A DNA stretch of 64,000 bases from contig CAYXMM010000005.1 in assembly GCA_964465945.1 (NCBI GenBank), positions 30,703 to 94,702 on the forward strand. Reading direction: 5' to 3'. This document shows positions 1 through 64,000 of this stretch, one piece after another; the stretch's first letter is position 1, and every line of letters begins with the position of its first letter. This DNA comes from an uncultured Hyphomicrobiales bacterium (GTDB taxonomy: Bacteria > Bacteroidota > Ignavibacteria > Kapaibacteriales > UBA2268). The notes under the pieces are model-generated. The model saw nothing but the letters and a program-made list of their open reading frames with translations. It was not told the origin of the DNA and did no database searches. The position numbers were made by a program, and so were the translations under genes.

Positions 1-832
1 CAAGAATAATAAATTAGAATATGTAAACCTACAAGACAATGAATTTAAGAGTGAAATAGATTTTACAATTCAATCTGAATATTTAAAATATCTAAATTTA
101 AGTTCCAACGATTTCATTGGAAAAATTCCTAATATTATTGCACCAAATCTATTCAAATTAGATTTAGTTAGAAATATGTTCGATGATTTTTGCGATACGC
201 TTATAGTATATCCTCGAACATTTGTACTGATAACTAATAACCAAATAAACATCAAAATGATTTTTTTGGAGTTATGCGAGAATGCTATTAATCAAGGATT
301 TTCAAATCAGTACATATATCCAGAGCATATTATAGAATACAATAAACATGAAGAATTTGACTCATTATATGGCACTCTTTCAGATATTGATGTATTTCAA
401 AAAATAAATTACAATGACTTAACTCAAAGGATAGATTTTGAAGCAATTTTTAATGAAAATACTAATAAGTTTGAACTAGAAGACTTAGATACGAATATAT
501 TTACATATTCAGTATTAAAGTATGTAGATAATAAGTGGGTAGAAAGTGGACTTTCTATATGGGACTATGTTACAGAAGTTGGTATGTATAAAATCGTAGC
601 AAAGTCAAAATATTGTGACTACGCTTACGAGTATCCTTATATATATATTTCTAAACTTGATGTCGAAGATTATTCAGTTGATTGCTCTAATCTTCAAGTC
701 ATTGATTATTTTGATATGTTAGGGAATAAATTATATAAATCAGAAATATATAATAAGCAGATTATTGTAAGATATAAGTGCTTAGAAACAGGCGAAATAT
801 TTCACAAGTTGGAGATAATAGAATCCAATTAA
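1..832 (+). CDS. Partial (5'-truncated) leucine-rich-repeat-like protein; ORF in the 176-832 frame stays open back to the window start
   Basis: Frame of 176-832 translates without stops from nt 2 (…LEYVNLQDNEFKSEIDFTIQSEYLKYLNLSSNDFIGKIPNIIAPNLFKLDLVRN…), an LxxLxLxxN LRR-like periodicity; no upstream Met, so the gene begins before the window. Confidence 0.45.
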   Translation, partial: KNNKLEYVNLQDNEFKSEIDFTIQSEYLKYLNLSSNDFIGKIPNIIAPNLFKLDLVRNMFDDFCDTLIVYPRTFVLITNNQINIKMIFLELCENAINQGFSNQYIYPEHIIEYNKHEEFDSLYGTLSDIDVFQKINYNDLTQRIDFEAIFNENTNKFELEDLDTNIFTYSVLKYVDNKWVESGLSIWDYVTEVGMYKIVAKSKYCDYAYEYPYIYISKLDVEDYSVDCSNLQVIDYFDMLGNKLYKSEIYNKQIIVRYKCLETGEIFHKLEIIESN

Positions 833-906
833 CCATTTTAAACTTATAATTCTTAATAATAACTTATTAAATTGCACAAAAGAGAACTCATTTCAGTTCT
901 CTTTTT

Positions 907-2352
907 TTATGCTTTACTTTTTTTCCATTTAGAATTATAGTAGAAAAATATCGGTAATCCTAAAGCAACTAAAAATAATCCAAATACAGAATTAATTACT
1001 TCCGTTCTACCACTAAGATAATTATCAATATCATTATAAAGAGTGAAAATTACAAATAAACTTGCGAAAAATACAAAGATAGCAGGAATATAAGGATAGC
1101 CAATAACCTTGTAAGGTCGAGGAACTTCTGGCATTTTTTTCCTTAAAATAAATACTCCATAAGCCCCAGCAGCGTAGAATATCCAAGAAACAAAAATTAA
1201 CATATCAGTTAAAGTATCAAATGTACCAGTAAAAACTAATAGACAACTCCATATTGCTTGCCATATTAATGAGTTAGCAGGTGTTTTCCAACGAGAATGC
1301 GATTTCCCGATATTTTGAAAAAACATACCATTTCTTGACATTGCGTAATAAACTCTTGCTGAAACCATTATCGTTCCGTTTGAGGTCCCAAATGTTGAAA
1401 TCATTACTGCCGCCGAAACAAACGCGGCACCAAGTTGTCCCATAGTTAGCAATGCCACGTCTGCTGCAACAATTGTACTCTTTGCCATAGTTTCAATATC
1501 TAACACATACAGATAAGCAAAGTTAATCAACAAGTAAACACTGATAATTATTAATGTTCCGAATATCAACGATTTAGGGATAGTTTCTTGAGGTTTTTTC
1601 ACTTCACCGGCAATATAAGTAATATTATTCCATCCATCGTAGCTCCAAAAAGCACCAGAAAGAGCTGCAATTATTCCAGCAAAAATCCCTGCTCCTTTGA
1701 ATGAATACACTTCAGCGTTCGTAGTCAAGTGGTCAATAGAACCACCCCATGAGAATGCAAAATAAACAAGAACAAATATTGCTAAAACCTTTGCGATTGT
1801 GAAAATATTTGCAATTCTGCCTCCAAATATAACACCAAAATAATTTGCTGCTGAAAGCAAAATTATTGCCCCGCAAGTTATAAGTTTAATTCCAAAATAC
1901 TTTAAAAGGTAGATTTTACCTATAAATGGAATAAAAAAATATGTTTCATCTATTGTATCTTTTGAAAATAAATCGGGTATAAAAAAAGCATGAAAATACT
2001 GCGAATACTCTGCGAAAACCCATGTTATTGAGGCAATCGAACCCGTTTGAATTATTCCAAAAAGTCCCCACCCATATAAGAATGCAAATAAACGCCCATA
2101 CATCTTCTCAAAAAATACATATTGTCCACCTGTAGCAGTTATCATAGAAGCAATTTCGGCATTTGTTAGTGCTCCAAATAGAGTAAGCAAACCTGCAACA
2201 ACCCAAACACCAATCAATAATTCAGGCGAACCTAACTGGTCTGCCATTACAGCAGGCTTCTTAAATATACCGGACCCTATTACTGCTCCAACTACTATTG
2301 TTAAAGTTGTAAAAAAGGTTAAACTTTGACTTAATTCATTTTCTTCTTTCAT
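907..2352 (-). CDS. APC-family amino acid permease (12-TM transporter)
   Basis: 481 aa, highly hydrophobic with multiple TM helices; N-terminal GAVIGSGIF motif typical of amino-acid/polyamine/organocation permeases. Confidence 0.75.
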   Translation of the reverse strand: MKEENELSQSLTFFTTLTIVVGAVIGSGIFKKPAVMADQLGSPELLIGVWVVAGLLTLFGALTNAEIASMITATGGQYVFFEKMYGRLFAFLYGWGLFGIIQTGSIASITWVFAEYSQYFHAFFIPDLFSKDTIDETYFFIPFIGKIYLLKYFGIKLITCGAIILLSAANYFGVIFGGRIANIFTIAKVLAIFVLVYFAFSWGGSIDHLTTNAEVYSFKGAGIFAGIIAALSGAFWSYDGWNNITYIAGEVKKPQETIPKSLIFGTLIIISVYLLINFAYLYVLDIETMAKSTIVAADVALLTMGQLGAAFVSAAVMISTFGTSNGTIMVSARVYYAMSRNGMFFQNIGKSHSRWKTPANSLIWQAIWSCLLVFTGTFDTLTDMLIFVSWIFYAAGAYGVFILRKKMPEVPRPYKVIGYPYIPAIFVFFASLFVIFTLYNDIDNYLSGRTEVINSVFGLFLVALGLPIFFYYNSKWKKSKA

Positions 2353-2472
2353 AAATTTTATTTAATTCAAATTTAAAATTAAAAAACATTAATTTTAAAA
2401 AAAAATAAGATTTTAAATCGTTTAAAACTATTTCATATTTTTTTATAATTTTGTAAATAATTAAAAAGGAAA

Positions 2473-3138
2473 ATGATTATGTCATCAAGACCAACTGAAA
2501 TTTCAAATGATATTTATAACTATCTACTTGAAAACTTCTCAGCAGAAGATGATTTTTTATTAAATCTAAAAAAAGAAGCAACAAAAGCCGGTATTCCTGA
2601 AATTTGTATATCACCAGAACAAGGTAAGTTCTTACAATTCTTTTTAAGAACAATTAATGCTAAAAAAGTTCTCGAAATTGGCTCGTTAGCTGGGTACTCC
2701 GCTATTGTAATGGCAAGAGCATTGCCTAATGATGCTCATTTAATTGCTGTTGAACTAAACCCAAAAAATGCTGATTTCATTAAAGAACAAGTCAAAAATG
2801 CAGGTTTAGAGCATATAATCGAAGTTGTGAACCAAGATGCTCAAAAATTCGTAGAGACATTTAAGCCAAACTATCAATTAGATTTTGTCTTTATAGATGC
2901 TGACAAAAGAGCATATCATAAGTATTTTGATTATACTGCTCCACTTGTTAGAAAGGGTGGAGTAATTTGTGCCGATAACGCTCTTGCTTTTGGTATGATT
3001 GCTCAAGAGAAACCAGAATCAGAACCAAAGAATGTGAAAGCAATTAAAGATTATAATCAAAAAGTGATTAGTCATAAAGACTTTTTCACTACTCTTGTTA
3101 CTATGGGCGATGGTATGGCAATGTCTGTTAAATTATAA
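2473..3138 (+). CDS. Class I SAM-dependent O-methyltransferase (caffeoyl-CoA OMT-like)
   Basis: 221 aa; VLEIGSLAGYS glycine-rich SAM-binding motif, ~220 aa typical of the O-MT family 3. Confidence 0.7.
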   Translation: MIMSSRPTEISNDIYNYLLENFSAEDDFLLNLKKEATKAGIPEICISPEQGKFLQFFLRTINAKKVLEIGSLAGYSAIVMARALPNDAHLIAVELNPKNADFIKEQVKNAGLEHIIEVVNQDAQKFVETFKPNYQLDFVFIDADKRAYHKYFDYTAPLVRKGGVICADNALAFGMIAQEKPESEPKNVKAIKDYNQKVISHKDFFTTLVTMGDGMAMSVKL

Positions 3139-3150
3139 ACAAAGGTTGAA

Positions 3151-4563
3151 TTGAAAAATATCATTGTTTTATCTTTAATTTTTATTCTTTTTGCATGTAA
3201 ATCTAATCACATTCCAAAGTCTGGATTTGCATTTCAGCAAGACACATTTTCTGCTGATTCAAATGTAAAGAAAATATATATTGTTGATACAAAACCAATT
3301 GACTCAATAAATGTTAATCAAATGATTTATGATATTTTTCGTGTCGACTATTCAAAATACCCAGATTCAATAAAATTATATGCTCGCCCTTATGATTCAT
3401 TAGGTAACTTCGTTACTCAAATGGCATATCCTTACAAAACTTCCAAAATAGAATATTTCTCTTCTCTCGATGAACGTCTCGGCAAAGTTTATAATGTCAA
3501 AGATACAAATATAAAAGAGTTCTTTGTAAGAGAGTATGGTAAAGGAGACTCTATTGCATTTAATATAATGCTAACAATAGATTATAGCGGTTCTATTTCG
3601 CAAATGATTGACCTCGTCAAAGAAGGGACTGAACTTTTTGTTTCTTTAAAATATCCATACGACAAAATTGGAATTAATTCATTCAATGACAAATTTGATA
3701 TTAAAGTCCCTTTAACAGATGATTTAGAGCAAATTATACAAACATTTCGCCTGAGAGCAAATCAGAATATGGGCTTATTTTCTGCTTTCTTTGATGCCGC
3801 TTACAACTCAATAGAATTATTCAAAGATACAGATACACTAACTCCAAGAATACTTGTCCTTTTTTCTGATGGTGATGACAATTATTCCAAAGTTGAGTAT
3901 GGTGAAGTAATAGAAAAAGCCCAGAAATTCGGAGTTAATATTTTCACTATTGCATTTGGCTACTCAATAGATGAAAATCTTGAAAATCTATCAAAATATA
4001 CCGGAGGTAAATCATACAAAGCATACTCAAAAGAAGAACTTCTGGCTGTTTTCCGAGACATTTATAATAGTTTAAGAAACTACTACTTAATTTCTTACCA
4101 TCCACCAAAATACTGGGGCTATCATAAAGTATTTTCAGAGCTAACGTTGCCCGGTCGAGATAGTGCAATGATAGCAGAAGCAGAATACAACACTGGCGAT
4201 ATTACTCCTTGGTCTGATTTAAGCGATATATTCTCACGTCCAATTTTGTTCGAGTTTGACAAAGCTGAAATATTATCACAATCATCTCAAATTCTTGATG
4301 AAATTACAGATGCTATGATGATAATTCCAAACCTTCGCCTCGAAATTCAAGGTCATACCGACAATATGGGGACTCAAGAATATAACCTAAATCTATCAAA
4401 TAATAGAGCAAAAGCAGTCTATGAAGGATTGATAAGCAGAGGTATCGAAGCAAGAAGATTGCGTTGGCGCGGTTTCGGAATGAATAGACCAATAGCACCA
4501 AACGACACAGAAGAAAATAAAGCAAAAAATAGAAGAACAGAATTTGTAATTATTGCGAAGTAA
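3151..4563 (+). CDS. OmpA-family lipoprotein with vWA-like middle domain
   Basis: Signal peptide plus lipobox (LFAC); C-terminus NLRLEIQGHTDNMGTQEYNLNLSNNRAKAV…NRRTEFVII is a classic OmpA C-terminal peptidoglycan-binding domain; middle region shows vWA-like alternating pattern. Confidence 0.7.
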   Translation: MKNIIVLSLIFILFACKSNHIPKSGFAFQQDTFSADSNVKKIYIVDTKPIDSINVNQMIYDIFRVDYSKYPDSIKLYARPYDSLGNFVTQMAYPYKTSKIEYFSSLDERLGKVYNVKDTNIKEFFVREYGKGDSIAFNIMLTIDYSGSISQMIDLVKEGTELFVSLKYPYDKIGINSFNDKFDIKVPLTDDLEQIIQTFRLRANQNMGLFSAFFDAAYNSIELFKDTDTLTPRILVLFSDGDDNYSKVEYGEVIEKAQKFGVNIFTIAFGYSIDENLENLSKYTGGKSYKAYSKEELLAVFRDIYNSLRNYYLISYHPPKYWGYHKVFSELTLPGRDSAMIAEAEYNTGDITPWSDLSDIFSRPILFEFDKAEILSQSSQILDEITDAMMIIPNLRLEIQGHTDNMGTQEYNLNLSNNRAKAVYEGLISRGIEARRLRWRGFGMNRPIAPNDTEENKAKNRRTEFVIIAK

Positions 4564-6100
4564 TCCTCTTATATATTTGAAAATCGCCAAATATTTCAAC
4601 TATTTTAAAATTATATTTTATATAAGCATCTAAATTTTTTCCATCGTCAAGTATTTGATTTTCAACTACTTTATTATCTCTCAAAATAATATATCTAACC
4701 TTGCTTTTCTCAATTTCATTTATTATTACTTTTTGCGTTTTGCTTATAGTTGTAATGCCAGGGTGCAACTCATGGTATTTAGTTGCTGGCAACCTTTTAG
4801 CAAAGTAATAAAATGCTGCTTCATTTATAAAAGTATTGTCATGACCGGTTTCACCTACATAAATCTTTTCCTTTTCTGAAGTATTTGATTTTATATATTT
4901 AACTGATTTTTCTAAGTTTAAATAATATTCATGATTCAAGTATAAGTTATTTATCCCAGTCAACTGACTTTTAACTATATTTGGAAAAATATTTTTTATG
5001 ATTGATACTTTTCTACCAACTATATTTGGTAAAAATACAAAGAAAGCCACAACTAATATCATTTTATGATTTATTAGTTTTTTTAATAAATAGAAATAAG
5101 ATATACTTGCTAAAATTGCTGCGGGCGTACTATGTTCTAACTCTGACCTTACCAGCATTTGATTTGTAAATATTAAAATCCCAATTAGAAGTAATAATTC
5201 TTTATTTTCAATTACTTTAAATTTAATAAATTTTATAATATAAAGTAAAATTGTAAAAAATGGAATGTAGAAAGTCAAGCTATGTAGGGTGCTTTTTATA
5301 AATCGTAGAATACCAAACGATTCAGTTCCTAAATATTCAAATGGTTGCGGAAAAGGAATACTCCTATATTTTGGAAAAACTTCTTTGGGAATTATTATCA
5401 AATCATTATATACTGCACTCCAGCTAACGTTAAATATTAGATAAGTTATAAAAATAATTAATGGTATTAACCCTATAGACTGAAAAAACATTGACTTAAA
5501 ATAATTAGCGACATTTCTATCTTTATAATTAACATATAAAAAATATAAATTCAATAGAAATAGCGCAAGTAAACCCACATCATGCCTAAAAAAAATAGTA
5601 ATTGAAACTAAAAAACCAAGCAAAGTGTAATTCAACTTTTTATTTTTATCTTCACATTTTAAAATATACCAAAGAGTGAGTAAAACTAATAAAACAGATG
5701 TCGTAATCCCTCTATTATAAATTTCCAAGCCACCAAGCCACAATGCACTCATTAACACTGAATAAATATAATATTTGTTTCCAAAAAGCAAAATTGATAT
5801 TCTTGCAACTAAAACTAATATTCCTAATTGCAAAAATGAAAGAATGAATCTTATAAAAATCACTTCTCTACTGATTAATTGTAGAAAAGCATCTAAGTAA
5901 AATTGTCCTGGAGCATACATCGTGAAGAAGTCTCTGTACGGCAAATCTCCATGTAGAATTCTCATTCCGCCAGTTAAAACAATACCCGAATCATAAGGAT
6001 TAAATCCAAATTGTATAGTTGAAATTATATAAAAGTAGCCGACAATTATGACAAAAGTCGGCTGTTTTAATAAAAATATTAATTTCTCCTTACTATCCAT
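4550..6100 (-). CDS. Polytopic membrane glycosyltransferase (GT39/ArnT/PMT-like)
   Basis: 516 aa with >10 TM helices in the N-terminal two thirds and a soluble C-terminal domain; conserved-looking first loop with DxxxY…R residues. Confidence 0.4.
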   Translation of the reverse strand: MDSKEKLIFLLKQPTFVIIVGYFYIISTIQFGFNPYDSGIVLTGGMRILHGDLPYRDFFTMYAPGQFYLDAFLQLISREVIFIRFILSFLQLGILVLVARISILLFGNKYYIYSVLMSALWLGGLEIYNRGITTSVLLVLLTLWYILKCEDKNKKLNYTLLGFLVSITIFFRHDVGLLALFLLNLYFLYVNYKDRNVANYFKSMFFQSIGLIPLIIFITYLIFNVSWSAVYNDLIIIPKEVFPKYRSIPFPQPFEYLGTESFGILRFIKSTLHSLTFYIPFFTILLYIIKFIKFKVIENKELLLLIGILIFTNQMLVRSELEHSTPAAILASISYFYLLKKLINHKMILVVAFFVFLPNIVGRKVSIIKNIFPNIVKSQLTGINNLYLNHEYYLNLEKSVKYIKSNTSEKEKIYVGETGHDNTFINEAAFYYFAKRLPATKYHELHPGITTISKTQKVIINEIEKSKVRYIILRDNKVVENQILDDGKNLDAYIKYNFKIVEIFGDFQIYKRITSQ

Positions 6101-7269
6101 TATTTAGAAAATTTAAAGGCGTTTTCTAAATCTTCAATCAAGTCGGCGATATTTTCTATACCCACAGACAAACGAATTAAATTATCTGTTAATCCAATCT
6201 TCTCTCTTTCTGCTTTTGGTATTGAAGCATGTGTCATAATAGCAGGATGTTCAATCAAGCTTTCAACACCACCAAGACTCTCTGCTAACATAAATAAATG
6301 CACATTCTCTAAGAACTTTCTGGATGCTTCAATTCCACCTTTTATAAAGAAAGTAATCATTCCACCAAACCCAGACATCTGTTCTTTTGCTAAATTATGT
6401 TGCGGATGAGATTCTAACCCTGGATAGGTTACTTTTTCAACTTGTGGGTGCGATTCTAAATATTTTGCTACTTTCATTGCATTTTCATTATGACGATCCA
6501 TTCTCACACCAAGAGTTTTCACCCCACGCAAAACCAACCAACTATCAAAAGGCGATTGACTAGGTCCTATTGAATTTTGCAAATATTTTAAACGACTATA
6601 TATATCGTCATCACTTGTCATTATTGCCCCAGCCACAACATCACTATGTCCGTTTATATATTTACTCATTGAATGATAAGCAATATCTGCTCCTAATGTA
6701 ATTGGATTTTGAAAATAAGGACTCATAAAAGTATTATCCACTACGGACATTGCCCCAACTTCACGAGCAGCCGCTGTTAATTTTCGAATATCGCTAATCT
6801 TCAATAGGGGATTAGTAGGAGATTCTATCCATAATAATTTTGGTTTTAATGCTTTAAGTTTCGCAATAGTTTCATCTGTTTTTGTTGTGTCAGTAAAATG
6901 AAACTCAAAATCATTTTGCACTACATTTGTGAAAAGTCTATAAGTTCCACCATAAACATCATCTCCACATAAAACCTTATCACCTCTATTCAAAAGTTGA
7001 GTTATCAAATGGGTTGCACTCATACCAGTAGCAGTAACAACACAATATTTAGCATTTTCTAAACTCGCTAAACACTCTTCTAATCTAACTCTTGTTGGAT
7101 TATGCGTCCTTGAATACTCATACCCTTTGTGAATTCCAGGTGAAGATTGAACATAAGTTGAAGTTTGAAAAATCGGTGGTGAAATAGCACCAGTTGATGG
7201 GTCTGGCTCATTTCCAACGTGTAACGCTCTTGTGCTAAACCCTTTTTTTAAATAAAAATCCTTTTCCAT
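6100..7269 (-). CDS. PLP-dependent Cys/Met metabolism enzyme (cystathionine gamma-synthase/beta-lyase family)
   Basis: 389 aa; SMSKYINGHSD PLP-lysine motif, size and overall pattern of the MetB/MetC/MegL family. Confidence 0.8.
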   Translation of the reverse strand: MEKDFYLKKGFSTRALHVGNEPDPSTGAISPPIFQTSTYVQSSPGIHKGYEYSRTHNPTRVRLEECLASLENAKYCVVTATGMSATHLITQLLNRGDKVLCGDDVYGGTYRLFTNVVQNDFEFHFTDTTKTDETIAKLKALKPKLLWIESPTNPLLKISDIRKLTAAAREVGAMSVVDNTFMSPYFQNPITLGADIAYHSMSKYINGHSDVVAGAIMTSDDDIYSRLKYLQNSIGPSQSPFDSWLVLRGVKTLGVRMDRHNENAMKVAKYLESHPQVEKVTYPGLESHPQHNLAKEQMSGFGGMITFFIKGGIEASRKFLENVHLFMLAESLGGVESLIEHPAIMTHASIPKAEREKIGLTDNLIRLSVGIENIADLIEDLENAFKFSK

Positions 7270-7321
7270 AAATCTTTCACATTATAAACATTATAAATAA
7301 AGCAAAATTAAGAAAATAAAA

Positions 7322-7855
7322 TTACAATATTAAACTATACAGATTATGGCTTTTCCAACCCTCCTCACTCAAAAATAAATCGCTTATTGTCCCATCATAT
7401 TTGAATCCAAATTTTAAGAACAAGTTCTTTGATGGCTCATTTTCACTTAATATTGTAGCTCTCAAAGAATGAAGAGATAACTCATCTCGAGCAAAAGAAA
7501 TAATAAAATTCATTGCATCGCTACCGATTCCCATTCTTACAAAATCCTTGTCAATTTTAATCCCGACAAATGCAGATGAAATATTACCGTACTTAATATC
7601 ATATAGAGAAACATCGCCAATTATATTTTCACCTTGTTTTTCAAAAATATAAAATCTAAAAAAAACACCCTCATTATTAAGTTTCATTTCTTCGAACAAA
7701 ATATTTTCACAATTATTAAAAGTAAAAAAATCATCTTTTTTAATAGGCATAGAAGTTTTGTGGAAAACTCTATTGTTTTCTATAAACCTTAATAAATCAA
7801 TAGTATAATCACTATTTAAAATTTTATAAGTATAATTATTTGTATCAAAAATCAT
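7322..7855 (-). CDS. GNAT family N-acetyltransferase
   Basis: 177 aa; the VRMGIGSDAMNFIISFA region resembles the acetyl-CoA-binding motif A of GNATs. Confidence 0.6.
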   Translation of the reverse strand: MIFDTNNYTYKILNSDYTIDLLRFIENNRVFHKTSMPIKKDDFFTFNNCENILFEEMKLNNEGVFFRFYIFEKQGENIIGDVSLYDIKYGNISSAFVGIKIDKDFVRMGIGSDAMNFIISFARDELSLHSLRATILSENEPSKNLFLKFGFKYDGTISDLFLSEEGWKSHNLYSLIL

Positions 7856-7933
7856 AATTTTTTAAAAAATAATTTGCATATTAAAAAAAAAATCCTTAAT
7901 TTTGAAGTCTATTTTGTTCTGATAGAATAAAAA

Positions 7934-8005
7934 AATTAAAAATGGTCCCTTCGTCTAGCGGTTAGGACATCGCCCTTTCACGGCGGTAACACGGGTTCGA
8001 GTCCC
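7934..8005 (+). tRNA. tRNA-Glu (anticodon UUC); its 3' end is the prophage attachment site
   Basis: Cloverleaf folded by hand: acceptor ggtccct/agggatc (one G-U pair), D stem gtct/ggac, anticodon stem tcgcc/ggcgg with loop cTTTCAc (U33, anticodon TTC, A37), T arm acggg-ttcgagt-cccgt, discriminator A; no encoded CCA. Confidence 0.85.
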
Positions 8006-8010
8006 GTAGG
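7992..8010. repeat. attL core: 19-bp direct repeat tcccgtagggatcacttaa (tRNA-Glu 3' end)
   Basis: Identical 19-mer at 60220-60238; the left copy overlaps the tRNA T-arm/acceptor 3' half. Confidence 0.8.
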
Positions 8011-8014
8011 GATC

Positions 8015-8046
8015 ACTTAATAAGAAGCGAGTTATTTATTTAACTC
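8015..8046 (+). terminator. Intrinsic terminator supplied by the prophage just after the reconstituted tRNA-Glu end
   Basis: aagcgagtt-atttattt-aactcgctt followed by tttttt; an A-run precedes it on the other strand, so it could also end the leftward tape-measure operon. Confidence 0.5.
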
Positions 8047-8119
8047 GCTTTTTTTATTTATAGTTATAAGATTAATTTATTGTTAATATTATTTTTTAAG
8101 TGTCCGTTTTGGTGTCTTT

Positions 8120-11100
8120 TTACGTTCTTGCCCGTTTTTTACCACTTTTTGATATTCGTTTTATTGATTTGTGAATTGACTCATCACTAATGCTAAAATC
8201 TAAATTATTCACAACATCAATCAATTTGTCGAACTTCTTACTAATATTATTGTTTGACGTTTGAATAGCTTTATTTATTATTGATTCAAATTGAGAACTT
8301 GTAAGAATGTCATTTGGTAAAATAGAATGGTTATTATTACCTAATTGGACGCTATTTAAGTTAGTCGGTGTTGAATTATTTATATATGAATTGTATTTAC
8401 TTAATACAACCGATTCTATTTCTTTATACTCTCTTGTTGGAATTTTATTATCAATATATTCTGATTTAGTTTTAGAATATGTGTTGTAGTTAGTAATATA
8501 GTCATTGAAATTCTCAAATGTAAAACTTTCATTTTTAAAGATAGTCTTAATTTCATTTAAGTTCGACATTGCATTACTTAGTTTCTCAGATATAACTGAA
8601 TTGTTATATAAATGCTGCTTGTTTATACTATATTCTTCAATTATATAACGTTTAATGTCTTCGTTAATAATACCACTATTAATCTCTTTAATATTGATTT
8701 TAGTTTTAGCATAAACTTCATCTATTAAATTAAAGAAGTTCCCATTGACCTTATTAAAGTTATTTAACAATTCATTATATACTTCAACATTTTCTGTAGA
8801 TTTATGTTTGGAGAGCTCATACATACTTTGATTAATAATAATTTCATTTAGTTTTTTAATGTCTTTAGTGCTTGTAAACTCTTTAATTTGATTTACTTCT
8901 TTGATAAATGATTCAACAACATTTTTCATTATTAATCTCATTTGGTCATCTCTTAATATCCATTCAGAATTACTACCTGGTCGTGCTTCGGAAGCATCAC
9001 CGACAATAGCAAGAGTCGGCTTATCAACTCTTCCACCAGTTGAGAATGATAATAATCCAGATAAAACTGGATTTAACAACGCATTTACACCTGCATTCAC
9101 AATTCCAGTAATTGCAGGAATTAACAATAATGTAGCAATTCCACCCATAGCGGCGTTTATTTTTAATTGCCCTAATATTAATGTAGTAACAGCAGAAGTG
9201 GCTAGCTGTTTTAATGCACCAGCAACAACAGAGAATGCTTTACGCCAAGGTTCTTTCATTTCTTCTTCGCTACCCGTAATAGAAGAGAAAATTTCAGTAA
9301 TATTGCCTTGTAAATTTGAAGCTAAAAAGGTTATAACATCTCCTTTTTCTTTGATTTTACCTTCAACTCCTGACATTTTAGCATTTAATTCATCTAATTT
9401 TTTTGTATCTCCTGTTTTTTCTGCGCGTATTTGTTCTAATGCTAATTCTTCTGCTAATTGCTTTCTTTCAAGGTCCAATTTATCCATATCGGCTTTACGC
9501 TGTGAGAATAATTGCTCGCCTTTGCTTGTCTCTTGAATTACTTGTAATTTTTTCTGATGTTCTAGTTCGAGTGCTTCTTTTTTTTCGTTAAATAATCCTT
9601 GCGATATAAGTTCTGCTTCTTTTAATCTTTCTAATTCTTTAGAATTTTCTTCATATTCTTTAGTAATACCATTTGTAGCAATACTCGATGTAGTATTTGT
9701 AATTATTTCACGGAGTTTTAACTCGTTATCAATCCTTTTTTCGACTTCTTCAAGCTCTTTTTCGTGCTTAGCTTTTAATATATTATAATCTTCATCGTAA
9801 ATAGTTGAATATTGAGAATGAATATTCTTTTTAATTTCAAATTGCTTATTTTCAGATTCAATGACTTCAGTCTCTAATTTTTTAAGCTCAGCTTGTTGCT
9901 CGTATGTTATTTTACCACTGATTTTTAATTCATTCAATCCTTCAATTTTGTCTTTTTTGCTTTGAATTTCGCTCGCAATGTTGCTTAAATCATTCTCAAG
10001 TGCATTTGCTAATTCTAATCTCGGTTTTAATCCAATTTCAACTTGATATTCTAAGCTTTTTCTATTTTGCTCTTCAACTTTCTTTTTTATTTCTGATTCT
10101 TCAAGTTTTAAAGTTGAATTTAATTGAACTACCCCAACATTTTCATTTGCAATTTTATTATTAATCTCATCTACTTTAGCTTTAACTTCACTTTGTTCTT
10201 CTTTTTTTACTTTTATGCCTATTTTAATTGTCCCATCTGAATTTTCAATAATTTTATAATTTTCCAAAATACTTTTTTTCTCTGCTTCTAACGACTGCAA
10301 TTGTCTTGTTTTTAGTATTAAATCGTCCTCAGTAGTTTTCTTGCGACCTTCCAAAGCAATATTCATTTCTTGTTGGATTTTAAATTGTTCCAATGAATTT
10401 TTATTAATAACTTCATCTTGTTTAATGGCTTTGGTTGCAATTTGATATGCAGTCTCAGACTTTTCTTTCTTTTCAGCAAATAAATCTTCTTGTGATTTTT
10501 TCGTTTTTTCGAGTGTTTTTAATTGAGAGTTGGCTTCTTTAGTCAGTTTATATTGAGCTTGATATTCTGCTTCTGCTTCTTTAATAACTTTTTTATTACC
10601 ACTTGCTTTCGCTTCTCTACGCTTTCGTTCAAGTCCAGTAAGTTCCTGTAATTGTGAATTAAATTTATCGCCAGCTGCTTTTAAATCCTCACTAAAAGCA
10701 TCACCTAATGATTTAACTGCGGACTCTGTCCCTTGAACTGCTTCCTTAGATTTATTAATAGCACCTACCAATTTCTCAACTTCTTCAATCGGTTTGCCAG
10801 TAGCTGTTGCTATCTTCTTAAAAACTTCTTCGGTAGATAAACCCGCACTTGACCATTTCGCCGCCATTCCAGCAATATCATTCAAATAGCCATCATTTTT
10901 TCCTTTTAATGTATCATATTCTTGTTGTAAATCACTTGTATCAGCTCCCATTTTAACTTTTTCGCTAATTTTAGCTTGGAGCTCACCCATCTTAACTTCA
11001 TTCTCTTTGTATTTCTCACCCTCTTTCTCAATAGATTCTATATATTTTGCCTGATTAGAATCGAGTTTAGCACTATTAAGTTCTTTTTGCTTTTGTGCTG

Positions 11101-13687
11101 ATTCTTGTATTTTATCATCTAATATTTGATAGGTTTTAACTAACTCACCATTTTCACCCTTTACAACCCCTGTAGCTTGAACTGCGTCAGGAGCGATTGA
11201 TTTTATTTTATCACCGATAGCCGAACGTTGAATTTCTGTTTCTGCATTTTTATAAGATGCAACAAGTTCATCTAATGACTCTGCACCTTTTAGTTTCTCA
11301 TTTACTTTTGTTGATTCTGAAATTACATCACCTAGATTTTTATCTCGAATCACTTTGCCAGCATCGTCCATCATTTTAGCAACATCTTCTTCGGTTTTAC
11401 CAGTCCCTTTTAAACTTGCTTGGATTTCAATTTTTTGCTCTTTGGTTAATTGACTAACATCAGTTACTCCACTTATAGCTAAATCATTTATAACTTTACT
11501 AAGTTTTTCATTTGCTTGCTTGGATTTTTCAGTAAGTTCTTTTTCTCTTGTGTTAGTTAAATCTTGCGCTTGTTTTGCTAATGCTTGACGAGTTTCAGGA
11601 GGTATTTCTTCAAACATAGGATTATTCCAAAGTGCAGTATTAAATGCAAGCAAAGCTCTTTTTGCTTCTTCTGGATTAGCTGCGTCTTTGATTGAATTAA
11701 CATAATCTTCAACTACCTTAGTTTGTTTAATATTATTTAGTCCAAGTAGGTCATCTATCTCTTCGAGAACATTTTCTTTCAATGAATCCGCAGAAACTTC
11801 AGTCTCTAATTCAACCCTTTTAATTGTCGCTACCTTTGCTTGTTGGTCTAAATCTGACATGCTTTTTTGTAACTCTTTTATCTTTGTGCTATTTTTTTCT
11901 GATTCTTGATTTAAAGACTTCATATTCTCTTCAAACGATTTAGTCGAACTTATTGCTCCTGGATAAACTTCATTTAATTGAGTTATGGTATCTTTCAATT
12001 TCTTTTGTTCGTTTGCTGTTAAGCTCGATTTTGAACCAAGTTTTTCATATTGGTCGATTAATGCTTGTTTAGACTTGATTGAATTTTGTTCTGCTTCATT
12101 AACTTTCTTTTGACCTGCAATCATCTCTTCATCGGCTTTTGCACTTGCAAGTTTCTCTTCGTTTGTTTCAACGAGATAATCACCTAAAAAGTATAATGCA
12201 GTTCCAACCGCAGCTATTCCTGCTATAACTAAGCCTACTGGACCTAACGCAGCTGCCCACATTGCTGAAAAGCTTATACTTGTAGCACCAGAAGTTGCCG
12301 ATGTAACAATTAACGAAGGTATTAACTTACTAATAATACTTTTTGAAAAATCTGCAACTGCCTTTCCAGAACCTGATGGAATAATCGCTGCGACTCCACC
12401 AAGACCAGCTAATGCAGGACCAATTTGATTTAACGATTGAACTGCTGTAATTGCCCCATTACCAAGAGAACTGAAAGCACTTGAAAATACTGCTTGAACT
12501 TTATTAGTAATAATCTTACTTTGAACTTCAATCCCAGCAGAAGCGACTCCGAAAGCATAATCCGTAGAACCTATTGAACCCGCCACTGCTTCAAAATCTT
12601 CTGCTGCCATTTGTGCGTTTTTACCAGAAAGTAACATTACAGCACCCGCTGCTTCGACCGAAGAGAATACCTGCGTTGCTGATTTACCTGTCATTTTTAA
12701 AGCTTCACCAACTTTTCTCATTGATTCTTGCAAACCTTCCCTTTTAAGAGAATCTAACGATACTCCTGCTTTTTGTAATATTGGAGCTAATGTTGCTCCT
12801 GGTTTTGCAAGTTCAACTAATGCTGACCTTATTTGTGTTGTTGCTTGTGCAGTTGGTGTTCCTTGTTTAGTCATTGTTGCTATTGCTGCTGATACTTGGT
12901 CGAAACTAACACCAAAAGCAGCTGCTGTTGGAATTACGTTAGCAAGTGAAGCGTTTAACTCTGGTATTGTTGTTTTACCAACATTTACTGCTCCAAAAAA
13001 TAAATCAGCAACTTCGGCAGAACGATCTGCTTCTATTCCGTAAGCATTCATTACTGAGGTTAAACCATTGATTGCATCGCCTGTTGAGGTTAAACCAGCA
13101 GTAGCTAATTTAGACGCTGTTTCAACGAATTTCATTCCACCTGCTACATCAGCAACTCCATCTTTTACTTTAATTGTTCCTGCTGAAATTGCATCATAAA
13201 CCCCACCAGCAATATCCGCAGCTGAATCTGGAACTGTTTGAGATAAATCTAACGCAGCGTCTGCAAATTCTTCAAAGTTTTGAACGCCAAGTGTCCCAAT
13301 ATTTTTAACTTGTTTATCTAGGTCCGCAAATGGCTGAGTGAAAGCACCTAAAGCTGAAGAAAAAGTAGTAAGACTTTGAGTGATTTGATTAAATTGAAAT
13401 GCTTTACCTAATAAGCTAGCTTTACCTTCTGCATTTGTTATAGATTTAGTAAAAGTATCAGTATCAGAACTTGTTTTCTTTACTCCATCAGATATTTGTT
13501 CATATTTTTGCCTAACTTTATCTAGTTCTTTAGCCATTGAATCTCCATCAATCAAATCTAAATTATCACCTAATGCGCCAAGTTTAGACTTCATTTCACG
13601 GATAATAACATTTAACACTTCGGCTAATTTCTGAGGGTTTAACTCAGGATTAAACTGCATTCCAATACTAAAATTCAAATCTGCCAT
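8120..13687 (-). CDS. Tail tape measure protein (1855 aa)
   Basis: Very large; N-terminal Ala/Gly-rich hydrophobic segments followed by a long coiled-coil-rich K/E region, typical TMP architecture; Asn-rich 350-aa C-terminal extension. Confidence 0.75.
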   Translation of the reverse strand: MADLNFSIGMQFNPELNPQKLAEVLNVIIREMKSKLGALGDNLDLIDGDSMAKELDKVRQKYEQISDGVKKTSSDTDTFTKSITNAEGKASLLGKAFQFNQITQSLTTFSSALGAFTQPFADLDKQVKNIGTLGVQNFEEFADAALDLSQTVPDSAADIAGGVYDAISAGTIKVKDGVADVAGGMKFVETASKLATAGLTSTGDAINGLTSVMNAYGIEADRSAEVADLFFGAVNVGKTTIPELNASLANVIPTAAAFGVSFDQVSAAIATMTKQGTPTAQATTQIRSALVELAKPGATLAPILQKAGVSLDSLKREGLQESMRKVGEALKMTGKSATQVFSSVEAAGAVMLLSGKNAQMAAEDFEAVAGSIGSTDYAFGVASAGIEVQSKIITNKVQAVFSSAFSSLGNGAITAVQSLNQIGPALAGLGGVAAIIPSGSGKAVADFSKSIISKLIPSLIVTSATSGATSISFSAMWAAALGPVGLVIAGIAAVGTALYFLGDYLVETNEEKLASAKADEEMIAGQKKVNEAEQNSIKSKQALIDQYEKLGSKSSLTANEQKKLKDTITQLNEVYPGAISSTKSFEENMKSLNQESEKNSTKIKELQKSMSDLDQQAKVATIKRVELETEVSADSLKENVLEEIDDLLGLNNIKQTKVVEDYVNSIKDAANPEEAKRALLAFNTALWNNPMFEEIPPETRQALAKQAQDLTNTREKELTEKSKQANEKLSKVINDLAISGVTDVSQLTKEQKIEIQASLKGTGKTEEDVAKMMDDAGKVIRDKNLGDVISESTKVNEKLKGAESLDELVASYKNAETEIQRSAIGDKIKSIAPDAVQATGVVKGENGELVKTYQILDDKIQESAQKQKELNSAKLDSNQAKYIESIEKEGEKYKENEVKMGELQAKISEKVKMGADTSDLQQEYDTLKGKNDGYLNDIAGMAAKWSSAGLSTEEVFKKIATATGKPIEEVEKLVGAINKSKEAVQGTESAVKSLGDAFSEDLKAAGDKFNSQLQELTGLERKRREAKASGNKKVIKEAEAEYQAQYKLTKEANSQLKTLEKTKKSQEDLFAEKKEKSETAYQIATKAIKQDEVINKNSLEQFKIQQEMNIALEGRKKTTEDDLILKTRQLQSLEAEKKSILENYKIIENSDGTIKIGIKVKKEEQSEVKAKVDEINNKIANENVGVVQLNSTLKLEESEIKKKVEEQNRKSLEYQVEIGLKPRLELANALENDLSNIASEIQSKKDKIEGLNELKISGKITYEQQAELKKLETEVIESENKQFEIKKNIHSQYSTIYDEDYNILKAKHEKELEEVEKRIDNELKLREIITNTTSSIATNGITKEYEENSKELERLKEAELISQGLFNEKKEALELEHQKKLQVIQETSKGEQLFSQRKADMDKLDLERKQLAEELALEQIRAEKTGDTKKLDELNAKMSGVEGKIKEKGDVITFLASNLQGNITEIFSSITGSEEEMKEPWRKAFSVVAGALKQLATSAVTTLILGQLKINAAMGGIATLLLIPAITGIVNAGVNALLNPVLSGLLSFSTGGRVDKPTLAIVGDASEARPGSNSEWILRDDQMRLIMKNVVESFIKEVNQIKEFTSTKDIKKLNEIIINQSMYELSKHKSTENVEVYNELLNNFNKVNGNFFNLIDEVYAKTKINIKEINSGIINEDIKRYIIEEYSINKQHLYNNSVISEKLSNAMSNLNEIKTIFKNESFTFENFNDYITNYNTYSKTKSEYIDNKIPTREYKEIESVVLSKYNSYINNSTPTNLNSVQLGNNNHSILPNDILTSSQFESIINKAIQTSNNNISKKFDKLIDVVNNLDFSISDESIHKSIKRISKSGKKRART

Positions 13688-13839
13688 AAGCCATTACTTC
13701 ATTTTATTAATTAAATTATTTATCTTAAACTCAAAACACTCTATGAAATCGTTAATTTCAAGTTCTAATATTGCATTTCTGCTTAACGGGTCATCATCTG
13801 GGACTAAGAACCATATAATTGGATTATTCTTAATATCTC

Positions 13840-14379
13840 TTACTTCGTCTCGGAAATATTTGAGGGTATAGAATTTTTCCCTTTCGTCCGAGTAATATCT
13901 GATTGGTTCATCGCCATCATCTTGAAGACTTGCGACCTTTCTATTTCGCTCAATCCGTTTAATTGCTTCATTAAGTCGCCTAATCCCTTCGTTAATTCGA
14001 TGTTGATAAGACCCGTATGATAAAAAAAATCCTGTCGAATCTCCATAAGCTTGATAAAATTATCTTTACCTGTAATCTCGTCTAAGAAATCAAATGCAGG
14101 TGGTTTTTGCTCTAAATATTTCTCAAAATCTTCGCTGTCTTTCTTAAATACATTCAAAATTGCTGCGAATGCGTATTTTTGGACTTGTCTTTGTGTAATA
14201 GTTACTACTTCATCTGGTCTAACAGGTAAATTTTCCTCCATCGCTAAGTCGAGTTTGAAGTATTTTATTCCTGCATAGATTTGATTTGCAGTTAGTCTAT
14301 CGAAATTGTATTGATATTTTTTGCCGTTACATTCAAAATCGACAATTAAAAATTTTGGTTGTTGAGTTTCTTCACTCAT
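13840..14379 (-). CDS. Hypothetical tail-associated protein (possible tail assembly chaperone position)
   Basis: 179-aa ORF immediately upstream of the tape measure gene. Confidence 0.3.
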   Translation of the reverse strand: MSEETQQPKFLIVDFECNGKKYQYNFDRLTANQIYAGIKYFKLDLAMEENLPVRPDEVVTITQRQVQKYAFAAILNVFKKDSEDFEKYLEQKPPAFDFLDEITGKDNFIKLMEIRQDFFYHTGLINIELTKGLGDLMKQLNGLSEIERSQVFKMMAMNQSDITRTKGKNSIPSNISETK

Positions 14380-14391
14380 TGCTACCCCTTT

Positions 14392-14886
14392 TTATGAAAA
14401 GTTATTGAAAATTATATTTATATCTGTTATTAAGTCAATTGAAGCAATTACATTAACCTTTATTTCAGTTTCTAAGAATTCATCACTTGTTTTTACTGAT
14501 AAGTTTTCTATTGAAATATTTAAAATTGTTGGGCTAGTTGCAACGAAATTTAATGCGTGTGAAAGGTATCCAGATTCTGTATTTCCAAAGCCAATCCCTA
14601 TTGTATCTACAATTAAAGACCTGCAATGTAATAAGAACTTATCGTAATAATTTTGTACTAATTGGACAGGAGTTACTTCTACAATAATCTCATAAGCAAT
14701 AACATTAAAGCCTCCTAAATCATTAGGTTCTCTTATCTCGTTAAACTCAAAATTAGACCCCTTTTTAAGGTTATCAAATTGGTAAAGATGAGTGTCGCTA
14801 CCATCAATAAATTTTATTGCAAGTGATGTAATTGGTGATAATTTCCATTTTGTATAATCATTTAAGAAATAACTGTAAATCGCCAT
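14392..14886 (-). CDS. Hypothetical tail-associated protein
   Basis: 164-aa ORF in the tail gene run, tightly packed. Confidence 0.3.
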   Translation of the reverse strand: MAIYSYFLNDYTKWKLSPITSLAIKFIDGSDTHLYQFDNLKKGSNFEFNEIREPNDLGGFNVIAYEIIVEVTPVQLVQNYYDKFLLHCRSLIVDTIGIGFGNTESGYLSHALNFVATSPTILNISIENLSVKTSDEFLETEIKVNVIASIDLITDINIIFNNFS

Positions 14887-14887
14887 C

Positions 14888-15259
14888 TTAGTCCTTATAT
14901 TTTGATTTTAAGGTAAATTCACATCTCGGAAGTAATTTGGATTTAGTCGGGAAACTTATATCTTCGTCATCGGTCATTTCAACTTCAAAAAAAGTTGTAT
15001 TGTCGAATGATAATTTTTTAAACCCTGAATTAAAAAAACTCTTTAAATAACTCATTTTAGCAGTTTGGTATAATACATTCGCAGATATTATTATATTATA
15101 AACTTTCCTTTTTGATTTAAGGTGAGATACAATAGTGCCATTTAGAGTATTAGCTACTTCTCGGTCTCTTTCGTATACTTCAATACAGGACATTACACTG
15201 AAATTATCAGCAGTTTCAGTCGTCCAGTTATCGTTGCTATATTTAAGGTAAATATTCAT
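14888..15259 (-). CDS. Hypothetical tail-associated protein
   Basis: 123 aa; start codon overlaps the stop of the upstream 823-aa gene (ATGA-type junction). Confidence 0.3.
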   Translation of the reverse strand: MNIYLKYSNDNWTTETADNFSVMSCIEVYERDREVANTLNGTIVSHLKSKRKVYNIIISANVLYQTAKMSYLKSFFNSGFKKLSFDNTTFFEVEMTDDEDISFPTKSKLLPRCEFTLKSKYKD

Positions 15260-17730
15260 TAGTCGTAATAAAAATGTTCGTTATCAAATAGTTGAAGGGT
15301 ATTACTATTAATTAATTTACCAATAACCTTATTTACACAATTAAGAGTGCTTGCCTTTCGTTTTAATCTATTCGCAGATATATTAATAAGTGACCCGTCT
15401 ACTTTTAAATACAATGTGTCGCCAGCAGTAAATGGAATATCACTTAATATATATTTGCCAGGTGCCTTTATTACCTTAATTAAATTATCCCCACCATCTT
15501 CAAGAGCTAATCCGTAATAAGTATCAAGTTTAGAATGGTCTACAATTGTAACTAACTTATTGTCAGTATTTACAGCAAGTGCTGAATATGCTAAACAGGC
15601 CCCTACAATTTCTTTATATTCAACTGAATCATCATATACATAAGTGTCTTCTTCTCCTAAAAACTCATCGTCATTTTTAGGAATAGACGGATTTTGAATT
15701 TCACTGAATAAAGTATTTTGTTTTAACTTTAAGTTTACTTCTGGTTTAGAGAAATCAATTTCAATAGAATTTATTACATAATCAACACTATTTAGTGTTA
15801 TTTTTTTGCCTAATTTTAGTAATTTTAAACTTGGATTTGAGCCATCAGAATTTTCGCTGAAAGCATTCCAATAAGGGATTGATAAATCTACATCTTGTTT
15901 TGAGAATTTTATATATCTATCTTTAGAAACAGAAAGATAATCTTCTAATAAATCAAATCCGCATTCTGTATTATCTATTTTAACAGCCATTCTACGAATT
16001 GGAGTGAAATAAGCATCTGGTTCGTAAGTTTCTTTAGAAGCAATTTTTACATAAAGTCCAGTATGAACTGAACGGGTATCTGCCATCCAACCATCACCTT
16101 TCATTTGATTCATATTCACAGTGATTGGAGGGTTTGTATCATAAGTATATTTATGAGTTATCTTAATATTATGTGGCAATAAATCGCCATTCCTACAAGG
16201 TGGTCGTAAATAAGTTAAACTTAATTGTGGCGGAATTAACATCGTTCCTCTTTCTGGCTTCATCATAGCCAAAGTAGGACTTATGGACAATAGTAAAGAC
16301 TTGCCAGAGCTTTTATCTTCAGTATATTTATTTTTTCTTGGGGACCCAGATGTTATATGACTTGTAACTTTATAATTTGAATTATCAAAAGCTTTTGAAA
16401 CTCCATATTTATCACGTCCATAAATAATTGCCTTGCTACCATCTTTTCCGAAATGCTCTTCACCAACTCCATAGAAACTCTCTGTTTTATATTCGTCTTT
16501 ATTATTGCTTCCTTGTTCTATGCTTAAATCTAATTTATACTTAGATGCATCTTTAAAATATAAAGCACCAAACGAAGCAAGATAGTCGCCATTTATAAAG
16601 TCTATGTAAATGTCTTCATTAACTTTATCAATTCGGAGAGATAATAGGAAATTAAAATTTTCAGCAAAGGAATAAAAAAAATCTGTAACACTCGAGTCAT
16701 CTCCACCAACCCTAAAGCTGTTTGCTTGACTATCATTATACTCACTTGGATTTGATAAGTTTCTAAAATATTTATAATCCACAAACACTGTTTCATTCTC
16801 ATCTTCTGAAACAGCGTCGGGGTCGAGATAATAATTCTTATAATCAGTTCCATCATCTAAATTGTGATAAACTGGGACATCGGGTTTTGAAGCTGGAGGT
16901 CGACTGTTCCCAGTAACTCCGTTTGAATTATTTTGCCTACCATCTACCCATAATTGCTCTCCCCAGTAAGGATCGACAACACTTGATACTCTCCATCTTG
17001 CTGGTGCATATTTACCTGTAAATTTTACTCTATTGAAATGAACGTTATAAGAGCCACCACCAGCGTTTAAGATGACTTCAATTCTATCACCAATTGCTCG
17101 CATTAATTTATTTAAACTAACTAAATCACAAACATAAGTGTTGAGTTCTTCTGTAACTAAACCGACTGTTTTTGAGTAATTTCTCCACGCTTGTCTATCG
17201 GCTACATTTGCAGTCTTCCAGTCGTTTGGAATATCATCTAATACATCTTTAATTTTAATATCATCTAATAGATTTTCAACTTCTGGTGCGGCGCTATATT
17301 TATAAGTTTTTACAATATCTGAAGACGAGGCATATTCGTCTCTATCCCAATTCACTGCTTCGCTTTGAATATCTGGGTCGATAATTCCAGTAAACAAAAC
17401 ATCACTGCCAACTACTGGGTCGTTAGGATTAAATAAAATCGCACAATAAACTTTAGTAGTTATTGCTGAATTGATAAGATTAAGACAATTTTGTTCGTCC
17501 GTATTTTTTACGAAATAATCGGCTGACATTATGCTTAAATCATCTTGAACTAAGCCACCATTATCATCTTTAAAGTCTTTTTTAAGTTTTTCTAATATAA
17601 AAATATCAACTTCAATAGCAGTAGATTCGTCAACTAATGTATTATAATCATCTGACACAACGAACTTAATAGTATTACTACCAAATCCATCTTCATTTGT
17701 ATAAGTATATGTTTGTTGATATTTTGCCAT
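15259..17730 (-). CDS. Large virion structural protein (823 aa; tail sheath-like or other tail protein)
   Basis: Large ORF following the tube-like gene and preceding the tape measure; no recognisable enzymatic motif. Confidence 0.4.
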   Translation of the reverse strand: MAKYQQTYTYTNEDGFGSNTIKFVVSDDYNTLVDESTAIEVDIFILEKLKKDFKDDNGGLVQDDLSIMSADYFVKNTDEQNCLNLINSAITTKVYCAILFNPNDPVVGSDVLFTGIIDPDIQSEAVNWDRDEYASSSDIVKTYKYSAAPEVENLLDDIKIKDVLDDIPNDWKTANVADRQAWRNYSKTVGLVTEELNTYVCDLVSLNKLMRAIGDRIEVILNAGGGSYNVHFNRVKFTGKYAPARWRVSSVVDPYWGEQLWVDGRQNNSNGVTGNSRPPASKPDVPVYHNLDDGTDYKNYYLDPDAVSEDENETVFVDYKYFRNLSNPSEYNDSQANSFRVGGDDSSVTDFFYSFAENFNFLLSLRIDKVNEDIYIDFINGDYLASFGALYFKDASKYKLDLSIEQGSNNKDEYKTESFYGVGEEHFGKDGSKAIIYGRDKYGVSKAFDNSNYKVTSHITSGSPRKNKYTEDKSSGKSLLLSISPTLAMMKPERGTMLIPPQLSLTYLRPPCRNGDLLPHNIKITHKYTYDTNPPITVNMNQMKGDGWMADTRSVHTGLYVKIASKETYEPDAYFTPIRRMAVKIDNTECGFDLLEDYLSVSKDRYIKFSKQDVDLSIPYWNAFSENSDGSNPSLKLLKLGKKITLNSVDYVINSIEIDFSKPEVNLKLKQNTLFSEIQNPSIPKNDDEFLGEEDTYVYDDSVEYKEIVGACLAYSALAVNTDNKLVTIVDHSKLDTYYGLALEDGGDNLIKVIKAPGKYILSDIPFTAGDTLYLKVDGSLINISANRLKRKASTLNCVNKVIGKLINSNTLQLFDNEHFYYD

Positions 17731-17785
17731 TTATTAGATAATTCTTAAAATGTGGAACTAAAACCGATATTATACTCACATCCTA

Positions 17786-17821
17786 AAAACGTGGTATAAA
17801 AGGGGTGTTTTATCCACGTTC
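17786..17821 (-). terminator. Imperfect inverted repeat (putative attenuator/terminator) between the tube-like gene and the 823-aa gene
   Basis: aaaacgtggtataaaa-ggggtg-ttttatccacgtt; on the coding (minus) strand the stem is followed by TTT. Confidence 0.3.
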
Positions 17822-17853
17822 TCAGAATGCAAGGCAATAATTAATAACTATTA

Positions 17854-18510
17854 TTAGGTAGTTACAATTTTAGCAAAATTACCTGTTAATAATTTTGTTA
17901 AGTCTCCTGCTACAATAGCAGTGATGTCAACAGCATCGCCTATTACTGGTGTAATATTTGAGGTAGTTACAGCAGTGTTATACTCTGCAAAAGTCAGAGT
18001 CACCCCTGAATCTACTGTGATTGGCTTGCCAACAAATTCATTTTCAATCTTCATCATTCCATTTTCAGAAGTGAATTCAATATCGCCAGACAATACTGCA
18101 ACTAAGTGGTATTCATAAACGATTGTTTCAGTAATATCTTCAAGAAATACAATAACAGCACTTACTCTACCGATTAAATCTTCAATTGCTTGTTGTTGTG
18201 CTGGGCTTATATATGCCTTAAATTTAATTTTTGGTTGACTTGTGCCACCTGATAACACTTCTGTGTTTGTTAATGCATCGAATATTTTTGCATTTTTAGC
18301 GTAACGAAGTGTAATATCACCGCCAATTTCATTAGAGTGATATTCAACCGAAGCTTCGTCTTTACCAGGGAATGTTACGCCCGATACGACTACATTAACT
18401 AAGTCGATTACAGTTCCGAACCCAGTTACTGGGGCAACTTTATTGTTTGCATCTGTTGTTGTGAAAGGGGCAATTCTCATAAACCCTTTAAATCCTTTTC
18501 CTAATGCCAT
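17854..18510 (-). CDS. Putative major tail (tube) protein
   Basis: 218 aa, Thr/Val/Gly-rich beta-type composition, positioned before the large tail protein. Confidence 0.35.
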   Translation of the reverse strand: MALGKGFKGFMRIAPFTTTDANNKVAPVTGFGTVIDLVNVVVSGVTFPGKDEASVEYHSNEIGGDITLRYAKNAKIFDALTNTEVLSGGTSQPKIKFKAYISPAQQQAIEDLIGRVSAVIVFLEDITETIVYEYHLVAVLSGDIEFTSENGMMKIENEFVGKPITVDSGVTLTFAEYNTAVTTSNITPVIGDAVDITAIVAGDLTKLLTGNFAKIVTT

Positions 18511-18534
18511 TTTACTTCTCCTTTTTAATAAAAA

Positions 18535-18972
18535 TTATATTTTACATTTTACGCCATATAATAGGGCTTCCCATTTTGAGTTTCTGGTGAACCCATCTTG
18601 TATTTCTATTACAATTTCTTCTGTGGTATTATCCGCCCACCAGTCATAAGTAACTGGCGACATCGCCCAACTTGTTTCTGCATAATCAGTTCCTCTAACA
18701 TTCTTTAATTGTACTGTATTGTTAGTATTATCTCTTCTGAATATTGCACTACCAGTAAATGATACGACTTCACGATTTGTAGTATTCATTCCAACAAGTA
18801 ACATATTAAACATAAGAACTGAATCAGCTTCCATATTTATATTATTACCGTCTGGCAATTTTATTTTTACAAAACCACCACCGACAATAGTCGCAGATAG
18901 ATTCTGTAAGAACATTTTCTCATTTGCTCTTGTGTTCCCGTCGGCTCTATATAACAAACCTTCAAAATTCAT
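18535..18972 (-). CDS. Hypothetical virion protein
   Basis: 145-aa ORF in the structural run. Confidence 0.3.
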   Translation of the reverse strand: MNFEGLLYRADGNTRANEKMFLQNLSATIVGGGFVKIKLPDGNNINMEADSVLMFNMLLVGMNTTNREVVSFTGSAIFRRDNTNNTVQLKNVRGTDYAETSWAMSPVTYDWWADNTTEEIVIEIQDGFTRNSKWEALLYGVKCKI

Positions 18973-19328
18973 TAGCTAATGATAGCATCTATTGACAAAT
19001 CTATTGAAGTAACGCTATTTAGAGTAACTTCAACATTAAATCCTGCTACAATAATTCCGCTCATATCAATCGTCAGAGCATCATTAACATTACTTGCAGT
19101 ATTAATAACCGCAGTATGTTCGAGAGTTTTTACATTCTCTAATGTAGAATATACCTTAATTGTAGCATCAGCAGTTCCTACAACATTCTGCCATTGGACC
19201 TGCAAAGCCCAGTTATTAATAGGGTTTCTATCTTGGAACTCGTCAAGATTATCAAAGAACTCTTTATTTCCATTCACCCATTTTGAAGAGAAATCATCTG
19301 TTAATGTTGAATTAGCAAGTATAATCAT
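18972..19328 (-). CDS. Hypothetical virion protein
   Basis: 118-aa ORF, start overlaps stop of the upstream gene. Confidence 0.3.
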   Translation of the reverse strand: MIILANSTLTDDFSSKWVNGNKEFFDNLDEFQDRNPINNWALQVQWQNVVGTADATIKVYSTLENVKTLEHTAVINTASNVNDALTIDMSGIIVAGFNVEVTLNSVTSIDLSIDAIIS

Positions 19329-19345
19329 TTTAACCTCTTATTTAG

Positions 19346-19418
19346 TGGCAGGGGCACGACTCGAACGTGCGACCTCTGGCTTATGAAACCAGCGAGCTAC
19401 CAACTGCTCTACCCCGCT
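19346..19418 (-). tRNA. Phage-encoded tRNA-Met (anticodon CAU) inside the tail gene run
   Basis: Reverse complement gives AGCGGGG-TA-GAGC-AGTTGGTA-GCTC-G-CTGGT-TTCATAA-GCCAG-AGGTC-GCACG-TTCGAGT-CGTGC-CCCTGCC-A: canonical D, anticodon (U33-CAT-A37) and T arms; 1-72 pair is an A-C mismatch; no encoded CCA. Confidence 0.65.
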
Positions 19419-19821
19419 GTAATTTTTCATAAACTCCTTGCGGAGTGTAATACTTAAAATCTGCATCTATAACATACATACAAGCATTAACGCAATTAAA
19501 TCTATTGTATGACTTAATACCAGCCCACCCTAAGAAGATTGAAAGCCAGTCGTATCGATGCCTATGGTTAATCAAGTCAAATGCACGGTCTAAATACTCA
19601 TCTCTTTCTCTGTCTATTTCGCTGTCTATATTCAAAAAGTCCCAACGTTCAGGTTTATATTCAATTTTCTTGAATCTAACACCACCATCGCGTGGGCTTG
19701 AACTTAAACTAGACCCACTATCAAATATTAACTCAATATGACTATATTTTGAATTAGTTAATTTAGCAATTAACCAATCTTTCCAGTTTCCAAATTCATA
19801 TTTATAAAATGCTAATTTCAT
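19381..19821 (-). CDS. Hypothetical protein; 3' end reads into the tRNA-Met gene, so the true stop may lie upstream
   Basis: 146-aa ORF; last ~12 codons overlap the tRNA. Confidence 0.3.
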   Translation of the reverse strand: MKLAFYKYEFGNWKDWLIAKLTNSKYSHIELIFDSGSSLSSSPRDGGVRFKKIEYKPERWDFLNIDSEIDRERDEYLDRAFDLINHRHRYDWLSIFLGWAGIKSYNRFNCVNACMYVIDADFKYYTPQGVYEKLQRGRAVGSSLVS

Positions 19822-20354
19822 TCTTCTTCTGTTGGGTATTCTAAGTTGATTAAATTTAATGCTTCAATCGTTTCTGCTTTTTCAATCTCATTCATTATGT
19901 CAGAATACCATTCTTTTCTCGGTGCTAAATACCCACTAAATTCAGCGCCAAAAGCCCATAACTGATTTTTAGTAAATTGTCTTTGTGTCTTTGTTCTGTC
20001 CGAAATTTTAAATATATCACCACCTTCAAACTCATATCTGTTTTTTTGCAATAAAATGTTATTCATCGTATTTTCATCGTAATTAAACACAAATCCATTA
20101 TACGCGCATCCGTCTTTAATCAATAAATAGAAATTATTTTTTACTGTTTCTGTAGCAATTCCTTTTAAATACTCCAAAGTAGGAGGTGTGATAGTGCCTT
20201 CAAGCACATAATCTTCATTAAAATGACCTGCACTAATCATTTCATTTGCACGTTGAATTTGTTCTTCATTTAATATTACAAATCTATCCGTCTCTGAACC
20301 GATTTGATTGGGATTCATATTTATAAATTGCTTGCTTATTTTATCATATATCAT
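19818..20354 (-). CDS. Hypothetical virion protein
   Basis: 178-aa ORF. Confidence 0.3.
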   Translation of the reverse strand: MIYDKISKQFINMNPNQIGSETDRFVILNEEQIQRANEMISAGHFNEDYVLEGTITPPTLEYLKGIATETVKNNFYLLIKDGCAYNGFVFNYDENTMNNILLQKNRYEFEGGDIFKISDRTKTQRQFTKNQLWAFGAEFSGYLAPRKEWYSDIMNEIEKAETIEALNLINLEYPTEEE

Positions 20355-20369
20355 TTTATTATTCCTTTT

Positions 20370-21047
20370 TTACGATGCTAATCGCCCTTTTCCAATATTT
20401 AATACTTTTATTTGTGCTAAACTTAAATTTTTGTCATAAATTTTAAAATTATTTAATTTAGCTGTCATACCAGAGGTACTCGCGAATGAAGTGTTGCCTA
20501 TCCGCAATGAATTAAGCCCCGTGGTAGGTGTTACTTTTGCATTTTTATCACTACCTGAGCTTAAAGCCGAAAGGGTACTATTTTTATACATTTCCACCGA
20601 TACTTGAGTCGCATCAAAATCTTTTGTTGTAGCAACTATAAACATCCAAGTTCCCGTGGTGGCTGTATTATTATATACTCCGCCTGTGCCTGAAGCGCTT
20701 ATCAAATTTGCTGAATTTGTACTTGTGATATAATGCTGAAATCCTATTGTCGCTCCGCTATTGTAAGCAGATACAATATTATTAGCGCTTGCATTAAGTG
20801 ACGATATATTTATAAAAAATGAAATTGTCGAAGCACTATTACGATAGATAGCTACTTGTTCCGCTACAGCTGAACTAAATGAAATATAGTCATTTCTACT
20901 ATCAAAGTCAGCCGCCATATTACTACGCCCAAATTCATCAGCTGTAAAAGTCACTCCTGAGTTTGTCCCAGAGTTTTGTCCAGTTCCGCTATCAGTTATA
21001 TTCCCATTCAGTTTTAAGTTCAAATATGGTCTTTTTGTTATAAACAT
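20370..21047 (-). CDS. Ser/Thr/Asn-rich fibre or receptor-binding-like protein (possible lectin/LamG-like fold)
   Basis: 225 aa, low-complexity S/T/N/G-rich beta-type composition typical of tail fibre tips. Confidence 0.3.
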   Translation of the reverse strand: MFITKRPYLNLKLNGNITDSGTGQNSGTNSGVTFTADEFGRSNMAADFDSRNDYISFSSAVAEQVAIYRNSASTISFFINISSLNASANNIVSAYNSGATIGFQHYITSTNSANLISASGTGGVYNNTATTGTWMFIVATTKDFDATQVSVEMYKNSTLSALSSGSDKNAKVTPTTGLNSLRIGNTSFASTSGMTAKLNNFKIYDKNLSLAQIKVLNIGKGRLAS

Positions 21048-21556
21048 TATACTACCTGCTGAATTCCAAATAAAATATTAATGACACCTGCACTATTTTT
21101 TGTTAGAAACGCAGGAGCACTCTCGCCGGTAGCCAGTGGCAAACTTGAGCCAACATTACTCCACCAACCAGTTGGAATGCTCCCAGTTACAACCCCCGAT
21201 GGACTTTTTGTATTTTTACAATCCACCTTATAAGTATATCCAGCCGTCATCTTAGTTGTGTCAATTATTGAGAAACTAAAATCTGCATCGCAGTTTAATT
21301 CAAGCCAATGACCTAAACTTAAATCGACTGAACCAGCCGACTCGCTTGAAGCCGTCTTAGTTTGTATTGTTTCTGCACCTGTGCTTATAGTCTTAGGTTC
21401 AAGGGCGTTTCCAGCAGAATTAACTCCAACTACTTTATTCGCATTTCCTGTTAATGCAAACCCGTCAGTTAAATCTGAGAAAGCAATATCGCCACCTAAT
21501 TCGGCTGGCTTATCTGTAATATCATCCCAACTAACTTTTTTTATTCTATCTCTCAT
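21047..21556 (-). CDS. Hypothetical fibre/baseplate-associated protein
   Basis: 169 aa, G/S/T-rich, ATGA overlap with neighbour. Confidence 0.3.
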   Translation of the reverse strand: MRDRIKKVSWDDITDKPAELGGDIAFSDLTDGFALTGNANKVVGVNSAGNALEPKTISTGAETIQTKTASSESAGSVDLSLGHWLELNCDADFSFSIIDTTKMTAGYTYKVDCKNTKSPSGVVTGSIPTGWWSNVGSSLPLATGESAPAFLTKNSAGVINILFGIQQVV

Positions 21557-21855
21557 TTCTTTATCTTTAATTTAGCAGATGGTTCAAATACGCTAATCAA
21601 GTATGTGTTTTTTGCTCTATCGAAATGAACCCATATCTTAGTTCCATCGTTTAAAGTAGTGTCTATATCTTGATATTCTTGTAATTCAAAGTATATTTCC
21701 TTTTCTTTGATTGTTACTTCAATACTATCTTGTGTGAATACTACTTCTTTCACAATATCGTAAGTATCCGTTACCATTGCTGGCGTTACGAACCCACATG
21801 AAGTAGGTAATAACATCACCATTAATACAAATGCTGTGATTAATATATTTCTCAT
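21553..21855 (-). CDS. Small lipoprotein (possible o-spanin-like or superinfection-exclusion lipoprotein)
   Basis: 100 aa; signal peptide ending in lipobox LPTSCG. Confidence 0.4.
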   Translation of the reverse strand: MRNILITAFVLMVMLLPTSCGFVTPAMVTDTYDIVKEVVFTQDSIEVTIKEKEIYFELQEYQDIDTTLNDGTKIWVHFDRAKNTYLISVFEPSAKLKIKK

Positions 21856-22271
21856 TTTACTGCTCCATTTATATTATCATAAACTGCTCCTGCAATTTCA
21901 GAAGCAAGGATTTGAACTTCTAATTTTGATAATGACTTAATTTCATTTTCAATTCCAGGTGCTAATTTTCTGAGTTTAAATAATTGGTTAATTATTGAGG
22001 TAAAACTTCCAATATCTTTAATGTTAATCTTTCCGTCGGCTACAATCTCAACAATTTCTTTGATGATTGTTTGAATTGGGAAGTCTAATGCGTCAAGAGT
22101 GCTACTTAAATTTACTGACCTTATTGTTTTCTGGATTGATTTAAGATTTTCCTTCGCTTTTAAAGTCATATCCGAAACGTTGTTATTGTTAGATAATTCG
22201 GTTTTAATCAAATTATCGAAAGAAAATATCAGATTTTCAAAATCTTTTGTATTTAATACTACACTATTCAT
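21852..22271 (-). CDS. Hypothetical protein
   Basis: 139-aa ORF. Confidence 0.3.
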   Translation of the reverse strand: MNSVVLNTKDFENLIFSFDNLIKTELSNNNNVSDMTLKAKENLKSIQKTIRSVNLSSTLDALDFPIQTIIKEIVEIVADGKINIKDIGSFTSIINQLFKLRKLAPGIENEIKSLSKLEVQILASEIAGAVYDNINGAVK

Positions 22272-22764
22272 TTACTACCTCGTAATTATAAAATCCATTT
22301 ACTTCTGTTACTGTTGCTCCCCACAGCACTATTTCTTTGAGCGTTACATTCCTAAGCATAATTCTGTCATTAACATTGCCACCAACTAAAATCCCACGTT
22401 TTTTGAGCGTATCCCATTCTGCAAATGTATCAACGTGATGACCGCCTCGCCTTGACTTTACTAAATAATCACCTGGCTTTGGTGTGTATTTATCTAACAT
22501 TATTTGTTTTGCCGTCCATATTCTACCTTCTACTGCAAAATCTCTTGCCCTTGCTGACTTTACTTCTGGTTCGACAAATCCTTTCAGATTAAAGTATGAT
22601 TTTTCAGAAGCACACCATGGCACAGCAGATAGATTAAACACCTCATTCCAGTCATCAATGAACTCGCCACGATTACTTGTAAGTGGTTGCTCCTTTGTCC
22701 CCACGTAATTCAACTCTAACAGGAGGTGCAATGGTGTCTGCTGTTGCTGGTGGTTGAACATCAT
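22264..22764 (-). CDS. CHAP-domain peptidoglycan hydrolase (endolysin or virion lysin); start uncertain, ORF is open up to 22953
   Basis: AVPWCASEKSY (Cys) … GDYLVKSRRGGHHVDTF (His) spacing typical of CHAP amidase/peptidase; upstream part of the ORF overlaps the preceding gene by 280 nt, so Met64 (22764) or a later start is likelier. Confidence 0.5.
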   Translation of the reverse strand: MMFNHQQQQTPLHLLLELNYVGTKEQPLTSNRGEFIDDWNEVFNLSAVPWCASEKSYFNLKGFVEPEVKSARARDFAVEGRIWTAKQIMLDKYTPKPGDYLVKSRRGGHHVDTFAEWDTLKKRGILVGGNVNDRIMLRNVTLKEIVLWGATVTEVNGFYNYEVVNE

Positions 22765-23230
22765 AGACTGGTTGTTGGACTGTGGATTTAACTCTATCTT
22801 CTTCGATAGATAAATTTGATTGTCCTCCAATCCATCTGTCCCCAAACTCCAATGAACTAACAAATAACCAAATAAGCCCAACAAAAAATACCGATAATGC
22901 AATGGAATTTTCTGCCAATTTCTTAATAGTATTTCCCTCAAAATAAATCTCATCTAACCACTCATAAGCTAATAATGAAAAATTAACAATGAAAAGTCCA
23001 AGCGTAAACCCAAATAAATATGTTATGTATTGAAAAGTTAAATAAGATAAAGCACCTAACATCACAAATGAATAAAACAAGATGTTCCTTCTTCTCTTTT
23101 CAAATTGCGAACTTGTAAATTCAGCCCCAGAGTTTGCTTGTTTTTGTTTAATTCTATCAACAAGGGCATCAATTTCCTTCAAAGTTTCTGGGTCTTTGAC
23201 TTCTTTTAAAATATCTATTGAATTACTCAT
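22673..23230 (-). CDS. Three-TM membrane protein (holin-like candidate)
   Basis: 185 aa; three predicted TM helices then a charged, Pro-rich tail; immediately upstream of the CHAP lysin. Confidence 0.35.
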   Translation of the reverse strand: MSNSIDILKEVKDPETLKEIDALVDRIKQKQANSGAEFTSSQFEKRRRNILFYSFVMLGALSYLTFQYITYLFGFTLGLFIVNFSLLAYEWLDEIYFEGNTIKKLAENSIALSVFFVGLIWLFVSSLEFGDRWIGGQSNLSIEEDRVKSTVQQPVYDVQPPATADTIAPPVRVELRGDKGATTYK

Positions 23231-23730
23231 TTCATTGCTCTCTTATTTGTTTTTTTATTTAATTCATTCCATAATGCTTTAAATTCTTTTGAGTTAAGCT
23301 CTTTATTATGGTCTAATAATACTTTAATAGTATTCACTATACTTTTCTCTTGCTCTTTTAAAATCGGTTGAAAGCTTTTAATTGCTTTAATCAATTCCTC
23401 TTTAAGATTTTCTTTATTTTCATAAAATAACTTTTGAATTGATGCAATTTCATTCTGGAATCGCTTATCTAATTCCTCACGTTTCCGCTTTTCTTCTTCA
23501 AGAATTAAAGCGTGGGCTTTAATTTTCTCGGCATTTGACTTAATATGATCGTTCTGCTCGGTGTCGGTAATCTCTCTTTTAGTCTTCCATTCTTCAAGTT
23601 CATCTTTCTCATCATCAATGCTCTTGCGTACTTGAGAGACAACTCCCCAGCCAGTAAATATCAATGTCAAAACTGATACAATCACTGTGATTATTACTAC
23701 TAATGTGCTATTCTCTGATATTGCTTCCAT
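23227..23730 (-). CDS. N-terminal TM plus coiled-coil protein (i-spanin-like topology)
   Basis: 167 aa; single N-terminal TM (VVIITVIVSVLTLIFTGWGVV) followed by a charged heptad-rich region. Confidence 0.35.
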   Translation of the reverse strand: MEAISENSTLVVIITVIVSVLTLIFTGWGVVSQVRKSIDDEKDELEEWKTKREITDTEQNDHIKSNAEKIKAHALILEEEKRKREELDKRFQNEIASIQKLFYENKENLKEELIKAIKSFQPILKEQEKSIVNTIKVLLDHNKELNSKEFKALWNELNKKTNKRAMK

Positions 23731-23738
23731 TTTTACCT

Positions 23739-24170
23739 TTATTTTGGATATACTGTGGCTTTGCCAATTATTAGCACTGCCTCGTATAAGCCCGTTTTAT
23801 TATCTTTTACTGGTCTAACACCATCTTCAAATAATGTATAACCCTGTTGATGTAGAACATCTGTGATATTATCTATCAAAACTTCTATGTCAAGAGGATT
23901 ACTATCATCTTCTTTTAATACTTTTGAAAAAATGAAGATTGACAATGCTTCAAATACTTTATAAGTATGTGCCGAAGCTTCATCGTATTTCTTCCCGGAA
24001 TAAGTTACATAAATACTTGCGTCTGTATTCTTCGCCTTCATGTAAATATCTTCTTTTTGTTCTTCTGTTTCAGGATATAAAGTAGAATATATCTTGATTT
24101 TGTCATTAACTAATGGTGAAGATTTAAGAATATTTACAATTGCGTTCTTTAACTCTTTTGTCCGACTCAT
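23739..24170 (-). CDS. Hypothetical head-tail joining protein
   Basis: 143 aa, position after the connector-like gene. Confidence 0.3.
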   Translation of the reverse strand: MSRTKELKNAIVNILKSSPLVNDKIKIYSTLYPETEEQKEDIYMKAKNTDASIYVTYSGKKYDEASAHTYKVFEALSIFIFSKVLKEDDSNPLDIEVLIDNITDVLHQQGYTLFEDGVRPVKDNKTGLYEAVLIIGKATVYPK

Positions 24171-24601
24171 TACATAAACCCTTGAAAGAACTCTTCAGTG
24201 TATTTCCTTTGCCGACCTGTTGCAACTACCATTGTGCCTGATATTTCACTCTCTTTTAACTCAACACCCACAAGATTTTGGTATCCAGTGGCAATATTGT
24301 CTAACATTTGTAATGCTTGCTTATACCGATAAGTCAGAGATTCTAATTCATCGTCAGTATATTTAGTACTATAAATGAAGTAAATTGAAATATCAAGCAC
24401 CAGGCGTTTTAATTCATCTGGAACTGGCGTGATTGGAATTGCGTATTTATTGCTTAACTTACTATCAACAAAAGCGCTCGCATCCGTTAAATGTAAATTT
24501 AGCTTAGCATCATCAATCACTCCTGAACCGTTATCTAATATATTTGTAATAACTGCTTCATCGGTTCTTGATAAGATATAGTTCTTATCAATATATGCCA
24601 T
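24170..24601 (-). CDS. Head-tail connector (gp6-like) protein
   Basis: 143 aa; N-terminal MAYIDKNYILSRTDEAVITNILD… pattern and position after capsid resemble the gp6-like connector family. Confidence 0.4.
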   Translation of the reverse strand: MAYIDKNYILSRTDEAVITNILDNGSGVIDDAKLNLHLTDASAFVDSKLSNKYAIPITPVPDELKRLVLDISIYFIYSTKYTDDELESLTYRYKQALQMLDNIATGYQNLVGVELKESEISGTMVVATGRQRKYTEEFFQGFM

Positions 24602-24948
24602 TATGGAACTGCGATTACAATTACATCATTTGCATTAGTAGCGGCAGTTAAAGCTCTGCCGTTCTTTTTGCCAGTAGTTAAAGTAATTGCACGACCTGAG
24701 CCATCTGATTCGACATCAGCACCGACTGCCACAGCTGCACCAGCAAGAACTTTTACAGTTCCAACTCTGACTACTGAATAATTATCACCTTGATTCCAAT
24801 CATAGTTTGATACATATCCAGATTCACCAGCAGTAGCAACCGCTCCAGTCTCTTTAATAAACTTTTGCTTTGGTAGTGCTGTTTGTGCTGGTGCATAAGC
24901 AGTATCTTCAAATATTGGGGTTGTTAGATTTTCTCTTACAATAGACAT
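24601..24948 (-). CDS. Hypothetical head protein (decoration/Ig-like?)
   Basis: 115 aa, Ala/Gly/Val-rich. Confidence 0.3.
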   Translation of the reverse strand: MSIVRENLTTPIFEDTAYAPAQTALPKQKFIKETGAVATAGESGYVSNYDWNQGDNYSVVRVGTVKVLAGAAVAVGADVESDGSGRAITLTTGKKNGRALTAATNANDVIVIAVP

Positions 24949-24950
24949 TT

Positions 24951-25181
24951 TTATTCTCCTTCAGTTTTTTTAGGTTGAATATCCTCAGAGTTTGAATCAT
25001 CAACAACGACTTCTTCAATTTTCTCTGAGATATTTTCTTTATCAATTATTTTTAAGACTTTTTTGCGTCTTTCATACTCGAGCGGTGCTATCTCAAGAAT
25101 AGCACCCTCTTTGTAGTATTTGTCGTTTATCCAAGCATCAGAGCCGACCACTTGAACTTTAATTAAAGTGTTCTTAGCCAT
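24951..25181 (-). CDS. Small hypothetical protein
   Basis: 76 aa between capsid and head protein genes. Confidence 0.25.
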   Translation of the reverse strand: MAKNTLIKVQVVGSDAWINDKYYKEGAILEIAPLEYERRKKVLKIIDKENISEKIEEVVVDDSNSEDIQPKKTEGE

Positions 25182-25189
25182 TGTCTGCC

Positions 25190-26137
25190 TTATGCGTTAG
25201 TGTCGTTAATAATATACCCAGCGTTACTCATCAATATTGCTACGGCTGAATAAGTTCTACCGTCAATGATTTTAACATCTTGTGCGTTATCTTTCCAATA
25301 AGTTCTAATCGAAGGTAATCCTTTGTAATTAAATGAATACCCGAAAGATGGAGTGTATAAATCGCCTTTGCCTTGTGCGTTTCTTGGGGAATAACATAAT
25401 ATTGCGTTATCTTCCCAGATATTATTGAAAGCATCACCAGTTGCTGTTTGAATATAACTTCCAGAGCCGACATAAATTTCGATTCGTAAAAGTTCTTTTA
25501 ATTGCTCTACTGTTGGAATACCTGGTTTATTAACTCCAAAAACCGCATCTTTAATCTCTTTATGGTTTTTCAATGAGTTAAAAGCAGAATGCCCTATTAT
25601 CATTACATTAGGGTATTTTCCAATTTTATTTCTTATTGCTTCTTTTGCGGTATCTATTTGTGCAATAGGATGTGAGTCCACATCAGTCCATTGGTCATTT
25701 CCTGTTAAAGTAACTTTGTTGCCTGATGGATAACTTGCTAAACTCTGCAACATATCGGCAATTCTAACTTCATCGCCTAAGTCGATTGCGTCTTTTACAA
25801 CTTTTGTCCCATAAATCTCTAAATCAAGATTTTGACCAGTAGAAGCCGCAATCTCTCTAATATCAAGAGGGTAACCTAAGCCGTGTTCATGTAGGTTAAT
25901 GTCAACTTTACCATAAGAAGTTGGGTCTAACAATTTTTGTTGACCTCTTAACGCTCTTTCTGTATTATAAACTCTAAAATGGTCTTTGCCATAAGAAGGA
26001 ATCATAATTGCTAAATCTGATACATTTACTTGTGGCAGAGCAAATCTACCAACAAAAGCATCATTTGAATATCCAAGTGCGATATTAGTTAAGGAAGTTC
26101 TTTGACCTAACATAAGGTCTGCTATTCTCTTATCCAT
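25190..26137 (-). CDS. Major capsid protein (HK97-fold candidate)
   Basis: 315 aa directly downstream of the prohead protease/scaffold gene. Confidence 0.55.
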   Translation of the reverse strand: MDKRIADLMLGQRTSLTNIALGYSNDAFVGRFALPQVNVSDLAIMIPSYGKDHFRVYNTERALRGQQKLLDPTSYGKVDINLHEHGLGYPLDIREIAASTGQNLDLEIYGTKVVKDAIDLGDEVRIADMLQSLASYPSGNKVTLTGNDQWTDVDSHPIAQIDTAKEAIRNKIGKYPNVMIIGHSAFNSLKNHKEIKDAVFGVNKPGIPTVEQLKELLRIEIYVGSGSYIQTATGDAFNNIWEDNAILCYSPRNAQGKGDLYTPSFGYSFNYKGLPSIRTYWKDNAQDVKIIDGRTYSAVAILMSNAGYIINDTNA

Positions 26138-27314
26138 TGAGACCTCCTCTTAGGGTATTAAATGCAGTTTCAAAATCTACATTATTTTTCACCATAAATT
26201 CTTTGACCATTGCAGTTACAACTGCATCGTTATCAGGATTTTCAAAATCTTGAATAGTTGTAATGTTTGGTGTTTCGGTTGTTCGGTTATAGCTGTTTGC
26301 AAGCAATGGATTTGTAGGCAATGAATTTAATATCTCAACTTTTTTGTTAAAAGCTTCGACATTGTTGATTTTTTTGTCAAGTAAATCTTGAACTTCATAA
26401 TCTTTCATTGCGGGCAGTATTTTACCTGAGTTGATAAACCCACTAACTAAGTTGCTGACTTCAATTGTGGCAATTTGCCCTTTTAATTCTTTGATTTCTT
26501 TTGATAAAGTAGAATTTTGAGTCGTTACCTCAGAATTTACTTTCTCTAATTCAGAAACCTTCGTAGAATAGTCGTTTTTAATTGTGCCGATTTCAACATC
26601 CTTTTGATTGAGAGCAGATTTCAGGTCTGCAACTTGGTCTATCTTCTCATTCAAAAGCTTGCTTAATTCAGCACCAGAATCTTTATCAATTGGCATTGAT
26701 TCTTCTCCTTGATGATTAATTAATGTTTTTTCTCTATTTGAAAGGGCAACATATTTGTAGGATTCTATTTTATCCATATAGTTAGTTGCTTTGAGTTCTT
26801 CTTCTTCTTCTTTGTCTGGCTCGTAGATAGCATCTACAAGTTTGTATTTGAGGGCTTCTTTCGATGTCATCAATCTATCTTCATTCATTATAGATTTTAA
26901 ACCATCGTTATCAAGATTGGTCTTTCTTTTATACACATCAATGATTTGATTTGTGATGTCGTCCAATACTTTACCTTGCTTTTTAAACTCTTCAGCATCA
27001 CCGATTGCTATTGAGTAGGGATTATGAATTAGATATGAAGCAGTTTTTGCAATTAGAGTTTTATGACCTGCGAACGCAATTAATGAAGCAATACTCGCAG
27101 CAAGACCAATGATTTTAATTGTGATTTCATTTGTCTTTGACTTTTCTAATAGTAAATTATAAACCGAATAGCCAGTAAATACACTCCCACCAGGTGAATT
27201 TATAAACACAGTAATCGGTTCGCCCTGTTCGATTTTGCTTAACTGTTCTGAAAGGATTTTGTCGTTAAATCCCCATTCAAAGATTGGTTCTAATATGTAA
27301 ATGCTTTTACTCAT
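26130..27314 (-). CDS. ClpP/S14-like prohead protease fused to a coiled-coil scaffold domain
   Basis: N-terminus INSPGGSVFTGYSVYNLL resembles the ClpP-type peptidase core; C-terminal half is a K/E-rich coiled coil. Confidence 0.7.
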   Translation of the reverse strand: MSKSIYILEPIFEWGFNDKILSEQLSKIEQGEPITVFINSPGGSVFTGYSVYNLLLEKSKTNEITIKIIGLAASIASLIAFAGHKTLIAKTASYLIHNPYSIAIGDAEEFKKQGKVLDDITNQIIDVYKRKTNLDNDGLKSIMNEDRLMTSKEALKYKLVDAIYEPDKEEEEELKATNYMDKIESYKYVALSNREKTLINHQGEESMPIDKDSGAELSKLLNEKIDQVADLKSALNQKDVEIGTIKNDYSTKVSELEKVNSEVTTQNSTLSKEIKELKGQIATIEVSNLVSGFINSGKILPAMKDYEVQDLLDKKINNVEAFNKKVEILNSLPTNPLLANSYNRTTETPNITTIQDFENPDNDAVVTAMVKEFMVKNNVDFETAFNTLRGGLNG

Positions 27315-27346
27315 TTGGCTTGCTCTCTTTTACAAATGCAAGTTTA

Positions 27347-27430
27347 GGGGTATAAAAGGGAAAATTTAAGGGAAGATTTCAAGTAAGATTTCGGGGAAAT
27401 GTTCGGGGAAGATTTCGTTGAAAATTTCCA
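27347..27430. promoter_or_regulatory. Array of ~6 tandem 12-bp direct repeats (consensus GGGGAAGATTTC) in the divergent late-capsid / packaging promoter region
   Basis: gggaaaatttaa gggaagatttc aagtaagatttc ggggaaatgttc ggggaagatttc gttgaaaatttcc read directly from 27358-27429. Confidence 0.5.
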
Positions 27431-27477
27431 AAAATATTCACTTGTTTTGCAACATCAATTTATAAATAGCAGGAATT

Positions 27478-28905
27478 ATGCAAGAAGAAGTAATTAGTTT
27501 AAGAAATAAGATTAAATCTATACCAGATGCTTTGTTAACTGAAATTGGGCTTAATCAAGAGCAACGCTCAAATTTTATTAATTATAAAATCTTTCCGATT
27601 GGACTGATTAAAAAAGCCCCTTGGAATTATAAAAATAATGATGATAAAATTTCTGAGAAATTGCGAAATAATATTAAACGAATTGGTCAAGTCGAAAACG
27701 TCCAAGTGCGAGAACTTGAAGATGGTTATTATGAAATGGTGAATGGTAATCACCGATTAGATGATATGATTGCCTTAGGCAAGGAGTTTATAGTGGCTTA
27801 CGACCACGGCGATATTTCTGAAACTGAAGCTAAACGAATTGCTATTGAGACTAATGAAACAAGATTTGAATCTGACGAAATGAAACTGTCTATTTTACTT
27901 AATGAACTTAAACTTGATTTCAATATAGATGACTTAAAAATTACATTACCTTATTCAGATTTTGAACTTAGAAATATTTCTAATTTTAGTTTGTCAAATA
28001 AAAACTTAGATATTAATTCAGTTGAAGAAGATGATTATTCAGAGGAATTAACTGAAAAACCAAAAACAAAAATTGGTGATTTATTTGAGTTAAACGGGCA
28101 TAGATTATTATGTGGCGATTCAACAAGTGATGATGATGTTGCAAGATTAATGAACGGTAAACTTGCCTCATTAACTCATACTGACCCACCTTATAATGTG
28201 AATTATGCTGAATTAAATCACAACGGGCGACCTCATCAAGGTAAGGATTGGGGTGAATCGTATTGCTCGGCTTGGCAGGACAGTATGAGCGATGATGATT
28301 ATGTACAATTCTTGATTACTTTTATAGGACTTGCTAAAAAATATTCAATCGAATATGCTAATTATTACATTTGGCACGCTACTAAATACTTCCCAGAATT
28401 ATTACATGCTCTGAAAGTTAATGAAATTTCGTTCGACCCAGTTCCGATTATCTGGAAGAAACAAGTCGCACCTTTAACTTTTGCACGTTACGCTCGAATT
28501 TATGAGCCGTGTGTATATGCGGGTAAGGATTCAACTGTTGCTTCTACTATTAATGGACGTTGGTTCGGTCCAGCAAATGAAAATAATGTCTGGGAGATAA
28601 GCAGAGACGGAAATAGGACTTATATTCATCCGACTCAAAAGCCAGTAGCTCTAGCTGCGAGGGCAATTAGAAATTCAAGTTTAATCGGTGAGATTGTGCT
28701 TGATTTATTTTTAGGCAGTGGAACTACCTTAATTGCATCAGACACTTTAGACAGGGTTTGTTTTGGAATGGAAATGGAGCCGAAGTTCTGTGATGGAATT
28801 GTGAAAAGGTTTATTAAATATTGCGAAGATAATAATAAAGAATGTCAAGTTAAACTCAATGGCGAGATTATAACAAAGGAATATTTCGAGGTTGAAAATG
28901 AATAA
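27478..28905 (+). CDS. ParB-like nuclease domain fused to a DNA N6-adenine/N4-cytosine methyltransferase (DPPY class)
   Basis: N-terminal EMVNGNHRLDDMIALG (ParB/Srx GxxR motif); central LTHTDPPYNV catalytic motif IV; FLGSGTT SAM motif near the C-terminus (permuted beta-class MTase). Confidence 0.75.
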   Translation: MQEEVISLRNKIKSIPDALLTEIGLNQEQRSNFINYKIFPIGLIKKAPWNYKNNDDKISEKLRNNIKRIGQVENVQVRELEDGYYEMVNGNHRLDDMIALGKEFIVAYDHGDISETEAKRIAIETNETRFESDEMKLSILLNELKLDFNIDDLKITLPYSDFELRNISNFSLSNKNLDINSVEEDDYSEELTEKPKTKIGDLFELNGHRLLCGDSTSDDDVARLMNGKLASLTHTDPPYNVNYAELNHNGRPHQGKDWGESYCSAWQDSMSDDDYVQFLITFIGLAKKYSIEYANYYIWHATKYFPELLHALKVNEISFDPVPIIWKKQVAPLTFARYARIYEPCVYAGKDSTVASTINGRWFGPANENNVWEISRDGNRTYIHPTQKPVALAARAIRNSSLIGEIVLDLFLGSGTTLIASDTLDRVCFGMEMEPKFCDGIVKRFIKYCEDNNKECQVKLNGEIITKEYFEVENE

Positions 28906-29440
28906 TGAAGATAAAGAATTGAACCCCTCTTGGTATCGGAGAGAAGATGAATCAGACCTTGCTTATGAACTATTTGAGACTTATCGGCTTTTACCTCCGT
29001 CGGATAGAACTTATGTAAATGTGGCAAGGAGACGCACGGACAAAGGTAATGATTATTCTACGATAATTCGGAAGCATGCTAAGCTATATAATTGGAATGA
29101 TAGGGTTCGAGATTGGGATAATCACCTTACCTTTTTAAAGGATAAGCAGATTACTGATTTGCTTGCAGAAGCTAAAATAGAACACCAAGAATTAGCAAGA
29201 GCAGTTAGAGTTTCATTATCAACTCCGTTGAAGTCGTTCGCAAAAAAAATTAACAACGGAGAGAATTTTGATTCAATGTCAATGAAAGAATTGTATAAAT
29301 TATTATTACAATTACCTGATAGATTGAAACGATTACAAGAGATAGAATTTACAGCACTCGGACATGCTACTGAAATTAAAAAACAAGATGTTACTTCAAA
29401 TGGGAATACAATCACTGTTAATTTAATTGATGACCTATGA
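28892..29440 (+). CDS. Terminase small subunit (putative)
   Basis: 182 aa immediately upstream of, and overlapping, the large terminase gene. Confidence 0.45.
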   Translation: MKMNNEDKELNPSWYRREDESDLAYELFETYRLLPPSDRTYVNVARRRTDKGNDYSTIIRKHAKLYNWNDRVRDWDNHLTFLKDKQITDLLAEAKIEHQELARAVRVSLSTPLKSFAKKINNGENFDSMSMKELYKLLLQLPDRLKRLQEIEFTALGHATEIKKQDVTSNGNTITVNLIDDL

Positions 29441-30759
29441 ACCCTAACGTAATAGACACTGTTAATATTCCCAAATCTGGATTTAACGATATTTATCTTC
29501 CACTTTTTGAGGATAATAACAGGACTTTTGTGTTATATGGTGGCAGGGGTTCGGCAAAGTCTGCATTTGCGGCGCAGTATATTATCACAGATTTGATGCA
29601 GAGACCTTATACTAAATGGATATGTATGAGGAAAATCTTCGCAGACATCAAAGACTCTCAATTCGCTACACTTAAATGGGTAATTAGTCATTGGAAATTG
29701 GAAGACTTATTTTATGTAACTCATTCGCCGATGGAGATTACTTGTGTCAAGAATGGCAATAAGATTATATTTAGAGGTTTAGACAAACCATATAAAACTA
29801 AATCAATACTTAATCCCACTTGTGTGTGGTTTGAAGAAGGGAATGAAATCGGATTTGATGAATATACTAAAACCACAACCTCGTTAAGAGGTCCTTCTGG
29901 CTCAAAGTTACGTGAAATAATCACGTTTAATCCAGAGCAAGAGGACGATTGGATTAATGAGTATTTCTTTCCACCGAAAGAGACTTATGAGAAAACTAAT
30001 GAGCCGTATAATTACATTAAAAGCATCAGAGATAATGCTACAATCTTGCATACTACATATAAAGATAACAAGTGGATAAAGGATGATGAGATTAATAAAC
30101 TTGAATCGTTAAAAGATATTGATGATAATTATTATAAGGTTTATACATTAGGTCATTGGGGTGGTGCATTAAAGGGACTGGTCTATACTAATTGGGATAC
30201 TTATGAAACAGAACCGAACGGGCAAGTAGTTTATGGGCTTGACTTTGGTTATAATGATCCTATGGCTTTGGTTAAAGTTACTCGGAAAGAGAATGATTTA
30301 TATGTCCGTGAAATGTTTTATAAGTCTGGCTGGACTACAAGTGAGTTTATTGAGGAGTTACCTAAATTAATTCACGATAAGTATACCGAGATTTATGCTG
30401 ACCACGAGCCAGATAGGATTGAAGAGATTTATAATAAGAATTACAATATTTATCCTGCGGATAAAGGTGCTAATTCAATTAAAAGCGGTATTGATTTTAT
30501 AAAGAGTTTCAAAATACATATTCATAAAGATTCGCATAATTTGATGAGAGAGTTAAAAAGGTATATTTATAAACAAGATAAAAATGGCAGGTCTCTTGAA
30601 TTGCCCGTCGACTTTGAAAATCACTCATTAGATGCTATGCGATATGCAATTAATACTCACGGACGTAAATATTGGCAAAATTCTGCAATAGTTTTGCCTT
30701 CGCTAACGAAAGATAGAAATAAAAGATTTAATAATAACTTTAAACAAGTAGGTTTTTAA
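29437..30759 (+). CDS. Terminase large subunit (PBSX/Terminase_6-like)
   Basis: 440 aa; Walker A VLYGGRGSAKS, C-terminal nuclease-like acidic residues, length typical of TerL. Confidence 0.8.
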   Translation: MNPNVIDTVNIPKSGFNDIYLPLFEDNNRTFVLYGGRGSAKSAFAAQYIITDLMQRPYTKWICMRKIFADIKDSQFATLKWVISHWKLEDLFYVTHSPMEITCVKNGNKIIFRGLDKPYKTKSILNPTCVWFEEGNEIGFDEYTKTTTSLRGPSGSKLREIITFNPEQEDDWINEYFFPPKETYEKTNEPYNYIKSIRDNATILHTTYKDNKWIKDDEINKLESLKDIDDNYYKVYTLGHWGGALKGLVYTNWDTYETEPNGQVVYGLDFGYNDPMALVKVTRKENDLYVREMFYKSGWTTSEFIEELPKLIHDKYTEIYADHEPDRIEEIYNKNYNIYPADKGANSIKSGIDFIKSFKIHIHKDSHNLMRELKRYIYKQDKNGRSLELPVDFENHSLDAMRYAINTHGRKYWQNSAIVLPSLTKDRNKRFNNNFKQVGF

Positions 30760-30760
30760 A

Positions 30761-33001
30761 ATGGAGAATCAAGATAAATTAATATTACCAAGAATTAAAC
30801 AACTCGGCAAGGAATATAAAATTAATTCAAATTCAGTTTCATACTGGAATAGTTTAATTGATAATCCAGACGCTCTTTTAAAACGAATTGGCAAGGATAT
30901 TCAAGTTTATGATGATATGCTTAACGATTCACATCTTTATGCTGTGGTTCAGTCTCGAAAGAGTGGGGTTTTATCGAAAGAATGGGAACTCGACCAGTAT
31001 GATAGTGAGCAGAGTATATATGATTTTGTTGAAGTTGTACTTAATAATTTAGATATTCATGATTGTATTAGAAGTATTTTAGATGCTCCACTATTTGGAT
31101 TTCAACCTATTGAGATTATTTGGGAAGTGATTGACGGGAAGTTAATTCCTGTGAAACTTAATAAACGTCCGAGACAATATTTTAAATTTGATATTGATAA
31201 TAATTTGGTTTTTATTGATGATAATGGCTCAACTGAAATTACTCCAAATGATAAATTTTTAATTCCTCGCTACGAAGCCAGCCGTGATAATCCTTACGGA
31301 ACTCCTTTGCTATCTAAATGTTACTGGTCGATTGTTCTAAAGAATGATGCCCGTAAGTCTTGGTCAGTGTTTATTGAGAAATTTGGTATGCCGTGGGTGA
31401 AAACACTTTATAAATCGCAGAGGTATCAATCTCAAAAAGATGTCGACGATTTACTTGATAGAATTTATAGTTATTCCGCAGATTCTATGTTCGCTTTGCC
31501 TGATGATGTTGAGTTGGATTTAATAAATGGGACTCAAACCTCTTCATCTGAAATTTACAATGCTTTTATTAATAAATGTATGGAAGATGTGAGTGAGGTA
31601 ATCTTAGGGCATACTTCGGCTACTACTTCGACGCCTGGTAAATTAGGGAATGAGAATATGGCTCAAAGTGTGGTAGATAGGATTATAGAGTCAGATATGA
31701 TTTTGGTTGAATCTACTTTTAATACTTTAATTAAAAAAATAGTGGATTTGAACTTTAATACTAATCAATATCCTTATTTTAGATTGGTCGAAGAGCAAGA
31801 TATAAACAAAGATAGAGCCGAGAGAGATGCTATTTTGTATTCAATGGGATTGCGATTCACAGAAGATTACTATGTGCGTGAGTTTAATTATTATAAAGGT
31901 GATTTCACTTTAAGTAATAGCGATAATTTAGGAGATTTAAGCCCAAAAAAGCTTATGAATCCGAGTAATTTTATTAATATATTGAACTCGGACGATAAGG
32001 ATAAGATTGGCGAGAAAGAGCAAGAAGTTACAGACAAATTCATAGAGCATTTATTAGACCCAGATAAGAATGAGACTTTATTTACGGATTTAATCAAGCC
32101 AATTATTGATTATGCTGGCAAAAATAAACTTGATGATTTGAAAAAAAACTATTATAAAGCTTATAGCAAGATAGATGCAAGTGATTTTATTGAAATAATC
32201 GAACGAGCAATTCTCATTATTCAAATTTACGGCTTAAACTCGGTCGATGAAGAAGAAGAAGAGCAAAAAGACAGGTTTAATTACTTCAACAAAGATGATA
32301 TTTCTTTGCAAGATTTAATTTTTGCTTTGGATAAAGAGCCAGAAGAAATTGTTGCTTATTTTAGGTCAAAAGGAGTGAAAATTTCTGATGACTGGCAGGA
32401 TACTTTTAAAATTATCAAACAACACGCATTCACTGTTGCTGGTGTTGTTAAAATGGACTTATTGGTTGACTTTAAGGAGATGATTGAGAAAGCAATCAAA
32501 GAGGGATTAAGTCAAGAGGAGTTTAAGAAGCAGTTAAAGGAGAGATTTAAAGAGAAAGGTTGGCTGAAAGACAAAGATAATAATAAACTCATCGAACCTT
32601 GGAGATTAGATACAATTTACAGAACTAATCTTCAAGACGCTTTTATGCAGGGGCGATGGAACGGACACACTTTAAATATTAAGAATGCACCTTATGTGAT
32701 GTGTAGTTCGGTGATGGATAACTCAACGACATCGGATTGCCGTGCTTTAGACGGGCAAGTCTTCAGAATTGATGACGATTATTTTGCAAAGAATCTGCGA
32801 CCGCCAGGGCATTATAATTGCAGACGGATTACGATTTCTTTGAGTGAAAATTTAGTAAAAAAACGTGGGTATAAGGTAAATAAAGGTATTGATTTTAAAA
32901 ATCATCGTAATCAGAAAGGATTTGATAACAAAGGTAATCCTTGGTTACCTAATAAATCTGATTACCCAAGTGAATTATGGAAAGAATTTGAGAAAAAATA
33001 A
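30761..33001 (+). CDS. Portal protein fused to a Mu F-like minor head/morphogenesis domain
   Basis: 746 aa following TerL; C-terminal …DCRALDGQVF…PPGHYNCRRIT matches the Mu F-like domain signature. Confidence 0.7.
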   Translation: MENQDKLILPRIKQLGKEYKINSNSVSYWNSLIDNPDALLKRIGKDIQVYDDMLNDSHLYAVVQSRKSGVLSKEWELDQYDSEQSIYDFVEVVLNNLDIHDCIRSILDAPLFGFQPIEIIWEVIDGKLIPVKLNKRPRQYFKFDIDNNLVFIDDNGSTEITPNDKFLIPRYEASRDNPYGTPLLSKCYWSIVLKNDARKSWSVFIEKFGMPWVKTLYKSQRYQSQKDVDDLLDRIYSYSADSMFALPDDVELDLINGTQTSSSEIYNAFINKCMEDVSEVILGHTSATTSTPGKLGNENMAQSVVDRIIESDMILVESTFNTLIKKIVDLNFNTNQYPYFRLVEEQDINKDRAERDAILYSMGLRFTEDYYVREFNYYKGDFTLSNSDNLGDLSPKKLMNPSNFINILNSDDKDKIGEKEQEVTDKFIEHLLDPDKNETLFTDLIKPIIDYAGKNKLDDLKKNYYKAYSKIDASDFIEIIERAILIIQIYGLNSVDEEEEEQKDRFNYFNKDDISLQDLIFALDKEPEEIVAYFRSKGVKISDDWQDTFKIIKQHAFTVAGVVKMDLLVDFKEMIEKAIKEGLSQEEFKKQLKERFKEKGWLKDKDNNKLIEPWRLDTIYRTNLQDAFMQGRWNGHTLNIKNAPYVMCSSVMDNSTTSDCRALDGQVFRIDDDYFAKNLRPPGHYNCRRITISLSENLVKKRGYKVNKGIDFKNHRNQKGFDNKGNPWLPNKSDYPSELWKEFEKK

Positions 33002-33438
33002 TGATTGAATTTAATATTAACTCCGATGACCTGAATAATCAATTTGGTAAAATTCAAGGTGAAGTAAATAAAAAGATTGACCTCAAGAAAATATATAGAG
33101 GTGTCGGCGAGGTATTGCAGACGGCTGTTAACTTCCAATTTGAAGAAGAAGGGGCTTATTTAGGTAGGAAATGGGAGCCACTCGCAGCATCAACAATCGA
33201 AAGACGTAAGAAGTTAGGTAAATGGCCAGGTAGCATTATGCAGGTTACTGGGCGATTGAAGTCATCGTTTACTTATTCAATCGTTGGCAATTCGGTGATT
33301 ATAGGCACGAACGTATCTTATGCAAAAAAATTGCACTTTGGAATTGGACGAATGCCAGCTCGCCCTTTATTTACTTCACTGCTAAACGAAGAGACAAAGG
33401 ACGAGATTAAGCATGCTATTTTAAAGGGACTGGTGTAA
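33001..33438 (+). CDS. Virion morphogenesis protein (Mu G / Phage_tail_S-like)
   Basis: 145 aa; WEPLAASTIERRKKLG…IMQVTGRLKSSF matches the W.PL…R…G…tGrL.S signature of Mu gpG-like proteins. Confidence 0.55.
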   Translation: MIEFNINSDDLNNQFGKIQGEVNKKIDLKKIYRGVGEVLQTAVNFQFEEEGAYLGRKWEPLAASTIERRKKLGKWPGSIMQVTGRLKSSFTYSIVGNSVIIGTNVSYAKKLHFGIGRMPARPLFTSLLNEETKDEIKHAILKGLV

Positions 33439-33449
33439 TCTAATATTAT

Positions 33450-33947
33450 TTATACTTTATAAATTAAATTTCCTATTTTTTTAATTTTGTCTCTGATTTG
33501 ATTAAGTAGTTGTAGATTAACATTGTTTAAAGTTTCTTTTTTATTAGGGTTTAAATTTGGTTTTTCATACATGACAGAAATACACCTTTTCAATTCAAAG
33601 CATGAATCTTGAAGTATTTTTAATTTATCTTGGATATCTCCCTTTTGTATATCATAAAATATTGTATAATTTTGCATTGTTTCAATATTCTTTATAATAT
33701 TAATAAATACCTCTTCATATTTACTTAAATCAATGTTAATATAATTATTATTATATATTTGGTTTAGTTCAATTGCCGAATTTGACAGATAATTATAATA
33801 TTTTATTAATGTTTTAAAGTAATAATCATGCTCTCTTATTTTTTTGTTAATTCTAAGATAAATGTAAATTACTGCAATAAAATTTAATAATGATAAAAAA
33901 GAATTAAGTAAATCCCCGTATGTTATATCAGTCAAACAATTCATCAA
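33450..33947 (-). CDS. Small N-terminally membrane-anchored protein; third gene of the GHKL/STAS-like operon
   Basis: 165 aa; N-terminal TM (LLNSFLSLLNFIAVIYIYL), remainder soluble; ATGA start/stop overlap with the upstream gene. Confidence 0.4.
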   Translation of the reverse strand: MMNCLTDITYGDLLNSFLSLLNFIAVIYIYLRINKKIREHDYYFKTLIKYYNYLSNSAIELNQIYNNNYINIDLSKYEEVFINIIKNIETMQNYTIFYDIQKGDIQDKLKILQDSCFELKRCISVMYEKPNLNPNKKETLNNVNLQLLNQIRDKIKKIGNLIYKV

Positions 33948-34321
33948 TTGAGATATTCTCTATTAGCATTTGTAATATATTCATCTATTATTTCCCGAAT
34001 ATTTGAATTTTCCGTTGAAGTAATTATTAAAGTTTTTAAGACTCTGTCGCTTTTATATTTTCTAGACAATTCGCCAAATGATCCATCGTAAAAACTTGAA
34101 GGTCTAGTTAATAAATCGTCTACATTAACTACGAGTTTTACATTATTTTTTTCTGCTTCTAAAAATTTAGGTTCTAATATCGAATTTAAAAACCTTTCAC
34201 CTGAATTCTTCTCACCATTATTTTCTTCATTTAAATACCTCTTCCCAGGTACTTTTGAGAAGTCTGTTGCAATATTTATCATTAGATTATCCATTAAATT
34301 CCCAATAATAATACGTTCCAT
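33944..34321 (-). CDS. STAS-like (DUF4325-type) small protein
   Basis: 125 aa; VNVDDLLTRPSSFYDGSFGEL matches the …vDF.gV…sSF.DE.fg.L signature I recall for STAS-like DUF4325 proteins that partner with GHKL ATPases; overlaps upstream gene by 35 nt. Confidence 0.45.
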   Translation of the reverse strand: MERIIIGNLMDNLMINIATDFSKVPGKRYLNEENNGEKNSGERFLNSILEPKFLEAEKNNVKLVVNVDDLLTRPSSFYDGSFGELSRKYKSDRVLKTLIITSTENSNIREIIDEYITNANREYLN

Positions 34322-35279
34322 TAAAAGGAATGTTTTTTTCTATATACTCATCCTTTTGTGGTTCAGCCAAAATATTATTGGCAAAAATACGCAAATTTTG
34401 AATATTACCATCATTTAATATTTTATTGATAGTTGGTAATCCTCTACCTCTATGTTGTTCTTTTGTTCTTGACAAATTTGCCTCGTTTTTTAATATCATT
34501 TTTAGTTTTTCAGAAGCATTATAACTAATTAAACCTATATATTTTTTTTTATCTTCAATTGTGTTCATAATCCCTTTCCCGTGATCCATAAATACAAATT
34601 GAAATGCTTTTAAGTTGTTGTTGTAAAAAACACTAAGCCACCATTTTTCAGAGGAATTTTGCTCACCAGCATGTTCTGCCGTGTTATCCATTATTTCCGT
34701 AAGAACAGTCATACAATCAACGATTGTATCTTTGTTTATACTAGGAAATTTTGAATTTATAAATTTATAAATTTGTTCTATCAACTCTATGCTTCTATTT
34801 TCATATGCTAAAATTTGAAACATTTCACCAATACTATCATGCACATCAATGCCGGCTCCCTCTTTTGATGTATATTGATGGAAACCTGAATCTGAAATAA
34901 AAGTATCTACATCGTTACTTAAAGGTGATATAAATGAAATAAAATGTCTCTTTTGAGGGTATTTGTAAAACACTGAAACTAAATACATTAAAGTAGATGT
35001 ATCAGTTATACTAACATTTTCAAAACTCAATGCAACATACTTGTTATTGTTTATCAATTTTATTGCTGTATTTATTATTTTTTCAATTTCTTTATAATTT
35101 TGTAATAATTCTAAATTCTCTGGAAACTTTATTTCTTTCTTTTTTAGACTTGTTATAGGTGTTCCAATATTTTCTTGTTGTAATTGCCTTTTATTACTTT
35201 TCTTTTTCCTGTTTTTACGTTTATTTTCTTTTATTCTATTAAATTTCTTCCTTTCATTTGTAGTATGTAATTTTTTCAT
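34287..35279 (-). CDS. GHKL-superfamily ATPase (anti-sigma-factor-kinase/histidine-kinase-like) with a highly basic N-terminal tail
   Basis: 330 aa; MTVLTEIMDNTAEHAG (N-box E…N..H), FMDHGKGI (G1 box D.G.G), HRGRGLPTI (G2 box); N-terminal 40 aa are ~50% K/R. Confidence 0.5.
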   Translation of the reverse strand: MKKLHTTNERKKFNRIKENKRKNRKKKSNKRQLQQENIGTPITSLKKKEIKFPENLELLQNYKEIEKIINTAIKLINNNKYVALSFENVSITDTSTLMYLVSVFYKYPQKRHFISFISPLSNDVDTFISDSGFHQYTSKEGAGIDVHDSIGEMFQILAYENRSIELIEQIYKFINSKFPSINKDTIVDCMTVLTEIMDNTAEHAGEQNSSEKWWLSVFYNNNLKAFQFVFMDHGKGIMNTIEDKKKYIGLISYNASEKLKMILKNEANLSRTKEQHRGRGLPTINKILNDGNIQNLRIFANNILAEPQKDEYIEKNIPFNGTYYYWEFNG

Positions 35280-35441
35280 ATTCGTAAATTAGTTACTTCA
35301 CTTTAACATATTTTGTCGTATTCCAACATTCAAATTTAAGCCATTAATTCCAAACACGCAAGGGCTTTATGATTTTTTTTTGACTTCCTTACAAAATATT
35401 ATTTAATGTGATTAGGGATATTTTTATCTCCCTTTTCACAA

Positions 35442-35777
35442 TCACCACTCCCCAGATGCTATTATCGGATATTGCTTTGCTAAATGTGAAACATAAATCC
35501 AACAATCCAAATCGCCCTTGTAAGATATTACTTTGACTTTTACTCGCTGGTAAAAAGACGGAACACCTTCTAATTTATCTAATAAAGCCAGCGTTTTATC
35601 ATCGACTTCATAAACTTCACCTTTGATTTGTCCCTGCCCTTTGATTGCGAATGGAAATTGCGGTCCAGCGTGTAAATCAAACCCTTGTGCTACACCAAAG
35701 ATTGGTTTTAATGGGGAGAGCAACCTGTGATTTGGTTGCCCTTGCTTTAATGTTCCATAAACAAATACTAAATGCAT
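35442..35777 (-). CDS. AIG2/GGCT-fold gamma-glutamyl(amine) cyclotransferase-like protein
   Basis: 111 aa; VFVYGTLKQG motif and downstream GEVYEV…LDKLEG…YQRVKVKV with catalytic Glu, typical AIG2/GGACT. Confidence 0.75.
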   Translation of the reverse strand: MHLVFVYGTLKQGQPNHRLLSPLKPIFGVAQGFDLHAGPQFPFAIKGQGQIKGEVYEVDDKTLALLDKLEGVPSFYQRVKVKVISYKGDLDCWIYVSHLAKQYPIIASGEW

Positions 35778-36211
35778 TTTGTTACCTCTAATTTATTATA
35801 ATATTGTTTTGATAAAAACTCTTTACCTTTCAGCAAATGGTTTAAATATTTTTTACTAGGCTTTAGTCTAAAATCCACAAAGTAATTATTGGCTATGTAA
35901 ACGAAAGCCCATTTATAACCATACTTTGTTTTAACTAACATTTCAATTCGGTTATAATGAAAAGGGCAACCCTCAAATCTATCTAACTTTTTTATTTCGT
36001 TTTTACTTGCTAATTCATAAAGAACCCCTTCGACTTTTTCACCAATCTTATAATGAATATTAGCAAAGCCCTCACCCAATCGAAATGCTTTTTTTGAAAA
36101 TCTAAGTGTAGAATTTTCGATTGTTCCTTTCTCATAGCCAGTAAATTTCACTTGCCTTTCTATCATTCTTTCGACGTTCATATTTGAACCATAAGCGAAG
36201 TAGTAAAACAT
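35768..36211 (-). CDS. GGCT-fold gamma-glutamyl cyclotransferase-like protein (second paralogue)
   Basis: 147 aa; YFAYGSNMNVERM motif and VEGVLYEL…LDRFEG…YNRIEMLV. Confidence 0.75.
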   Translation of the reverse strand: MFYYFAYGSNMNVERMIERQVKFTGYEKGTIENSTLRFSKKAFRLGEGFANIHYKIGEKVEGVLYELASKNEIKKLDRFEGCPFHYNRIEMLVKTKYGYKWAFVYIANNYFVDFRLKPSKKYLNHLLKGKEFLSKQYYNKLEVTKCI

Positions 36212-36441
36212 TAAAGTTCCTCAACAAATTTATACTTGATTAAATCCTCTAAGAAATCTTCGCAGCAGTTAGACCTAATAATAACTGAATTATCTACATA
36301 ACATCTTTTTGCTGTTTCGGACATAAATAAATTAATATTATCTCTAAATCCGAATATTGAAAGTTGATTAAGTTGATTAACAAAATCAACTGGGTTCTGG
36401 GATTTAATTACTCCACCACCTAATAATTTATATTTTTTCAT
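36211..36441 (-). CDS. Small hypothetical protein (candidate substrate/partner of the amidoligase cassette)
   Basis: 76 aa; start overlaps stop of the downstream GGCT gene; Cys-rich middle (RSNCCEDF). Confidence 0.3.
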   Translation of the reverse strand: MKKYKLLGGGVIKSQNPVDFVNQLNQLSIFGFRDNINLFMSETAKRCYVDNSVIIRSNCCEDFLEDLIKYKFVEEL

Positions 36442-36515
36442 TTTATTACCCTTTATTTATTATTTTAAATTTTTCATTATCTAAATATTCACAGTTAATG
36501 CAGTCTGATGAGTTT

Positions 36516-36605
36516 TTACATTCTCATTGCTTCTTCTTTTGTGTATCTTTTTGCTTTCCAACTATTATTATTTTTGTCTACCCAATACCCTTTTTCTAAT
36601 TTCAT
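36516..36605 (-). CDS. Unannotated 29-aa basic peptide ORF (MKLEKGYWVDKNNNSWKAKRYTKEEAMRM) with a strong Shine-Dalgarno sequence
   Basis: AAGGAG 6 nt upstream of the ATG; sits between the amidoligase gene and the 76-aa ORF. Confidence 0.25.
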   Translation of the reverse strand: MKLEKGYWVDKNNNSWKAKRYTKEEAMRM

Positions 36606-36636
36606 TTTAAACTCCTTTTGAGAAAAGAGAGGTTGG

Positions 36637-37566
36637 CTAAGCTGCCAACTCTCTTGTTCTGTTTTGAAAATAATTTATTAAATCGTTGTTTAAAAATCTT
36701 CTTAAGTTTACATCATCAGCATTTTCGATTTCTGTTCGTTTGGAAATCTCAATCAATCTTGCTAAAAATTTTATCCAGTTTGAAATTTTCTCAAAACTTA
36801 CTGAAGCCCCATGTTGTCTAAATTCTACTGAATTTTGTCTCCAAAATGATTGAGTATTTAATTTATAATATCTACTTTGATTTGTTATTAAACTTTCAAT
36901 CTCTCTTAAACTTATTGCATTGTCAATTTTTATTTTATAATTAGCTACTTTCATTGTGTGGCAGTAGCTGTTAGAATTTCCTCTTCTTGATTGTGGCATA
37001 AATCCATCAATCCAAGTTTCTAAGTTTGCATAATTTTTATATAAATTTTTCCAAGTTTCCAATTCAAAGTTCGAAGCATCAAAGTGAATATGAACTCCAC
37101 AAGATTTGTTTGTTTTTGCTTCTAAGCCCCTTGTGATTAAAAGTACTGTTTTAAGTTGTCTTAATCCATCTTCGCCTTGTAATTTTGGTGAAACAATTTC
37201 AAAAGAATTAGCACCTTGAAGTGAAGCGTCCCTTACAATTTTCCAATGGTCTCTTGTTTGGTGATTGTAGCCTTCGGCGTTTGTGTTAATTCCTGCGTTT
37301 CTTAGTTCAGTTTCTAATTCTTGCATTTTAATTCCAAAAGCTTCAATCTCAACTCCAAAAGTATGGTTGAATTGGAAGTTTGTTAATGAAGTGCTTATTC
37401 TTGTGTTAAGTTGTGCCTCAGCCCATTTTTTATGAACGTTGAAAGCAAATCCGTAATTTGTTCCAAGTAATTCAGCAACTTGATTTCTTGTCAATCCCAA
37501 ATCAAAAAGCAATCTCATTTTTGCTGTTTTGTTTAGCGTGCTGTTTATTATTTGTTCTTGTGTCAT
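36637..37566 (-). CDS. Putative amidoligase (Amidoligase_2 / glutamine-synthetase-like COOH-NH2 ligase family)
   Basis: 309 aa; N-terminal FGVEIEAFG motif and overall size fit the Amidoligase_2 family, which Pfam describes as occurring next to AIG2-type cyclotransferases. Confidence 0.55.
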   Translation of the reverse strand: MTQEQIINSTLNKTAKMRLLFDLGLTRNQVAELLGTNYGFAFNVHKKWAEAQLNTRISTSLTNFQFNHTFGVEIEAFGIKMQELETELRNAGINTNAEGYNHQTRDHWKIVRDASLQGANSFEIVSPKLQGEDGLRQLKTVLLITRGLEAKTNKSCGVHIHFDASNFELETWKNLYKNYANLETWIDGFMPQSRRGNSNSYCHTMKVANYKIKIDNAISLREIESLITNQSRYYKLNTQSFWRQNSVEFRQHGASVSFEKISNWIKFLARLIEISKRTEIENADDVNLRRFLNNDLINYFQNRTRELAA

Positions 37567-37760
37567 TTTATAACTCCTTGTTTATTAAGTATTTAATTAA
37601 TTGTTTTAATTTAAAAGCAACTTAACACTTAATCTCTTGCAAGTCAAGTCATAACTTGTTTATTTTCAAGTAATTATAAAATAAAGTTATCCACTACGGA
37701 ATTTTCAATAATTTTGACAAAGAACGACAATAATTTTTCTTTTGGGTTTGATTTTACCTC

Positions 37761-37994
37761 GTGATTTTATTAACTAAAAATTTATTATTTTTGCAAATGA
37801 CATTAACCGAATTAATTTATTCAGATTTAGAGAAAAGGCGACTCTTTTACCTTAATTCAAACGAAGAAGAACTAAGGCAATTATATAGTGAAATCAATAG
37901 CTTTGAAGATGTAAGAGAAGCAAAGTTAATTAAAAAAGAACTTGGATTATTAATTAATTTACTTTATAAGCCGATTAAGATTAAATCAACTTAA
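37761..37994 (+). CDS. Small hypothetical protein
   Basis: 77-aa ORF, the only plus-strand ORF between two minus-strand blocks. Confidence 0.2.
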   Translation: MILLTKNLLFLQMTLTELIYSDLEKRRLFYLNSNEEELRQLYSEINSFEDVREAKLIKKELGLLINLLYKPIKIKST

Positions 37995-38261
37995 TTTTTT
38001 TATTAAAGTTTTATAATTAATTCCTAATTCTTTTGCTATCTTTTGCTTACTAACATTTTTATACTTATCCTGCTTGATTACTCGTTCTACGACTCTGTCG
38101 AAATAAAGCAACGACGGAATATAAATTTGAACTCCGCTATAAAGCTCAATAAGTTTTTTCATTGCATCAATCCCAATAATGTGGGCAATCTCTTGGAGCT
38201 GTTCTTTTGCTCTCAAATCCTCAAATGCTATATTTTCTATTATTTCTTTTTTTATACTCAT
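37986..38261 (-). CDS. Small helix-turn-helix DNA-binding protein
   Basis: 91 aa; C-terminal KQKIAKELGINYKTLIKKL is an HTH. Confidence 0.35.
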   Translation of the reverse strand: MSIKKEIIENIAFEDLRAKEQLQEIAHIIGIDAMKKLIELYSGVQIYIPSLLYFDRVVERVIKQDKYKNVSKQKIAKELGINYKTLIKKLS

Positions 38262-38384
38262 TTTTCCTCCATATTTACGCTGTATTGAATTTTAATTTTA
38301 ATTTTGGTATCTTTATACACTCTCTGTCGCTTCGTTTAACCTACCCTCAATTCTGCAACAAATCGGGCATAATAAGCAAGTCCA

Positions 38385-38777
38385 TTAATCCGATTTTTGT
38401 TCTACATAATTTAAAACTTCCTCCCAAGAGTCGGTTACCAAGATTGAATTTCCGAATTTTGCTGCGAGTGAAATAAAATCTTTCTGGGCTTCACGGAGTT
38501 TTCCAGTTTTGGATTTAACCTCTACCATCAGGATTTTATTATTTTTAATTGCTATTAAATCTGGGAAGCCAGCTGTTGCTCCGTTATTCATAATCTGATA
38601 AAATCTAACAAGACGTTTGCCGATAGCACGGACTCCTGAGTTAATTCTAACAACAAGATATTTTTTTAATTTAAGAACTTCGATGATTTTACTTTGAATT
38701 TCACTTTCAGATTCATCAACAAAGATTCTTTTTTGCAAATTAGAATTTCGGTTCATTGTCTCCCTCAAATTCATCAT
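38385..38777 (-). CDS. VRR-NUC (PD-(D/E)xK) nuclease
   Basis: 130 aa; GFPDLIAI…MVEVKSKTGKL…Q matches the D…E.K restriction-endonuclease-like core of VRR-NUC. Confidence 0.55.
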   Translation of the reverse strand: MMNLRETMNRNSNLQKRIFVDESESEIQSKIIEVLKLKKYLVVRINSGVRAIGKRLVRFYQIMNNGATAGFPDLIAIKNNKILMVEVKSKTGKLREAQKDFISLAAKFGNSILVTDSWEEVLNYVEQKSD

Positions 38778-40251
38778 TATTATTTTTTGGTTCGGTATAG
38801 TTGTGATAGTTTACGTTTTTATGTTTTACTTTACTTGGATGTTCTAATGCAGCTGCGGTAGTAACAGCTTGATACTTTTGAAATTTAGCACAAGGAGCAT
38901 TATATTCAAGCCGAGTATTACCTGTTCTTCCGTCTCGATTTTTTGCAATAGTGATGCTTGCAACTCCGATAGTGCTTAATCCATCGGGAAATTCTAAAAT
39001 TCCATCTTTCTCTGGTCGTTCGATAAATATTATTATTTTAGCGTCTTGTTCTAAATCGCCTGTATTACGAATGTCGGACATCATGATCTGTTTATCATTT
39101 TTTGCTCTTGAGTCTTTATTTCGGTTAAGTTGATTGAGAGAAATAATACACACTTGAAGTTCTTTTGCAAGGTCTCTCAAAGTGTTAGAGAAGTAATTAT
39201 ATTTTTCAGTTTCAGAATTAAATTTCTTTGCGGTCCTTAAATTCTGGAAATAATCAATTACGACGTATCGAACTTTATCTTGATTGTGTCTAATTCTCAC
39301 TGACTGAACTAATTTACTAATATCTGAATATTCGTGGTCAATAAACATTTTACTTTTAGCGTGTAGGTCTAAAAAATCCTGAATTTTTATCTTATCTTGT
39401 GCGTTAAGAGTTCCTTTTTTGATTGATTCAATGGGAATTAAAGTCTTTTGTGAAGTAATTCTATTAAGCAGTTCATCTCTTGACATTTCGATTGTAACAA
39501 AAAGTAATGGAATTTTAAATGTATAGACCATATTAGAAGCGATAGTAATTCCTAAGGAAGTCTTCCCAATTCCTGGTCTTGCACCGATCACGACAAAATC
39601 GCCTGGCATAAATCCGTTTATGATAGAATCAATAGCTTCAAGTCCAGTAGGAGTATATTTTACTTCACCAGATTGAATTTTTTGAAGATATTGTTCGTAA
39701 GAAGTTTTATCATCAACTGGGTCATTAGAAGCTTTTAAATCGACAATATTTTTAACGACATCGGAGTGTTTATTAATCACATCGAGGATGTTTTCGGTGT
39801 CGTCATACGCCTTTGCCAATGCTTCGCCAGACGCTTTGATTAACTTTCTTTTATAATCTCTTTCGAGCAAAATTATAGCGTGCTGTTCTACGTTTGCAGA
39901 ACTAGGAGTTCGTCTATCAATTTCAAGAAGATATTTAGCACCTCCGACATCTTCCAGTTTGCCGAGCCGTTTAAGTTCTTCTACCAGAATAAGTATATCA
40001 ATTTTGACATGATTTTCAAACAAATTCACAAGAGCATTAAAAATTACTTTATGCTTTTCGTGATAAAATACAGAACTATCGCCGAGTAAATTAAGCACCT
40101 TAGGTATAACTTTTTCGCTCATAATCATACCACCAAGCACAGCAATTTCAGATTCTGTTGAATGTGGTTGGACCTGTGAACCGATATTAATCACGTTCTT
40201 AAAATCAGGTTGTCGTTGATTATACCAATTATTATTCTGACTATTTTTCAT
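38740..40251 (-). CDS. Replicative DNA helicase DnaB
   Basis: 503 aa; DnaB N-terminal domain (SEIAVLGGMIMS), Walker A GARPGIGKTS, RecA-like C-terminal domain. Confidence 0.85.
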   Translation of the reverse strand: MKNSQNNNWYNQRQPDFKNVINIGSQVQPHSTESEIAVLGGMIMSEKVIPKVLNLLGDSSVFYHEKHKVIFNALVNLFENHVKIDILILVEELKRLGKLEDVGGAKYLLEIDRRTPSSANVEQHAIILLERDYKRKLIKASGEALAKAYDDTENILDVINKHSDVVKNIVDLKASNDPVDDKTSYEQYLQKIQSGEVKYTPTGLEAIDSIINGFMPGDFVVIGARPGIGKTSLGITIASNMVYTFKIPLLFVTIEMSRDELLNRITSQKTLIPIESIKKGTLNAQDKIKIQDFLDLHAKSKMFIDHEYSDISKLVQSVRIRHNQDKVRYVVIDYFQNLRTAKKFNSETEKYNYFSNTLRDLAKELQVCIISLNQLNRNKDSRAKNDKQIMMSDIRNTGDLEQDAKIIIFIERPEKDGILEFPDGLSTIGVASITIAKNRDGRTGNTRLEYNAPCAKFQKYQAVTTAAALEHPSKVKHKNVNYHNYTEPKNNNDEFEGDNEPKF

Positions 40252-41336
40252 ATAACTCCTTCTTCAATCTCATCATAAAGTCGTCGAAGTTCCTTAGGCA
40301 AACCTTCTAAATACTTCTGCTGTTCAATCCGTTCGGTCTCAATACCAGGATATTCAAAAGGGTTTACGGTGTCTTGCTCGTCGTCGTCGGGGACTTCTGG
40401 GACTTCTTCCCATTTTCTATCACGAAGCCAGTTCTTGAACGATTTAACATAAATCATTTGGTCTTTGCCAGTTTTTAAAAAGTCGTATTCACGTTTCCTA
40501 TTCTGTGCTATAACAGCATAGTGCATTTCTGGTAAAAGTTCTTTCCAATTCTTGAAGTTATCTTTCAGAAAATTTAATTCAGTTTCAGGAGACCTACACT
40601 TTCCTTTTGGATAAATTCCGATGACATGTTTTTTAAAAAATAAGTCTGGATTTTTTTGACAATGCAAGTTAATTACAGTTAATTCTAGTTTATTATAGTT
40701 AATTGTTTTTTGAAAATCGGACTTATTTGCGTTTTTTACATACTCTTCCTCAATTAGTTCGTCTTGGGTCTGTTCTAAAACATACTTGTCTTCGTTTAGC
40801 CCGTCTTCGGTCTGTTCTTTTTCTGTTGACCCTAAATTTATATTAAAATCCTCTTTCTTTTCCAAATTTAAAACTTCTATTATTGTCCCTTTTTTGTCTA
40901 AAATATTTAAGATTTGATTTTTTCTTATAATACATTCAAACAAAACATTCTTTTTAACAAGTAAATAATCTTGAAAAACATCAACTTCTTTTTTATATTT
41001 TGCAGCAATAAAATAGTTCTTTTGGATTCTCTTTGAAGTTAAAATTCCATATTTGTCAAAAATATTTTTGTCGAAAATATTATTGTTAAGTGCAAAATCT
41101 AAAACGTCATTAAAAAATGATAAGTCTAAGTATAAATTACGTACAAACAGCTTCGTAATTCTATCATTCCAGTCAATATAATAGCCATTTGAACCATATA
41201 TTTTAGAATATAATTCAATAATAACTGCTTTACCTAAAAGACCATGTTCAGCTAACAAATACTCAATTTTCTCATCATTATTCATATCAATATCAATTGA
41301 AAAATATCCAATTGATGCTTTATCGCTTCTTGCCAT
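40248..41336 (-). CDS. Phage replication initiation/helicase-loader-like protein (DnaD/replisome-organiser-like, tentative)
   Basis: 362 aa immediately upstream of, and translationally coupled to, dnaB. Confidence 0.3.
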   Translation of the reverse strand: MARSDKASIGYFSIDIDMNNDEKIEYLLAEHGLLGKAVIIELYSKIYGSNGYYIDWNDRITKLFVRNLYLDLSFFNDVLDFALNNNIFDKNIFDKYGILTSKRIQKNYFIAAKYKKEVDVFQDYLLVKKNVLFECIIRKNQILNILDKKGTIIEVLNLEKKEDFNINLGSTEKEQTEDGLNEDKYVLEQTQDELIEEEYVKNANKSDFQKTINYNKLELTVINLHCQKNPDLFFKKHVIGIYPKGKCRSPETELNFLKDNFKNWKELLPEMHYAVIAQNRKREYDFLKTGKDQMIYVKSFKNWLRDRKWEEVPEVPDDDEQDTVNPFEYPGIETERIEQQKYLEGLPKELRRLYDEIEEGVI

Positions 41337-42170
41337 TTAATTACCCTCCTCATCAATCCATTTATTAATTTGATTAGTCCAGTTTTCTATCAAATCAATA
41401 AAATGGTAATAATTATTAGAATTATATAAGTTTGGGATTAATTCCTCTTCAATATCATCTATAATATTTTTTTCTGAATACCCATGAATTTTTAATGCTT
41501 TAACATAATAATCTAATTTGATTATAGAATCTATATCATTCCAGTCTTTAAATGTTTTGCGACCTATACCTCGTAATTTCACTAATTTCTGCTTAATTGG
41601 AGGCATTTTTTTTACATTTATAATTTTTCTTAAATTTGTGAGGAAGTCTTCTACTGTTTTTTGAGTAGGACAACCTTCGTTATCGAACCGAATATATCGA
41701 TCAAATGTAATATCAATACATTCAATTATTAATTTAACGTCAGTGTTTTTTAAGATTTCACTAATTATTTTTCTTCCGTTTTCATTGAACACCCAATGAT
41801 GATTCATCTTATGTTTATAATAATCACATATATTATCAATCATGTATTCATTGTTTGATTCAAGACTTTTTTTCCATTCAAACATCAATCGTATTTGTTC
41901 TCTTCTTTCACTATCATTTTCAATTTGTTTTCGTTCAATAGTGATGGTAGTATTATCACTTAATAATTTATCTTTTTTACCAAGATTGCAATCTCTACAC
42001 GAAGTAACGAGGTTAATCAAGCTATTATCTCCACCTTTACTTACAGGTGTAATATGATCTAAATGAAGTATTACATCTGGAGCTTTCTGCCCACAATATT
42101 GGCAAGTGAACTTATCTCTTTTAAAAACTTCAAATCTTGTTTTTACACTAATTATTTTTCTTTTTCCCAT
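41337..42170 (-). CDS. HNH endonuclease
   Basis: 277 aa; CQYCGQK…HLDHITPVSKGGDNSLINLVTSCRDCNLGK contains the Cys pairs and H…N…H of HNH. Confidence 0.65.
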   Translation of the reverse strand: MGKRKIISVKTRFEVFKRDKFTCQYCGQKAPDVILHLDHITPVSKGGDNSLINLVTSCRDCNLGKKDKLLSDNTTITIERKQIENDSERREQIRLMFEWKKSLESNNEYMIDNICDYYKHKMNHHWVFNENGRKIISEILKNTDVKLIIECIDITFDRYIRFDNEGCPTQKTVEDFLTNLRKIINVKKMPPIKQKLVKLRGIGRKTFKDWNDIDSIIKLDYYVKALKIHGYSEKNIIDDIEEELIPNLYNSNNYYHFIDLIENWTNQINKWIDEEGN

Positions 42171-42308
42171 TTTTTGTCTCCTTTATTTATAATAAGTTTA
42201 TTATTTTTTAAGTCTAATCCTTTCTTTACTGGTCTAGCCATTTTTAACCTTTAATTTACAGTCTCTATATAAAAAATACACTCTTAGCAAGGTTTTATAT
42301 TTGCTATT

Positions 42309-42839
42309 TTAGAAATTAACATCCATTAATCGCTTTACTTCATTTAAGTATAAATCAGAAGCAATAGATTGAGGCAAGGGCTTATGATTTTTACTATGCT
42401 TGATATTTTTAAATTCCCATTCTAACACATTATCGTCTGCCATAATCACTTCCTCTGGTAGTGGATAAATCCCACCAAACTTATACATTATCATTTTCAA
42501 TAATTTACTTTCATAACTTTTATACTCTGGTAATCTATTCTTTAATGGACGTGGTAAATCAAGCATATACGCTTCGCTTGCATCGTGAAGTAATCCAGTT
42601 AACTTTAATTCATCTGGCAATAAATCGGCTACCCTTAAACAATGCTCTGCCACTGAGTAAAAACTCTGCGTATGACCTGCAAATCTACACTGATTGCCTA
42701 ACGATATTGCAATGTCCAACAACTCAATTCTATTAATATCTGGATTAATTGGGTCTAAAAATTGATTAGTAAATGTTTCTAATTCATACATAAAATACTT
42801 CCTTTTAATTTGAAATTTATTAATTGCAACCTGCAACAA
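42309..42839 (-). CDS. HD-domain metal-dependent phosphohydrolase
   Basis: 176 aa; H…EHCLRV … LLHDASEAYMLD gives the H…HD…D metal ligands. Confidence 0.5.
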   Translation of the reverse strand: MLQVAINKFQIKRKYFMYELETFTNQFLDPINPDINRIELLDIAISLGNQCRFAGHTQSFYSVAEHCLRVADLLPDELKLTGLLHDASEAYMLDLPRPLKNRLPEYKSYESKLLKMIMYKFGGIYPLPEEVIMADDNVLEWEFKNIKHSKNHKPLPQSIASDLYLNEVKRLMDVNF

Positions 42840-44300
42840 TTAAAGTTGAGGTTCAAGTTCTTTTTTCTTTTCTAAATAATTTTTTACCAAGTGAAACGAA
42901 GCACCTGGTTTATGTCCGACTGATTCACAAAACACTTCTGCGACTTCTTTTAATTTCACTTCATATTCTTCTTGATTTAATCCCGTAACTTTCTCTGCCG
43001 ATTTATACCAAGCCCACTTAGGATTATATGATTTTGATTTAGCAAAATTGACTAAAACATTCACATCACGGCGAAGTTTTACTCTCTTCCTGGCTTTAAT
43101 TTCAAAGGGTTTTAATTCGACTAATTCAATATTCAACATGTCAATATTTAATGGCAACTGCTTCGGTTTATATTCTTTTTGAGTTTCTTTATCACGATAT
43201 ACAAATCTTTGTTCAGTTTCATTTTTTACTCCTTTGAGCGACCAATTCCGTTTATATTCAACAGGACTATGTTCAGTTACAAGTCCAGCGTGGTCTAAAA
43301 CTAAAGCATGCGATTTACCATTTGCTGGTCTTAAAGCTCTGCCAACCATCTGCATATATTTAATTAATGATTTACTTGGTCGGGCAAGTTGAACTGCTTC
43401 AATAGCAGGTAAGTCAAAACCCTCATCAAACACGCCTACATTATATAATACTTGAATTTCACCTTTTTGGAATAATTTAATTGCATTATCTCTTTGGTCA
43501 GAAGGTGTAGTTCCGTCGACATGAATTGCAGGGATACCAAATTGATTATAACAATCAACTATATCCTTTGAATGCTCAACATTTGCTGCGAAGCCGATAG
43601 TTTTTAGTCCATTTGCAACTTTAATGTAATTTTTAACAAGAGAAATAGGAGGCACTCTTGCTATATACTTTTCTTGTAAATCTTTTTTGTTATAATCGCC
43701 AGCAGAGATTTTAATATCAGATAAATCAACAGGGGCTACATAATATTTAGGAGGAGTTAAAAAGCCCTGTTCGATTAATTCGTTAATTGAAATCCCAATA
43801 ATTAACTCGTCATAAATATCATCTAATCCATTCCCAGATGAACGGCAAGGAGTAGCGGTTACTCCTAATACTTTCATGTTCGGATTTTTATCACGTAAAG
43901 ATTTTATGATTGTGCCGTAAGAATTACCTTTTTGAGTGTGATGAGCTTCATCAATAATAATTAAGTCGAACTTACCAACTTCATCTAATCTATTAATTAA
44001 GGTTTGAACGGAGGCAACTTGAACGTTTCTATCATAGTTTTTTTCAACCTTAGATTTAATTATTCCTGAGTTAATTCCGTAACCTTTATATAATTTATCT
44101 GCTGCTTGATTTATAAGTTCACCACGATGAGCAAGCACCAGAGTCCTACGGTCATTCTCAAAGCCGTCTTTAATAATCGAAGAGAATAAGATAGTCTTGC
44201 CCGCACCTGTAGGTAATTGCAAAAGGACATTATTAACTCCATTTCGATAGAGTTCATAAATACGCTTTTTAGATTCAATTTGATAAGGTCTTAAATTCAT
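42840..44300 (-). CDS. Superfamily-2 DNA helicase (DEAH box; ResIII/SNF2-like)
   Basis: 486 aa; Walker A LQLPTGAGKT, motif II IIIDEAHH, C-terminal helicase domain motifs. Confidence 0.75.
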   Translation of the reverse strand: MNLRPYQIESKKRIYELYRNGVNNVLLQLPTGAGKTILFSSIIKDGFENDRRTLVLAHRGELINQAADKLYKGYGINSGIIKSKVEKNYDRNVQVASVQTLINRLDEVGKFDLIIIDEAHHTQKGNSYGTIIKSLRDKNPNMKVLGVTATPCRSSGNGLDDIYDELIIGISINELIEQGFLTPPKYYVAPVDLSDIKISAGDYNKKDLQEKYIARVPPISLVKNYIKVANGLKTIGFAANVEHSKDIVDCYNQFGIPAIHVDGTTPSDQRDNAIKLFQKGEIQVLYNVGVFDEGFDLPAIEAVQLARPSKSLIKYMQMVGRALRPANGKSHALVLDHAGLVTEHSPVEYKRNWSLKGVKNETEQRFVYRDKETQKEYKPKQLPLNIDMLNIELVELKPFEIKARKRVKLRRDVNVLVNFAKSKSYNPKWAWYKSAEKVTGLNQEEYEVKLKEVAEVFCESVGHKPGASFHLVKNYLEKKKELEPQL

Positions 44301-44361
44301 TATTTATTAATTTGATGTTGTTTTAAATTCGCTTTTATATTTTACTTTTTCTTTGATGTTC

Positions 44362-44853
44362 TTATGATTCGAATAAAATGCTTCCAAAATAAAAAGATGA
44401 TGCCTTTATTAAATCATAATCATCTTGAATTTTTGTTGTTTCAAAACGTTCAACAATATCTTCAACTTCATTTTCTATCGGAATATCACTTAACATATAG
44501 GTTGCTATTGTTTTGTTTAAAATTCGTTGTTGTTCGCTCGGGATAAAATCATAAAAAAAATAATCATTATATTTGCTTGCAATTTCTAAGTTTATTAATT
44601 GAATTTTGTTATTAACAAATTCAATCAATACTTTAATTAAATTACCATTTTTAATTATAACAGTATCAAAATCACGTTCAAACATAATCACCGGCGGAAA
44701 TGGTGAGCCGATTAATAACGTTTCAACTATTTTAGATTTTTCAGCGTCTGTTAAATAAGTGCTATCTACTCCAAAAAATTTTAATTGATTTTGTCTTGCA
44801 ACATAAACTCCTAATGAATACATTTTAATTTTATGTTCGTATTTATAAATCAT
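44362..44853 (-). CDS. Hypothetical protein
   Basis: 163-aa ORF. Confidence 0.3.
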   Translation of the reverse strand: MIYKYEHKIKMYSLGVYVARQNQLKFFGVDSTYLTDAEKSKIVETLLIGSPFPPVIMFERDFDTVIIKNGNLIKVLIEFVNNKIQLINLEIASKYNDYFFYDFIPSEQQRILNKTIATYMLSDIPIENEVEDIVERFETTKIQDDYDLIKASSFYFGSILFES

Positions 44854-45457
44854 TTTTCACCTCTTTATCTGTCCGAAATTTTATTTGTTCTTTTTCTTCT
44901 TCCAAAAGTTTAATTATCTTTTCCGTTAAGATATAAAATGTATCACGAGCTTTCCCAAATTGAATAATATTACAACTGAGTTCACTATCAAGTTTAGTGA
45001 ATATTCCAGTTAGATTATTTATAGATGATTTTACTGCTTCTAATTCAATTAGATATGTTTCAAATTCCCTATTCCTGCTTATATCTTGTAAAGATATTTC
45101 AACTAATTCCTTTCCATTTTCTCTTTTAAATTCATATAGATACTCTGATACAATTTTATTAAACTCTTCTTCACTTATTTTAAAAGATACATAATTATCT
45201 CCCAAAAGTGAACTGATGAAATTATCACTCCAATTCGCGAAATGTATTTTATATGTTTTCATATTAATTTCAGGTTCAACACCTAAATCATATTGTCTTT
45301 TATTAACATCTACAATGATTACTTGATGTTCGTTGTCGATGACTTTCTTTACACCTATATATCTATAATATTCATTATTATTTGAAATGCACGAATAATA
45401 AAAATTATCTGTATTAACAAGAACATAAAATCCATTAATATCTCTGATTTTTTCCAT
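44843..45457 (-). CDS. Hypothetical protein
   Basis: 204-aa ORF. Confidence 0.3.
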   Translation of the reverse strand: MEKIRDINGFYVLVNTDNFYYSCISNNNEYYRYIGVKKVIDNEHQVIIVDVNKRQYDLGVEPEINMKTYKIHFANWSDNFISSLLGDNYVSFKISEEEFNKIVSEYLYEFKRENGKELVEISLQDISRNREFETYLIELEAVKSSINNLTGIFTKLDSELSCNIIQFGKARDTFYILTEKIIKLLEEEKEQIKFRTDKEVKNDL

Positions 45458-45610
45458 TTTTCACCTCTTTTTTTAAAACATTTGCAAACTGCATTTTTAT
45501 TATTTCAACTTTCATTCCCTAAGCCGTTTATTTATCCGACTTATGAATACCTTAATCTAAAAAGATTTCAACTTTATTAATTTAAGATTTAACATATTAA
45601 CTCCTTTAAT

Positions 45611-45964
45611 TTAATTGAACTCATTTAAAAACTCCTTTGCTTTATTCAATCTTTCCATAAAAGTCTCTTTGCTAATTTCTTTGATGTTCTTATGATTTGA
45701 ATAAAAATCTTCCAAGACCCAAAGGTGGCGCCTCACGCGATTGCTACGTTTTCCCATTTTTATAGAGTAAGAATTAGTATCATCTAAATCTATTTCAACT
45801 ATGTTAAAATCTTCATTCTCATCTGTCCAGATACCTAAGTATTTATTAGTCGGTGAGTTATACTCGGTTATCGTTGAATGAATAAAGCAATTCGATGTAT
45901 CAATTTTTTTAACAAATTCTTCTTTATTTGTAATTGTTTTTTTGAAAGTAATTTCTTCTATCAT
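45611..45964 (-). CDS. Hypothetical protein
   Basis: 117-aa ORF. Confidence 0.3.
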   Translation of the reverse strand: MIEEITFKKTITNKEEFVKKIDTSNCFIHSTITEYNSPTNKYLGIWTDENEDFNIVEIDLDDTNSYSIKMGKRSNRVRRHLWVLEDFYSNHKNIKEISKETFMERLNKAKEFLNEFN

Positions 45965-46302
45965 TTTAATTCCTTTAATTTAATACGTAATTCAGGTCTA
46001 TCTTTGATAAATGCACAATAATTATAAATCCATATATCTTTAATTAACTTACTCCATAGTTCAGGTCTATCTTTGATAAATGCACAATAATAGAAAATCC
46101 ATTTATTATTATTTCCTATATATTTTAATAACTCTTTCGTATCAATGTATTTAATTAAATCTTTGGAATTTAACCATCCCAAATTATCTAACAATACTTC
46201 TGAAAATTCTTTGTCTGTTTTAGAATTTACAAGCTTTGTAAATTCACTTATACATGGGTTATTTTCTTTGCATTTTTGGATTATTAATTCTTTATTTAAC
46301 AT
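45961..46302 (-). CDS. Hypothetical protein with an internal duplication (YCAFIKDRPEL twice)
   Basis: 113 aa; the 31-bp direct repeat at 45993-46023 and 46061-46091 encodes the duplicated peptide. Confidence 0.3.
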   Translation of the reverse strand: MLNKELIIQKCKENNPCISEFTKLVNSKTDKEFSEVLLDNLGWLNSKDLIKYIDTKELLKYIGNNNKWIFYYCAFIKDRPELWSKLIKDIWIYNYCAFIKDRPELRIKLKELK

Positions 46303-46510
46303 TTTTTTCTCTCCACTTATCCAAGTCTTTTTGCCACGTTCTCAACTCGGACTTTAATGGCTCTATATCTGTTTCTAATTGTAAATTTTCCTTAAAAAAA
46401 TCCAAAGTTTTAATAATCTTGGGTAATAACTCCGTTTCGGTTAATACAAACTGCGAGTTAACATCTAGATTGTCAATTTCTCTTTGATAATCAATTTTTT
46501 CAACTTTCAT
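46292..46510 (-). CDS. Small hypothetical protein
   Basis: 72-aa ORF, overlapping starts/stops with neighbours. Confidence 0.25.
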   Translation of the reverse strand: MKVEKIDYQREIDNLDVNSQFVLTETELLPKIIKTLDFFKENLQLETDIEPLKSELRTWQKDLDKWREKNVK

Positions 46511-46947
46511 TTTAACTCCTTTAATTTTTTTGTCATTTCACGTAATTTTTTGTCATATTTAACATTATACCTTTCAGGTGTAGTGTTTATAGTAGTCCGA
46601 TTACGATTGAATAACCTTGCTATATCTTGCTGTTTATGAATACTACTTGTTAGTAAGTCATTTATAATTACTGCTCGTAAATAACATAATTCTAACTTTC
46701 TACTTTTTCCGATTACATCGGACATTTTATAATTGTAAAATTCAACGAATTTTTCGTATTGAGTTAAAAGGTGCGGTTTAACTATACCTTCATTTAAAAG
46801 GTTCAACCTCTCTTTTATAGCAGCTTCAGCGCGTTCCACCTTTAACTTTAAAATGGTAATATCTGCTTCTTTCTTTGCAATTTCAGATTTAAAATCTTTC
46901 ACTTTCTTTTTTAGCTTATTTAAAATCAAATCGTTATATTCTTTCAT
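46507..46947 (-). CDS. Coiled-coil plus DnaA-C-terminal-domain-like helix-turn-helix protein
   Basis: 146 aa; KSRKLELCYLRAVIINDLLTSSIHKQQDIARLFNRNRTTINTTPERY mirrors the DnaA domain IV pattern (R..a.yL.r.lt..S…iG..f.r.HtTV). Confidence 0.4.
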   Translation of the reverse strand: MKEYNDLILNKLKKKVKDFKSEIAKKEADITILKLKVERAEAAIKERLNLLNEGIVKPHLLTQYEKFVEFYNYKMSDVIGKSRKLELCYLRAVIINDLLTSSIHKQQDIARLFNRNRTTINTTPERYNVKYDKKLREMTKKLKELK

Positions 46948-47639
46948 AAGTATGCCTTTATATATTGATTGATTGGTGTAAGTCGCTCGTCTTTTAAATC
47001 CAAAAGAAACTCAATAGCATCCTCACCTTTAATTAATTTATCAGATTTTTCTTTATTTTTTTGCACGTATTTTTTTTGAATTTCTCTTATTTTTTCTCTA
47101 TTTTTTTCGCGATATTCTTTTTGATATTTTTGATATTTTTCTTTATTTTTTTGCACGTATTTTTTTTGAATTTCTTTGTATTTTTCTTTGTTTTTTTCAA
47201 TAGATTTTTTTTGACTTTCTCTGTATTTTTCTTTGTTTTTCCAATAATAAACTCGCCTTGCTCTTTTTCTTCTTTCTTTGACATCATTGAGTTCTTCATT
47301 TGCTAATTTCTCATTATTTTCAAATAAATCAAAAATTGCTTTTTCAGAAAAGCCCTTTGAAAGCATAGTATCTACTAATTCTTTTTTAAGTGCCTCCATC
47401 AAATTAAATATATGCTCCCAATTTTCAATTTCATTTGAAATTTCAAATTCTTTTAAAAAATAAACTTCAAAAAAGTCATTTCTAATACAAATTGCATCTT
47501 TTCTTATCCGATTGTCAAACATAAACCATTCTAAGTTACATATCTGCTCGGACATCTTCAAGTAATCCTTTCCGTAATATTCATTTTTGTATGCTAAACT
47601 TTGAATTTTAGCGCTCAATTCCATTTCTTTTTTATACAT
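46944..47639 (-). CDS. Lys/Glu-rich protein with tandem KNKEKY(K/Q)EIQKKYVQKNKEK repeats
   Basis: 231 aa; nucleotide tandem repeats at about 47047-47100 and 47137-47190. Confidence 0.3.
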   Translation of the reverse strand: MYKKEMELSAKIQSLAYKNEYYGKDYLKMSEQICNLEWFMFDNRIRKDAICIRNDFFEVYFLKEFEISNEIENWEHIFNLMEALKKELVDTMLSKGFSEKAIFDLFENNEKLANEELNDVKERRKRARRVYYWKNKEKYRESQKKSIEKNKEKYKEIQKKYVQKNKEKYQKYQKEYREKNREKIREIQKKYVQKNKEKSDKLIKGEDAIEFLLDLKDERLTPINQYIKAYL

Positions 47640-47686
47640 TTTTAACTCCTTTTTTTTAACTATAAAGGATTACTTTATAGTGAAAT

Positions 47687-47887
47687 TTAATTCCAGATTT
47701 TTAATTGAATTTCAAAATCTGCAACTGCTTTTTCTGCATACATTCTTTTCAAAGCGGCTTCCAACATATTCAACCTATTTAAGCAATTAATATAGTTTTG
47801 ACTTGGATATCTGTATAACCTTAATTCTTTGATTATCTTTCGCCTACCCTCTTCATAAACTAATATTTTATTGCTTAAATTTGTCAT
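47687..47887 (-). CDS. Small hypothetical protein
   Basis: 66-aa ORF. Confidence 0.2.
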   Translation of the reverse strand: MTNLSNKILVYEEGRRKIIKELRLYRYPSQNYINCLNRLNMLEAALKRMYAEKAVADFEIQLKIWN

Positions 47888-48007
47888 AATGGATTATATT
47901 CACCGCAATTAATACAGCATTTAACTCTTAGATTTCTGCTAATCTTTTTATATCTATGTAACCCAATAGAACAAAGGAATTTTTTAATTGTTCGTCTCAT
48001 AATAGCC

Positions 48008-48220
48008 CTACAACTTAACTCCTTTTTTACTCAAAGAATTTATAATCTCCGTCGCAATTTCGACATTGCTTAAACCTCGTCCATTGAAGTAAAGTAGGCT
48101 ATTTTTAACTCTTCTTAAAATCACAATCATTTCGTAATTATCAAATTCTACTGCTTCTTTTTCTAAATAATCCAACATTGCCAATGGTAATACTAAGTCG
48201 TTATTTGTTTCATATTTCAT
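48008..48220 (-). CDS. Small hypothetical protein
   Basis: 70-aa ORF. Confidence 0.2.
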   Translation of the reverse strand: MKYETNNDLVLPLAMLDYLEKEAVEFDNYEMIVILRRVKNSLLYFNGRGLSNVEIATEIINSLSKKGVKL

Positions 48221-48227
48221 AATAGCC

Positions 48228-48965
48228 CTACATTGCTTTTAATACTACTAGTTCAGTTGATATTTTGGTTAATTCAAATTGGTAATGAATCTTTGTCCTG
48301 TCCAAAATTCTAAATCTATTCAATAAATTAACTAATTGTTTAGGTCTATCTTTATCAAGAAATCCATTAGGTATTAACAGAATTGCAATACTACCTTCTT
48401 GTAATTGTTCTGATAACCATGTTAAAAATTGCAACATATATGGCATTTCGTAAGGTGGATTTGCAAATACTAATGTATTATTCTTTAATCGAACTTGATT
48501 GAATAGTTTTGTCTCAAAAGTTGCACCTTTGTTGCAATACTCAAATATTTCTTTAAATAATTCATACCCATCATATCCGATTAATTTCGGTAAAATCTCA
48601 GGTATTGAAGCCGTCATACAACCAAAGCCACAGCACACATCAACGTAATTTTCAATTCTATTTAATAAACCTCTGCCGTCTAAATATTTATATATATCAT
48701 AAACTTCATTAGATATTTTTTGAGGTGTAAAATATTGACTATTAGAGACACCTACTCTTTTTTGGTAAGCAATAAAGCATTCATATATGCACCAAGTATT
48801 CATTTCATTTGTGTATTGCTGGCTATCCTTATAAGGCAATTCGTTATGTTGCTTAAAATACTCAAAGCACTCAAACGGGTCTTTTGGATAACCCTCTAAG
48901 TTAGGAGCTAAATTAAAATAACTCCTATTTATACTATACAACTTTTTAACTTTTTCAAATTTCAT
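48228..48965 (-). CDS. DNA N6-adenine methyltransferase (NPPY)
   Basis: 245 aa; motif I VDVCCGFGCM and motif IV VFANPPYE. Confidence 0.6.
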   Translation of the reverse strand: MKFEKVKKLYSINRSYFNLAPNLEGYPKDPFECFEYFKQHNELPYKDSQQYTNEMNTWCIYECFIAYQKRVGVSNSQYFTPQKISNEVYDIYKYLDGRGLLNRIENYVDVCCGFGCMTASIPEILPKLIGYDGYELFKEIFEYCNKGATFETKLFNQVRLKNNTLVFANPPYEMPYMLQFLTWLSEQLQEGSIAILLIPNGFLDKDRPKQLVNLLNRFRILDRTKIHYQFELTKISTELVVLKAM

Positions 48966-49236
48966 AATCTGACCCCTCTAATCTTGCAATTTCTTGCTCA
49001 GAATACATAAAAAACTTTCCCCATTTTTGACATTCTTTCAAAAGTCCTTTCCGTCTTCGATTATTTAATGTCCCTATCGACACACCTAATCTACTCGCAG
49101 CATCTTCGACTTTTAGATATTTAGTATTATTTCTATGATTAACTAGTTCATATCCTTGTTTAACTCCAAGGGCTGTCGCATCCGCTATTAATTGCTTAAT
49201 TTCGTCTTTTGATAAAACTACTATATCACCAAGCAT
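48955..49236 (-). CDS. Helix-turn-helix DNA-binding protein (excisionase/MerR-like)
   Basis: 93 aa; EDAASRLGVSIGTLNNRRRKG is an HTH. Confidence 0.4.
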   Translation of the reverse strand: MLGDIVVLSKDEIKQLIADATALGVKQGYELVNHRNNTKYLKVEDAASRLGVSIGTLNNRRRKGLLKECQKWGKFFMYSEQEIARLEGSDYEI

Positions 49237-49952
49237 ATTACACCTATATTTCTATATTTTTCTGTAAATTCTTTTAAAATTCTATCTTTTTCAAGTTCGT
49301 ATATTTCTTCTAAATTTGGAGATTTTAAGAAAATTTTAATTTGATTATCTATAACATCTAAATTTAGATCAATCTCAATTTTCTGTTTGTTCTCGTCATT
49401 CTTAAAAACTGGTATATCTAACATGATTGTATCAGGATAATCTATTTTATTTGTCACTTCAATAGATTGTTTATAATTTGCTTTATTATCTTTAATATTA
49501 TTAGTTATTGATTTAACTTGCTCTACACTTATATTTTTTGTTTTAGTGTACAAATCCAACCATTCCCCAACAATGAAACGTCTATTGAATTTAATTAATT
49601 CACAAAATCTTTGCTGGTTGTATGCTTCGTTTGAATTAATTTTAAACTTATTTAATTCGTTAGAAAAGAGAAGACTTGAAGTCATGGCGTCTGAATATTC
49701 ATCTCTGTAATTAGTCGCAATGTTAATTTCACCAGTTGAATAATCCACAACAGCAACAATTTTAGATTTATCAATGACTCCATATTCGAGTTGTGTTTTG
49801 ATTAATTCAAATAAACTCTCAAAAGTAATTCCTGCTTGTACCAGTTTTACTGGGTAACTTATTTTTTCCGCTTCACCATTTCTAATAACGACCTCATTTT
49901 TATCGTTTTTTAATTCAATATTAATATTATTTGGAATATTATCCATTTTCAA
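49221..49952 (-). CDS. Hypothetical protein
   Basis: 243-aa ORF. Confidence 0.3.
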   Translation of the reverse strand: MKMDNIPNNINIELKNDKNEVVIRNGEAEKISYPVKLVQAGITFESLFELIKTQLEYGVIDKSKIVAVVDYSTGEINIATNYRDEYSDAMTSSLLFSNELNKFKINSNEAYNQQRFCELIKFNRRFIVGEWLDLYTKTKNISVEQVKSITNNIKDNKANYKQSIEVTNKIDYPDTIMLDIPVFKNDENKQKIEIDLNLDVIDNQIKIFLKSPNLEEIYELEKDRILKEFTEKYRNIGVICLVI

Positions 49953-50349
49953 CCTCTCTTAAATATAAATGACTTGTTAAATTAGTTTGATTTTCGTTAG
50001 GCAATAGCCGTCTGGACTTATGAATTTCACCTGTAGTAATATCTACATAATTCATAACTTGAGCGTCCAAATCTGGCATTAAATAGCACGATTTCTCAAC
50101 GACTTCACTAAGATTTTTAATTTTATTTAATACTTCTGAAATAAATTCTTTTTGCTTCTTTATTTTAGATTTCCATTCGCCAGCAATGGTTTTAAAATCA
50201 TCTTCATCACGGCTTAAATTTAGCATTTTGTTTGAAAGTTCATCTTTTAATGCTAATACTTCATTTTCAGTGAATGGCACTATGACTAAGATTTTCTCAG
50301 TCATATTATCACTTAATGCTCTTGCTTGATTTACATCTACTTTATTCAT
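49939..50349 (-). CDS. Hypothetical protein
   Basis: 136-aa ORF. Confidence 0.3.
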   Translation of the reverse strand: MNKVDVNQARALSDNMTEKILVIVPFTENEVLALKDELSNKMLNLSRDEDDFKTIAGEWKSKIKKQKEFISEVLNKIKNLSEVVEKSCYLMPDLDAQVMNYVDITTGEIHKSRRLLPNENQTNLTSHLYLREVENG

Positions 50350-50743
50350 TATTTTTTCTCCAAATTTTTACTTCTTGTTCCCAAATTGTTAATTCGTCTA
50401 ACAATAGTTTGTTGTCTGTTCTTAATTTTAATTTAACTTTTAAAATTTCCAAATATTCAATAAGTTCCGATAATAATTCATTTTCAGTTATCAAACACTG
50501 CCAAATTGGATCCAAACAATCTATTTCGTTTTGATAGTTTCTTGGAGGTTTACATAAAGGTTTTTTAACTTCAACATTAAATACTACTTTATTTGGCTCA
50601 TTTGTAAATTTAGTAACACCTGATCCTTTCGTAGGTGATGGAGTAACTTTTCTACTTACTGGAGAGTATCCACCACCATTAAGAGGAACAGGGATTGGTT
50701 GTAAAATAAATTCTAATATTTTTTTTAATGTCGACTTTATCAT
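50342..50743 (-). CDS. Hypothetical protein
   Basis: 133-aa ORF. Confidence 0.3.
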   Translation of the reverse strand: MIKSTLKKILEFILQPIPVPLNGGGYSPVSRKVTPSPTKGSGVTKFTNEPNKVVFNVEVKKPLCKPPRNYQNEIDCLDPIWQCLITENELLSELIEYLEILKVKLKLRTDNKLLLDELTIWEQEVKIWRKNNE

Positions 50744-50752
50744 TATATTACC

Positions 50753-51643
50753 TCAATTTTCAATTAAATTTATAAGTGATTGGATTACATCATTAATTTG
50801 ACTTTTTACATCACTTATTATAAACGAGAAGTTATAGTTTACATCTGGATATTCAATGTTTTTCAACACTTCAACGAGTTGATAAAGTTTATCTACATCA
50901 GAGAGATTTTTCTTATTCTCTTCTTCTTTTTGAATTTTAAGCAATCTTTCTTTCTCTTCAAGTTCTTTCTGCCTTTTATCTTGCTCTAATTTTCTTATTT
51001 TATCCCTTTCTACTGCCAACTCTTTTTCTTTTGCTTCGGACTCTATTTTTAACCTTAGATTTTCTGCTTTAATCCTCTCACGTTCAAGTGCTTCTTCTCT
51101 TTCTTTTGCAATTCGTTCTTCTTCAAGTCTTTTATTTTCCGCAATTTTATGTTCGTATTGTAATTTTGCACCGTCGAATAATTTAATAAAATCATCTTCT
51201 GGCATTGTCCCTAAATTCAATCCAAACGGTACAAATTCAGAGTATGGATTTATCATTACATTTCTCTCAATTCTGAGTTTATCCTCTCTTTCTTTTTGCA
51301 TTAATTCAGCATAACTTGCTTTATAAGTTAAATCTGCTTCTATTGGCTCAATTAATTCTTTCAACGACCTTGCAATTTTATCAATTAATTGACCTTCTTT
51401 TAACGAGCTATCTTTGAGTTCTTTCCGTTTTTTCTCAATATCAACTCTTATATTTTTAATAATTTTACGAGCAGTATCTGCCTCTTTCATTGCAACTTTA
51501 TCGTCTTCACTTTTGACAATAATTGCGTCTGCCTTTTCTTTCCATTCATTCGCTTTCCTTGCATAATCATCGAACGAAAGGAATAAAGCATTTTGTTTAA
51601 CATCGGATAAACCAGATGTTTTAATTATTTCACTTAAATTCAT
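50753..51643 (-). CDS. Coiled-coil hypothetical protein
   Basis: 296 aa, strongly E/K/R-rich heptad region. Confidence 0.3.
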   Translation of the reverse strand: MNLSEIIKTSGLSDVKQNALFLSFDDYARKANEWKEKADAIIVKSEDDKVAMKEADTARKIIKNIRVDIEKKRKELKDSSLKEGQLIDKIARSLKELIEPIEADLTYKASYAELMQKEREDKLRIERNVMINPYSEFVPFGLNLGTMPEDDFIKLFDGAKLQYEHKIAENKRLEEERIAKEREEALERERIKAENLRLKIESEAKEKELAVERDKIRKLEQDKRQKELEEKERLLKIQKEEENKKNLSDVDKLYQLVEVLKNIEYPDVNYNFSFIISDVKSQINDVIQSLINLIEN

Positions 51644-51811
51644 TTTCTTGCACCTTGTTTTAATTTAGTATTAATCACACTCATTTTATAATATTCAGTG
51701 TTTGATTTATGCGGTTTACCATTTCTCATTTTAATTGCTAAATCATCGTTCGGATTTAGTTTAGTAATTTTAGTTATTTCAGTTAAATTCATTTTATCTT
51801 TCCTTTTTTAT

Positions 51812-52168
51812 TTAATTATTTCTTTTTAGATAGTCATAAAGTTCTTGCACTTTCATAGAGCTTCTTGCATACAATAGTATAGTTTTGTTTTTGTTTCGTT
51901 GTCTTACTTCATATTGTGTTTCAATTCTATTTCTAACTTGAGATTGTGTAATTTTATCTATTTCACTCATTTCTGCACAAGTAACAATAGTTTCGCCGTG
52001 CATACCTAACACTATATTAGTTAGTGCGTTCTTTATTTCAGTTTCAAGCTCTTTTAAAGTTATAACCTTTTTACTAAGTTCAGGATAATCCGTTTCGATT
52101 TCCTGTATTAATTCTTTGTTTATTTTATTTTTCATTTTTTTTCTTTTTATTTCATTAGAATATCCCAA
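51812..52168 (-). CDS. Hypothetical protein
   Basis: 118-aa ORF. Confidence 0.3.
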   Translation of the reverse strand: MGYSNEIKRKKMKNKINKELIQEIETDYPELSKKVITLKELETEIKNALTNIVLGMHGETIVTCAEMSEIDKITQSQVRNRIETQYEVRQRNKNKTILLYARSSMKVQELYDYLKRNN

Positions 52169-52221
52169 ATAATCTAAATAAAAAATAACACTATAAAAAT
52201 CAATGAGTTGTTATTTCATTT

Positions 52222-52293
52222 AAAAATCCCCTCGCCGACTATGACAAATATTTAGGAGTATTAAAAACATAGTCATTGAGGGGGATTCTGGGG
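52222..52293 (-). terminator. Long imperfect stem-loop followed by a U-run, downstream of the exonuclease gene
   Basis: aatcccctc…atgac / gtcat…gagggggatt arms; on the minus strand the stem is followed by TTTTT. Confidence 0.35.
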
Positions 52294-53274
52294 TTATTTA
52301 ATTAACAACACTCTTACTTGTGTCTGTTTTTCATACTTCACATACTCGTCTGGATTGTCTTCTTTGAATGCTTTTGAATCAAAAGAATTTCTATTTTGGA
52401 CCTTGTAAGTCGCTAAAATTAATTCGTCTTTAGTTTTAATTCCTTCTTTATCGTAGATAGCCATTTTTATTTTATCTTCCAAAAATGACTTGTTTTTATC
52501 AAGCTCTTTAATCCTGTCCTTAATTTCAGTCAATTGAGTATATGCTTCTAATAAATCATCATCTGCAACTGTAAAATCACCTACAACTTTATAATCTATA
52601 AATTTATTTAATTCCTCTGGGTTAGTTGGCGGTGGCATTACTCCTTTTGAAAGGTAGTGATCAACAAAATTATTTACCTTTTGCAGTGCAATTTCAATTA
52701 ATTTCTCGTTATACTCAATCGGATACCATTCAATATGACCACCGAATTTGAATTGGACTGTTGCAAAATATGCCTTTCTAAATCCAGTTACATACATATA
52801 CCATTGAACTTGCATATAATAATGTGGATTAGTCTTAATAAACTCTTCTTTGGATTTAAAAAAATTATTAGTAACTAATTTACACTCAACGATTGCTGGT
52901 GAGCCGTCATAGTCGATTGTGAAGTAATCCAAAGAGCCGTGCGCCACTCCACGCTTTAAGATTGTAACTTTTTCACCTTGAAAATCTACATCAACAAATC
53001 GAACTTCATCATCTTCAATCATAGCTCTTAATTCTTTAGTGCTTTCGGCTGGTGAGAATACAGGCAAAGAGGTTGCTTGTGAAAATAATTTAGCAATAGC
53101 GGGCTCAAATGCTTTACCTAATCTCATTGCATCATTTTCTTCAACTTTATATCCGTTAACTTTTTCATTATAAACATCAAATTGAGTTTTATAAGGATTA
53201 ACTCCGCAGATAGCAGCTACATCTGTTCCTCCGATTGATTTTTTACGCTCAGAGATAAAGGTTGCGGTACTCAT
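52294..53274 (-). CDS. YqaJ-type viral recombinase exonuclease (lambda-Exo fold)
   Basis: 326 aa; N-terminal SIGGTDVAAICGVNPYKTQFDVY matches the YqaJ signature. Confidence 0.65.
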   Translation of the reverse strand: MSTATFISERKKSIGGTDVAAICGVNPYKTQFDVYNEKVNGYKVEENDAMRLGKAFEPAIAKLFSQATSLPVFSPAESTKELRAMIEDDEVRFVDVDFQGEKVTILKRGVAHGSLDYFTIDYDGSPAIVECKLVTNNFFKSKEEFIKTNPHYYMQVQWYMYVTGFRKAYFATVQFKFGGHIEWYPIEYNEKLIEIALQKVNNFVDHYLSKGVMPPPTNPEELNKFIDYKVVGDFTVADDDLLEAYTQLTEIKDRIKELDKNKSFLEDKIKMAIYDKEGIKTKDELILATYKVQNRNSFDSKAFKEDNPDEYVKYEKQTQVRVLLIK

Positions 53275-54203
53275 ACTTTAGCATCCTCATTTATCATATT
53301 TAAAATGTTATTATTGTCAGCTGCTTGGATTTCACCTGTTTCAATATCTACATTATAGTCGTCTTCATATTCAGTGTCTCTTTGATACTCTTCAATAGTA
53401 AATTCTTTGACTGGCTCTGTAAGTTCTCTTCTTATTACTTGCGATTCAGGTAGTAATAGTCTTTGTTTATCTTCAGTCGATAAAGGTAGATAAGTAGCTA
53501 AAGCTCTAACCGCTTTCCCTTTTGCCATTTCAGCATAATGCGTATCCCAGATTCCAGATGGTGTTTCACCACTTTTTTGAGTTTTAGATAATTTCCGTCT
53601 TTTCTCAATCTGATTTTTAGTTAGAACAGCAAAAGTAAAAGAACCGTCTTTAAATCTTGCCACAGCATAAGAGTATTTTAAACTTTTATGGTCGTCATTT
53701 AAAAAAGCAGGTTTGTGTTTAAGGGAACGATTTAAACCGTATTCTATCTCAAATTCATCACCTTCATAAACAACTTCAGCATAAATATCAGCGATACTAT
53801 TAGACCTTCTTGCCAATTCTAAATAACCTTTATAGCCAATTTGGAATTGAACTTCTTTTTGACCTTTTATAAAATATGGCACATAATAACAATGCCCTAA
53901 TGCTGGTGCTGGCTCTAATCCAAGAATAGCCGTTTGTTGCAATGCTCCAAATATCGATTGCAAAGAACATTCTTTAAGCTCTGGGTTTTTTTCAAATATA
54001 GTCGCAACCATCGTAACGAATCTATCTGAACTCATTGTATCCGTAAATGACTTTTTCAAAGTGTTAGTCATTCCTGAAACTACTTCTGAGATTTGAGTTG
54101 ATTTAAACCCTTTTAATGAGTTTTGCTTACTTGCGATTCCCATAGCAGACATCTTTTTTTGTTCCATTTGTATAGCACTATTTGTTTTTGCTAATTCAGA
54201 CAT
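53271..54203 (-). CDS. RecT-family single-strand annealing protein
   Basis: 310 aa; …HCYYVPYFIKGQKEVQFQIGYKGYLELARRS… and W..HY.EMAKGKAVRAL segments resemble RecT; translationally coupled to the YqaJ exonuclease. Confidence 0.55.
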   Translation of the reverse strand: MSELAKTNSAIQMEQKKMSAMGIASKQNSLKGFKSTQISEVVSGMTNTLKKSFTDTMSSDRFVTMVATIFEKNPELKECSLQSIFGALQQTAILGLEPAPALGHCYYVPYFIKGQKEVQFQIGYKGYLELARRSNSIADIYAEVVYEGDEFEIEYGLNRSLKHKPAFLNDDHKSLKYSYAVARFKDGSFTFAVLTKNQIEKRRKLSKTQKSGETPSGIWDTHYAEMAKGKAVRALATYLPLSTEDKQRLLLPESQVIRRELTEPVKEFTIEEYQRDTEYEDDYNVDIETGEIQAADNNNILNMINEDAKV

Positions 54204-54457
54204 TGTTCTACTCCTTTTGTATATTTTTTAATTATTTTTGTATTAATTTTTTTTAATTCGGTCGAAACATCTTCAATATTACCTTCTCTTATTTGATGTT
54301 TCAAAAAGTATAATTCCTTTTTGCAATCTCTAATCACTTCTTTAATATTAATATTATGATTATCTTTGTATAATATACAATCAAGAATATTCAATGTTTG
54401 AAGTGAAGAAATAATCCCGTATTCTTCTAAGTCGTTTTTTAACATTTTATACCTCAC
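54191..54457 (-). CDS. Small hypothetical protein
   Basis: 88-aa ORF. Confidence 0.25.
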   Translation of the reverse strand: MRYKMLKNDLEEYGIISSLQTLNILDCILYKDNHNINIKEVIRDCKKELYFLKHQIREGNIEDVSTELKKINTKIIKKYTKGVEQCLN

Positions 54458-54729
54458 AAAAAGAATTCAACTAAAAGGACAAATAATAGAGCAGTGCCAC
54501 ATATAGCGTTCATAGCAATCAAGAATTTATCTCTTTTTTTACTGGCTTTCGTTTCGTTTAATATTGTTTTCATATTAATATCTATCTCATTTAGTTTATT
54601 GTTAATATCGTAACACCCAGATAGGTGAAGCAAGTAAAGTTCAACTAATGTGAATTTACTGTAATCAGCAGGAACTTCTTTAATAATTCGTTCCATTTCG
54701 TTGTCGTAGTTTGCATTAATTGTTTCCAT
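54454..54729 (-). CDS. Small hypothetical protein with C-terminal TM
   Basis: 91-aa ORF; C-terminal ICGTALLFVLLVEFFL. Confidence 0.25.
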   Translation of the reverse strand: METINANYDNEMERIIKEVPADYSKFTLVELYLLHLSGCYDINNKLNEIDINMKTILNETKASKKRDKFLIAMNAICGTALLFVLLVEFFL

Positions 54730-54985
54730 TTTCTAACTCCTTCATAATATCACCTATTTTGTCAATTTCTTCGTTAAATCGTGAGTAAATTAGGTGATTA
54801 ACCTCTTGCGTAAGGTCAATAGCGAGCTGTTGGCAGTCAATTCTATTCAGTTGAGCGATAAGCCCAGCATTTAAAGTTCCGACAGAACCGATTTTAATTT
54901 TATCAACTATACCTTGCAAGCCCAATAGTTTAGAACTCAACTGGGATAGTTGTGTAAAATTATTTTGTGTGTTTGATTTGCTCAT
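54716..54985 (-). CDS. Small hypothetical protein
   Basis: 89-aa ORF. Confidence 0.25.
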   Translation of the reverse strand: MSKSNTQNNFTQLSQLSSKLLGLQGIVDKIKIGSVGTLNAGLIAQLNRIDCQQLAIDLTQEVNHLIYSRFNEEIDKIGDIMKELENGNN

Positions 54986-55025
54986 TACAAATCTCCTTTA
55001 TAATTTTGTAAAAAATAATATGTTT

Positions 55026-55067
55026 CTGGTGGCTTCTATTTTAGAATGATGAGCCACCAGTTTTTTT
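55026..55067 (+). terminator. Stem-loop (ctggtggct … agccaccag) followed by TTTTTTT between cro-like gene and downstream early genes
   Basis: 9-bp perfect stem, 17-nt loop, 7 T on the plus strand; on the minus strand the stem is preceded by the A-run and followed by a distal U-rich stretch. Confidence 0.4.
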
Positions 55068-55284
55068 ATGCAAATTCTTTAAGACTATCTAAAATTTGAT
55101 TAGCTCTATCCGCAAGTTCTTTCTCTTTTAATAATTTTTCTTTTTCAACCTTTACTACCATTCTGATAACATTCAAATCATTATTGTTTACTTTATGATT
55201 TAAGACTTGTCTTGTTATACCAAGTCTTTTCGCTGCTTCAGTCCTGGTACCTCTCGAAAATTTTCTTTTTTTTACATCAGCCAT
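55066..55284 (-). CDS. Cro-like small HTH regulator
   Basis: 72 aa; AAKRLGITRQVLNHKVNN HTH; transcribed divergently from the CI-like gene. Confidence 0.5.
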   Translation of the reverse strand: MADVKKRKFSRGTRTEAAKRLGITRQVLNHKVNNNDLNVIRMVVKVEKEKLLKEKELADRANQILDSLKEFA

Positions 55285-55337
55285 TTGATTTAATCCTAAT
55301 TATTCCTTAAATTGCAATTGTTTTTATTTTCTTTATA

Positions 55338-55467
55338 TTTTCGTTTCGTTTTCGTTTCGTTTTACAAAGTTTTATTATTGTAGAACTATTCCGATAATAC
55401 AAGAAGGTAAATATAAATATATTTTCGTTTCGTTTTCGTTTCTAAAACAAAATTAGGAAACGTTTCC
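55338..55467. promoter_or_regulatory. Operator/promoter region of the CI-Cro switch with repeated GAAACG/CGTTTC half-sites
   Basis: ttttcgtttcgttttcgtttcgtttt (55338-55363), ttttcgtttcgttttcgtttc (55422-55442) and perfect palindrome GGAAACGTTTCC (55456-55467). Confidence 0.5.
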
Positions 55468-55515
55468 GAAACTTCCAAATTATATTTTTAATTTTCTTAA
55501 ATTATTTTTGGTATA

Positions 55516-56256
55516 TTGTATAAACCTTCTATTAACAATAGGTTGAAAGTGAAAAAAAATTTCATACAAGAGCAATTAAGAGAAAATCTTAGATACATTT
55601 TTAAAAAAACTTCTGCGTCAATGAACAAAATGCATGAAAATAAAGTTGTTTCTAAAGGGTATATGTCGAAATATTTAAAAGATGAGAATATGTTTTTAAG
55701 TAGTGATAAAATTGAGAGCATATCTAATTATTTAGGTATTCAAATAAATGACTTAATTAATAAAGATTTATCGAAATCTGCCGACCCACTTAATATAAGT
55801 AATAATACAATTCCTATAGAATTAAAAAAACAAAAACCAGAAATCCAATTCATCGAACAAAAAAACGGGCAAGTAACAGAAATTCCATTATATGAAAGCA
55901 CCGTATCGGCTGGAATTCCGAAAGAGATATTTGATTATCCACCAATGAAGATAGCAGTAGCACCAATTAAACAAGGTGCGTTTGCAGTGAAAGTTAGTGG
56001 TGATTCGATGATAGATTTTAAAATTGATGATGGTGACACATTGGTGGTATTCCCTACGACTGAATTAAAATTCAATCAATTAGTAGTAGCAAAATGTGGA
56101 GATGCTTACACTGTTAAAAAATTAGAAAAGAGAGATGATGATTATTTGTTAGTGCCTGGCAATAAAAAGTATGAGCCAGTAATAATAGATGATACAGACA
56201 AGTTTGAAATAATCGGCTATGTGCTTTATATTATGAAAAAGCCGTTTTTAAGTTAA
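55516..56256 (+). CDS. CI-like repressor: N-terminal XRE HTH plus C-terminal S24 (LexA-like) autopeptidase
   Basis: 246 aa; VKVSGDSMID (Ser nucleophile) and VVAKCGDAYTVKKL (Lys) of S24; N-terminal HTH. Confidence 0.7.
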   Translation: MYKPSINNRLKVKKNFIQEQLRENLRYIFKKTSASMNKMHENKVVSKGYMSKYLKDENMFLSSDKIESISNYLGIQINDLINKDLSKSADPLNISNNTIPIELKKQKPEIQFIEQKNGQVTEIPLYESTVSAGIPKEIFDYPPMKIAVAPIKQGAFAVKVSGDSMIDFKIDDGDTLVVFPTTELKFNQLVVAKCGDAYTVKKLEKRDDDYLLVPGNKKYEPVIIDDTDKFEIIGYVLYIMKKPFLS

Positions 56257-56312
56257 TTGTTGTAAATTGCATTTTTAGAAAGAAAATTAGTTTTATTATA
56301 TAAAGGTGTTTT

Positions 56313-56615
56313 ATGAAAAAATTAATAGTATTAGTCTGTTTGTCATTCATTTTTGCTTTGTCTCAGGAAAAAGAAATAAATTATAATTCAGGAACATTTA
56401 CAAAAATGTCAAACGAATCGATAAATGATTCTTTAAATGTAGAGAAAGATTCTTTAGAAATTAAAACAGCGAAGAAAAAGATAAAACAAAAGGCAGAAGA
56501 TGAATATTATACTGGACAATGTCAAGGATTACCAAAAAAGGTAAACAATGTAAAAGAAATGCTTCAGGTGGAACTCGGTACTGCTATCAACACGGAGGAA
56601 AATAATGAGGAATAA
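56313..56615 (+). CDS. Small secreted protein (signal peptide)
   Basis: 100 aa; MKKLIVLVCLSFIFALSQE signal peptide. Confidence 0.35.
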   Translation: MKKLIVLVCLSFIFALSQEKEINYNSGTFTKMSNESINDSLNVEKDSLEIKTAKKKIKQKAEDEYYTGQCQGLPKKVNNVKEMLQVELGTAINTEENNEE

Positions 56616-57153
56616 CATTATTACAATATTAACTATAATATTTATAGTTTCCCTAAATAATATATTGTTTTCACAGGAAATACCTATTTCATGCTCTAAA
56701 TCATTGGTCAAGGTTGAAGATGGAGGAGATATATACTTTAGGACTTTCAAAGATTTAAAAATAGAAAGCATCTACAAAAAGAAAAAACATAATATTAATT
56801 TTAGTATTGTTCAATTCGAACAAGCAATGAGTTTATTCTTTAAATTTGAAAAAAATATTTGTTTTGATGTTGGAAGCCGTTTAGTAATTACTCTTCGTGA
56901 TAGTAGTGAAATTACTGTGATATCAAGAATGAAAGAAAAAAATTGTGAAGGACAATTATATTATACTTTGTCACATGTTAGTGATGTTGAATCTATCAAA
57001 AAAATTAACGAAAAAAGTATTGAGTCTTTAAAAATTTATAATAAAAAGGATAAAATAACATTAGATATTAGCGAATATGAACTTGCAAATATATCACAGA
57101 ATATATATTGTTTAGCAAAAATATTTAACCAAACTTTCTGGAATCAAGATTGA
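56605..57153 (+). CDS. Secreted protein (signal peptide); candidate partner or inhibitor of the adjacent nuclease
   Basis: 182 aa; N-terminal ILTIIFIVSLNNILFSQE signal peptide; overlaps upstream gene by 11 nt. Confidence 0.35.
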   Translation: MRNNIITILTIIFIVSLNNILFSQEIPISCSKSLVKVEDGGDIYFRTFKDLKIESIYKKKKHNINFSIVQFEQAMSLFFKFEKNICFDVGSRLVITLRDSSEITVISRMKEKNCEGQLYYTLSHVSDVESIKKINEKSIESLKIYNKKDKITLDISEYELANISQNIYCLAKIFNQTFWNQD

Positions 57154-57243
57154 AAAGGTGTAAGATGAATTTAGTAATAAACAATATTAGAGATTTTATT
57201 CAAACTCCACAGAATATATTTAATCATTAAATTTTGTAATAAT

Positions 57244-58029
57244 ATGCGAAAAACATTAATAATATTGTTAATTTCTTTAACATTTATTTCCTGCTCTGAA
57301 AGCAACACAACAGAGCCAGAAGATAAACAAACTACTTATTCCTATTTAGAACTTCCAGACACAACACTCGGTCAAATAGTCCACCATCATAATTATACTT
57401 TATCTTATGCTGAGGAATACGAACAAGCATATTGGGTGGCTTATGAATTAGTATCAACAGAACTTGTTAAGAATTACGAACGAACAGACGATTTTATTAT
57501 AGACCCTGCCGTAATAACTGGCAGTGCAGAAGCAAGCGACTACAAAGGAAGCGGTTACGATAGGGGTCATTTAATGCCAGCAGCAGTATGCACTTGGGAT
57601 TCTACTGCAATGGCTGAAAGTTTCTTTTACTCAAATGTATCCCCTCAAAATGCTTCGTTTAATCGTGGTGTTTGGTCTCGACTCGAAGATTTAGAAAGAG
57701 AACTTGTTACTAAATATGATACAGTTTGGGTGGTAGTAACTCCGATATTTAATAATGTAACAAAATATATAGGTGCAAACGGGGTAGCAGTTCCAAGCGA
57801 TTACGGACGTGCCTTTTTAGTCAATGATAACGGAGTTTATAAAGGAATTGCATTTATACTTAGTAACGAAGCCAAGTCGTCCGACTACGATATAATCGAA
57901 AATGCTTCATATACAATAGACGCATTAGAAAAAAGAATTGGTATTGATTTATTCTTTCAACTTGACAATCAAATTGAAGATATTTTAGAAAGTAAAATCA
58001 GTAAAGAGATGTTTGAGGGGATTAAGTGA
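57244..58029 (+). CDS. Secreted lipoprotein DNA/RNA non-specific endonuclease (Endonuclease_NS, DRGH motif)
   Basis: 261 aa; lipobox LTFISC; SGYDRGHLMPAA active-site motif of Serratia/NucA-type nucleases. Confidence 0.75.
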   Translation: MRKTLIILLISLTFISCSESNTTEPEDKQTTYSYLELPDTTLGQIVHHHNYTLSYAEEYEQAYWVAYELVSTELVKNYERTDDFIIDPAVITGSAEASDYKGSGYDRGHLMPAAVCTWDSTAMAESFFYSNVSPQNASFNRGVWSRLEDLERELVTKYDTVWVVVTPIFNNVTKYIGANGVAVPSDYGRAFLVNDNGVYKGIAFILSNEAKSSDYDIIENASYTIDALEKRIGIDLFFQLDNQIEDILESKISKEMFEGIK

Positions 58030-58219
58030 ATAACAAATATATGAATCTTTAAAAAATTATGGTGAAACACCCGATACTAATAAACAAAGATTAAAAAATT
58101 ATTTATTTTTCCAAATATTTTAGAATATTTATTGAAATTATTCTATTCTTAATTCCATATAAAAATTACAATTTTCATTATACAAATACTGACGGAGTAA
58201 TTGAATATTATAAAAGTAT

Positions 58220-58294
58220 CGTCCTTTATTCACTCCGCACTTAAACGAATAGGTAAAGGACGAGATTAGGCACGCTATTTTAAAGGGACTGGGT
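58220..58294 (+). pseudogene. Degraded 3' fragment of a MuG-like virion morphogenesis gene (homologous to 33361-33435)
   Basis: ~75 bp aligning with the end of ORF 33001-33438 (38-bp core 35/38 identical); translates RPLFTPHLNE* versus RPLFTSLLNEETKDEIKHAILKGLV*. Confidence 0.4.
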
Positions 58295-58911
58295 GAGAGA
58301 GATTTATATCTTCCTTTTTATTCAAAGAAGTGTTTAAATATTTCATATCTTTGAATGATTGCGGATAATATTATATTTATTATAATGCTTAAAGATAAAA
58401 TTAAAGTAGCAAATTTGATTTTATTAAAAACTACCTTTTTCCGTTCTTCCCAATGTATATAATTTTTATTTATTAGAAAAAGTATAATACTAATAAAAAT
58501 TATTAATATAACTGATATTGTAAAAAAGCCACTAATAGTATTATTACCTTTAGTTTGTGTGATAAATGCAGTGAGAATAGCAATTAATGCTGTGAAAACT
58601 GTTACAATTTCTATTGTCTTATTCTCAAATTTATTTATTTTTGCATCAAGGTTTTCTTTAATATTATTCTTTTCTTTTTCTAAATAATATTTACTTTTAA
58701 ACTCATTTATTTTCCTTTTATATCCTTTTGATTTTAATTTTTCAATTTCAAAACTTACTGGAATAAAAATCTTAATTACGTGTGTAAATCCAAGAATGGT
58801 TTATATTTTTGAAGAAATGTAAATTATTTAAATATTTTTAAAAAAAACTTTAAACGTGCTTGTAAGTCGTTTATAATATAGAAAAAAATTTTATTTTTTT
58901 AAGAAAAAAAA

Positions 58912-60084
58912 TTATTCCAAAGCACTCCTTACAGCATTTACTGCTTCACTTTGAGTAATTTTAACATATTCATCGAATGAACGTCTATTACGATGACCTG
59001 TTATTTTCATAATTTGTTCTGGAAGTAATCCTTTACGGAGTAATCTTGTTATAAAAGTTCGACGTGCTGTGTGGCTGGATATTAATTCATACTTTGGTTT
59101 AATTGTATCAACTCTTTTGCCACCTCTCCAAGAAGTTACGAGTGTAGGAGCATCTATTCCAGCAAGTTTACAGACTTCTTTAATATATTGATTGTATTTA
59201 ACATCAGAAATTACTGGCAATACATTCTGATATTTATCAAATATCGTTAAAATTGATGAAGAAATAGGTATTCTAATTATTTCTGCAGTTTTTATTGTTA
59301 TTGTATGTAGCTCTTTACGTTTAATATTGATATTTTCAGGTTTTAAATTTAGTAAGTCAGATATTCGTAGTCCAGTATAACATTGAATTAAAAATAAATC
59401 TTTTACTTTTTGTAGTCGATGGTTTAATTCAACGTTTTTAATCTCCGTAATTTCGTCTTCATCTAAAGCAATTAATGTAGAATAATAATTATTTAACTCA
59501 ACTTTAAAAGAGTTTAAATAGTTAATATTATAGTTAGGATTTTGTCTCGAATATTCTCTTATTATTGTTTTAAATCTCTTCATTATTCTAACGATGTAAG
59601 AATTACTATACTCATTTCGCATTAGATATTCTTTAAAATCAATTAATACGTTAAGATTTATATTGTTGAAATCAAGATTAGGATTAAATTTATATATTAA
59701 ATTGCTAAAAACCGAATATGTAACTTGTGTCTTCTCATTTGCATATTTTGACTTATACTTGTTAATAAAATCAATAACTTTCGAATTAGAACTCTTCTTG
59801 GAGTTATAATTGCAAATAATATCTTCAATAGATGTAATATTAAAATTATTATAATTATTTATTATTAAATACTCTTGAATTAGTTCTGACAAATTCTTTA
59901 TTTTTGTATTTAAGAGAAAAGAATTCTTATCTATTGATTTTACAATTTGTTTTTTTGCGTCCCAATTTTTAGATTTAACAGAAATATTTGTCGTTATTCT
60001 GTATCTATGATTTAGATGTCGTAAGTCAAGATAAATTCTACTTGTTTCTTTTGTCCTATCTTTTAAATATAATCTGAATTTCAT
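58912..60084 (-). CDS. Tyrosine site-specific integrase
   Basis: 390 aa; C-terminal catalytic domain with …R… HTARRTF … GHRNRRSFDEYVKI (R-H-R-Y pattern); adjacent to attR. Confidence 0.85.
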   Translation of the reverse strand: MKFRLYLKDRTKETSRIYLDLRHLNHRYRITTNISVKSKNWDAKKQIVKSIDKNSFLLNTKIKNLSELIQEYLIINNYNNFNITSIEDIICNYNSKKSSNSKVIDFINKYKSKYANEKTQVTYSVFSNLIYKFNPNLDFNNINLNVLIDFKEYLMRNEYSNSYIVRIMKRFKTIIREYSRQNPNYNINYLNSFKVELNNYYSTLIALDEDEITEIKNVELNHRLQKVKDLFLIQCYTGLRISDLLNLKPENINIKRKELHTITIKTAEIIRIPISSSILTIFDKYQNVLPVISDVKYNQYIKEVCKLAGIDAPTLVTSWRGGKRVDTIKPKYELISSHTARRTFITRLLRKGLLPEQIMKITGHRNRRSFDEYVKITQSEAVNAVRSALE

Positions 60085-60219
60085 AAGTGCCTTTTTTAGT
60101 GTCTTTATAAAGCAAAATTATGTATTATTCAAATTACATACAAATATAAAATAAAGATATAATTATGTTATATTGCTAATAAATGCGTTTTAAATATAAT
60201 TCAAATATAAATATTGTAA

Positions 60220-60238
60220 TCCCGTAGGGATCACTTAA
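60220..60238. repeat. attR core: second copy of tcccgtagggatcacttaa
   Basis: Identical to 7992-8010. Confidence 0.8.
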
Positions 60239-60241
60239 ATC

Positions 60242-60273
60242 AAGCCACAAATAATATATTGTGGCTTTTTTTA
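60242..60273 (+). terminator. Intrinsic terminator immediately after attR (probably the original tRNA-Glu terminator displaced by integration)
   Basis: aagccacaa-ataatatat-ttgtggctt followed by TTTTTTT. Confidence 0.5.
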
Positions 60274-60956
60274 TTTCCACACTGACAAAATCACGGACAA
60301 AATTAGCATAATGTGTTGATTTTTGCAAATTCAATTAACTTTAATAAGATAACCTAAACGCAGATTTAAACCCTATTTTCTATTGAGGGAAGTGTCCGTT
60401 AGGGCGATGGGTGATTTTTTACTCGTCATATTGAGCACAACAAAGACCTTCAATCAAAAAAATTCCCCTCTACCAGGGGGGGGTCGGCTTGCCGACGGGG
60501 TGTTTTGTATTAAAAATACTTCGTAGAAGTATAATATTAATAGAAAAATAAATACAAAAGTTAAACTGCTCCGTAGTAGTAGTATAAAAAAAAATCATCT
60601 TCGGAAGGTTCCAAACACTTCCAAAGGTTTAGAATGACAACGTTTAAAATGAAAAAATTTCTTGCAGACGAAAACGACAATATTTTTACGCATATCTTGT
60701 AATTATTAAATATATAAAATAATTACACGAGTTCAAAAAAAATCCAAAATTGCCAGAATCTGCAAGAATCATACAATAACACATCAAAACTCAGATTTTA
60801 TAAATAAAATAAAAGTAGTTGAATTGAATAGAGTATCAACAAACAATAATTTTGTAAAAATAAAAGTTCTTTGAAATATAAAGTAAGCACAAAAAAAAAG
60901 TCCACCTAAACAACATTAAGTGAACTTTTAAAAATAGGATATATTAAAACTAAAAA

Positions 60957-62348
60957 TTAACTGACTAGTTGTCCAAAAAGAGTTCCTGAAGTTGAACGAT
61001 CAATTTTAACTTTAACAATATCGCCAACTTTAATCAAGTCATTATGAGGGAAAATTGCCACTTTGTTAGTGTCTGTTCTACCTTGCCATTCGTTAGACTT
61101 CTTCTTACTTTCGCCTTCAACTAAAACTTCGTGAACTCTACCAATTTCAGTTAAATTAATTTCACCGGAAATCATTTGCTGCTGGTCGATTATTTCTTGT
61201 AATCTGCGGGTTTTAACTTCTTCTGGAACGTCATCTTCAAATTTTTCAGCAAGCGTATTTTCTCTTACAGAATACTTAAACATATAAGCACCATCATAGC
61301 GAACTTCTCTCATTAAAGATAAAGTTTCTTGATGGTCTTCTTCTGTTTCAGTGCAGAATCCAGAGATAATATCAGTTGAAAGTGCAATATCAGGAATCGC
61401 AGAACGAATTGCTTCGATTCTTTTTAAATATTCTTCACGATTGTAATCTCTTCGCATTTTTTTAAGAACAGCCGAAGAGCCAGATTGAACAGGTAAATGA
61501 ATATAATTACATATATTTGCATAAGTTGCGTGTGCTTCAATTAAGCCATCACTCATATCGTGAGGGTGAGATGTAGTATATCGGATTCTCATATTCGGAA
61601 CAGCTTTTGCGCATTCAGTAAGTAATTTAGGGAAATCTTGAGATGCATCTTTGTCAAAGTATGAATTAACATTTTGACCTAAAAGTGTTACTTCTTTAAT
61701 TCCACTATCATAAAGTTTTTTAACTTCATCTACAACCGATTTTAAGGTTCTTGAGCGTTCACGCCCTCTTGTGTATGGAACAACACAAAAAGCACAGAAA
61801 TTATTACATCCGCGCATAATTGAAATCCAAGCAGAAATGCCTTGAGTTCTTAGTGGAGTTATATCTTCATAAGTCTCAACTTTACTAAGTTTTACGGCTA
61901 TTCCTTGTTCTCCATCAAAAGCGTTAGAAACAAGAGCTGGTATGCTTCTATATTCATCAGGACCAACAACTAAGCTAACAAGATCGCGTTCGCCAATTAG
62001 TTTGCCTTTCATTCGTTCAGCCATACAGCCAAGAATACCGACAACTAATTTATTATGTTTTCTTCTTTTTAAGCCCCTAAGTTGCGATAATCTATTGAAA
62101 ATTTTCTTTTCTGCATTATCGCGAACTGAGCAAGTATTCAATAAAATTACATTTGATTCATTAATATTTTCAGTTAAGAAATAGCCCGCATCTGACATTA
62201 TTGAAGCAACAATTTCAGAATCAGCCACATTCATTTGGCAACCATAAGTTTCAATATATACTCCAAGTGCATTTGGGTTCTTAGTAGTGCTAGTGTTTGA
62301 TTTTTTAGGGGCAGTAATATCAATATACATTATATCAATTTCTTTCAA
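60957..62348 (-). CDS. miaB: tRNA-i6A37 methylthiotransferase MiaB (radical SAM MTTase)
   Basis: 463 aa; N-terminal MTTase domain, CNNFCAFC radical-SAM cysteine motif, C-terminal TRAM domain. Confidence 0.85.
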   Translation of the reverse strand: MKEIDIMYIDITAPKKSNTSTTKNPNALGVYIETYGCQMNVADSEIVASIMSDAGYFLTENINESNVILLNTCSVRDNAEKKIFNRLSQLRGLKRRKHNKLVVGILGCMAERMKGKLIGERDLVSLVVGPDEYRSIPALVSNAFDGEQGIAVKLSKVETYEDITPLRTQGISAWISIMRGCNNFCAFCVVPYTRGRERSRTLKSVVDEVKKLYDSGIKEVTLLGQNVNSYFDKDASQDFPKLLTECAKAVPNMRIRYTTSHPHDMSDGLIEAHATYANICNYIHLPVQSGSSAVLKKMRRDYNREEYLKRIEAIRSAIPDIALSTDIISGFCTETEEDHQETLSLMREVRYDGAYMFKYSVRENTLAEKFEDDVPEEVKTRRLQEIIDQQQMISGEINLTEIGRVHEVLVEGESKKKSNEWQGRTDTNKVAIFPHNDLIKVGDIVKVKIDRSTSGTLFGQLVS

Positions 62349-62475
62349 AAAGTAAAAAAAGTAATAACAAAATTAAATAATTTTATTAAATTATCAATAT
62401 TCTAAATTCAATTCCAATTTTATTTCTTAATTTATCGAAATTTATTTTGTAAAATTTTAAATAATAGGATAATTT

Positions 62476-64000
62476 ATGAGAATATCAATCTACTTAGGAC
62501 TTTTCTTAATTTCTATTACATCACTTTTTTCTCAAAGCAAAGACACTCCTTCATTTTTAAGGTATTATGAGTATTCAACAAGTATGATGCAAGCTCCTGA
62601 TGCTGCATTCAAATTTGGACTTTATGGCTATTCTAACCCTGCAATTACAAGTTATCTCCACGATGCTGATATGCAATTAACTTATGCTTCTAATGCATCT
62701 AATGATTTAGATAAAATTGGGGTTTTCACTGGCTCGCAAAATTCAGGATTTGGCTTAATTTATGGCAAATATCAAGATTTAGCAAGTAAGAAATATGAAG
62801 TTTATGATTATCGATATTCATTTGCTTTTGGTGGCAAAAATCTATCTTTTGGATTAGGTTATGGTTTTGTTGGAGGCGATAAATCCAAAGCAGGTAGAAG
62901 TAATTCTTGGCAATGGTCATTTTTATATCGACCAAATGGAAATATCTCATTATCCGGAGGTCAAACTCGTTCAATTGATAAGAATGACTATGAGACTAAT
63001 GCTCAAGTTGCAATAAGACCCATCGCATCTTATCCACTTGCTCTTTTTGCTGATGCTTCATTATATAGATCAAATAGTCAAGATTTAGGCGATATTTTTG
63101 ATGATGAAAATGGATTAAATAATGCTTTAAGATATAGTTATGGTATTTCTTGGGAATTTATTCGTGGTATAAGAGCAAATTATAGAATGTTTAGCAAGCC
63201 ATTTGTAAATGGAGTTGAGATAGATGGTGACTACTATTCATTTGGACTTGACTTAAGTATGGGTACTTATGGGTTGTCAGCGATGATGGGAAGTAATTCG
63301 GATAATAAATTGTTTCAATCGTTTACTTATAGAACAGGTGCAAAAGATAGATCTTTGGTAGATGATTTAGGCATTGTCTTTTTTCAATATTATGTGAGTT
63401 ATAATTTATCTGGTACAATAAAATATCAACGTAGCCCTTTCTTTGACAATTCAAGTACATTACTTAATATTTTGCAAGATTTTGAAAATATTAAAAATAG
63501 TAAATCAATTAGAGGAATTGTTATTAATGCGACTGGCTTTTCTGCTAACCCTTCTATTTCTTGGGAAATTCGAGAAAAATTAAAGGAACTAAAAAAAGCT
63601 GGTAAAAGGGTTATAATTTTTATTGAAAGAACTGGCTTAGAAGGGTATCATTTTGCTTCTGTTGCAGACGAAATTGTAATGGACGAAATGGGCACTGTTT
63701 CTCCTTCTGGTTATGTCCTTGGCGGTAGTTATTATAAAAATATGCTTGAGAAGTTAAAAATTGGCTACGAAGAACTTCGCTTGTTCAAATATAAATCTGC
63801 AGCTGAACGATTTGCTCGCGAAGATATGTCCGAAGGGCAAAGAGAGCAACTTCAAGCACTAATAGATAGTTGGTATAAAACAACAACAGAGGAGATTGTT
63901 GCTGGAAGACCACAAATTGAAATTGCAGATGTAGATAAATTAGTAAATGACAAACTTTTCTATTTTACGAGTGAATTAAAAGAGAAAAAATTTATTGATG
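62476..64000 (+). CDS. Partial (3'-truncated) signal-peptide-bearing protein with C-terminal SppA/S49-like peptidase region
   Basis: Frame 1 open from ATG 62476 to the window end (checked codon by codon); MRISIYLGLFLISITSLFSQ signal peptide; …IRGIVINATGF…AGKRVIIFIERTGLEGYHFASVADEIVMDEMGTV resembles the SppA ClpP/crotonase-fold core. Confidence 0.5.
   Translation, partial: MRISIYLGLFLISITSLFSQSKDTPSFLRYYEYSTSMMQAPDAAFKFGLYGYSNPAITSYLHDADMQLTYASNASNDLDKIGVFTGSQNSGFGLIYGKYQDLASKKYEVYDYRYSFAFGGKNLSFGLGYGFVGGDKSKAGRSNSWQWSFLYRPNGNISLSGGQTRSIDKNDYETNAQVAIRPIASYPLALFADASLYRSNSQDLGDIFDDENGLNNALRYSYGISWEFIRGIRANYRMFSKPFVNGVEIDGDYYSFGLDLSMGTYGLSAMMGSNSDNKLFQSFTYRTGAKDRSLVDDLGIVFFQYYVSYNLSGTIKYQRSPFFDNSSTLLNILQDFENIKNSKSIRGIVINATGFSANPSISWEIREKLKELKKAGKRVIIFIERTGLEGYHFASVADEIVMDEMGTVSPSGYVLGGSYYKNMLEKLKIGYEELRLFKYKSAAERFAREDMSEGQREQLQALIDSWYKTTTEEIVAGRPQIEIADVDKLVNDKLFYFTSELKEKKFID

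Follow-up and report, generated by a model that had tools for sequence, protein, structure and literature searches.

Where a prophage occupies the 3′ end of a tRNA gene, which partner supplies the sequence that ends the tRNA transcript, and what becomes of the sequence that did so before? The question is raised by a tRNA-Glu gene in a 64,000-nucleotide stretch of DNA (hereafter, the window) from a host of the Ignavibacteria/Kapabacteria group.

A prophage with defined ends in tRNA-Glu

The tRNA-Glu gene (anticodon UUC; 7944..8016, + strand; ARAGORN; Rfam RF00005, 61.4 bits) is intact and has no encoded CCA. Its minimum free energy fold consists of a cloverleaf with a hairpin downstream. A host GNAT acetyltransferase gene (7322..7855, − strand; Pfam Acetyltransf_3/4/1) forms the left flank, and a host gene for a MiaB/RimO-family methylthiotransferase (60957..62348, − strand; Pfam UPF0004, Radical_SAM and TRAM) forms the right one. 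Between them the sequence TCCCGTAGGGATCACTTAA forms a 19-bp direct repeat without mismatch, its copies being at 8002-8020 and 60220-60238. The window has no third copy at up to 3 mismatches, and none was found in 100 shuffles. The initial annotation had placed a prophage with exact 19-bp end repeats at 7992-60238. The repeats and the right end are as it described, while its left coordinate was 10 nt too low. It had also taken the left repeat for the 3′ half of tRNA-Glu; this copy, the attL core (8002..8020, + strand), in fact comprises the last 15 nt of the gene, i.e. its 3′-terminal fifth, and 4 nt of trailer. The 15 tRNA nucleotides are the last T-loop base, the 3′ strand of the T-stem, the 3′ acceptor strand and the discriminator. 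The second copy, the attR core (60220..60238, + strand), holds a tRNA 3′ fragment only, and the same junction is present in two other contigs (L089 and L091).

Comparison with a prophage-free relative had been named as a check on this reading. A public metagenome contig from another sample, L086, provides it: the site is unoccupied, the order being GNAT gene, tRNA-Glu, core and host hairpin, and tRNA-Glu is joined directly to the right flank at the predicted junction. The contig is collinear with both flanks of the window (8020 to 5754 at 99.5% identity and 60744 to 60220 at 97.9%). The segment shared by the two alignments is exactly the 19-bp core, and the prophage boundaries are therefore fixed, with 52,218 bp (~52.2 kb) between the repeats. 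The GNAT protein is identical on contigs with the occupied site and contigs with the empty one. Across 5 samples, the attL junction recurs on 3 further public contigs and the attR junction on 2. At the same site contig L081 carries a diverged variant of the phage, with a tape measure 83-89% identical and a host flank 99.7% identical.

The repeats, an adjoining integrase, phage functions and an unoccupied attB were thus all found, as is usual for site-specific prophages in tRNA genes. Phage modules occur throughout the interval, and together with the empty-site junction they bear out the proposal of a prophage in tRNA-Glu. We consider it highly probable that the interval is a temperate tailed phage of this length, integrated by a tyrosine integrase into the 3′ end of tRNA-Glu(UUC) with an exchange of terminators. 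It is a prophage with clean limits but an ordinary one, of a known kind.

The gene content of the interval is that of a prophage, since an apparently complete set of phage modules lies inside. Next to attL, the gene for an 1855-aa tail tape measure protein (8120..13687, − strand; PHROG matches to 2.6e-37; PhageMin_Tail 1.3e-29) is the last of the late operon. A late head-tail and tail block of mostly unrecognised ORFs (13840..24948, − strand) includes an 823-aa ORF (15259-17730), a head-tail adaptor (24170-24601) and a scaffold-like gene (24601-24948), all on the − strand. A phage-encoded tRNA with a CAU anticodon (19345..19418, − strand; ARAGORN; Rfam 59.9 bits) is located between two tail-region ORFs. 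The major head protein (25190-26137; phrog_1005, 1.6e-78) and a ClpP-like head maturation protease (26130-27314; phrog_94, 3.8e-46; Pfam CLP_protease) are also encoded on the − strand. The block 27478..33438, on the + strand, begins with a ParB-DNA methyltransferase fusion and contains genes for the small terminase (28892-29440), the large terminase (29437-30759), a Mu-like portal fused to a MuF domain (30761-33001) and a Neck1/tail completion protein (33001-33438). The early/replication block (33450..54985, − strand) encodes DnaB helicase (38740-40251), a replication initiator (40248-41336), an HNH protein (41337-42170), an SNF2-type helicase (42840-44300), a weak excisionase-like HTH protein (48955-49236), a RecE-like protein (52294-53274) and RecT (53271-54203). 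An amidoligase with two GGCT genes, a late-activator-like gene and a resolvase-like gene lie within the same block and on the same strand. Divergent from the early operon is the gene for a CI/LexA-like repressor with an HTH and an S24 peptidase-like C-terminus (55516..56256, + strand; phrog_4, 1.9e-30; UmuD-like, 9.4e-20). A cargo gene (57244..58029, + strand; Pfam Endonuclease_NS, 1.2e-42) codes for a non-specific DNA/RNA endonuclease with a lipoprotein-type signal peptide at its N-terminus. About half of the prophage ORFs match nothing, and no lysis, tail-fibre or baseplate genes were recognised among them.

The head module resembles those of BcepMu/phiE255-type phages in its Portal_Mu, Mu F-like domain and Mu-like protease/scaffold signatures, with a portal 31-34% identical to theirs. 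Unlike in these phages, no transposase was recognised among the scanned ORFs and insertion is site-specific, by a tyrosine integrase at a defined att core. The element is not a transposable Mu-like phage, the marks of which are a DDE transposase, random insertion and short target duplications: only its head module is Mu-like, no scanned ORF matches a transposase and it occupies a specific site, with a 19-bp core, in a tRNA gene.

The integrase and the reconstructed attP

The integrase gene (58912..60084, − strand) encodes a tyrosine integrase of Bacteroidota type (phrog_1, 5.5e-27) with Arm-DNA-bind_5 (PF17293), SAM_5 (PF13102) and catalytic (PF00589) domains. PF17293 scored 28.7 bits (cut-off 22.6) and PF00589 scored 55.4 bits, so the combination of arm-binding and catalytic domains that marks lambda-type heterobivalent integrases is present. 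As the initial annotation had noted, the gene is at the attR end; 135 bp separate it from the core there, and the intact tRNA is far away, whereas in the common tRNA-integrase island int stands beside the intact tRNA. Homologues of the integrase on two other contigs (L092 and L095) are likewise located beside a tRNA 3′ fragment and a hairpin, with no intact tRNA alongside, and the placement is therefore not unusual for its clade. A pseudogene fragment and an 880-bp gap without ORFs adjoin int.

The reconstructed attP is the entire 253-bp gap from the tape-measure stop to the int start. A candidate arm-type integrase site is found in each of its arms: AAGTGTCCGTTTTGGTGTCTTT in the P′ arm (8098..8119, + strand), which abuts the tape-measure stop codon, and AAGTGCCTTTTTTAGTGTCTTT in the P arm (60085..60106, + strand), which abuts the int start codon. 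This 22-nt motif, matched with a pattern defined after both sequences had been viewed, has one copy per attP arm and none elsewhere in the 64 kb. The P-arm copy is kept in L091, where the integrase variant is 96% identical. Judging by sequence, the two motifs may bind integrase. The order along attP is arm motif, core, terminator hairpin and second arm motif.

In this reading the exchange took place within the 19-bp identity block common to attP and attB. Because the final 15 nucleotides of the tRNA are included in the phage copy of this block, the gene is made whole again at attL by integration, and a 15-nt fragment of it remains at attR. Temperate phages and islands that integrate into tRNA genes by tyrosine integrases include P4, P22, HP1 and mycobacteriophage L5, and such elements were reportedly surveyed by Williams in 2002. 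As in these elements, integration regenerates the gene from the tRNA 3′ end present in attP, the flanking direct repeats are short, int is beside attP and a precise empty site can be recovered. In contrast to them, the identity block here is short and starts at the last T-loop base, and the crossover must accordingly lie in the 3′ T-stem strand, acceptor strand or trailer, to the exclusion of the anticodon loop or T-loop. The host, Ignavibacteria/Kapabacteria-like, and the phage, which is without a close database relative, also set this case apart. The succession of core, hairpin and P′ motif is shared with the attP of Cluster K1 mycobacteriophages, in which a stem-loop terminator separates the core from an arm-type integrase site and int adjoins (PMC3203893). 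The two cases differ in that they involve unrelated phages, host phyla and target genes, and the arm sites here are predicted ones.

Two terminator-like hairpins at the att junctions

Inside attL, a terminator scan found a hairpin at 8022-8053, its T-run extending to about 8055, in the direction of the tRNA (+ strand). Its folding energy is −16.3 kcal/mol (z = −6.3), and no shuffle folded as well. The scan flagged the + strand and not the − strand, the T-tail scores being 5.51 and 2.99, respectively. The hairpin is missing from the empty site and identical in 4/4 attL copies, which are nearly identical overall; since it is absent from the one and present in all of the others, it is phage DNA. 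A phage-encoded hairpin and T-run had been annotated here at 8015-8046; the feature and its origin hold, the coordinates do not, and the termination ascribed to it stays a prediction. The scan also found a hairpin just outside attR, at 60242-60267 with a T-run to about 60273 (+ strand), with a folding energy of −13.5 kcal/mol (z = −5.6; no shuffle folded as well) and T-tail scores of 4.99 on the + strand versus 1.75 on the − strand. The annotation of this feature (60242-60273) as the displaced original was correct: in L086 the same hairpin directly follows the tRNA, and it is therefore the native terminator hairpin of tRNA-Glu, now displaced.

Both hairpins have the predicted form of an intrinsic terminator, a GC-containing stem-loop followed by a U-tract on the transcribed strand. 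Directly 3′ of each is a run of 7 T's in the tRNA direction, and both + strand tail scores exceed the 99.9th percentile of window 15-mers. An identical 13-mer, GCTTTTTTTATTT, ends both of them, 26 nt (phage) and 25 nt (host) past the core. These features suggest that the hairpins terminate transcription.

The native intrinsic terminator of the tRNA is downstream of the crossover; it was therefore carried to attR, 52 kb off, where it no longer serves tRNA-Glu. In its place the phage arm brings a hairpin and U7 tract one base past the core, in tRNA orientation and at nearly the native distance from the tRNA end. In the lysogen this hairpin likely ends tRNA-Glu transcription. Transcripts begun at the tRNA promoter would thereby be stopped before they extend, in antisense, into the late operon of the phage, in which the last gene, that for the tape measure, stops 67 nt further in. 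That the hairpin is a selected terminator-replacement module, needed in the lysogen for normal tRNA-Glu output and for shielding the convergent late operon, is a tentative proposal that we regard as unlikely as it stands.

The hairpin may instead be first of all the terminator of the phage late operon, separating the tape measure gene from the co-oriented int, with its position after the tRNA a by-product of integration and no adaptation for restoring the tRNA's termination. We consider this possible, if on the unlikely side. On that operon's strand the tape-measure stop codon precedes the hairpin by 67 nt, and in the circular phage int comes next on the same strand. The minus-strand RNA folds at −13.6 kcal/mol, and its tail, TTCTTATT, has a score of 2.99 that is near the 95th percentile of window 15-mers (3.05). 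Yet the tail score is nearly twofold higher on the tRNA strand, where the 7-T run is unbroken and which alone was flagged by the scan, and the spacing between hairpin and core mirrors that of the host terminator that was replaced. No recognised + strand gene reads into the hairpin in the circular phage, which also counts against this alternative. The two roles are mutually compatible, and the hairpin could serve the late operon too, weakly.

It is improbable that the element is a defective, fixed remnant that neither excises nor forms particles, with the att repeats and terminators as historical scars. No attP or excision product was found: IMG/VR and JGI metagenomes gave no match to the core or to an attL-type junction, and contigs encoding the integrase or tape measure contained only attR or attL junctions. 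The lack of recognised lysis and tail-fibre genes and the pseudogene fragment and 880-bp ORF-free gap beside int would also fit such a remnant. Against this, the att cores are still perfectly identical and the integrase, repressor, terminase, portal, capsid and tape-measure ORFs are full length, while unrecognised ORFs are to be expected in a phage without database relatives. Both the occupied and the empty site are found in hosts that are almost the same (flanks 99.5% identical), and the site also holds a diverged variant of the phage; together these observations point to recent mobility. The prophage may still be able to excise.

Alternatively, the hairpin could serve the architecture of attP, as a cruciform, a site of bending or a protein-binding palindrome that the intasome requires, and not terminate transcription. 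Its place in the minimal 253-bp attP, with the core on one side and the candidate P′ arm site on the other, would suit such a role, but we consider it very improbable: seven T's directly follow a GC-cored stem on one strand, as in intrinsic terminators, the host sequence that was replaced is built alike and equally spaced, and a comparable element in mycobacteriophage attP sites was read as a terminator (PMC3203893).

Comparison with other displaced terminators

Both the displacement of terminators by tRNA-integrating elements and the presence of stem-loop terminators beside attP cores are already published. In ICEKp1 and other ICEs in tRNA-asn and tRNA-gly, the Rho-independent terminator of the tRNA is moved to the far end of the element, as shown against element-free strains (PMC13023037), and integration at the tRNA 3′ end has the same consequence here, established by the same kind of comparison. 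In ICEKp1-type elements int shares the orientation of the tRNA, begins ~160-200 bp beyond it and is transcribed by read-through from it, damped only by stem-loops in the 5′-UTR (PMC13023037). In our prophage, unlike in ICEKp1, int is found at the opposite end and the rebuilt tRNA is followed directly by a full hairpin with a U7 tract, a design that points to insulation and against the use of read-through. If the terminator-replacement proposal is true, the design would invert the strategy of ICEKp1-type elements, in which read-through drives int.

Insertion downstream of a small-RNA gene also parts the gene from a native terminator in Streptococcus pyogenes M1, where the speA prophage at the ssrA (tmRNA) locus lies between two ssrA terminators. 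There the host retains one of the two (T1) and the phage supplies none; the efficiency of the remaining terminator decides how much transcription enters the prophage, and read-through leads to toxin expression (PMC9951164). Here, in contrast, the phage supplies the sole terminator. On the terminator-replacement proposal, the location of the phage hairpin within 1-2 nt of the native position, together with the shared 13-mer, would fit descent of the attP region, tRNA end and terminator alike, from a captured bacterial tRNA-Glu locus.

Attachment sites and an unoccupied allele

Two exact copies of the 19-mer TCCCGTAGGGATCACTTAA are present in the 64-kb window, one at 8002-8020 (attL) and one at 60220-60238 (attR). 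No third copy was found in the window with up to three mismatches allowed, and none was found in 100 dinucleotide-preserving shuffles. An intact tRNA-Glu(UUC) gene, with CCA not encoded, was located at 7944-8016 by ARAGORN and Rfam; Rfam analysis of the whole window and of the ORF-free right flank revealed two tRNAs and no other match. The left repeat consists of the final 15 nt of tRNA-Glu (the last T-loop base, the 3′ strand of the T-stem, the 3′ acceptor strand and the discriminator) and 4 nt of trailer. The exact 19-bp direct repeats described in the initial annotation are therefore present at both ends, and their right-hand coordinates are exact. The left repeat does overlap tRNA-Glu, but it starts at 8002 rather than at 7992, and to call a 15-nt overlap the 3′ half of the tRNA was an overstatement.

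Contigs from several public samples were retrieved by exact-sequence look-up of the GNAT acetyltransferase encoded in the left host flank, where genes for a Cys/Met PLP enzyme, an OmpA-VWA protein and a permease are also found. In one of these contigs, L086 (ERZ27321090 NODE_16582), the GNAT gene is followed by tRNA-Glu, the core and ATCAAGCCACAAATAATATATTGTGGCTTTTTTTATTTCC... The predicted attB junction is GGTTCGAGTCCCGTAGGGATCACTTAAATCAAGCC. L086 matches the window from 8020 to 5754 with 99.5% identity and from 60744 to 60220 with 97.9% identity, and the two alignments share exactly the 19-bp core. L086 is an unoccupied attB, in which both flanks are joined at the core as had been predicted for an allele lacking the prophage, and the prophage ends are thus fixed to within the identity block. 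With phage gene modules between the repeats and an empty site in L086, the assignment of a 52-kb prophage in tRNA-Glu and of its att sites is close to certain. The initial annotation was correct in observation and interpretation, apart from minor errors of coordinates and wording.

The attL junction is also present in contigs L081, L085 and L090, and the attR junction in L089 and L091, the L091 integrase being 96% identical. The tape measure gene of L081 and the region upstream of it (L081 3363-7113, window 10732-14448) are 83-89% identical to the window, while the L081 host flank is 99.7% identical despite this divergence, indicating that different phage variants use one site. The tape measure is 1865 aa long in one sample and 1855 aa in another, and from these sequences the tail-length protein appears to be a hot spot of variation within the phage population. 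The attL junction and the core had no matches in IMG/VR, and the core had none in JGI metagenomes. Contigs encoding the integrase or the tape measure contained attR or attL only, and no attP. On balance, we favor a prophage that is still excision-competent. Contigs L082-L084, which end at the core, were considered as evidence of mixed alleles in one sample; as their break points do not fit simple k-mer branching, they are not counted as such.

The right flank contains a gene for a MiaB/RimO-type methylthiotransferase (60957-62348), whose product gave no record in an exact-protein look-up. Its nearest homologues among GTDB representative genomes (65-73% identical) are encoded in MAGs labelled Chlorobiota, Ignavibacteriae or Kapaibacterium. 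None of these homologues has a tRNA close by, so that synteny is lost at this distance and these genomes are uninformative on the empty site.

Predicted terminator hairpins at the junctions

The hairpins and T-runs annotated inside attL and outside attR are both real; the former hairpin is located at 8022-8053 and not at 8015-8046, and the coordinates given for the latter were correct. In a simple terminator scan this plus-strand hairpin was the sole site in 7300-8700; the host hairpin outside attR (60242-60267, plus strand) was the first of five sites in 59800-61200. The predicted RNA hairpins have folding energies of −16.3 kcal/mol (phage, z = −6.3) and −13.5 kcal/mol (host, z = −5.6), and none of 200 shuffles folded as well in either case. 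The empty site lacks the phage hairpin, and the four attL copies carry it in identical form; it is therefore phage DNA. Since the empty site carries the host hairpin directly downstream of tRNA-Glu, this second hairpin is a native element of the locus and very probably the displaced original terminator, the origin first proposed for it.

The T-tails were scored against window 15-mers, with a 99.9th percentile of 4.95. The tail of the phage stem is TTTTTTTATTT on the tRNA strand (score 5.51) and TTCTTATT on the opposite one (2.99, near the 95th percentile). The corresponding host scores are 4.99 and 1.75. The phage hairpin is strongly polar in the tRNA direction. Both hairpins share the terminal 13-mer GCTTTTTTTATTT, which lies 26 nt (phage) and 25 nt (host) after the core, so that replacement and original differ in position by 1-2 nt at most.

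The tape measure gene faces the tRNA, and its stop lies 67 nt past the phage hairpin, so that tRNA transcription, if unterminated, would pass antisense through the late operon. By ending tRNA-Glu transcription in the lysogen, the phage hairpin would insulate the prophage; judging from its sequence and placement, it is likely to work as the tRNA-Glu terminator. It may also act as a weak terminator of the late operon, which in the circular phage would part the tape measure gene from the co-oriented integrase gene.

Restoration of a tRNA gene upon integration, by phages whose attP includes the 3′ end of that tRNA, is well known. In ICEKp1 and other ICEs the tRNA terminator is relocated to the distal end, and int is transcribed by read-through (PMC13023037). 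In S. pyogenes M1, read-through into speA is controlled by a prophage inserted between two terminators of ssrA (PMC9951164), and in Cluster K mycobacteriophages a stem-loop terminator separates the attP core from an arm site (PMC3203893). In contrast to ICEs, which exploit terminator loss to transcribe int, the phage studied here appears to replace the displaced tRNA terminator. The locus is a combination of known features, and since each mechanistic piece has published precedent, current understanding is unchanged. New are a phage of a poorly sampled host and a very clean natural empty-site control, which together provide a fully delimited attL/attR/attB set in an Ignavibacteria/Kapabacteria-like bacterium. 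Considered jointly, the phage and ICE cases could offer a handle on how mobile elements manage transcription from strong tRNA promoters.

Predicted attP and candidate integrase sites

Joining 60085-60238 to 8021-8119 yields a predicted attP of 253 bp that extends from the integrase gene start to the tape measure stop, with the junction AATATTGTAATCCCGTAGGGATCACTTAATAAGAAGCG. With its 19-bp core, this compact attP could possibly serve as an integration tool for the host phylum. A 22-nt motif, AAGTGYC..TTTT..GTGTCTTT, a pattern defined post hoc from its two sequences, is present in the window only at 60085-60106 and 8098-8119, in direct orientation at the outer edges of attP. Since the integrase has an arm-DNA-binding domain, the two copies are candidate arm-type integrase sites. 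The minus-strand entry of the terminator scan revealed an imperfect palindrome, GTAATCCC-GTA-GGGATCAC, in the core region of attP and attR, which may mark core-type binding sites.

Beyond the core, the phage arms and the host flank share only the terminator-end 13-mer, one 11-mer and AT-rich noise. The 700-bp right flank had been considered as a possible degenerate, earlier copy of the element, a reading rejected because its homology to the phage arms extends no further. The 11-mer, AAGTGTCCGTT, is found at 8098-8108, within the candidate P′ arm motif, of which it forms the first half, and at 60390-60400 in the host flank, ~150 nt beyond attR and without extended similarity around it. The empty-site and variant contigs have AAGTGCCCGTT at the latter position. 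The host-flank copy is probably due to chance, the rough expectation being about 0.03.

The integrase gene (58912-60084, minus strand) was correctly placed at the attR end, 135 bp inside attR. It encodes a tyrosine integrase whose N-terminal domain is of the arm-binding type, and its position is not unusual for its clade. The homologue in contig L092 (54% identical) adjoins a tRNA-3′-like fragment, and that in L095 (35% identical) adjoins GGGTTCAAATCCCTCTCTGACCA; each is then followed by a hairpin and T-run. No intact tRNA was found in either contig. Prophages with integrase homologues include the elements in GCA_026129425.1 and GCA_965661945.1. Repeated AGTTTTGAC motifs are located upstream of int in L095 (2380-2460) and in a third homologue-bearing contig, L096 (2190-2400), which come from Kapabacteria/Ignavibacteria MAGs. 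These repeats are likely arm-type sites, with a sequence unlike the motif of the window phage.

Gene content of the prophage

Between the repeats lies the genome of a temperate tailed phage, 52,218 bp long when the core is counted once. The late operon (27314 down to 8120, minus strand) encodes a ClpP-like head protease, the major head protein, a scaffold-like protein, a head-tail adaptor, many unrecognised ORFs and a tape measure protein of 1855 aa (8120-13687), whose stop codon is 99 nt from the attL core. Diverging from it, plus-strand genes encode a ParB-methyltransferase fusion, the small and large terminase subunits, a Mu-type portal fused to a MuF domain and a Neck1 protein. The early region (33450-54985, minus strand) contains genes for a replication initiator, DnaB, an SNF2-type helicase, HNH and resolvase-like nucleases, RecE-like and RecT proteins and a weak excisionase-like HTH protein. 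A diverging CI/LexA-like repressor gene (55516-56256) belongs to the lysogeny module. No lysis, baseplate or fibre genes were recognised among the prophage ORFs.

Megablast of both prophage halves against 50,697 GenBank phage records gave no matches, and IMG/VR contained no close relative of the integrase or of TerL. The best portal matches (31-34% identical) are from BcepMu/phiE255-type phages. This phage is without a close relative in the phage and viral-contig databases searched, consistent with about half of its ORFs having no match at all.

Several features of the structural region were observed. The tape measure gene is the last of the late operon and abuts attL without trailing distal-tail, fibre or lysis genes, unlike in most siphoviruses; an unrecognised 823-aa ORF (15259-17730, minus strand) lies upstream of it. 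A phage tRNA with a CAU anticodon (19345-19418, minus strand) is situated between two tail-region ORFs; read by eye, it has an A-C mismatch at positions 1/72 and an anticodon stem of just two G-C pairs and U-G, and it may be an initiator, elongator Met or Ile2-type tRNA. A 146-aa ORF (19381-19821, minus strand) matches an enoyl-CoA hydratase/carnitine racemase-like PHROG (1.1e-23) and may encode a crotonase/ClpP-fold protein rather than a metabolic enzyme. The ParB-methyltransferase gene (27478-28905, plus strand), directly upstream of the small terminase gene, fuses a ParB-like N-terminal domain to an N6/N4 DNA methyltransferase.

Within the early region, a minus-strand cluster (34287-37566) comprises genes for an amidoligase-like protein (36637-37566), two gamma-glutamyl cyclotransferase-like proteins (35442-35777 and 35768-36211) and a phrog_3364 protein (34287-35279), and resembles a small-molecule or peptide-ligation/modification cassette. 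Inside an ORF at 46944-47639 (minus strand), a 45-nt sequence is repeated four to five times in tandem (47036-47260); the repeats are T-rich on the plus strand and are predicted to encode a repetitive Lys/Glu-rich segment.

Between the repressor and integrase genes, in the lysogeny-side cargo region, a plus-strand gene (57244-58029) encodes a non-specific DNA/RNA endonuclease with a lipoprotein-type signal peptide (MRKTLIILLISLTFISC...), which may be a secreted nuclease and an accessory (moron) gene product. It is followed, beside int, by an 880-bp stretch (58030-58911) without an ORF of at least 80 aa. Within it, a 74-nt fragment at 58219-58292 matches the 3′ end of the phage Neck1 gene (33360-33433) with 84% identity and has an in-frame stop; it was probably left behind by recombination with another phage.

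Follow-up and report, generated by a model that had tools for sequence, protein, structure and literature searches.

The window, by which we mean the whole 64-kb stretch of DNA analyzed here, carries a prophage of ~52 kb with tRNA-Glu at its left end and a tyrosine integrase gene at its right end (Table 1). The prophage possesses a Mu-like head module, with matches to Portal_Mu, Phage_Mu_F, Mu-like_Pro, and Phage_tail_S, a Mu-type portal fused to Mu F in the packaging block, and a Mu gp36-like gene in relatives. We found no close DNA relatives among cultured phages. In the phage collection, the small terminase (TerS) had no match, and the ParB-methyltransferase had matches of only ~32%, in unrelated prophages. 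Since the head/tail and packaging blocks run in opposite directions, the spacer between them is the sole point from which both late operons diverge. The first gene of the leftward late operon encodes a protease/scaffold fusion, and the first gene of the rightward late operon encodes a ParB-methyltransferase. Domain matches agree with the initial annotation, which had placed a protease on the left and a ParB-like methyltransferase followed by the terminase on the right; for the ParB-like part, PF02195 was precomputed on P0005, a protein 99% identical to the ParB-methyltransferase.

Table 1. Features of the prophage and its late junction, with coordinates in the window
Feature	Coordinates	Strand or direction	Description
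tRNA-Glu	7944-8016		Left end of prophage
Head/tail operon	27314 down to ~8.1 kb	leftward	
Protease/scaffold gene	26130..27314	-	ClpP-type prohead protease fused to Mu-like scaffold; Pfam CLP_protease 1.8e-28, Mu-like_Pro 2.4e-5
Spacer	27315-27477		163 bp between protease/scaffold gene and ParB-methyltransferase gene
Predicted -7 box, leftward head/tail operon	27339..27346	-	Reverse complement TAAACTTG; TAnnTTTG with 1 mismatch
Array	27348..27440	+	Eight positions spaced 12 bp, each with a 9-bp core
Core 1	27348		GGGTATAAA, degenerate
Core 2	27360		GAAAATTTA
Core 3	27372..27380	+	GAAGATTTC, perfect; centre 27376; proposed promoter-proximal site, leftward promoter
Core 4	27384		TAAGATTTC
Core 5	27396		GAAATGTTC
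Core 6	27408..27416	+	GAAGATTTC, perfect; centre 27412; proposed promoter-proximal site, rightward promoter
Core 7	27420		GAAAATTTC
Core 8	27432		AAATATTCA, degenerate
Predicted -7-like box, rightward packaging operon	27442..27449	+	TTGTTTTG; TAnnTTTG with 1 mismatch
ParB-methyltransferase gene	27478..28905	+	ParB-N-like domain fused to N6/N4 DNA methyltransferase; Pfam N6_N4_Mtase 2.3e-23; PHROG ParB-like families
Packaging block	27478 to 33438	rightward	ParB-methyltransferase, TerS, Terminase_3 TerL, portal, Mu G-like protein
TerS gene	28898..29440	+	phrog_6299; N-terminal three-helix HTH, then long helix
Mor/C-like gene	37986..38261	-	91-aa putative Mor/C-like late transcriptional activator, candidate array binder; phrog_836 'late transcriptional activator', E 6.8e-7
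Early genes	~54.7 to 33.4 kb	leftward	RecT, YqaJ, helicases, DnaB, VRR-NUC, amidoligase, GGACT
Repressor gene	55516-56256		S24 CI-like repressor
Integrase gene	58912-60084		Tyrosine integrase; right end of prophage

Within the spacer, we found seven to eight 12-bp units in one register, at 27347-27440 of the window. TRF called 27358-27428 with period 12, 5.9 copies, 77% matches, and consensus GGGAAGATTTCG, and the lag-12 self-match reached 73% in the best 48-bp window of the spacer, a value equaled by none of 500 shuffles of the 163-bp sequence with all lags from 5 to 24 allowed. TRF and lag-12 autocorrelation together bear out the tandem 12-bp repeats that had been reported between the divergent operons, and the array is real. 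It spans ~84-94 bp and so does not fill the intergenic region, contrary to the first description. The units are indeed tandem, but they are not plain direct repeats, since each contains a dyad-symmetric, near-palindromic 9-bp core (GAArwTTTC). The same cores divide the earlier argument from the 12-bp phasing: the tandem stacking still points to cooperative binding of multiple copies, while the case against a palindromic operator falls away. Unit types are mirrored within the array, with GAAAATTT(A/C) lying 25 bp and GAAGATTTC 37 bp from each anchor, where the anchor for all distances given here is the G of each predicted -7 box.

A motif search over the 64-kb window showed that the unit is not enriched outside the array. 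The 12-mer consensus with up to 2 mismatches gave 10 matches against 4.0 +/- 1.8 expected, three of them in the array and the rest scattered singletons. Two further core copies, GAAGATTTC at 36253 and a unit with 2 mismatches at 28877, were set aside because both lie within CDS and are at chance level. Since the spacer is the only divergence point of the late operons, however, the uniqueness of the motif cannot by itself separate a packaging site from late-promoter control. An RNA element was also considered and rejected, as the single-strand fold is weak (-11.2 kcal/mol, z -2.7) and its centroid unstructured; Rfam gave no match across 26800-28000 at E up to 1.

Searching with the methyltransferase, TerS, and TerL and looking up homologs, we collected ~20 independent junctions from viral contigs, metagenomes, and Kapaibacteria/Bacteroidota genomes. 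NCBI places Kapaibacterium within Bacteroidota. The junctions share an architecture in which head genes run leftward and (ParB-x), TerS, TerL, and portal run rightward, and all ~20 relatives possess the phrog_6299 TerS. Strong 12-bp arrays, whose unit sequences are unrelated among lineages, were found in L026 (TTGCAGAARAAT x9, copies 92% identical), L002 (ATCCCCAAACAA x4.3, copies perfect at 100%), L098 (GTGACAAGAGTT x4 plus TTGCAAAGGATT x5), L192 (GTCAAATCGTCC x5-6), L183 (GTSATATGAC-type x6, plus a second 11-bp array x9), and L178 (ATGAAGATTTCA ATGAAATTTTCA AAGAAGATTTCA). Phasing at 12 bp is weaker in L024, L025, and L191; arrays of 13-bp units are present in L096, L189, L199 (x11), L202 (x11), and L204 (x10); and L059, L180, and L186 have one or two palindromes and no array. 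L003 exhibits no significant periodicity, its units being degenerate and positionally homologous to those of the window. An exact 16-mer scan of viral contigs with the conserved box returned 34 matches, which were real only for three known relatives, and the contigs of further TerS relatives from a large protein database end before the junction.

The spacer of L001 has collapsed. This close relative therefore lacks the repeats, an outcome that had been named beforehand as speaking against binding sites, and formally it does so. It is nevertheless no clean counter-example, since its protease start codon (ATG to ACG) and its promoter box have both been lost and the locus looks defective. The closest informative relative is L178, whose methyltransferase, TerL, and TerS are 79%, 76%, and 68% identical to those of the window phage. 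L178 keeps GAAGATTTC/GAAATTTTC cores and the 12-bp spacing, and its linker has changed from GGG to AAT. We conclude that the core and the spacing are under selection and that the linker is not. In L024, both half-sites differ from those of the window clade by a symmetric change (GAAAnTTTC to GACAnTGTC), as expected of a two-fold symmetric binder.

We predicted an outward-facing promoter box on either side of the array by comparison with the -7 consensus of Bacteroides, TAnnTTTG (PMC4747536); the left box precedes the protease start codon by 24 nt, and the right box precedes the methyltransferase start codon by 28 nt. Of the 20 junctions, 11 have an exact TAnnTTTG at 28-40 nt upstream of the leftward start codon, where shuffles gave a mean of 0.8 and at most 4. 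On the rightward side, the TTTGYA part alone is enriched (11/20 junctions, mean 2.2), so the rightward promoters are non-canonical; the rightward box of the window is non-canonical in having no A at position 2. TTGTTTTGCA, which spans this box, shows no change between the window and three of four aligned relatives, and L003 departs from it at a single base. The same alignment of close relatives shows conserved flanking boxes and a variable centre. On neither side does the window have a TTTG 19-21 bp upstream of the -7 box; the array fills this zone, reaching within 13-25 bp of both -7 boxes and covering the expected -33 zones. The missing -33 TTTG fits activator dependence. A sigma-70 scan found no promoter-like site within the spacer, and the TTGCA boxes lack the -24 GG expected of a sigma-54 promoter, so that we discarded this reading.

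The position of the cores relative to these boxes appears to be fixed. The centres of the two perfect GAAGATTTC cores of the window lie exactly 37 bp from the nearer anchor, and the same distance is found for two GAAGATTTC cores in L178, two GACATTGTC cores in L024, and the outer cores of L003. In L059, a single perfect 15-bp palindrome, TGTGAAAGTTTCACA, is 37 bp from both anchors at once. L186, a Ca. Kapaibacterium prophage without an array, has inverted-repeat ACAnTGT cores inside 15-nt windows 37 bp from the anchors, with core centres at 38 and 37 bp by manual count. If transcription starts ~6 nt past the box G, as we infer, the promoter-proximal sites would be centred near -43. The composite motif of core, ~25 nt, and -7 box gives 8 matches in the window against a shuffle mean of 4.3; it is present at both junction promoters, and the other six matches are no more than chance.

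The distance between the two anchors is 74 in L059, 86 in L024, 98 in L178, 110 in the window and L003, 122 in L002 and L192, and 194 in L098, so that eight lineages follow 74+12n with n=0-10, although among five close relatives multiples of 12 are expected from gain and loss of whole units alone. L096, with 13-bp units, has a distance of 126, or 74+4x13. L002, L192, L098, and L096 have unrelated units and their boxes were chosen independently, and the chance of a four-way fit is ~(1/12)^3 x 1/13; the unit register of L002 is ambiguous relative to the 37-bp mark, and most 13-bp lineages do not fit 74+13n with boxes as chosen.

This geometry bears on whether the array has a function at all. Replication slippage in the AT-rich spacer might have generated a minisatellite without function; this could account for the identical copies in several relatives (100% in L002, 92% in L026), which imply recent expansion, and other tandem repeats lie nearby in L002 and L183. 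However, more than 12 lineages whose unit sequences are unrelated have repeats at this same position with a unit length of 12-13 bp, the window and L178 retain a common core and spacing while the linker drifts, and the phasing of the array is fixed relative to both promoters. We find a minisatellite hardly credible.

The initial annotation had proposed two kinds of binder, and one of these, centromere-like binding by the adjacent ParB-domain protein, did not hold up. The gene adjoins the array, and ParB-fold proteins direct or activate phage DNA-modifying enzymes (PMC13229309), so the repeats might be parS-like loading sites for the ParB-methyltransferase. Nevertheless, L204 possesses ~ten 13-bp units directly upstream of terS without a ParB or methyltransferase gene, L059 keeps its site with the methyltransferase cut down to a 25-codon stub, and in L201 the methyltransferase is fragmented. 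Across phages with unrelated repeat units, the protein remains 57-79% identical. Pfam and PHROG detect its ParB N-terminal fold and methyltransferase domain but no HTH DNA-binding domain, which phage ParB-fold partners of DNA-modifying enzymes likewise lack (PMC13229309), and the units are 12-bp tandem repeats rather than 16-bp parS. We found no short motif common to the repeat units of different phages that could serve as a methylation target. Judging from the relatives, its gene is accessory and dispensable for persistence of the array, and we consider a parS-like role highly improbable.

We had favored TerS as the binder before the geometry analysis, which led us to rank it second to an activator. 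With TerS as the binder, the array would be a pac (pacL-like) site: the DNA would wrap around a ring-shaped TerS, each HTH reading one 12-bp unit, and the genome would thereby be marked for the first cut by TerL, with possible autoregulation of the overlapping promoters by TerS. No other sequence-specific DNA-binding protein is known in the conserved late module, and the phrog_6299 TerS lies beside every array junction, even where TerL belongs to a different family (L002, L191) or ParB is missing (L204, L059). The N-terminal HTH of TerS is predicted confidently, and its putative recognition helix is the most variable part of the protein; structure searches with TerS gave generic LuxR/sigma-4-type HTH matches only, and its sequence profile retrieved nothing useful from the PDB. 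The repeats adjoin the terminase genes, standing at the head of the methyltransferase-TerS-TerL operon in the window and immediately before terS in L204 and L059, and SPP1 pac consists of direct repeats across the terS promoters. Copy numbers of up to 9-11 are near TerS ring sizes, and the 13-bp period clusters among a long-TerS subgroup. Dividing ring circumference by subunit number gives ~11-13 bp per subunit at the DNA axis, an estimate from a ~90 Angstrom diameter (PMC4737164). The contig of the 99%-identical phage L177 stops inside the array, as a packaging site might predict, although assembly branching explains this equally well.

On the other hand, a pac site gives no reason for a fixed distance of 37 bp to both -7 boxes, and it sits poorly with the single midway palindrome of L059 and the two cores of L186 at 38 and 37 bp. 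The dyad cores and the symmetric change from GAAA/TTTC to GACA/TGTC fit a two-fold binder rather than a cyclic ring, whose HTHs all point the same way. Between the window and L178, which have the same repeat core, identity is only 52% over the TerS HTH core and 68% over the whole of TerS. The sample is small; it also includes L199 and L202, whose TerS HTHs are fairly similar (~62%, manual count) and whose repeat units are unrelated. TerS of pac phages usually binds DNA weakly and with unclear specificity (PMC9611059). Together, these findings make a pac site unlikely.

We think it still less likely that the array is a dual-purpose lattice, combining late-promoter control with a pac site that has one 12-/13-bp unit per TerS ring subunit. 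If it were, the long-disputed 'nucleosome-like' model, with DNA wrapped around TerS, would gain a natural substrate defined by its sequence, and the DNA would have to be underwound or superhelically wrapped, since the 12-bp period is not helical. More generally, were TerS the binder, these arrays would make TerS-DNA recognition directly testable, a question that has been called unresolved (PMC9611059).

Given the Mu-like head module of the prophage, a late activator of the Mor/C type is the expected biology, and the prophage encodes a candidate (Table 1). Besides its phrog_836 match, this protein matches Pfam Mor at E 0.0027, below the curated cut-off, and HTH_8 (Fis-type HTH) at a sub-threshold E of 0.0012, and in a PDB profile search it aligns to Mu Mor (1rr7) over the GGQVYIP motif at E 0.34. 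Its N-terminal half is acidic and contains the G.Q.YIP motif, and its basic C-terminal part contains the HTH KQKIAKELGINYKTLIKKL. Small size, an acidic N-terminal half, and a C-terminal HTH that is basic characterize the Mor/C proteins (PMC2582627; bioRxiv 10.1101/2025.05.02.651988), and Mor and C bind as tetramers that touch two neighbouring major grooves (bioRxiv 10.1101/2025.05.02.651988). The site of Mu C is a 16-bp imperfect dyad centred at -43.5, overlapping the -35 region of late promoters that have no good -35 (PMC2582627).

Among all ORFs of the fetched loci, an HMM search detected Mor-like genes in just three places, the window and the contigs of L178 and L026, most loci extending too short a distance to include the gene; scans of viral contigs with the Mor-like alignment and with P0126 returned no new lineages. 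P0128, the L178-lineage ortholog, is encoded at a syntenic position on the contig with the L178 array and is 67% identical overall to the window's protein. Across the HTH, KYKNVSKQKIAKEL-[G/R]I[N/S]x[K/R]TLxKKL, 19 of 25 residues are identical (~76%, manual count), including 14/14 in the first helix, a conservation that fits the GAAGATTTC core common to L178 and the window. P0126, the L026-lineage ortholog (L099 10932-11216), is 26% identical, with a very different HTH and the unrelated unit TTGCAGAARAAT. This covariation of activator and core comes from a small sample in which L178 is the one relative sharing the GAAGATTTC core.

Small palindromic units in tandem are also typical of ribbon-helix-helix repressors and of plasmid centromere/operator arrays (MetJ, omega, ParR-parC). 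The array might thus be an operator stack for another regulator, such as the S24 CI-like repressor or a small ribbon-helix-helix protein, which would cover the -33 regions of both late promoters and thereby keep them silent in the lysogen. The array does cover the expected -33 zones of both promoters, and the immunity region contains TTTCG repeats and a palindrome, GGAAACGTTTCC, with a GAAA/TTTC half-site in common with the late array. At 30% G+C, however, so short a half-site is common in the genome, and the immunity repeats are spaced 11 bp (5+6) rather than 12. A search of the conserved late module, which was not exhaustive, found no ribbon-helix-helix gene. Moreover, a fixed position at ~-43 is the classic position of an activator, and the non-canonical rightward -7 boxes suggest activator dependence. 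We regard an operator stack as quite improbable.

Taken together, our findings lead us to favor, with modest confidence, the reading in which the array is a stack of activator sites shared by two divergent late promoters, probably read by the Mor/C-like protein. Late-activator binding was the other option of the initial annotation, and it gains support from the fixed position near -43 at both predicted promoters and from the encoded activator candidate. In this temperate prophage with a Mu-like head, from a Bacteroidota (Kapaibacteria-type) host, the array would act as shared upstream control for the head/tail operon on the left and the ParB-methyltransferase/TerS/TerL/portal operon on the right. 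The 9-bp dyad core of each 12-bp unit would bind one symmetric unit of a phage-encoded activator, most likely the 91-aa Mor/C-like protein. The two best cores, 37 bp upstream of the -7 boxes, would lie where, at promoters whose upstream element is weak, Mu C/Mor contact RNA polymerase. The inner units would keep the two promoter-proximal sites in phase and would probably also let the protein load cooperatively, so that one protein-DNA complex could switch on both late operons together. Here the start sites, the identity of the binder, and activation as opposed to repression are all inferred from sequence.

The activator logic itself is the known, Mu-like part of this proposal. As far as the literature we searched goes, the 12-bp multi-site lattice, the 74+12n spacing, and the Bacteroidota promoter context have not been described. 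If the activator reading is right, a group of temperate phages of uncultured Bacteroidota/Kapaibacteria runs both late operons from one stack of activator sites, in which the unit sequence diversifies fast while its length of 12-13 bp and its position relative to both promoters stay fixed, and in which the distance between the promoters shifts in whole units only (74+12n). The Mu Mor/C paradigm would then extend to the -7/-33 promoter type and to a cooperative, multi-site architecture, and a simple sequence signature would point to late promoters and activator specificities in metagenomic phages. Activator HTHs and cores that may form cognate pairs are already at hand for testing, namely those of the window and L178 with GAAGATTTC and that of L026 with TTGCAGAARAAT.

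Repeated recognition elements of terminases upstream of or within terminase genes, as the array would be on the pac reading, are known from lambda cosB (3 R-sites of 16 bp and an IHF site) and P1 pac (7 hexamers, with Dam sites flanking the cut), but neither forms a 12-bp lattice or is tied to divergent promoters. Closer in appearance are the pac regions of SPP1 and SF6 (pacL, boxes a/b/c; G1P), where direct repeats also overlap the promoters of the terminase operon, AT runs are split by G/C pairs, and the adjoining TerS has an N-terminal HTH. The SPP1 repeats, however, are few, irregularly spaced, and run into terS, whereas the array described here is a regular 12-bp lattice phased to promoter boxes and lies 1.5 kb upstream of terS with the methyltransferase gene between. 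Many short tandem repeats around or across a promoter are likewise found in R1 parC/ParR and the pSM19035 omega-heptads, with units of 7-11 bp in up to ~10 copies to which small dimers bind cooperatively. Ribbon-helix-helix proteins use those arrays for plasmid partition and autorepression, while the present one stands at the start of the late operons in an integrated prophage with no ribbon-helix-helix gene or partition ATPase nearby.

The system that the array resembles most in its proposed mechanism is that of Mu Mor/C. Mu-type head genes (portal, Mu F, protease/scaffold, gp36, G-like) are common to both, and the candidate activator here resembles those of Mu in its small size, acidic N-terminal half, G.Q.YIP motif, and C-terminal HTH, although it is shorter (91 aa) and only weakly similar in sequence. 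In both, a dyad site at ~-43 overlaps an upstream promoter element that is poor at these promoters, a feature that is predicted in our case. Mu transposes, whereas this prophage integrates by means of a tyrosine integrase. Mu also has one 16-bp dyad per promoter, and its promoters are of the sigma-70 -10/-35 type; here, 9-bp cores recur every 12 bp in 1 to ~10 copies, and two divergent promoters of the Bacteroidota -7/-33 type would share the stack. Only L059, with its one palindrome, and L186, with two, resemble the single-dyad layout of Mu.

The ParB-methyltransferase gene, the first gene of the rightward packaging operon, is reduced or lost in three of the related phage loci. It has shrunk to an in-frame stub of 25 codons in L059 (3899-3980), lies in fragments in L201 (2004-2692), and is absent from L204 (2409-2546), while the remaining module is intact in all three despite these changes. 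These findings indicate that the ParB-methyltransferase gene is a dispensable accessory of the packaging operon.

The junction between this gene and the leftward protease gene, which carries the late array of 12-bp repeats, also varies among relatives. At locus L001 (500-585), the junction has shrunk to ~50 bp and lacks both the array and the leftward promoter box, and the protease start codon has changed from ATG to ACG; L001 is probably a decaying copy. L183 (2900-3000), together with L184 and L185, possesses a second array of 11-bp units, with four copies of TTTAAACAAGA followed by five of TTTAAAAGAAA, which adjoins the called methyltransferase start codon and possibly belongs to the 5' untranslated region; upstream of it is an array of 12-bp units with GTCATATGAC palindromes. 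In L177, a 99%-identical phage from a different sample, the assembled contig stops within the array (1-50, equivalent to approximately window position 27386), which could reflect an assembly broken by copy-number polymorphism or, alternatively, a physical DNA end. Elsewhere, a head-module ORF of 103 aa in the related locus L002 contains a perfect in-frame 15-bp tandem repeat (1273-1339; 4.5 copies) encoding SEELK repeats, which shows ongoing tandem duplication in these genomes.

Several other features of the prophage are listed in the table. The tRNA-Glu gene is a likely integration target, and the strong 45/90-bp tandem repeats (TRF score 276) are probably the iterons of the prophage replication origin. 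The Amidoligase_2 and GGACT genes are kept in the L178 lineage, the closest informative relative (L209 3995-5960). The immunity region contains two sets of TTTTCGTTTCG repeats and the perfect palindrome GGAAACGTTTCC; the GAAA/TTTC half-site there is similar to the late-array core, a likeness that hints faintly that the CI-like repressor might also contact the late array.

Positions of further prophage features
Feature	Window position	Location or description
tRNA-Glu	7944-8016	left prophage boundary
tRNA-Met	19345-19418	within tail-gene region
DUF4325 STAS-like protein, then phrog_3364 protein	33944-35279	early-operon end, adjoining packaging block
Amidoligase_2 and two GGACT (gamma-glutamyl cyclotransferase-like) genes	35442-37566	directly downstream of Mor-like gene
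ORF with weak match to DnaA C-terminal HTH	46507-46947	beside 45/90-bp repeats
45/90-bp tandem repeats	47045-47240	within or adjoining ORF 46944-47639
Immunity region	55300-55480	flanked by leftward Cro-side ORF and CI-like repressor
Palindrome	55457-55468	in immunity region
S24 CI-like repressor	55516-56256	
Integrase	58912-60084	opposite prophage end from tRNA-Glu

The array core GAAGATTTC (window 27372-27380) is nearly identical to a segment of AGAGAAGATTTATCTGAAGTCG, the 22-mer that genetic work defined as the pac site of P22 (quoted in PMC9611059). Since the small terminases (TerS) of P22 and of the window phage are unrelated, this likeness is probably a coincidence.

Follow-up and report, generated by a model that had tools for sequence, protein, structure and literature searches.

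We consider it quite probable that positions 58219 to about 58800 of the window (the whole 64,000-nucleotide stretch analyzed here) are a non-functional recombination scar in a 52-kb prophage integrated at a tRNA-Glu gene. The segment would be a piece of the junction between a Mu-G-like (MuG) gene and a convergent cargo gene, derived from a second, closely related phage genome and left with illegitimate breakpoints on both sides in a permissive moron slot. The homology, colinearity and truncations of the segment, the limits of the prophage, and the conserved synteny of its relatives were all observed, and from these we infer the history of the scar.

The repeated 3' end of the MuG-like gene

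The intact member of the repeat pair lies in a virion morphogenesis/tail-completion gene of 145 aa (33001-33438, plus strand), which closes a plus-strand block of methylase, small ORF, large terminase and portal-MuF fusion. Its product matched PF05069 with 54.2 bits, above the curated cut-off of 24.3, and covered most of the ∼148-position model (positions 12 to 140); it also matched PHROG 26 (E 1.5e-24), and its homologues at 56 to 97% identity are all 145 to 146 aa long. The last 25 sense codons of this gene (RPLFTSLLNEETKDEIKHAILKGLV; 33360-33435, plus strand), here called copy A, recur as copy B at 58219-58298 on the same strand.

An earlier note had claimed that the two sites share 75 bp, and this was confirmed. 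Self-BLASTN of the window aligned 33360-33433 with 58219-58292 (74 bp, 83.8% identity, E 2.2e-15), which does not uphold chance similarity and ranks the pair second among the internal repeats; a repeat search of the window also recovered it, as family D2. By exact count, 62 of 76 bases match between 33360-33435 and 58219-58294, in exact blocks of 19, 14, 8 and 8 bp. The 38-bp core described earlier is present at 33396-33433 and 58255-58292, with 36 identical positions rather than the 35 given, and a search with its pattern at up to three mismatches returned only these two sites in the window (0 expected from 100 shuffles). Because one genome carries both a MuG 3'-end relic and an intact paralogue, the two form a direct repeat pair spaced 24.9 kb apart; such pairs are rare in phage genomes.

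Both repeat contexts recur in independent assemblies, so an assembly artefact was ruled out. One contig (L001) is 100% identical to 32655-34050 and another (L002) to 57969-60270, where that contig ends, each from another sample; a third independent assembly (L020) covers 58535-64000, and all three agree with the window.

Copy B lies, as the earlier note had placed it, between a nuclease gene and the integrase, and its description there as a gene remnant is supported. Its left neighbor is a non-specific DNA/RNA endonuclease moron with a lipoprotein-like signal sequence (57244-58029, plus strand; PF01223, E 1.2e-42), and to its right is a tyrosine integrase with an arm-binding domain (58912-60084, minus strand; PF00589). 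Read in the MuG frame, copy B encodes RPLFTPHLNE*VKDEIRHAILKGLGE, with a TAG at 58250-58252 and loss of the natural terminal stop, and it ends like the relative L003 (GGTGAGA). At 25 codons, with no start and no homology upstream, it is far from a complete ORF of ∼145 aa. The left breakpoint falls at 58218/58219, inside MuG codon 120/121, and the AT-rich spacer from the nuclease stop codon to this point (58030-58218) had no match in the window or in relatives. A 10-bp inverted repeat at the exact left edge of the relic (TCGTCCTTTA...TAAAGGACGA) was discarded as a signal: the RPL and KDE codons give rise to it, neither L004 nor L008 conserves it, and it is not significant. A terminator or structured-RNA reading of the repeats was likewise ruled out, since Rfam covariance models found nothing above noise in 57900-59000, no intrinsic terminator (GC-rich hairpin with a T-run) occurs at either copy, and fold z-scores (-0.6 to -2.1) were not significant.

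Identity of the relic is 82% with the resident copy, 78% with L003, and 63 to 78% across the relatives. Over the same columns, L003 and the resident copy share only 86% identity. Because three of the amino acid differences of the relic (V, R and G) are residues found in relatives, copy B looks like a third MuG allele.

The truncated gene beside the relic

The relic runs ∼500 bp beyond the 75 bp noted earlier and takes in part of a second gene, also truncated. Some 25 bp after the end of the 75-bp segment, an open frame of 160 codons without ATG, GTG or TTG occupies 58321-58800 on the minus strand (58318-58800 with its stop), compared with a longest open frame of 110 codons in 5,000 shuffles. 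A word-indexed homology search with this frame found no match; a full phmmer scan of 1.84 billion representative proteins did, aligning residues 11 to 150 with residues 484 to 619 of a 640-aa protein (P0127; E 1.4e-17). BLASTP gave 49% identity over 103 aa (E 9e-26). P0127 in turn matched a 659-aa ORF of the related contig L004 (10441-12420 in that contig) with an E of 2e-34 over 546 aa, and the direct comparison of the frame with this ORF gave an E of 5e-8 (52.4 bits; the best shuffle reached 37.4).

A full-length member of this 640- to 660-aa membrane-protein family would be expected to have a long N-terminal soluble part followed by three C-terminal hydrophobic segments. The fragment contains three hydrophobic segments in the same order as the C-termini of the 640- and 659-aa proteins and is the C-terminal quarter of the family: it retains only the equivalent of residues ∼484 to 619 of P0127, those segments included, and ∼480 N-terminal codons are missing; its similarity to the 640- and 659-aa proteins is confined to their 135 C-terminal residues. 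The full-length relative could be assigned to no Pfam, PHROG-level or PADLOC family.

In L004 to L007, the full-length gene runs toward MuG on the opposite strand, and its end lies 2 bp beyond that of MuG. The MuG 3' end and the C-terminus of the 659-aa ORF in L004 (10361-10435 and 10667-10738) correspond to 58220-58294 and 58574-58645, with order and orientation preserved. Based on this arrangement in the relatives, the ∼580 bp from 58219 to about 58800 are, as judged by alignment, a colinear fragment of the two-gene MuG/cargo junction. Both of its parts are homologous to an internal portion of a gene, end abruptly, and have lost their coding capacity. The 160-codon frame nevertheless remains open throughout, and L020 has it at 100% identity, which fits a recent event; it could conceivably be translated from a non-canonical start.

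Gene order in relatives and the origin of the probable scar

The prophage is bounded by a 19-bp exact repeat. Its attL core (8002-8020, plus strand) lies at the 3' end of tRNA-Glu (7944-8016), and the identical attR core (60220-60238, plus strand) is separated by 135 bp from the start codon of the integrase and precedes a hairpin with a T-run. Homology of the integrase region to relatives with 54 to 73% identical integrases ends at or within 2 bp of the integrase stop codon. In the three such relatives compared (L021, L022 and L026; the integrase-proximal ends of the MuG relatives L003 to L009 lie outside the compared sequence), the equivalent position has no relic and other sequence directly follows the integrase gene. 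A 96.9%-identical strain (L020) carries the relic.

Downstream of the intact MuG-like gene is a variable cargo slot (33439-35313, minus strand) with three ORFs of 165 aa, 125 aa (DUF4325) and 330 aa (PHROG 3364), none of which matched a defense system in PADLOC. The slot content differs in every relative examined. Nucleotide homology to L003, whose parent contig is 36 kb, halts at 33436 and restarts at 35314, with 86 to 96% identity on either side of the 1.9-kb slot. The scar marks this slot, downstream of the MuG-like gene, as a cassette-exchange hot spot of the phage family. Hosts of this poorly sampled family are probably Kapaibacteria-, Ignavibacteria- or Bacteroidota-like. Among 50,697 GenBank phages, BLASTN found no match to either repeat region, and tBLASTN found only matches of <40% identity to MuG and none to the 659-aa protein; the integrase and P0127 retrieved no related loci from viral contigs, and no exact-protein record was found for the nuclease and CI proteins.

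The order MuG, variable cargo, and GGACT/amidoligase/VRR-NUC/DnaB early genes was found in all six relatives with enough flanking sequence (L003, L004, L005, L006, L008 and L009; MuG 53 to 97% identical). Block 33360-58294 holds the only replication and immunity genes of the phage, in the canonical order of the family. Because the six relatives share this order and L003 matches around the slot, the 25-kb block is, on this synteny, the normal early half of the family in its canonical place and not an inserted island.

Two most economical and, by our reckoning, equally parsimonious histories could have produced the scar, which occupies a permissive moron slot flanked by the nuclease gene and the integrase. 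Its left breakpoint would have formed inside MuG codon 120/121 and its right breakpoint about three-quarters of the way into the 640- to 660-aa membrane-protein gene. Two related phages may have integrated in tandem at tRNA-Glu, with two deletions then collapsing the tandem so that phage 1 remained together with two parts of phage 2, the MuG/cargo stub and the integrase. Alternatively, a deletion that began in the cargo gene and stopped just short of the integrase gene may have removed the early region of a resident prophage. This prophage would then have recombined with a complete relative, by one homologous crossover within the structural genes and one illegitimate join at 58218/58219. No donor genome with a closer match to the relic was found, and neither a tandem lysogen nor a deletion derivative was seen in any contig.

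An in-situ duplication seems improbable. In this reading, the moron slot received a copy of the MuG/cargo junction that the phage itself once had, the original cargo was later replaced and the copy decayed. It would accommodate the evident turnover of the cargo slot and the fact that the relic is nearest to the resident copy (82%, against 63 to 78% for relatives), and the distribution of differences between copies A and B over codon positions (5 third, 4 first and 3 second) is uninformative. It demands both an ectopic duplication and a cassette replacement, however, and the 16 to 18% divergence of the relic is about that between separate phage alleles, as between the window and L003. Because of this allele-like divergence, and because the adjoining 160-codon frame has not gained one new stop codon, we argue that the differences were inherited and not accumulated by decay.

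About equally doubtful is the model of the earlier note. On that model, MuG ancestrally lay directly beside the integrase, and an insertion or rearrangement then placed all 25 kb (accessory genes, early genes, CI and nuclease) there as a single foreign unit, with duplicated 75-bp ends around it. It is true that the direct repeats enclose precisely the non-structural half, and the history of a deletion-bearing prophage would likewise bring in the block as one piece, so that a single acquisition could have occurred under that history. As stated, acquisition as a unit is unsupported: the six relatives have MuG, the cargo slot and the same early genes, and L003 loses its nucleotide match to the window only across the 1.9-kb slot. 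A MuG/cargo junction, truncated by deletion, does abut the integrase, but this is not a native architecture; the truncated second gene separates the MuG relic from the integrase, so MuG itself never directly abutted it. A search for relatives with MuG adjacent to an integrase gene came up empty, with no integrase homologue in the MuG flanks fetched (up to 10 kb on either side).

Recombination potential and known systems

The earlier note had also proposed that the repeats make the block deletable by homologous recombination. This is possible only weakly. The phage encodes a RecE-like exonuclease (52294-53274, minus strand; PHROG 434, E 3.6e-64) and a RecT-like annealing protein (53271-54203, minus strand; PHROG 148, E 1.1e-71), a pair that would be the only plausible catalysts for recombination between the diverged copies, and phage annealases recombine sequences diverged by 12 to 22% (PMC3945230, PMC2327257). 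The copies carry 16 to 18% mismatches, however, and because their longest exact blocks (19 and 14 bp) are shorter than the MEPS of 23 to 27 bp for Red-beta and 31 to 34 bp for RecA (PMC3945230), all four blocks fall below what an efficient substrate would offer.

It is very unlikely that the homeologous MuG 3' ends serve as recombination handles, paired by RecT/RecE during lytic growth within a genome or with a co-infecting relative, so that the 25-kb non-structural half (cargo, replication, immunity and morons) is dropped or exchanged as a cassette. If they did, derivatives with only structural genes plus integrase would arise, and the scar would be the footprint of one whole-half exchange. 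A shade less likely still is that the relic is a working element at all, either as such a handle for swapping or losing the early half or as an antisense RNA against MuG mRNA made by integrase read-through. The 95% identity of the 38-bp core, the encoded RecT/RecE and the tolerance of annealases for divergence speak for a role. Against it stand the lack of a terminator, promoter excess, Rfam match or significant fold, the absence of the relic beside the related integrases, and the short exact blocks; exact and back-translated core patterns had 0 matches in viral_contigs and metagenome_contigs, and thus revealed neither further copies nor deletion junctions, and a deletion product would be left without any replication or immunity genes. 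A nested mobile element (satellite, island or second prophage) in the MuG 3' end, with the repeats as attachment-type sites, can be set aside as exceedingly improbable: the geometry resembles 3'-end integration with a substitute gene end supplied, and an integrase is near copy B, but the flanked block does not include that integrase, the two copies share only 84% identity and no exact core above 19 bp, the genuine att core pairs tRNA-Glu with the integrase-proximal end (8002/60220), and the enclosed block is the phage's own early half.

Under the preferred reading of a recombination scar, the segment would have no present role and would be at most a poor homeologous substrate for the phage's RecT/RecE. 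It would provide a concrete, datable trace of an encounter, at this tRNA-Glu locus, between the prophage lineage and another related phage genome, and 58219-58800 should be annotated as two pseudogene fragments, not as intergenic DNA or a small ORF.

Compared with Mu gpG and other PF05069 proteins (PHROG 26, tail completion or Neck1), the intact gene follows portal-MuF as in Mu-like head modules, whereas copy B, with its internal stop, is a fragment and not a member. The prophage resembles other tRNA-targeting tyrosine-integrase prophages in that its 19-bp core at the tRNA-Glu 3' end recurs beside the integrase; unlike such att duplications, the 75-bp repeats are internal to the prophage and diverged. 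Temperate phages acquire DNA from defective prophages via relaxed homologous recombination by Rad52-like recombinases (De Paepe et al. 2014, PMC3945230). Similarly, this phage encodes RecT and an exonuclease, and in a plausible history a homologous crossover in structural genes common to both partners accompanies rescue of a resident prophage with a deletion, or rescue by it. Unlike in that system, no donor or defective partner was found and both relic junctions are illegitimate, neither being homologous, so relaxed homologous recombination alone is insufficient. There is a further likeness to the gene remnants at novel joints of mosaic temperate phages under the illegitimate-recombination model (PMC2327257, PMC3945230): the scar is an out-of-context partial gene with abrupt homology ends, in a non-essential slot between modules, colinear with its neighbor in the donor arrangement and absent from other relatives. 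It differs from them in keeping two convergent gene ends together and in having an intact paralogue in the same genome. The two-gene scar beside the integrase is an ordinary kind of prophage recombination scar that reveals no new mechanism.

The gene relic beside the integrase

Beside the tyrosine integrase gene int (58912-60084, minus strand) lies a relic, 58219 to ∼58800, that by sequence comparison is a single fragment of the junction between the MuG-like gene and a cargo gene, and thus larger than 75 bp. The earlier note had placed a degraded copy of the MuG 3' end here, and self-BLASTN located it (33360-33433 versus 58219-58292; 74 bp, 83.8% identity, E = 2.2e-15), as did a repeat search. 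By exact count, copy A (33360-33435) and copy B (58219-58294) are equal at 62/76 positions, and their longest common exact blocks are 19, 14, 8, and 8 bp. The proposed 38-bp core is indeed nearly identical, at 36/38 rather than 35/38 positions, and with ≤3 mismatches allowed its pattern matches only the two known sites in the window (zero expected from shuffles). Copy A covers the final 25 sense codons of ORF 33001-33438 (plus strand), a clear PF05069/PHROG 26 “Mu-G-like” virion morphogenesis protein. Copy B encodes RPLFTPHLNE*VKDEIRHAILKGLGE in the same frame, with TAG at 58250-58252; the natural MuG stop codon is lost. Both copy contexts are reproduced exactly or nearly so in independent assemblies from other samples (contigs L001, L002, and L020), ruling out an assembly artefact.

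A second gene fragment begins 25 bases past copy B, where a minus-strand frame (58321-58800; stop at 58318-58320) is open for 160 codons and contains no ATG, GTG, or TTG. When this 23%-GC stretch was shuffled 5000 times, the longest open frame had a mean of 51 codons and a maximum of 110; the 160-codon frame is therefore coding sequence that is still real or was until very recently. A phmmer search of 1.84 billion representative proteins returned one strong relative, the 640-aa protein P0127 (E = 1.4e-17; frame residues 11-150 aligned with residues 484-619), and pairwise BLASTP put the identity at 49% across 103 aa (E = 9e-26). Four related contigs, L004 to L007, carry a 659-aa ORF with which P0127 shares homology along 546 residues (E = 2e-34) and which the fragment also matches directly (E = 5e-8). 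Uncorrected for composition, this direct match scores 52.4 bits, compared with a mean of 23.4 (SD, 3.2; maximum, 37.4) for shuffles, and three C-terminal hydrophobic segments occur in the same order in the fragment and the 659-aa protein. In L004 to L007, the 659-aa gene and MuG are convergent neighbors, and the end of the 659-aa gene lies 2 bp beyond the MuG stop codon. tBLASTX against L004 paired 58220-58294 with 10361-10435 and 58574-58645 with 10667-10738, in the same order and orientation; the position of the 659-aa gene is decisive, and together with this colinearity it identifies the relic as one colinear junction fragment, cut on the left inside MuG and on the right about three-quarters into the cargo gene. 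Between CI and int in the window, we found no further phage-gene relics.

The relic's left breakpoint coincides exactly with the start of a 10-bp perfect inverted repeat (TCGTCCTTTA ... TAAAGGACGA; 58219-58263). This repeat is formed by the RPL and KDE codons, is not perfect in copy A or in the nearest relative, L003, and gives no significant fold; the placement of this hairpin may be more than coincidence.

Prophage organization and the 25-kb block

The window contains a 52-kb prophage whose true attachment core, a 19-bp exact repeat (TCCCGTAGGGATCACTTAA), lies at the 3' end of tRNA-Glu (8002-8020) and again 135 bp beyond the int start codon (60220-60238). The left host flank encodes a GNAT acetyltransferase and a Cys/Met PLP enzyme, and the right a MiaB-like radical-SAM enzyme. 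From left to right, the prophage comprises minus-strand tail and head genes, including those for a Clp-type protease and the major capsid protein; a plus-strand block (27478-33438) of methylase, small ORF, large terminase, portal-MuF fusion, and MuG; a minus-strand block of cargo, two GGACT genes, amidoligase, VRR-NUC, DnaB, replication initiator, helicase, RecE-like exonuclease, and RecT; a plus-strand block of CI-like S24 repressor, two small ORFs, and lipoprotein-like non-specific nuclease; and finally the relic and int.

Several features within these blocks were also recorded. The 746-aa ORF 30761-33001 (plus strand) fuses a portal (PF06074) to a Mu-F-like head morphogenesis domain (PF04233), a fusion kept in all close relatives (742-768 aa), and a tRNA-Met (CAT) gene (19345-19418, minus strand) sits among the tail genes. 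An HNH endonuclease ORF (41337-42170, minus strand) between the replication initiator and nucleotidase/helicase genes, matched by little or no sequence in L003, may be a homing-endonuclease insertion. The ends of two small early ORFs, 44362-44853 and 45611-45964, share a direct repeat of 58 bp (83% identity; 44348-44405 and 45676-45733), and ORF 46944-47639 (minus strand) carries ∼4 to 5 tandem copies of a 45-bp unit (47036-47260). A small ORF (55066-55284, minus strand) and the CI-like S24 repressor gene (55516-56256) diverge from an intergenic region that carries TATATTTTCGTTTCGTTTTCGTTTC twice as a perfect 25-bp direct repeat (55334-55358 and 55418-55442) and once more, at 55323, as a copy with 80% identity; these are candidate operators for the immunity switch.

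Only a handful of MuG relatives exist in the searched collections. Six have enough flank for comparison: L003 (MuG identity, 97%), L004, L005, and L006 (65%), and L008 and L009 (56%); L007 and L025 reach only the slot start, and L017 (53%) ends 570 bp after MuG. L003 derives from the 36,252-bp Logan contig SRR25419749_215488 and L004 from SRR31214399_3097. In all six, a short variable slot comes after MuG, and beyond it, on the opposite strand, lie GGACT, GGACT, amidoligase, VRR-NUC, DnaB, and a Lin1244-type initiator. At the nucleotide level, the window matches L003 at 95% up to 33436, loses homology, and regains it at 35314 (86 to 96%); the exchange is confined to the 1.9-kb cargo cassette. 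Judged by this gene order, the early region of the window prophage is canonical and in place, and the proposal that the 25-kb block between the copies is an acquired island does not hold. The remnant does record a past rearrangement, as the earlier note proposed, but not a native adjacency of MuG and int: the cargo fragment lies between them, and no integrase homologue was found in the fetched flanks around the relatives' MuG genes.

The slot after MuG holds different genes in every relative (L003, 4086-5407; L004, 10441-13010; L008, 9364-10818); in the window (33439-35313) it encodes a 165-aa ORF, a DUF4325 STAS-like protein, and a PHROG 3364 protein. In L004, a 197-aa ORF with a weak, below-cut-off SocA/Panacea antitoxin match (E = 1e-4) precedes the 659-aa membrane protein, hinting at a toxin-antitoxin pair. 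PADLOC found nothing among the cargo-slot genes. In a “Candidatus Kapaibacteriales” MAG (contig L010, CBFIFP010000015.1), short pieces similar to two window tail genes (window 13270-13414 and 17642-17739) lie at 6906-7262, directly after the MuG homologue, in an order unlike the window's, reflecting either prophage decay or another architecture; an integrase with 54% identity is encoded on a separate contig of this MAG, L021.

Origin and present role of the scar

Compared across the 76 columns, the relic shares 82% identity with the resident copy, 78% with L003, and 63 to 64% with L004 and L008; in these columns, identity between the resident copy and L003 is itself only 86%, despite 97% identity of their MuG proteins. 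Where window and L003 differ, the relic agrees with the window about twice as often in an alignment read by eye. Its ending, GGTGAGA, is L003-like, and at three of its amino acid differences (T to V, K to R, and V to G) it has residues found in other family members. These patterns make the relic look like a third allele, derived from a close relative with a 640-aa-type cargo gene. A decayed copy of the resident gene is the less likely reading, on small numbers.

On the integrase side, homology to int relatives L021, L022, and L026 (54 to 73% identity) ends at the int stop codon or no more than 2 bp from it, and the sequence beyond is unrelated to the window. In a 96.9%-identical strain (L020), the cargo-gene fragment is present at 100% identity as far as position 58535, where the contig ends before the 75-bp MuG piece is reached. 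Between this strain and the window, identity is 100% on the relic side (58535-58883) and nearly so in the int 5' half, and the int 3' half (58912-59500) has ∼10 to 17 differences per 100 bp, a short mosaic patch within int.

Forming the scar takes two illegitimate junctions, at 58218/58219 and ∼58767-58800. In one route, two related phages in tandem lysogeny at tRNA-Glu would lose int-1, the middle att, and the phage 2 structural genes up to mid-MuG by one deletion, and the phage 2 early region, from mid-cargo to just before int-2, by another. In the second route, one deletion, reaching from the cargo gene to the int flank, would have stripped a resident prophage of its early region; this prophage would then have recombined with a complete relative through a homologous crossover in shared structural genes plus one illegitimate join. 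The routes are of similar economy, any choice between them is an inference, and we found no intermediate of either. Under the second, the early half would arrive whole, as previously suggested of the block, but it would be a sibling phage's normal early half taking the place of one that had been deleted, rather than an island of foreign origin.

The relic shows no sign of function: no terminator, promoter excess, Rfam match, or significant fold was found. The suggestion that the repeats make the block deletable survives in weakened form. Minimal efficient pairing segments are 23 to 27 bp for Red-beta and 31 to 34 bp for RecA (PMC3945230); with 16 to 18% mismatch and exact blocks of 19 and 14 bp, below that minimum, the copies are a poor deletion substrate. 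Rare deletion in the lytic cycle is nevertheless conceivable, since phage annealases accept 12 to 22% divergence at lower efficiency (PMC3945230, PMC2327257). The predicted junction would join the copy A left flank GGAATTGGACGAATGCCAGC, a hybrid repeat, and the relic right flank GGTGAGAGAGATTTATATCTTCC; by inspection, the product would retain the structural genes, int, and a MuG lengthened by ∼21 aa at its C terminus, without any replication or immunity genes.

RecT-type annealases have been documented to drive phage-prophage exchange of the kind proposed in the second route (PMC3945230, PMC2327257), and the window phage encodes both RecT and a RecE-like exonuclease. The scar is a recombination scar in a mosaic temperate phage, of a kind already well known.

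Follow-up and report, generated by a model that had tools for sequence, protein, structure and literature searches.

The locus raises the question of why phage DNA should carry, between its head genes and its replication genes, three linked genes for a predicted kinase, a STAS-like protein and a small membrane protein, and what the three might do together. An earlier note on the window (the whole 64,000-nucleotide stretch analyzed here) had described three coupled minus-strand genes with GHKL and STAS-like motifs, and we find the open reading frames and the quoted motifs exactly where that note placed them, on the minus strand at 33450-35279. The trio is more than a set of chance reading frames, because the first product, P1, has many relatives and the second, P2, scores above the Pfam threshold for DUF4325. 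The features of the locus are as follows.

35280-35441, minus strand: intergenic region 5' of P1, 162 nt; around here the gene array has no other gap; candidate promoter region for the cassette
34287-35279, minus strand: P1, 330 aa; predicted kinase; a basic helix at the N-terminus is followed by a STAS-like domain and then by a GHKL Ser-kinase domain resembling SpoIIAB/RsbW
35145-35279, minus strand: P1 residues 1-45, Lys/Arg-rich N-terminal helix with a net charge of +13 (AF2 helix at residues 8-39)
34800-35144, minus strand: P1 residues ~46-160, predicted STAS-like alpha/beta domain
34290-34790, minus strand: P1 residues ~164-330, predicted GHKL (Bergerat-fold) kinase domain with N, G1 and G2 boxes
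33944-34321, minus strand: P2, STAS-like protein of the DUF4325 family; the longest ORF has 125 aa, and the probable ATG at 34294 gives 116 aa; presumed kinase substrate of P1
34094-34096, minus strand: codon of P2 Ser76 (Ser67 if numbered from ATG 34294), the predicted phospho-acceptor
33450-33947, minus strand: P3, small membrane protein, a 165-aa ORF, 164 aa from ATG 33944; presumed effector
33855-33911, minus strand: P3 transmembrane segment LLNSFLSLLNFIAVIYIYL, read from the sequence

The overlaps of 35 and 4 nt that had been reported between these genes are correct for the longest ORFs. The N-termini of the P2 family favor ATG 34294 as the P2 start, with which the P1/P2 overlap is 8 nt (ATGGATAA), and a public gene call starts P3 at ATG 33944, with which the P2/P3 overlap is 1 nt (TGATG); the genes are tightly coupled under either choice of start codons. 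The flanking genes are also as described before, with TerS, TerL, portal/MuF and neck genes on the plus strand, ending at 33438, and genes for an HJ resolvase, DnaB and a replication initiator coming after the trio on the minus strand. The trio is not, however, the isolated counter-oriented insert that had been proposed; it forms the distal end of a long array of early genes on the minus strand, which begins with RecT (54203) and diverges from an S24 repressor. The trio ends the early lytic array here, away from the repressor, which speaks against taking its expression in the lysogen for granted. The stop codons at 33438 and 33450 converge across an 11-nt gap in which no terminator-like match lies. 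A sigma-70-like scan of the region upstream of P1 did no better than on shuffled sequence, and the local frequency of promoter-like sites does not exceed that of shuffled sequence. Local repeats were rejected as AT-rich chance matches, and a megablast search with the 13-kb region found no match.

P1 contains the motifs IMDNTAEHAG (N199), FMDHGKGI (D232/G234/G236) and HRGRGLP (R277/G278/G280), and its N box reads E195xxxN199TxxH203A. Across 60 aligned homologues, N199, D232, G234 and G280 are invariant, and the G1 (D232-G234-G236) and G2 (R277-G278-x-G280-L-P) residues are invariant or almost so. Pfam returns weak HATPase_c_2 and HATPase_c matches, and a fold search places the kinase domain nearest to SpoIIAB, RsbW and UsfX, which are anti-sigma factors, and to the SiaB kinase. 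The invariant boxes and the fold matches bear out the view of P1 as an anti-sigma-type kinase, and we assign it, from its sequence and its predicted fold, to the SpoIIAB/RsbW branch of GHKL Ser-kinases, with its catalytic motifs intact. The poly-K/R N-terminus pointed out previously is equally evident, with a net charge of +13 over the first 45 residues; the median over the same stretch is +15 across 138 P1-family members, and the Lys/Arg-rich N-terminus is a conserved feature of the family. Neither this conservation nor the STAS-like domain within P1 had been part of the earlier description. We infer that the basic helix is a nucleic-acid or membrane binding element.

The closest known systems are the VapKSC system (VapK kinase, VapS antitoxin and VapC toxin) and the CapK/CapS pair, both published in 2026 (Chambers et al., EMBO J; PMC13373217). 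The P1-family profile matches the VapK kinase domain (hhalign 95.5%, E 1.4e-8), a homology that is detectable at profile level only and in the kinase domain only, with no BLAST-level similarity. Activation by ssDNA needs an aromatic residue in these kinases, W68 in CapK and F54 in VapK (PMC13373217). In our hand alignment, the matching P1 column (I91 in the window) is neither aromatic nor conserved, and where the STAS domain begins, a different conserved Phe occupies column 56 in 51 of the 60 sequences, with Leu in the window P1. As the hand alignment gives W68 and F54 no clearly conserved counterpart in P1, the trigger may differ; the conserved basic helix likewise suggests a way of sensing that may not be the one used by CapK and VapK.

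P2 reaches 28.2 bits with Pfam PF14213 (DUF4325; cutoff 23, E 1.6e-6) and carries PSSFYDGSFGEL, as quoted in the earlier note, whose assignment of P2 to the DUF4325/STAS-like proteins is upheld by this score above the gathering threshold. The best PDB match of the P2-family profile is VapS (9z7o_A, E 0.0044), and the Pfam and VapS matches together identify P2, at the level of sequence, as a STAS-like DUF4325 protein. Of 75 family members, 71 have Ser at the position of Ser76, and the next residue is an invariant Phe. In 9z7o_A the residue aligned with Ser76 is S66 of the chain, corresponding to S48 of native VapS, the phospho-acceptor (PMC13373217). With about 110-116 aa, P2 consists of the STAS-like domain only, and no wHTH or other DNA-binding domain was found in it.

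P3 has a single strongly hydrophobic segment, located N-terminally, in agreement with the small N-anchored membrane protein that had been proposed. The segment is flanked by acidic residues on its N side (D6, D11) and by a basic stretch on its C side (RINKKIREH), and from the positive-inside rule applied to these charges we infer an N-out, C-in topology that would put the helical domain on the cytoplasmic side, together with P2. A single-sequence AF2 model of P3 is all-helical, with a pLDDT of 61 that is too weak for a fold search. P3 matched no family in Pfam, PHROG, NCBIfam or PADLOC, it does not detectably resemble a toxin or pore family, and neither P3 nor the third-gene family (70 loci) matches a PIN domain. 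Third genes of the P3 type evolve very fast, and the window P3 gives a weak colinear match of 6.9 bits, with high compositional bias, to the HMM of the main third-gene family, to which it appears only marginally related. A HlyE-like pore, considered for the third-gene proteins, was rejected, as weak matches occurred in just 2 of the 70.

The size of the P1 family became apparent from an exhaustive search, which returned 1332 relatives among representatives at E<=1e-3, of which 606 also pass E<=1e-10; at 50% identity the family comprises no fewer than 606 clusters. A single-sequence search of genome contigs with P1 gave no relatives, and phage records gave no tblastn match to P1 or P2 of the window. 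A word-indexed protein search returned P1 itself and one weak match when P1 was used alone, and two proteins only when a 60-sequence alignment was used, a low yield that is probably due to Lys-rich words swamping the candidate list. Loci were located with a hand-designed degenerate DNA pattern for the P1 motifs, whose matches were true P1-family members at 84/84 genome loci and on 12/12 viral contigs. A P2-family gene comes after P1 at 74 of the 76 genome loci with room for one; 66 of 69 loci with room have a third ORF of 120 aa or more, and 62 of those 66 encode an N-terminal transmembrane segment. Bacteria of at least ten phyla carry the trio, and several temperate phages do too; it is mostly chromosomal. 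There is no conserved fourth gene, and the genes past the third vary between loci. The trio is a self-contained, compact accessory cassette whose gene order is conserved across phyla.

The neighbors of the cassette include type I and II restriction-modification (RM) genes, ResIII, SLFN helicase, RVT, AAA_15/21, PIN and DUF4238 genes, together with mobile-element genes (resolvases, transposases and Mob_Pre), and the trio often stands directly downstream of RM operons. Many of the neighbors at genome loci are housekeeping genes, and the association of the cassette with defense genes is moderate. Matches to mad2 and mad5 in upstream neighbors proved to be cross-matches of ordinary type I HsdM/HsdS, and a link to MADS was rejected. 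The contexts of the homologues are mobile, defense-rich and prophage-borne, not sigma-B-type housekeeping operons, and so support the accessory status that had been suggested for the trio. The survey does not extend this to a functional 4.1-kb island with the adjacent amidoligase/GGACT cassette, another earlier suggestion, as those families are not among the recurrent neighbors elsewhere; low GC is the shared property that speaks for a joint accessory status of the two.

On viral contigs, repressors are the most recurrent neighbors of the trio. In Marinobacter phage AS1, which a search of phage records with the P2 family consensus returned along with a Helicobacter prophage, the trio follows a cI-like gene and is itself divergent from cro; it belongs to the immunity region, with the lysozyme gene about 2.7 kb away. 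The gene table of Francisella phage KIRK lists a CI repressor, a 293-aa HP, a DUF4325 protein and then a TM protein (PMC7924643).

We think there is about an even chance that the trio is a phospho-switch cassette for abortive infection or superinfection exclusion, by analogy with VapKSC but with a membrane effector replacing the PIN nuclease. At rest, P2 would bind P3 and keep its cytoplasmic helical domain inactive. The P1 kinase would be switched on by an infection or DNA-damage cue, which could be single-stranded nucleic acid by analogy with CapK and VapK, and which might be read by the Lys/Arg-rich N-terminal helix together with the STAS/GHKL groove. P1 would then phosphorylate P2 at Ser76, and phosphorylated P2 would release P3, which might damage or depolarize the membrane so that growth stops before an invading phage completes its cycle. 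A prophage-borne cassette of this kind would shield the lysogen against other phages, and therefore the prophage as well. It is possible, at somewhat less than an even chance, that the trio represents, as its first example, a widespread and uncharacterized anti-phage system composed of a nucleic-acid-sensing kinase, a VapS-like switch and a fast-evolving membrane effector, providing RexAB-like exclusion beside cI.

The same components could serve a general stress-responsive toxin-antitoxin or addiction module, in which DNA damage or loss of the element would free a membrane toxin, the element would be stabilized or the cell made dormant, and phage defense would be incidental. The compact, self-contained build of the cassette and its variable neighborhoods, rich in resolvases, transposases and Mob_Pre, are consistent with such a module, as is the authors' remark that a global stress signal is what VapKSC responds to (PMC13373217). 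We nevertheless consider it unlikely, as the cassette is found repeatedly beside RM systems and phage repressors, which is typical of defense genes; the addiction module is in any case compatible with abortive infection or exclusion. A different arrangement, which we judge distinctly unlikely, would make P3 a sensor or anchor that passes an envelope signal (phage DNA injection or envelope stress) via P2 to P1, with P1 phosphorylating or sequestering another target. In classical partner switching the kinase doubles as an anti-sigma factor, and true anti-sigma factors (SpoIIAB, RsbW, UsfX), along with the SiaB kinase, are the closest to the P1 kinase domain; receptor-like or phage-interacting proteins often evolve very fast, as P3 does, and the basic helix of P1 could bind a partner or the membrane. 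Against this arrangement, the genes beside the trio include no conserved sigma factor or other candidate target, and in those relatives that have been studied by experiment, the kinase is where the signal comes in and the partner of the STAS protein is where it goes out (PMC13373217).

Control of adjacent genes, either by a CapK/CapS-type transcriptional regulator pair or by a phage device that hijacks a host sigma cascade, is quite improbable in our estimate. CapK/CapS use the same kinase and STAS logic to de-repress downstream immune operons (PMC13373217), and the trio, like capKS, often lies just downstream of RM operons. But P2 lacks the DNA-binding domain of CapS, P1 has a basic helix where CapK has an HTH, and the gene after P2 encodes a TM protein beyond which no gene is conserved. 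The sigma-factor hijack, which the earlier note had entertained, finds no support, in view of the lack of recurrent sigma genes nearby and of the mostly chromosomal distribution of the cassette across many phyla. A further candidate is a lysis-timing module, with P3 as a holin- or antiholin-like protein gated by phosphorylation: P3 is small, membrane-bound and phage-encoded, and the window trio ends the early array and abuts morphogenesis genes. This we regard as very improbable, since the genome loci examined have RM, other defense, mobile-element or housekeeping neighbors and no lysis genes, the AS1 trio sits in the immunity region at the above distance from lysozyme, and no endolysin gene adjoins the trio in the window.

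The trio can be compared with the systems that it resembles. VapKSC, which protects against phage Bas42 (PMC13373217), is likewise a three-gene operon, in which the kinase comes first, the small STAS protein second and the effector third; STAS and GHKL domains are joined in the kinases of both, a VapS-like small STAS gene lies directly downstream of the kinase gene, and the genomic contexts of both are variable and partly associated with defense. The trio fails membership in VapKSC because an N-anchored membrane protein, assignable to no known family, stands in place of the VapC/PIN nuclease toxin, and P1 has the additional Lys/Arg-rich N-terminal helix. With CapK/CapS the trio shares a STAS+GHKL kinase with a STAS-domain substrate and the frequent position directly downstream of RM operons. 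The two differ in that CapK begins with an HTH and P1 with a single basic helix, that CapS has a C-terminal wHTH and represses a downstream immune operon whereas P2 has no such domain, and that the downstream gene of the trio encodes a TM protein, not an immune operon, with the genes beyond it not conserved. Unlike SpoIIAB/SpoIIAA, RsbW/RsbV and SiaB/SiaC, the trio has no linked sigma factor or PP2C phosphatase, its kinase is fused to a STAS domain of its own, and it is mobile or accessory and does not belong to a housekeeping developmental or stress operon.

In phage lambda, rexA-rexB come after cI, and RexAB combines a cytoplasmic sensor with a membrane protein. The likeness to the trio lies in gene order and architecture, with no relation in sequence or fold expected, and is seen in AS1 and, by its gene table, in KIRK, where the trio comes after a cI-like gene; it does not extend to the window, in which the trio is not beside the repressor. 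The trio beside cI in cultured temperate phages would be a directly testable model of prophage-encoded exclusion. PADLOC-DB v2.0 models gave no match to the window trio at E<=1, nor to the L063 trio at E<=1e-3. Because the P1 family is large and broad but absent from PADLOC, and P1 and P3 lack Pfam families, defense-system annotators would miss it. The novelty claimed for the trio holds in part: the kinase and STAS pair is already known from the 2026 work (PMC13373217), and within the literature searched only the version with a membrane protein appears undescribed. If our reading is correct, the kinase-STAS phospho-switch of CapKS and VapKSC gains a third class of output, a membrane effector, and the sensor pair would be a modular front end for various killing mechanisms.

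The region of the window that holds the three genes of interest, P1 (kinase), P2 (DUF4325 STAS-like protein) and P3 (small membrane protein), is a prophage. Left of about 8 kb, host genes encode a Cys/Met PLP enzyme and a GNAT, and a tRNA-Glu gene is also located there. The main features are as follows.

Features of the prophage and its accessory genes
7944-8016, plus strand: tRNA-Glu on the left host-prophage junction, which may be the integration site
19345-19418, minus strand: tRNA-Met, within the phage structural gene block
25-27 kb, minus strand: major head protein and protease
ending at 33438, plus strand: packaging operon (ParB-methyltransferase, TerS, TerL, portal/MuF fusion, neck protein)
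33450-33947, minus strand: P3, ORF of 165 aa
33944-34321, minus strand: P2, longest ORF of 125 aa
34287-35279, minus strand: P1, ORF of 330 aa
35442-35777, minus strand: GGACT/AIG2-like gamma-glutamyl cyclotransferase
35768-36211, minus strand: GGACT/AIG2-like gamma-glutamyl cyclotransferase
36211-36441, minus strand: 76-aa ORF without a family
36637-37566, minus strand: Amidoligase_2 enzyme
55516-56256, divergent from RecT: S24 CI/LexA-like repressor

The three ORFs were found at precisely the coordinates claimed in the earlier note, and every motif quoted there was located in the sequence. That note described the trio as a counter-oriented insert; it is not an isolated one but the distal end of a long minus-strand early array that begins at RecT (54203), takes in YqaJ, a helicase, the replication initiator, DnaB and an HJ resolvase, and continues with the amidoligase, the 76-aa ORF and the two GGACT genes before closing with the trio. 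The trio is convergent with the plus-strand packaging operon, with 11 nt between the opposing stops (33438 and 33450), and a 162-nt gap lies upstream of P1. The 11-nt gap contains no terminator-like hairpin, and transcripts from both sides could collide or read through. GC content is 28-29% across 33-38 kb versus 31-36% in the flanking phage modules, which is compatible with acquired accessory genes. Within the packaging operon, a single 746-aa ORF (30761-33001, plus strand) has a portal match at residues 10-617 and a MuF-like match, of the minor head/DNA pilot protein type, at 456-710; it looks like a fusion of portal and MuF. A 91-aa protein without a Pfam match, encoded immediately upstream of the accessory genes (37986-38261, minus strand), carries an HTH-like segment at its C-terminus (KIAKELGINYKTLIKKL) and may be a phage transcription regulator.

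The three are real genes rather than chance ORFs: an exhaustive search of representative proteins gives 1332 relatives for P1 at E<=1e-3, and P2 matches Pfam DUF4325 ('STAS-like') above threshold (E 1.6e-6). The P1 stop reads as TAA at 34289-34287, and P2 has three in-frame start candidates: ATG 34321, which gives the 35-nt overlap with P1 reported earlier; ATG 34294, which gives an 8-nt overlap inside ATGGATAA; and ATG 34282, downstream of the P1 stop. The earlier figure therefore holds for the first of these, but the shared N-terminus of the P2 family, in an alignment of 75 homologues, falls at ATG 34294. P3 could start at TTG 33947 or at ATG 33944, the public gene call, which overlaps the TGA stop of P2.

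The domain calls made for all three proteins proved right. P1 gives only sub-threshold HATPase_c matches in Pfam and a full-length match to phrog_3364, which has no assigned function in PHROGs (E 2.7e-32). Its family is large and divergent, with proteins of 320-370 aa at 25-30% identity in the exhaustive search. Across 60 aligned members, the N box (E195, N199, T200, H203, A204), W213, the G1 box (D232, G234, G236, I237), the G2 box (R277, G278, G280) and a C-terminal motif (G321-T322...W326) are invariant or near-invariant. An AlphaFold2 model built from the 60-sequence alignment is confident (pLDDT 89.8, pTM 0.82) and places a long N-terminal helix at 8-39, an alpha/beta domain at about 46-160 and a Bergerat fold at about 164-330. 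Fold searches with both domains identify P1 as a fusion of a STAS domain with a serine kinase of the anti-sigma type. An N-terminus rich in Lys/Arg is shared across the family: over the first 45 residues, net charge has a median of +15 in 138 members and is +13 in the window protein. The basic helix may serve to bind nucleic acid or the membrane. In the STAS-like domain of P1 itself, at T92-D93 (34999-35004), the alignment column of the canonical STAS phospho-site holds Thr or Ser in 36 of the 60 homologues and Asp in another 18, a hint that this domain of the kinase may be autophosphorylated in cis or be in a phosphomimic state.

The P2 family is better conserved than P1, with a mean column identity of 42% and invariant R, F, F and G residues. 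S76-F77 (125-aa numbering) is near-invariant, with Ser present in 71 of 75 members. The match of P2 (33947-34321) to phrog_5816, a PHROG of 441 positions without assigned function, is confined to the C-terminal 100 positions of that profile (339-439), so some phages may encode a larger protein ending in DUF4325, possibly a kinase fusion. P3 has no match in Pfam, PHROGs, NCBIfam or PADLOC. It has a single hydrophobic segment at its N-terminus followed by predicted helices, and its single-sequence structure model is of low confidence (pLDDT 61). The charges on either side of the segment, acidic before it and basic after it, suggest an N-out, C-in orientation in which the helical domain would lie in the cytoplasm.

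A degenerate DNA pattern that covers the P1 motifs (WW-17 residues-DxGxGI-36 to 46 residues-RGxGLP), run over a set with a single genome for each species, returned 84 loci, all 84 encoding a P1-family protein (intact genes at E 1e-23 to 1e-110). Of 76 loci in which a second gene would fit, 74 have a P2-family gene directly 3' of P1; of 69 in which a third would fit, 66 continue with an ORF of 120 aa or more (median 190 aa), and 62 of those 66 have a strongly hydrophobic segment within the first 90 residues. The loci span Acidobacteriota, Bacteroidota, Verrucomicrobiota, Spirochaetota, Planctomycetota, Patescibacteria, Alphaproteobacteria, Bdellovibrionota and others. Among third genes, 65 of 70 form one BLAST-linked family, which has no Pfam model. 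The window P3 falls outside this family by BLAST and gives a weak, colinear match to its HMM (6.9 bits with high bias); we therefore treat it as a positional and architectural equivalent, with putative homology. A few P1-family loci differ: L017 (1972-2928) has a 623-aa ORF 102 nt downstream of P1 and no DUF4325 gene following P1, and L032 and L055 seem to be frameshifted or degraded. Such exceptions may represent alternative effectors or decaying copies.

The cassette also occurs in viruses. All 12 IMG/VR viral contigs with the P1-motif pattern carry P1 and P2, and nine carry the third-family gene. A P2 consensus search found the trio in cultured Marinobacter phage AS1 (L098, MK088078.1, 3416-5794; AS1_41, AS1_40 and AS1_39 for P1, P2 and P3) and in a Helicobacter prophage, with P1-family E-values of 5.5e-32 and 1.2e-36 and a TM third gene in each. 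The gene table of Francisella phage KIRK lists a CI repressor followed by a 293-aa HP, DUF4325 and a TM protein (PMC7924643).

No conserved fourth gene was found beside the trio loci. Upstream neighbors include Eco57I-type and type I methylases, specificity subunits, ResIII, AccI, an SLFN-type helicase, reverse transcriptase, KilA-N, resolvase, transposase and unrelated housekeeping genes; downstream are DEAD/ResIII helicases, AAA_15/AAA_21, PIN, DUF4238, resolvases, Mob_Pre and housekeeping genes. In L063 (2519-7396), L036 (1316-5997) and L006 (3139-7920), from two Bacteroidota and one Cloacimonadota, the trio comes right after hsdM-hsdS, co-oriented and nearly without a gap, and looks embedded in a type I RM operon. 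In L065 it directly follows a type II methylase. A link to MADS was rejected, as PADLOC mad2/mad5 matches are cross-hits of type I HsdM/HsdS subunits. In viral contigs, the most recurrent neighbors are transcriptional repressors. In AS1, a temperate phage, cro (AS1_43) and a divergent cI-like HTH gene (AS1_42) are followed by P1, P2 and P3, all annotated as hypothetical, on the same strand as the cI-like gene. The order resembles that of lambda, where rexAB occupies the corresponding position after cI. These neighborhoods show the pattern of a mobile accessory cassette, one that seems partly defense- and immunity-associated. The amidoligase cassette next to it in the window (35442-37566) shares its GC content of about 28-29% and is classed as moron/AMG in PHROGs. 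Its amidoligase and GGACT genes are absent from the recurrent trio neighbors elsewhere, so we find no link between the two cassettes and no support for a functional island made up of both.

The closest known systems pair a kinase with a STAS protein. VapS, a small STAS protein, binds and inhibits the PIN toxin VapC; VapK (STAS plus GHKL) is the proposed kinase for VapS S48, and against phage Bas42 the VapKSC operon gives protection of about 2 logs (Chambers et al., EMBO J 2026, PMC13373217). Searched against the whole PDB, the P2 family profile has VapS as its best match (9z7o_A, E 0.0044, 20.3 bits), with the conserved Ser aligned to residue 66, the native S48 after an 18-residue tag offset. 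Direct BLAST of P1 against VapK gives no significant match. With hhalign, the P1 profile aligns to VapK (residues 1-286, transcribed from the AF3 model file of Chambers et al.) over the whole kinase domain, C-terminal FxGT motif included (probability 95.5%, E 1.4e-8, 155 columns). By these profile matches, P1/P2 is a distant sister of the VapK/VapS pair.

The best-supported reading of the trio is a phospho-switch with a membrane output. P2 would keep the cytoplasmic domain of P3 inactive; a cue would switch on P1, which would phosphorylate P2 at Ser76; and P3, set free, would compromise the membrane, leading to abortive infection or superinfection exclusion. This reading starts from the observed architecture, catalytic and acceptor residues, synteny and contexts of the trio, and each biochemical step is drawn from the VapKSC precedent. 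Of these steps, the trigger is the least secure. In a hand alignment, the P1 family shows no clear counterpart of the aromatic residue that CapK and VapK need, and the conserved, strongly basic N-terminal helix is the candidate in its place.

There are several rival readings. The trio could be a general stress or addiction toxin-antitoxin module, or P3 could be a sensor rather than the effector. It could act in lysis timing; in the window it sits at the end of the early lytic array. It could also be a CapKS-like regulator or a device for sigma-factor hijack, the latter raised in the earlier note. The hijack finds no support, and the neighborhoods of trio homologues are not of the sigma-B-type housekeeping kind. 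The evidence does favor the same note's broader proposal of an accessory kinase/STAS/membrane module with a probable defense or exclusion function. Its claim of novelty stands in part: this widespread and directly testable cassette has no PADLOC v2 model for P1, P2 or P3 and is unnamed in the literature searched (papers naming DUF4325 do not describe it, and further searches returned nothing closer), but the 2026 CapKS/VapKSC work narrows the claim.

The trio belongs to neither of those systems. It carries a membrane protein in place of the PIN toxin, the defining effector of VapKSC, and PMC13373217 mentions no transmembrane variant. CapK combines HTH, STAS and GHKL domains; once activated by ssDNA, it phosphorylates CapS, a repressor made of STAS plus wHTH (PMC13373217); both DNA-binding domains are missing from the trio. 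The RM-capKS arrangement is paralleled by the hsdM-hsdS-trio order in L063, L036 and L006.
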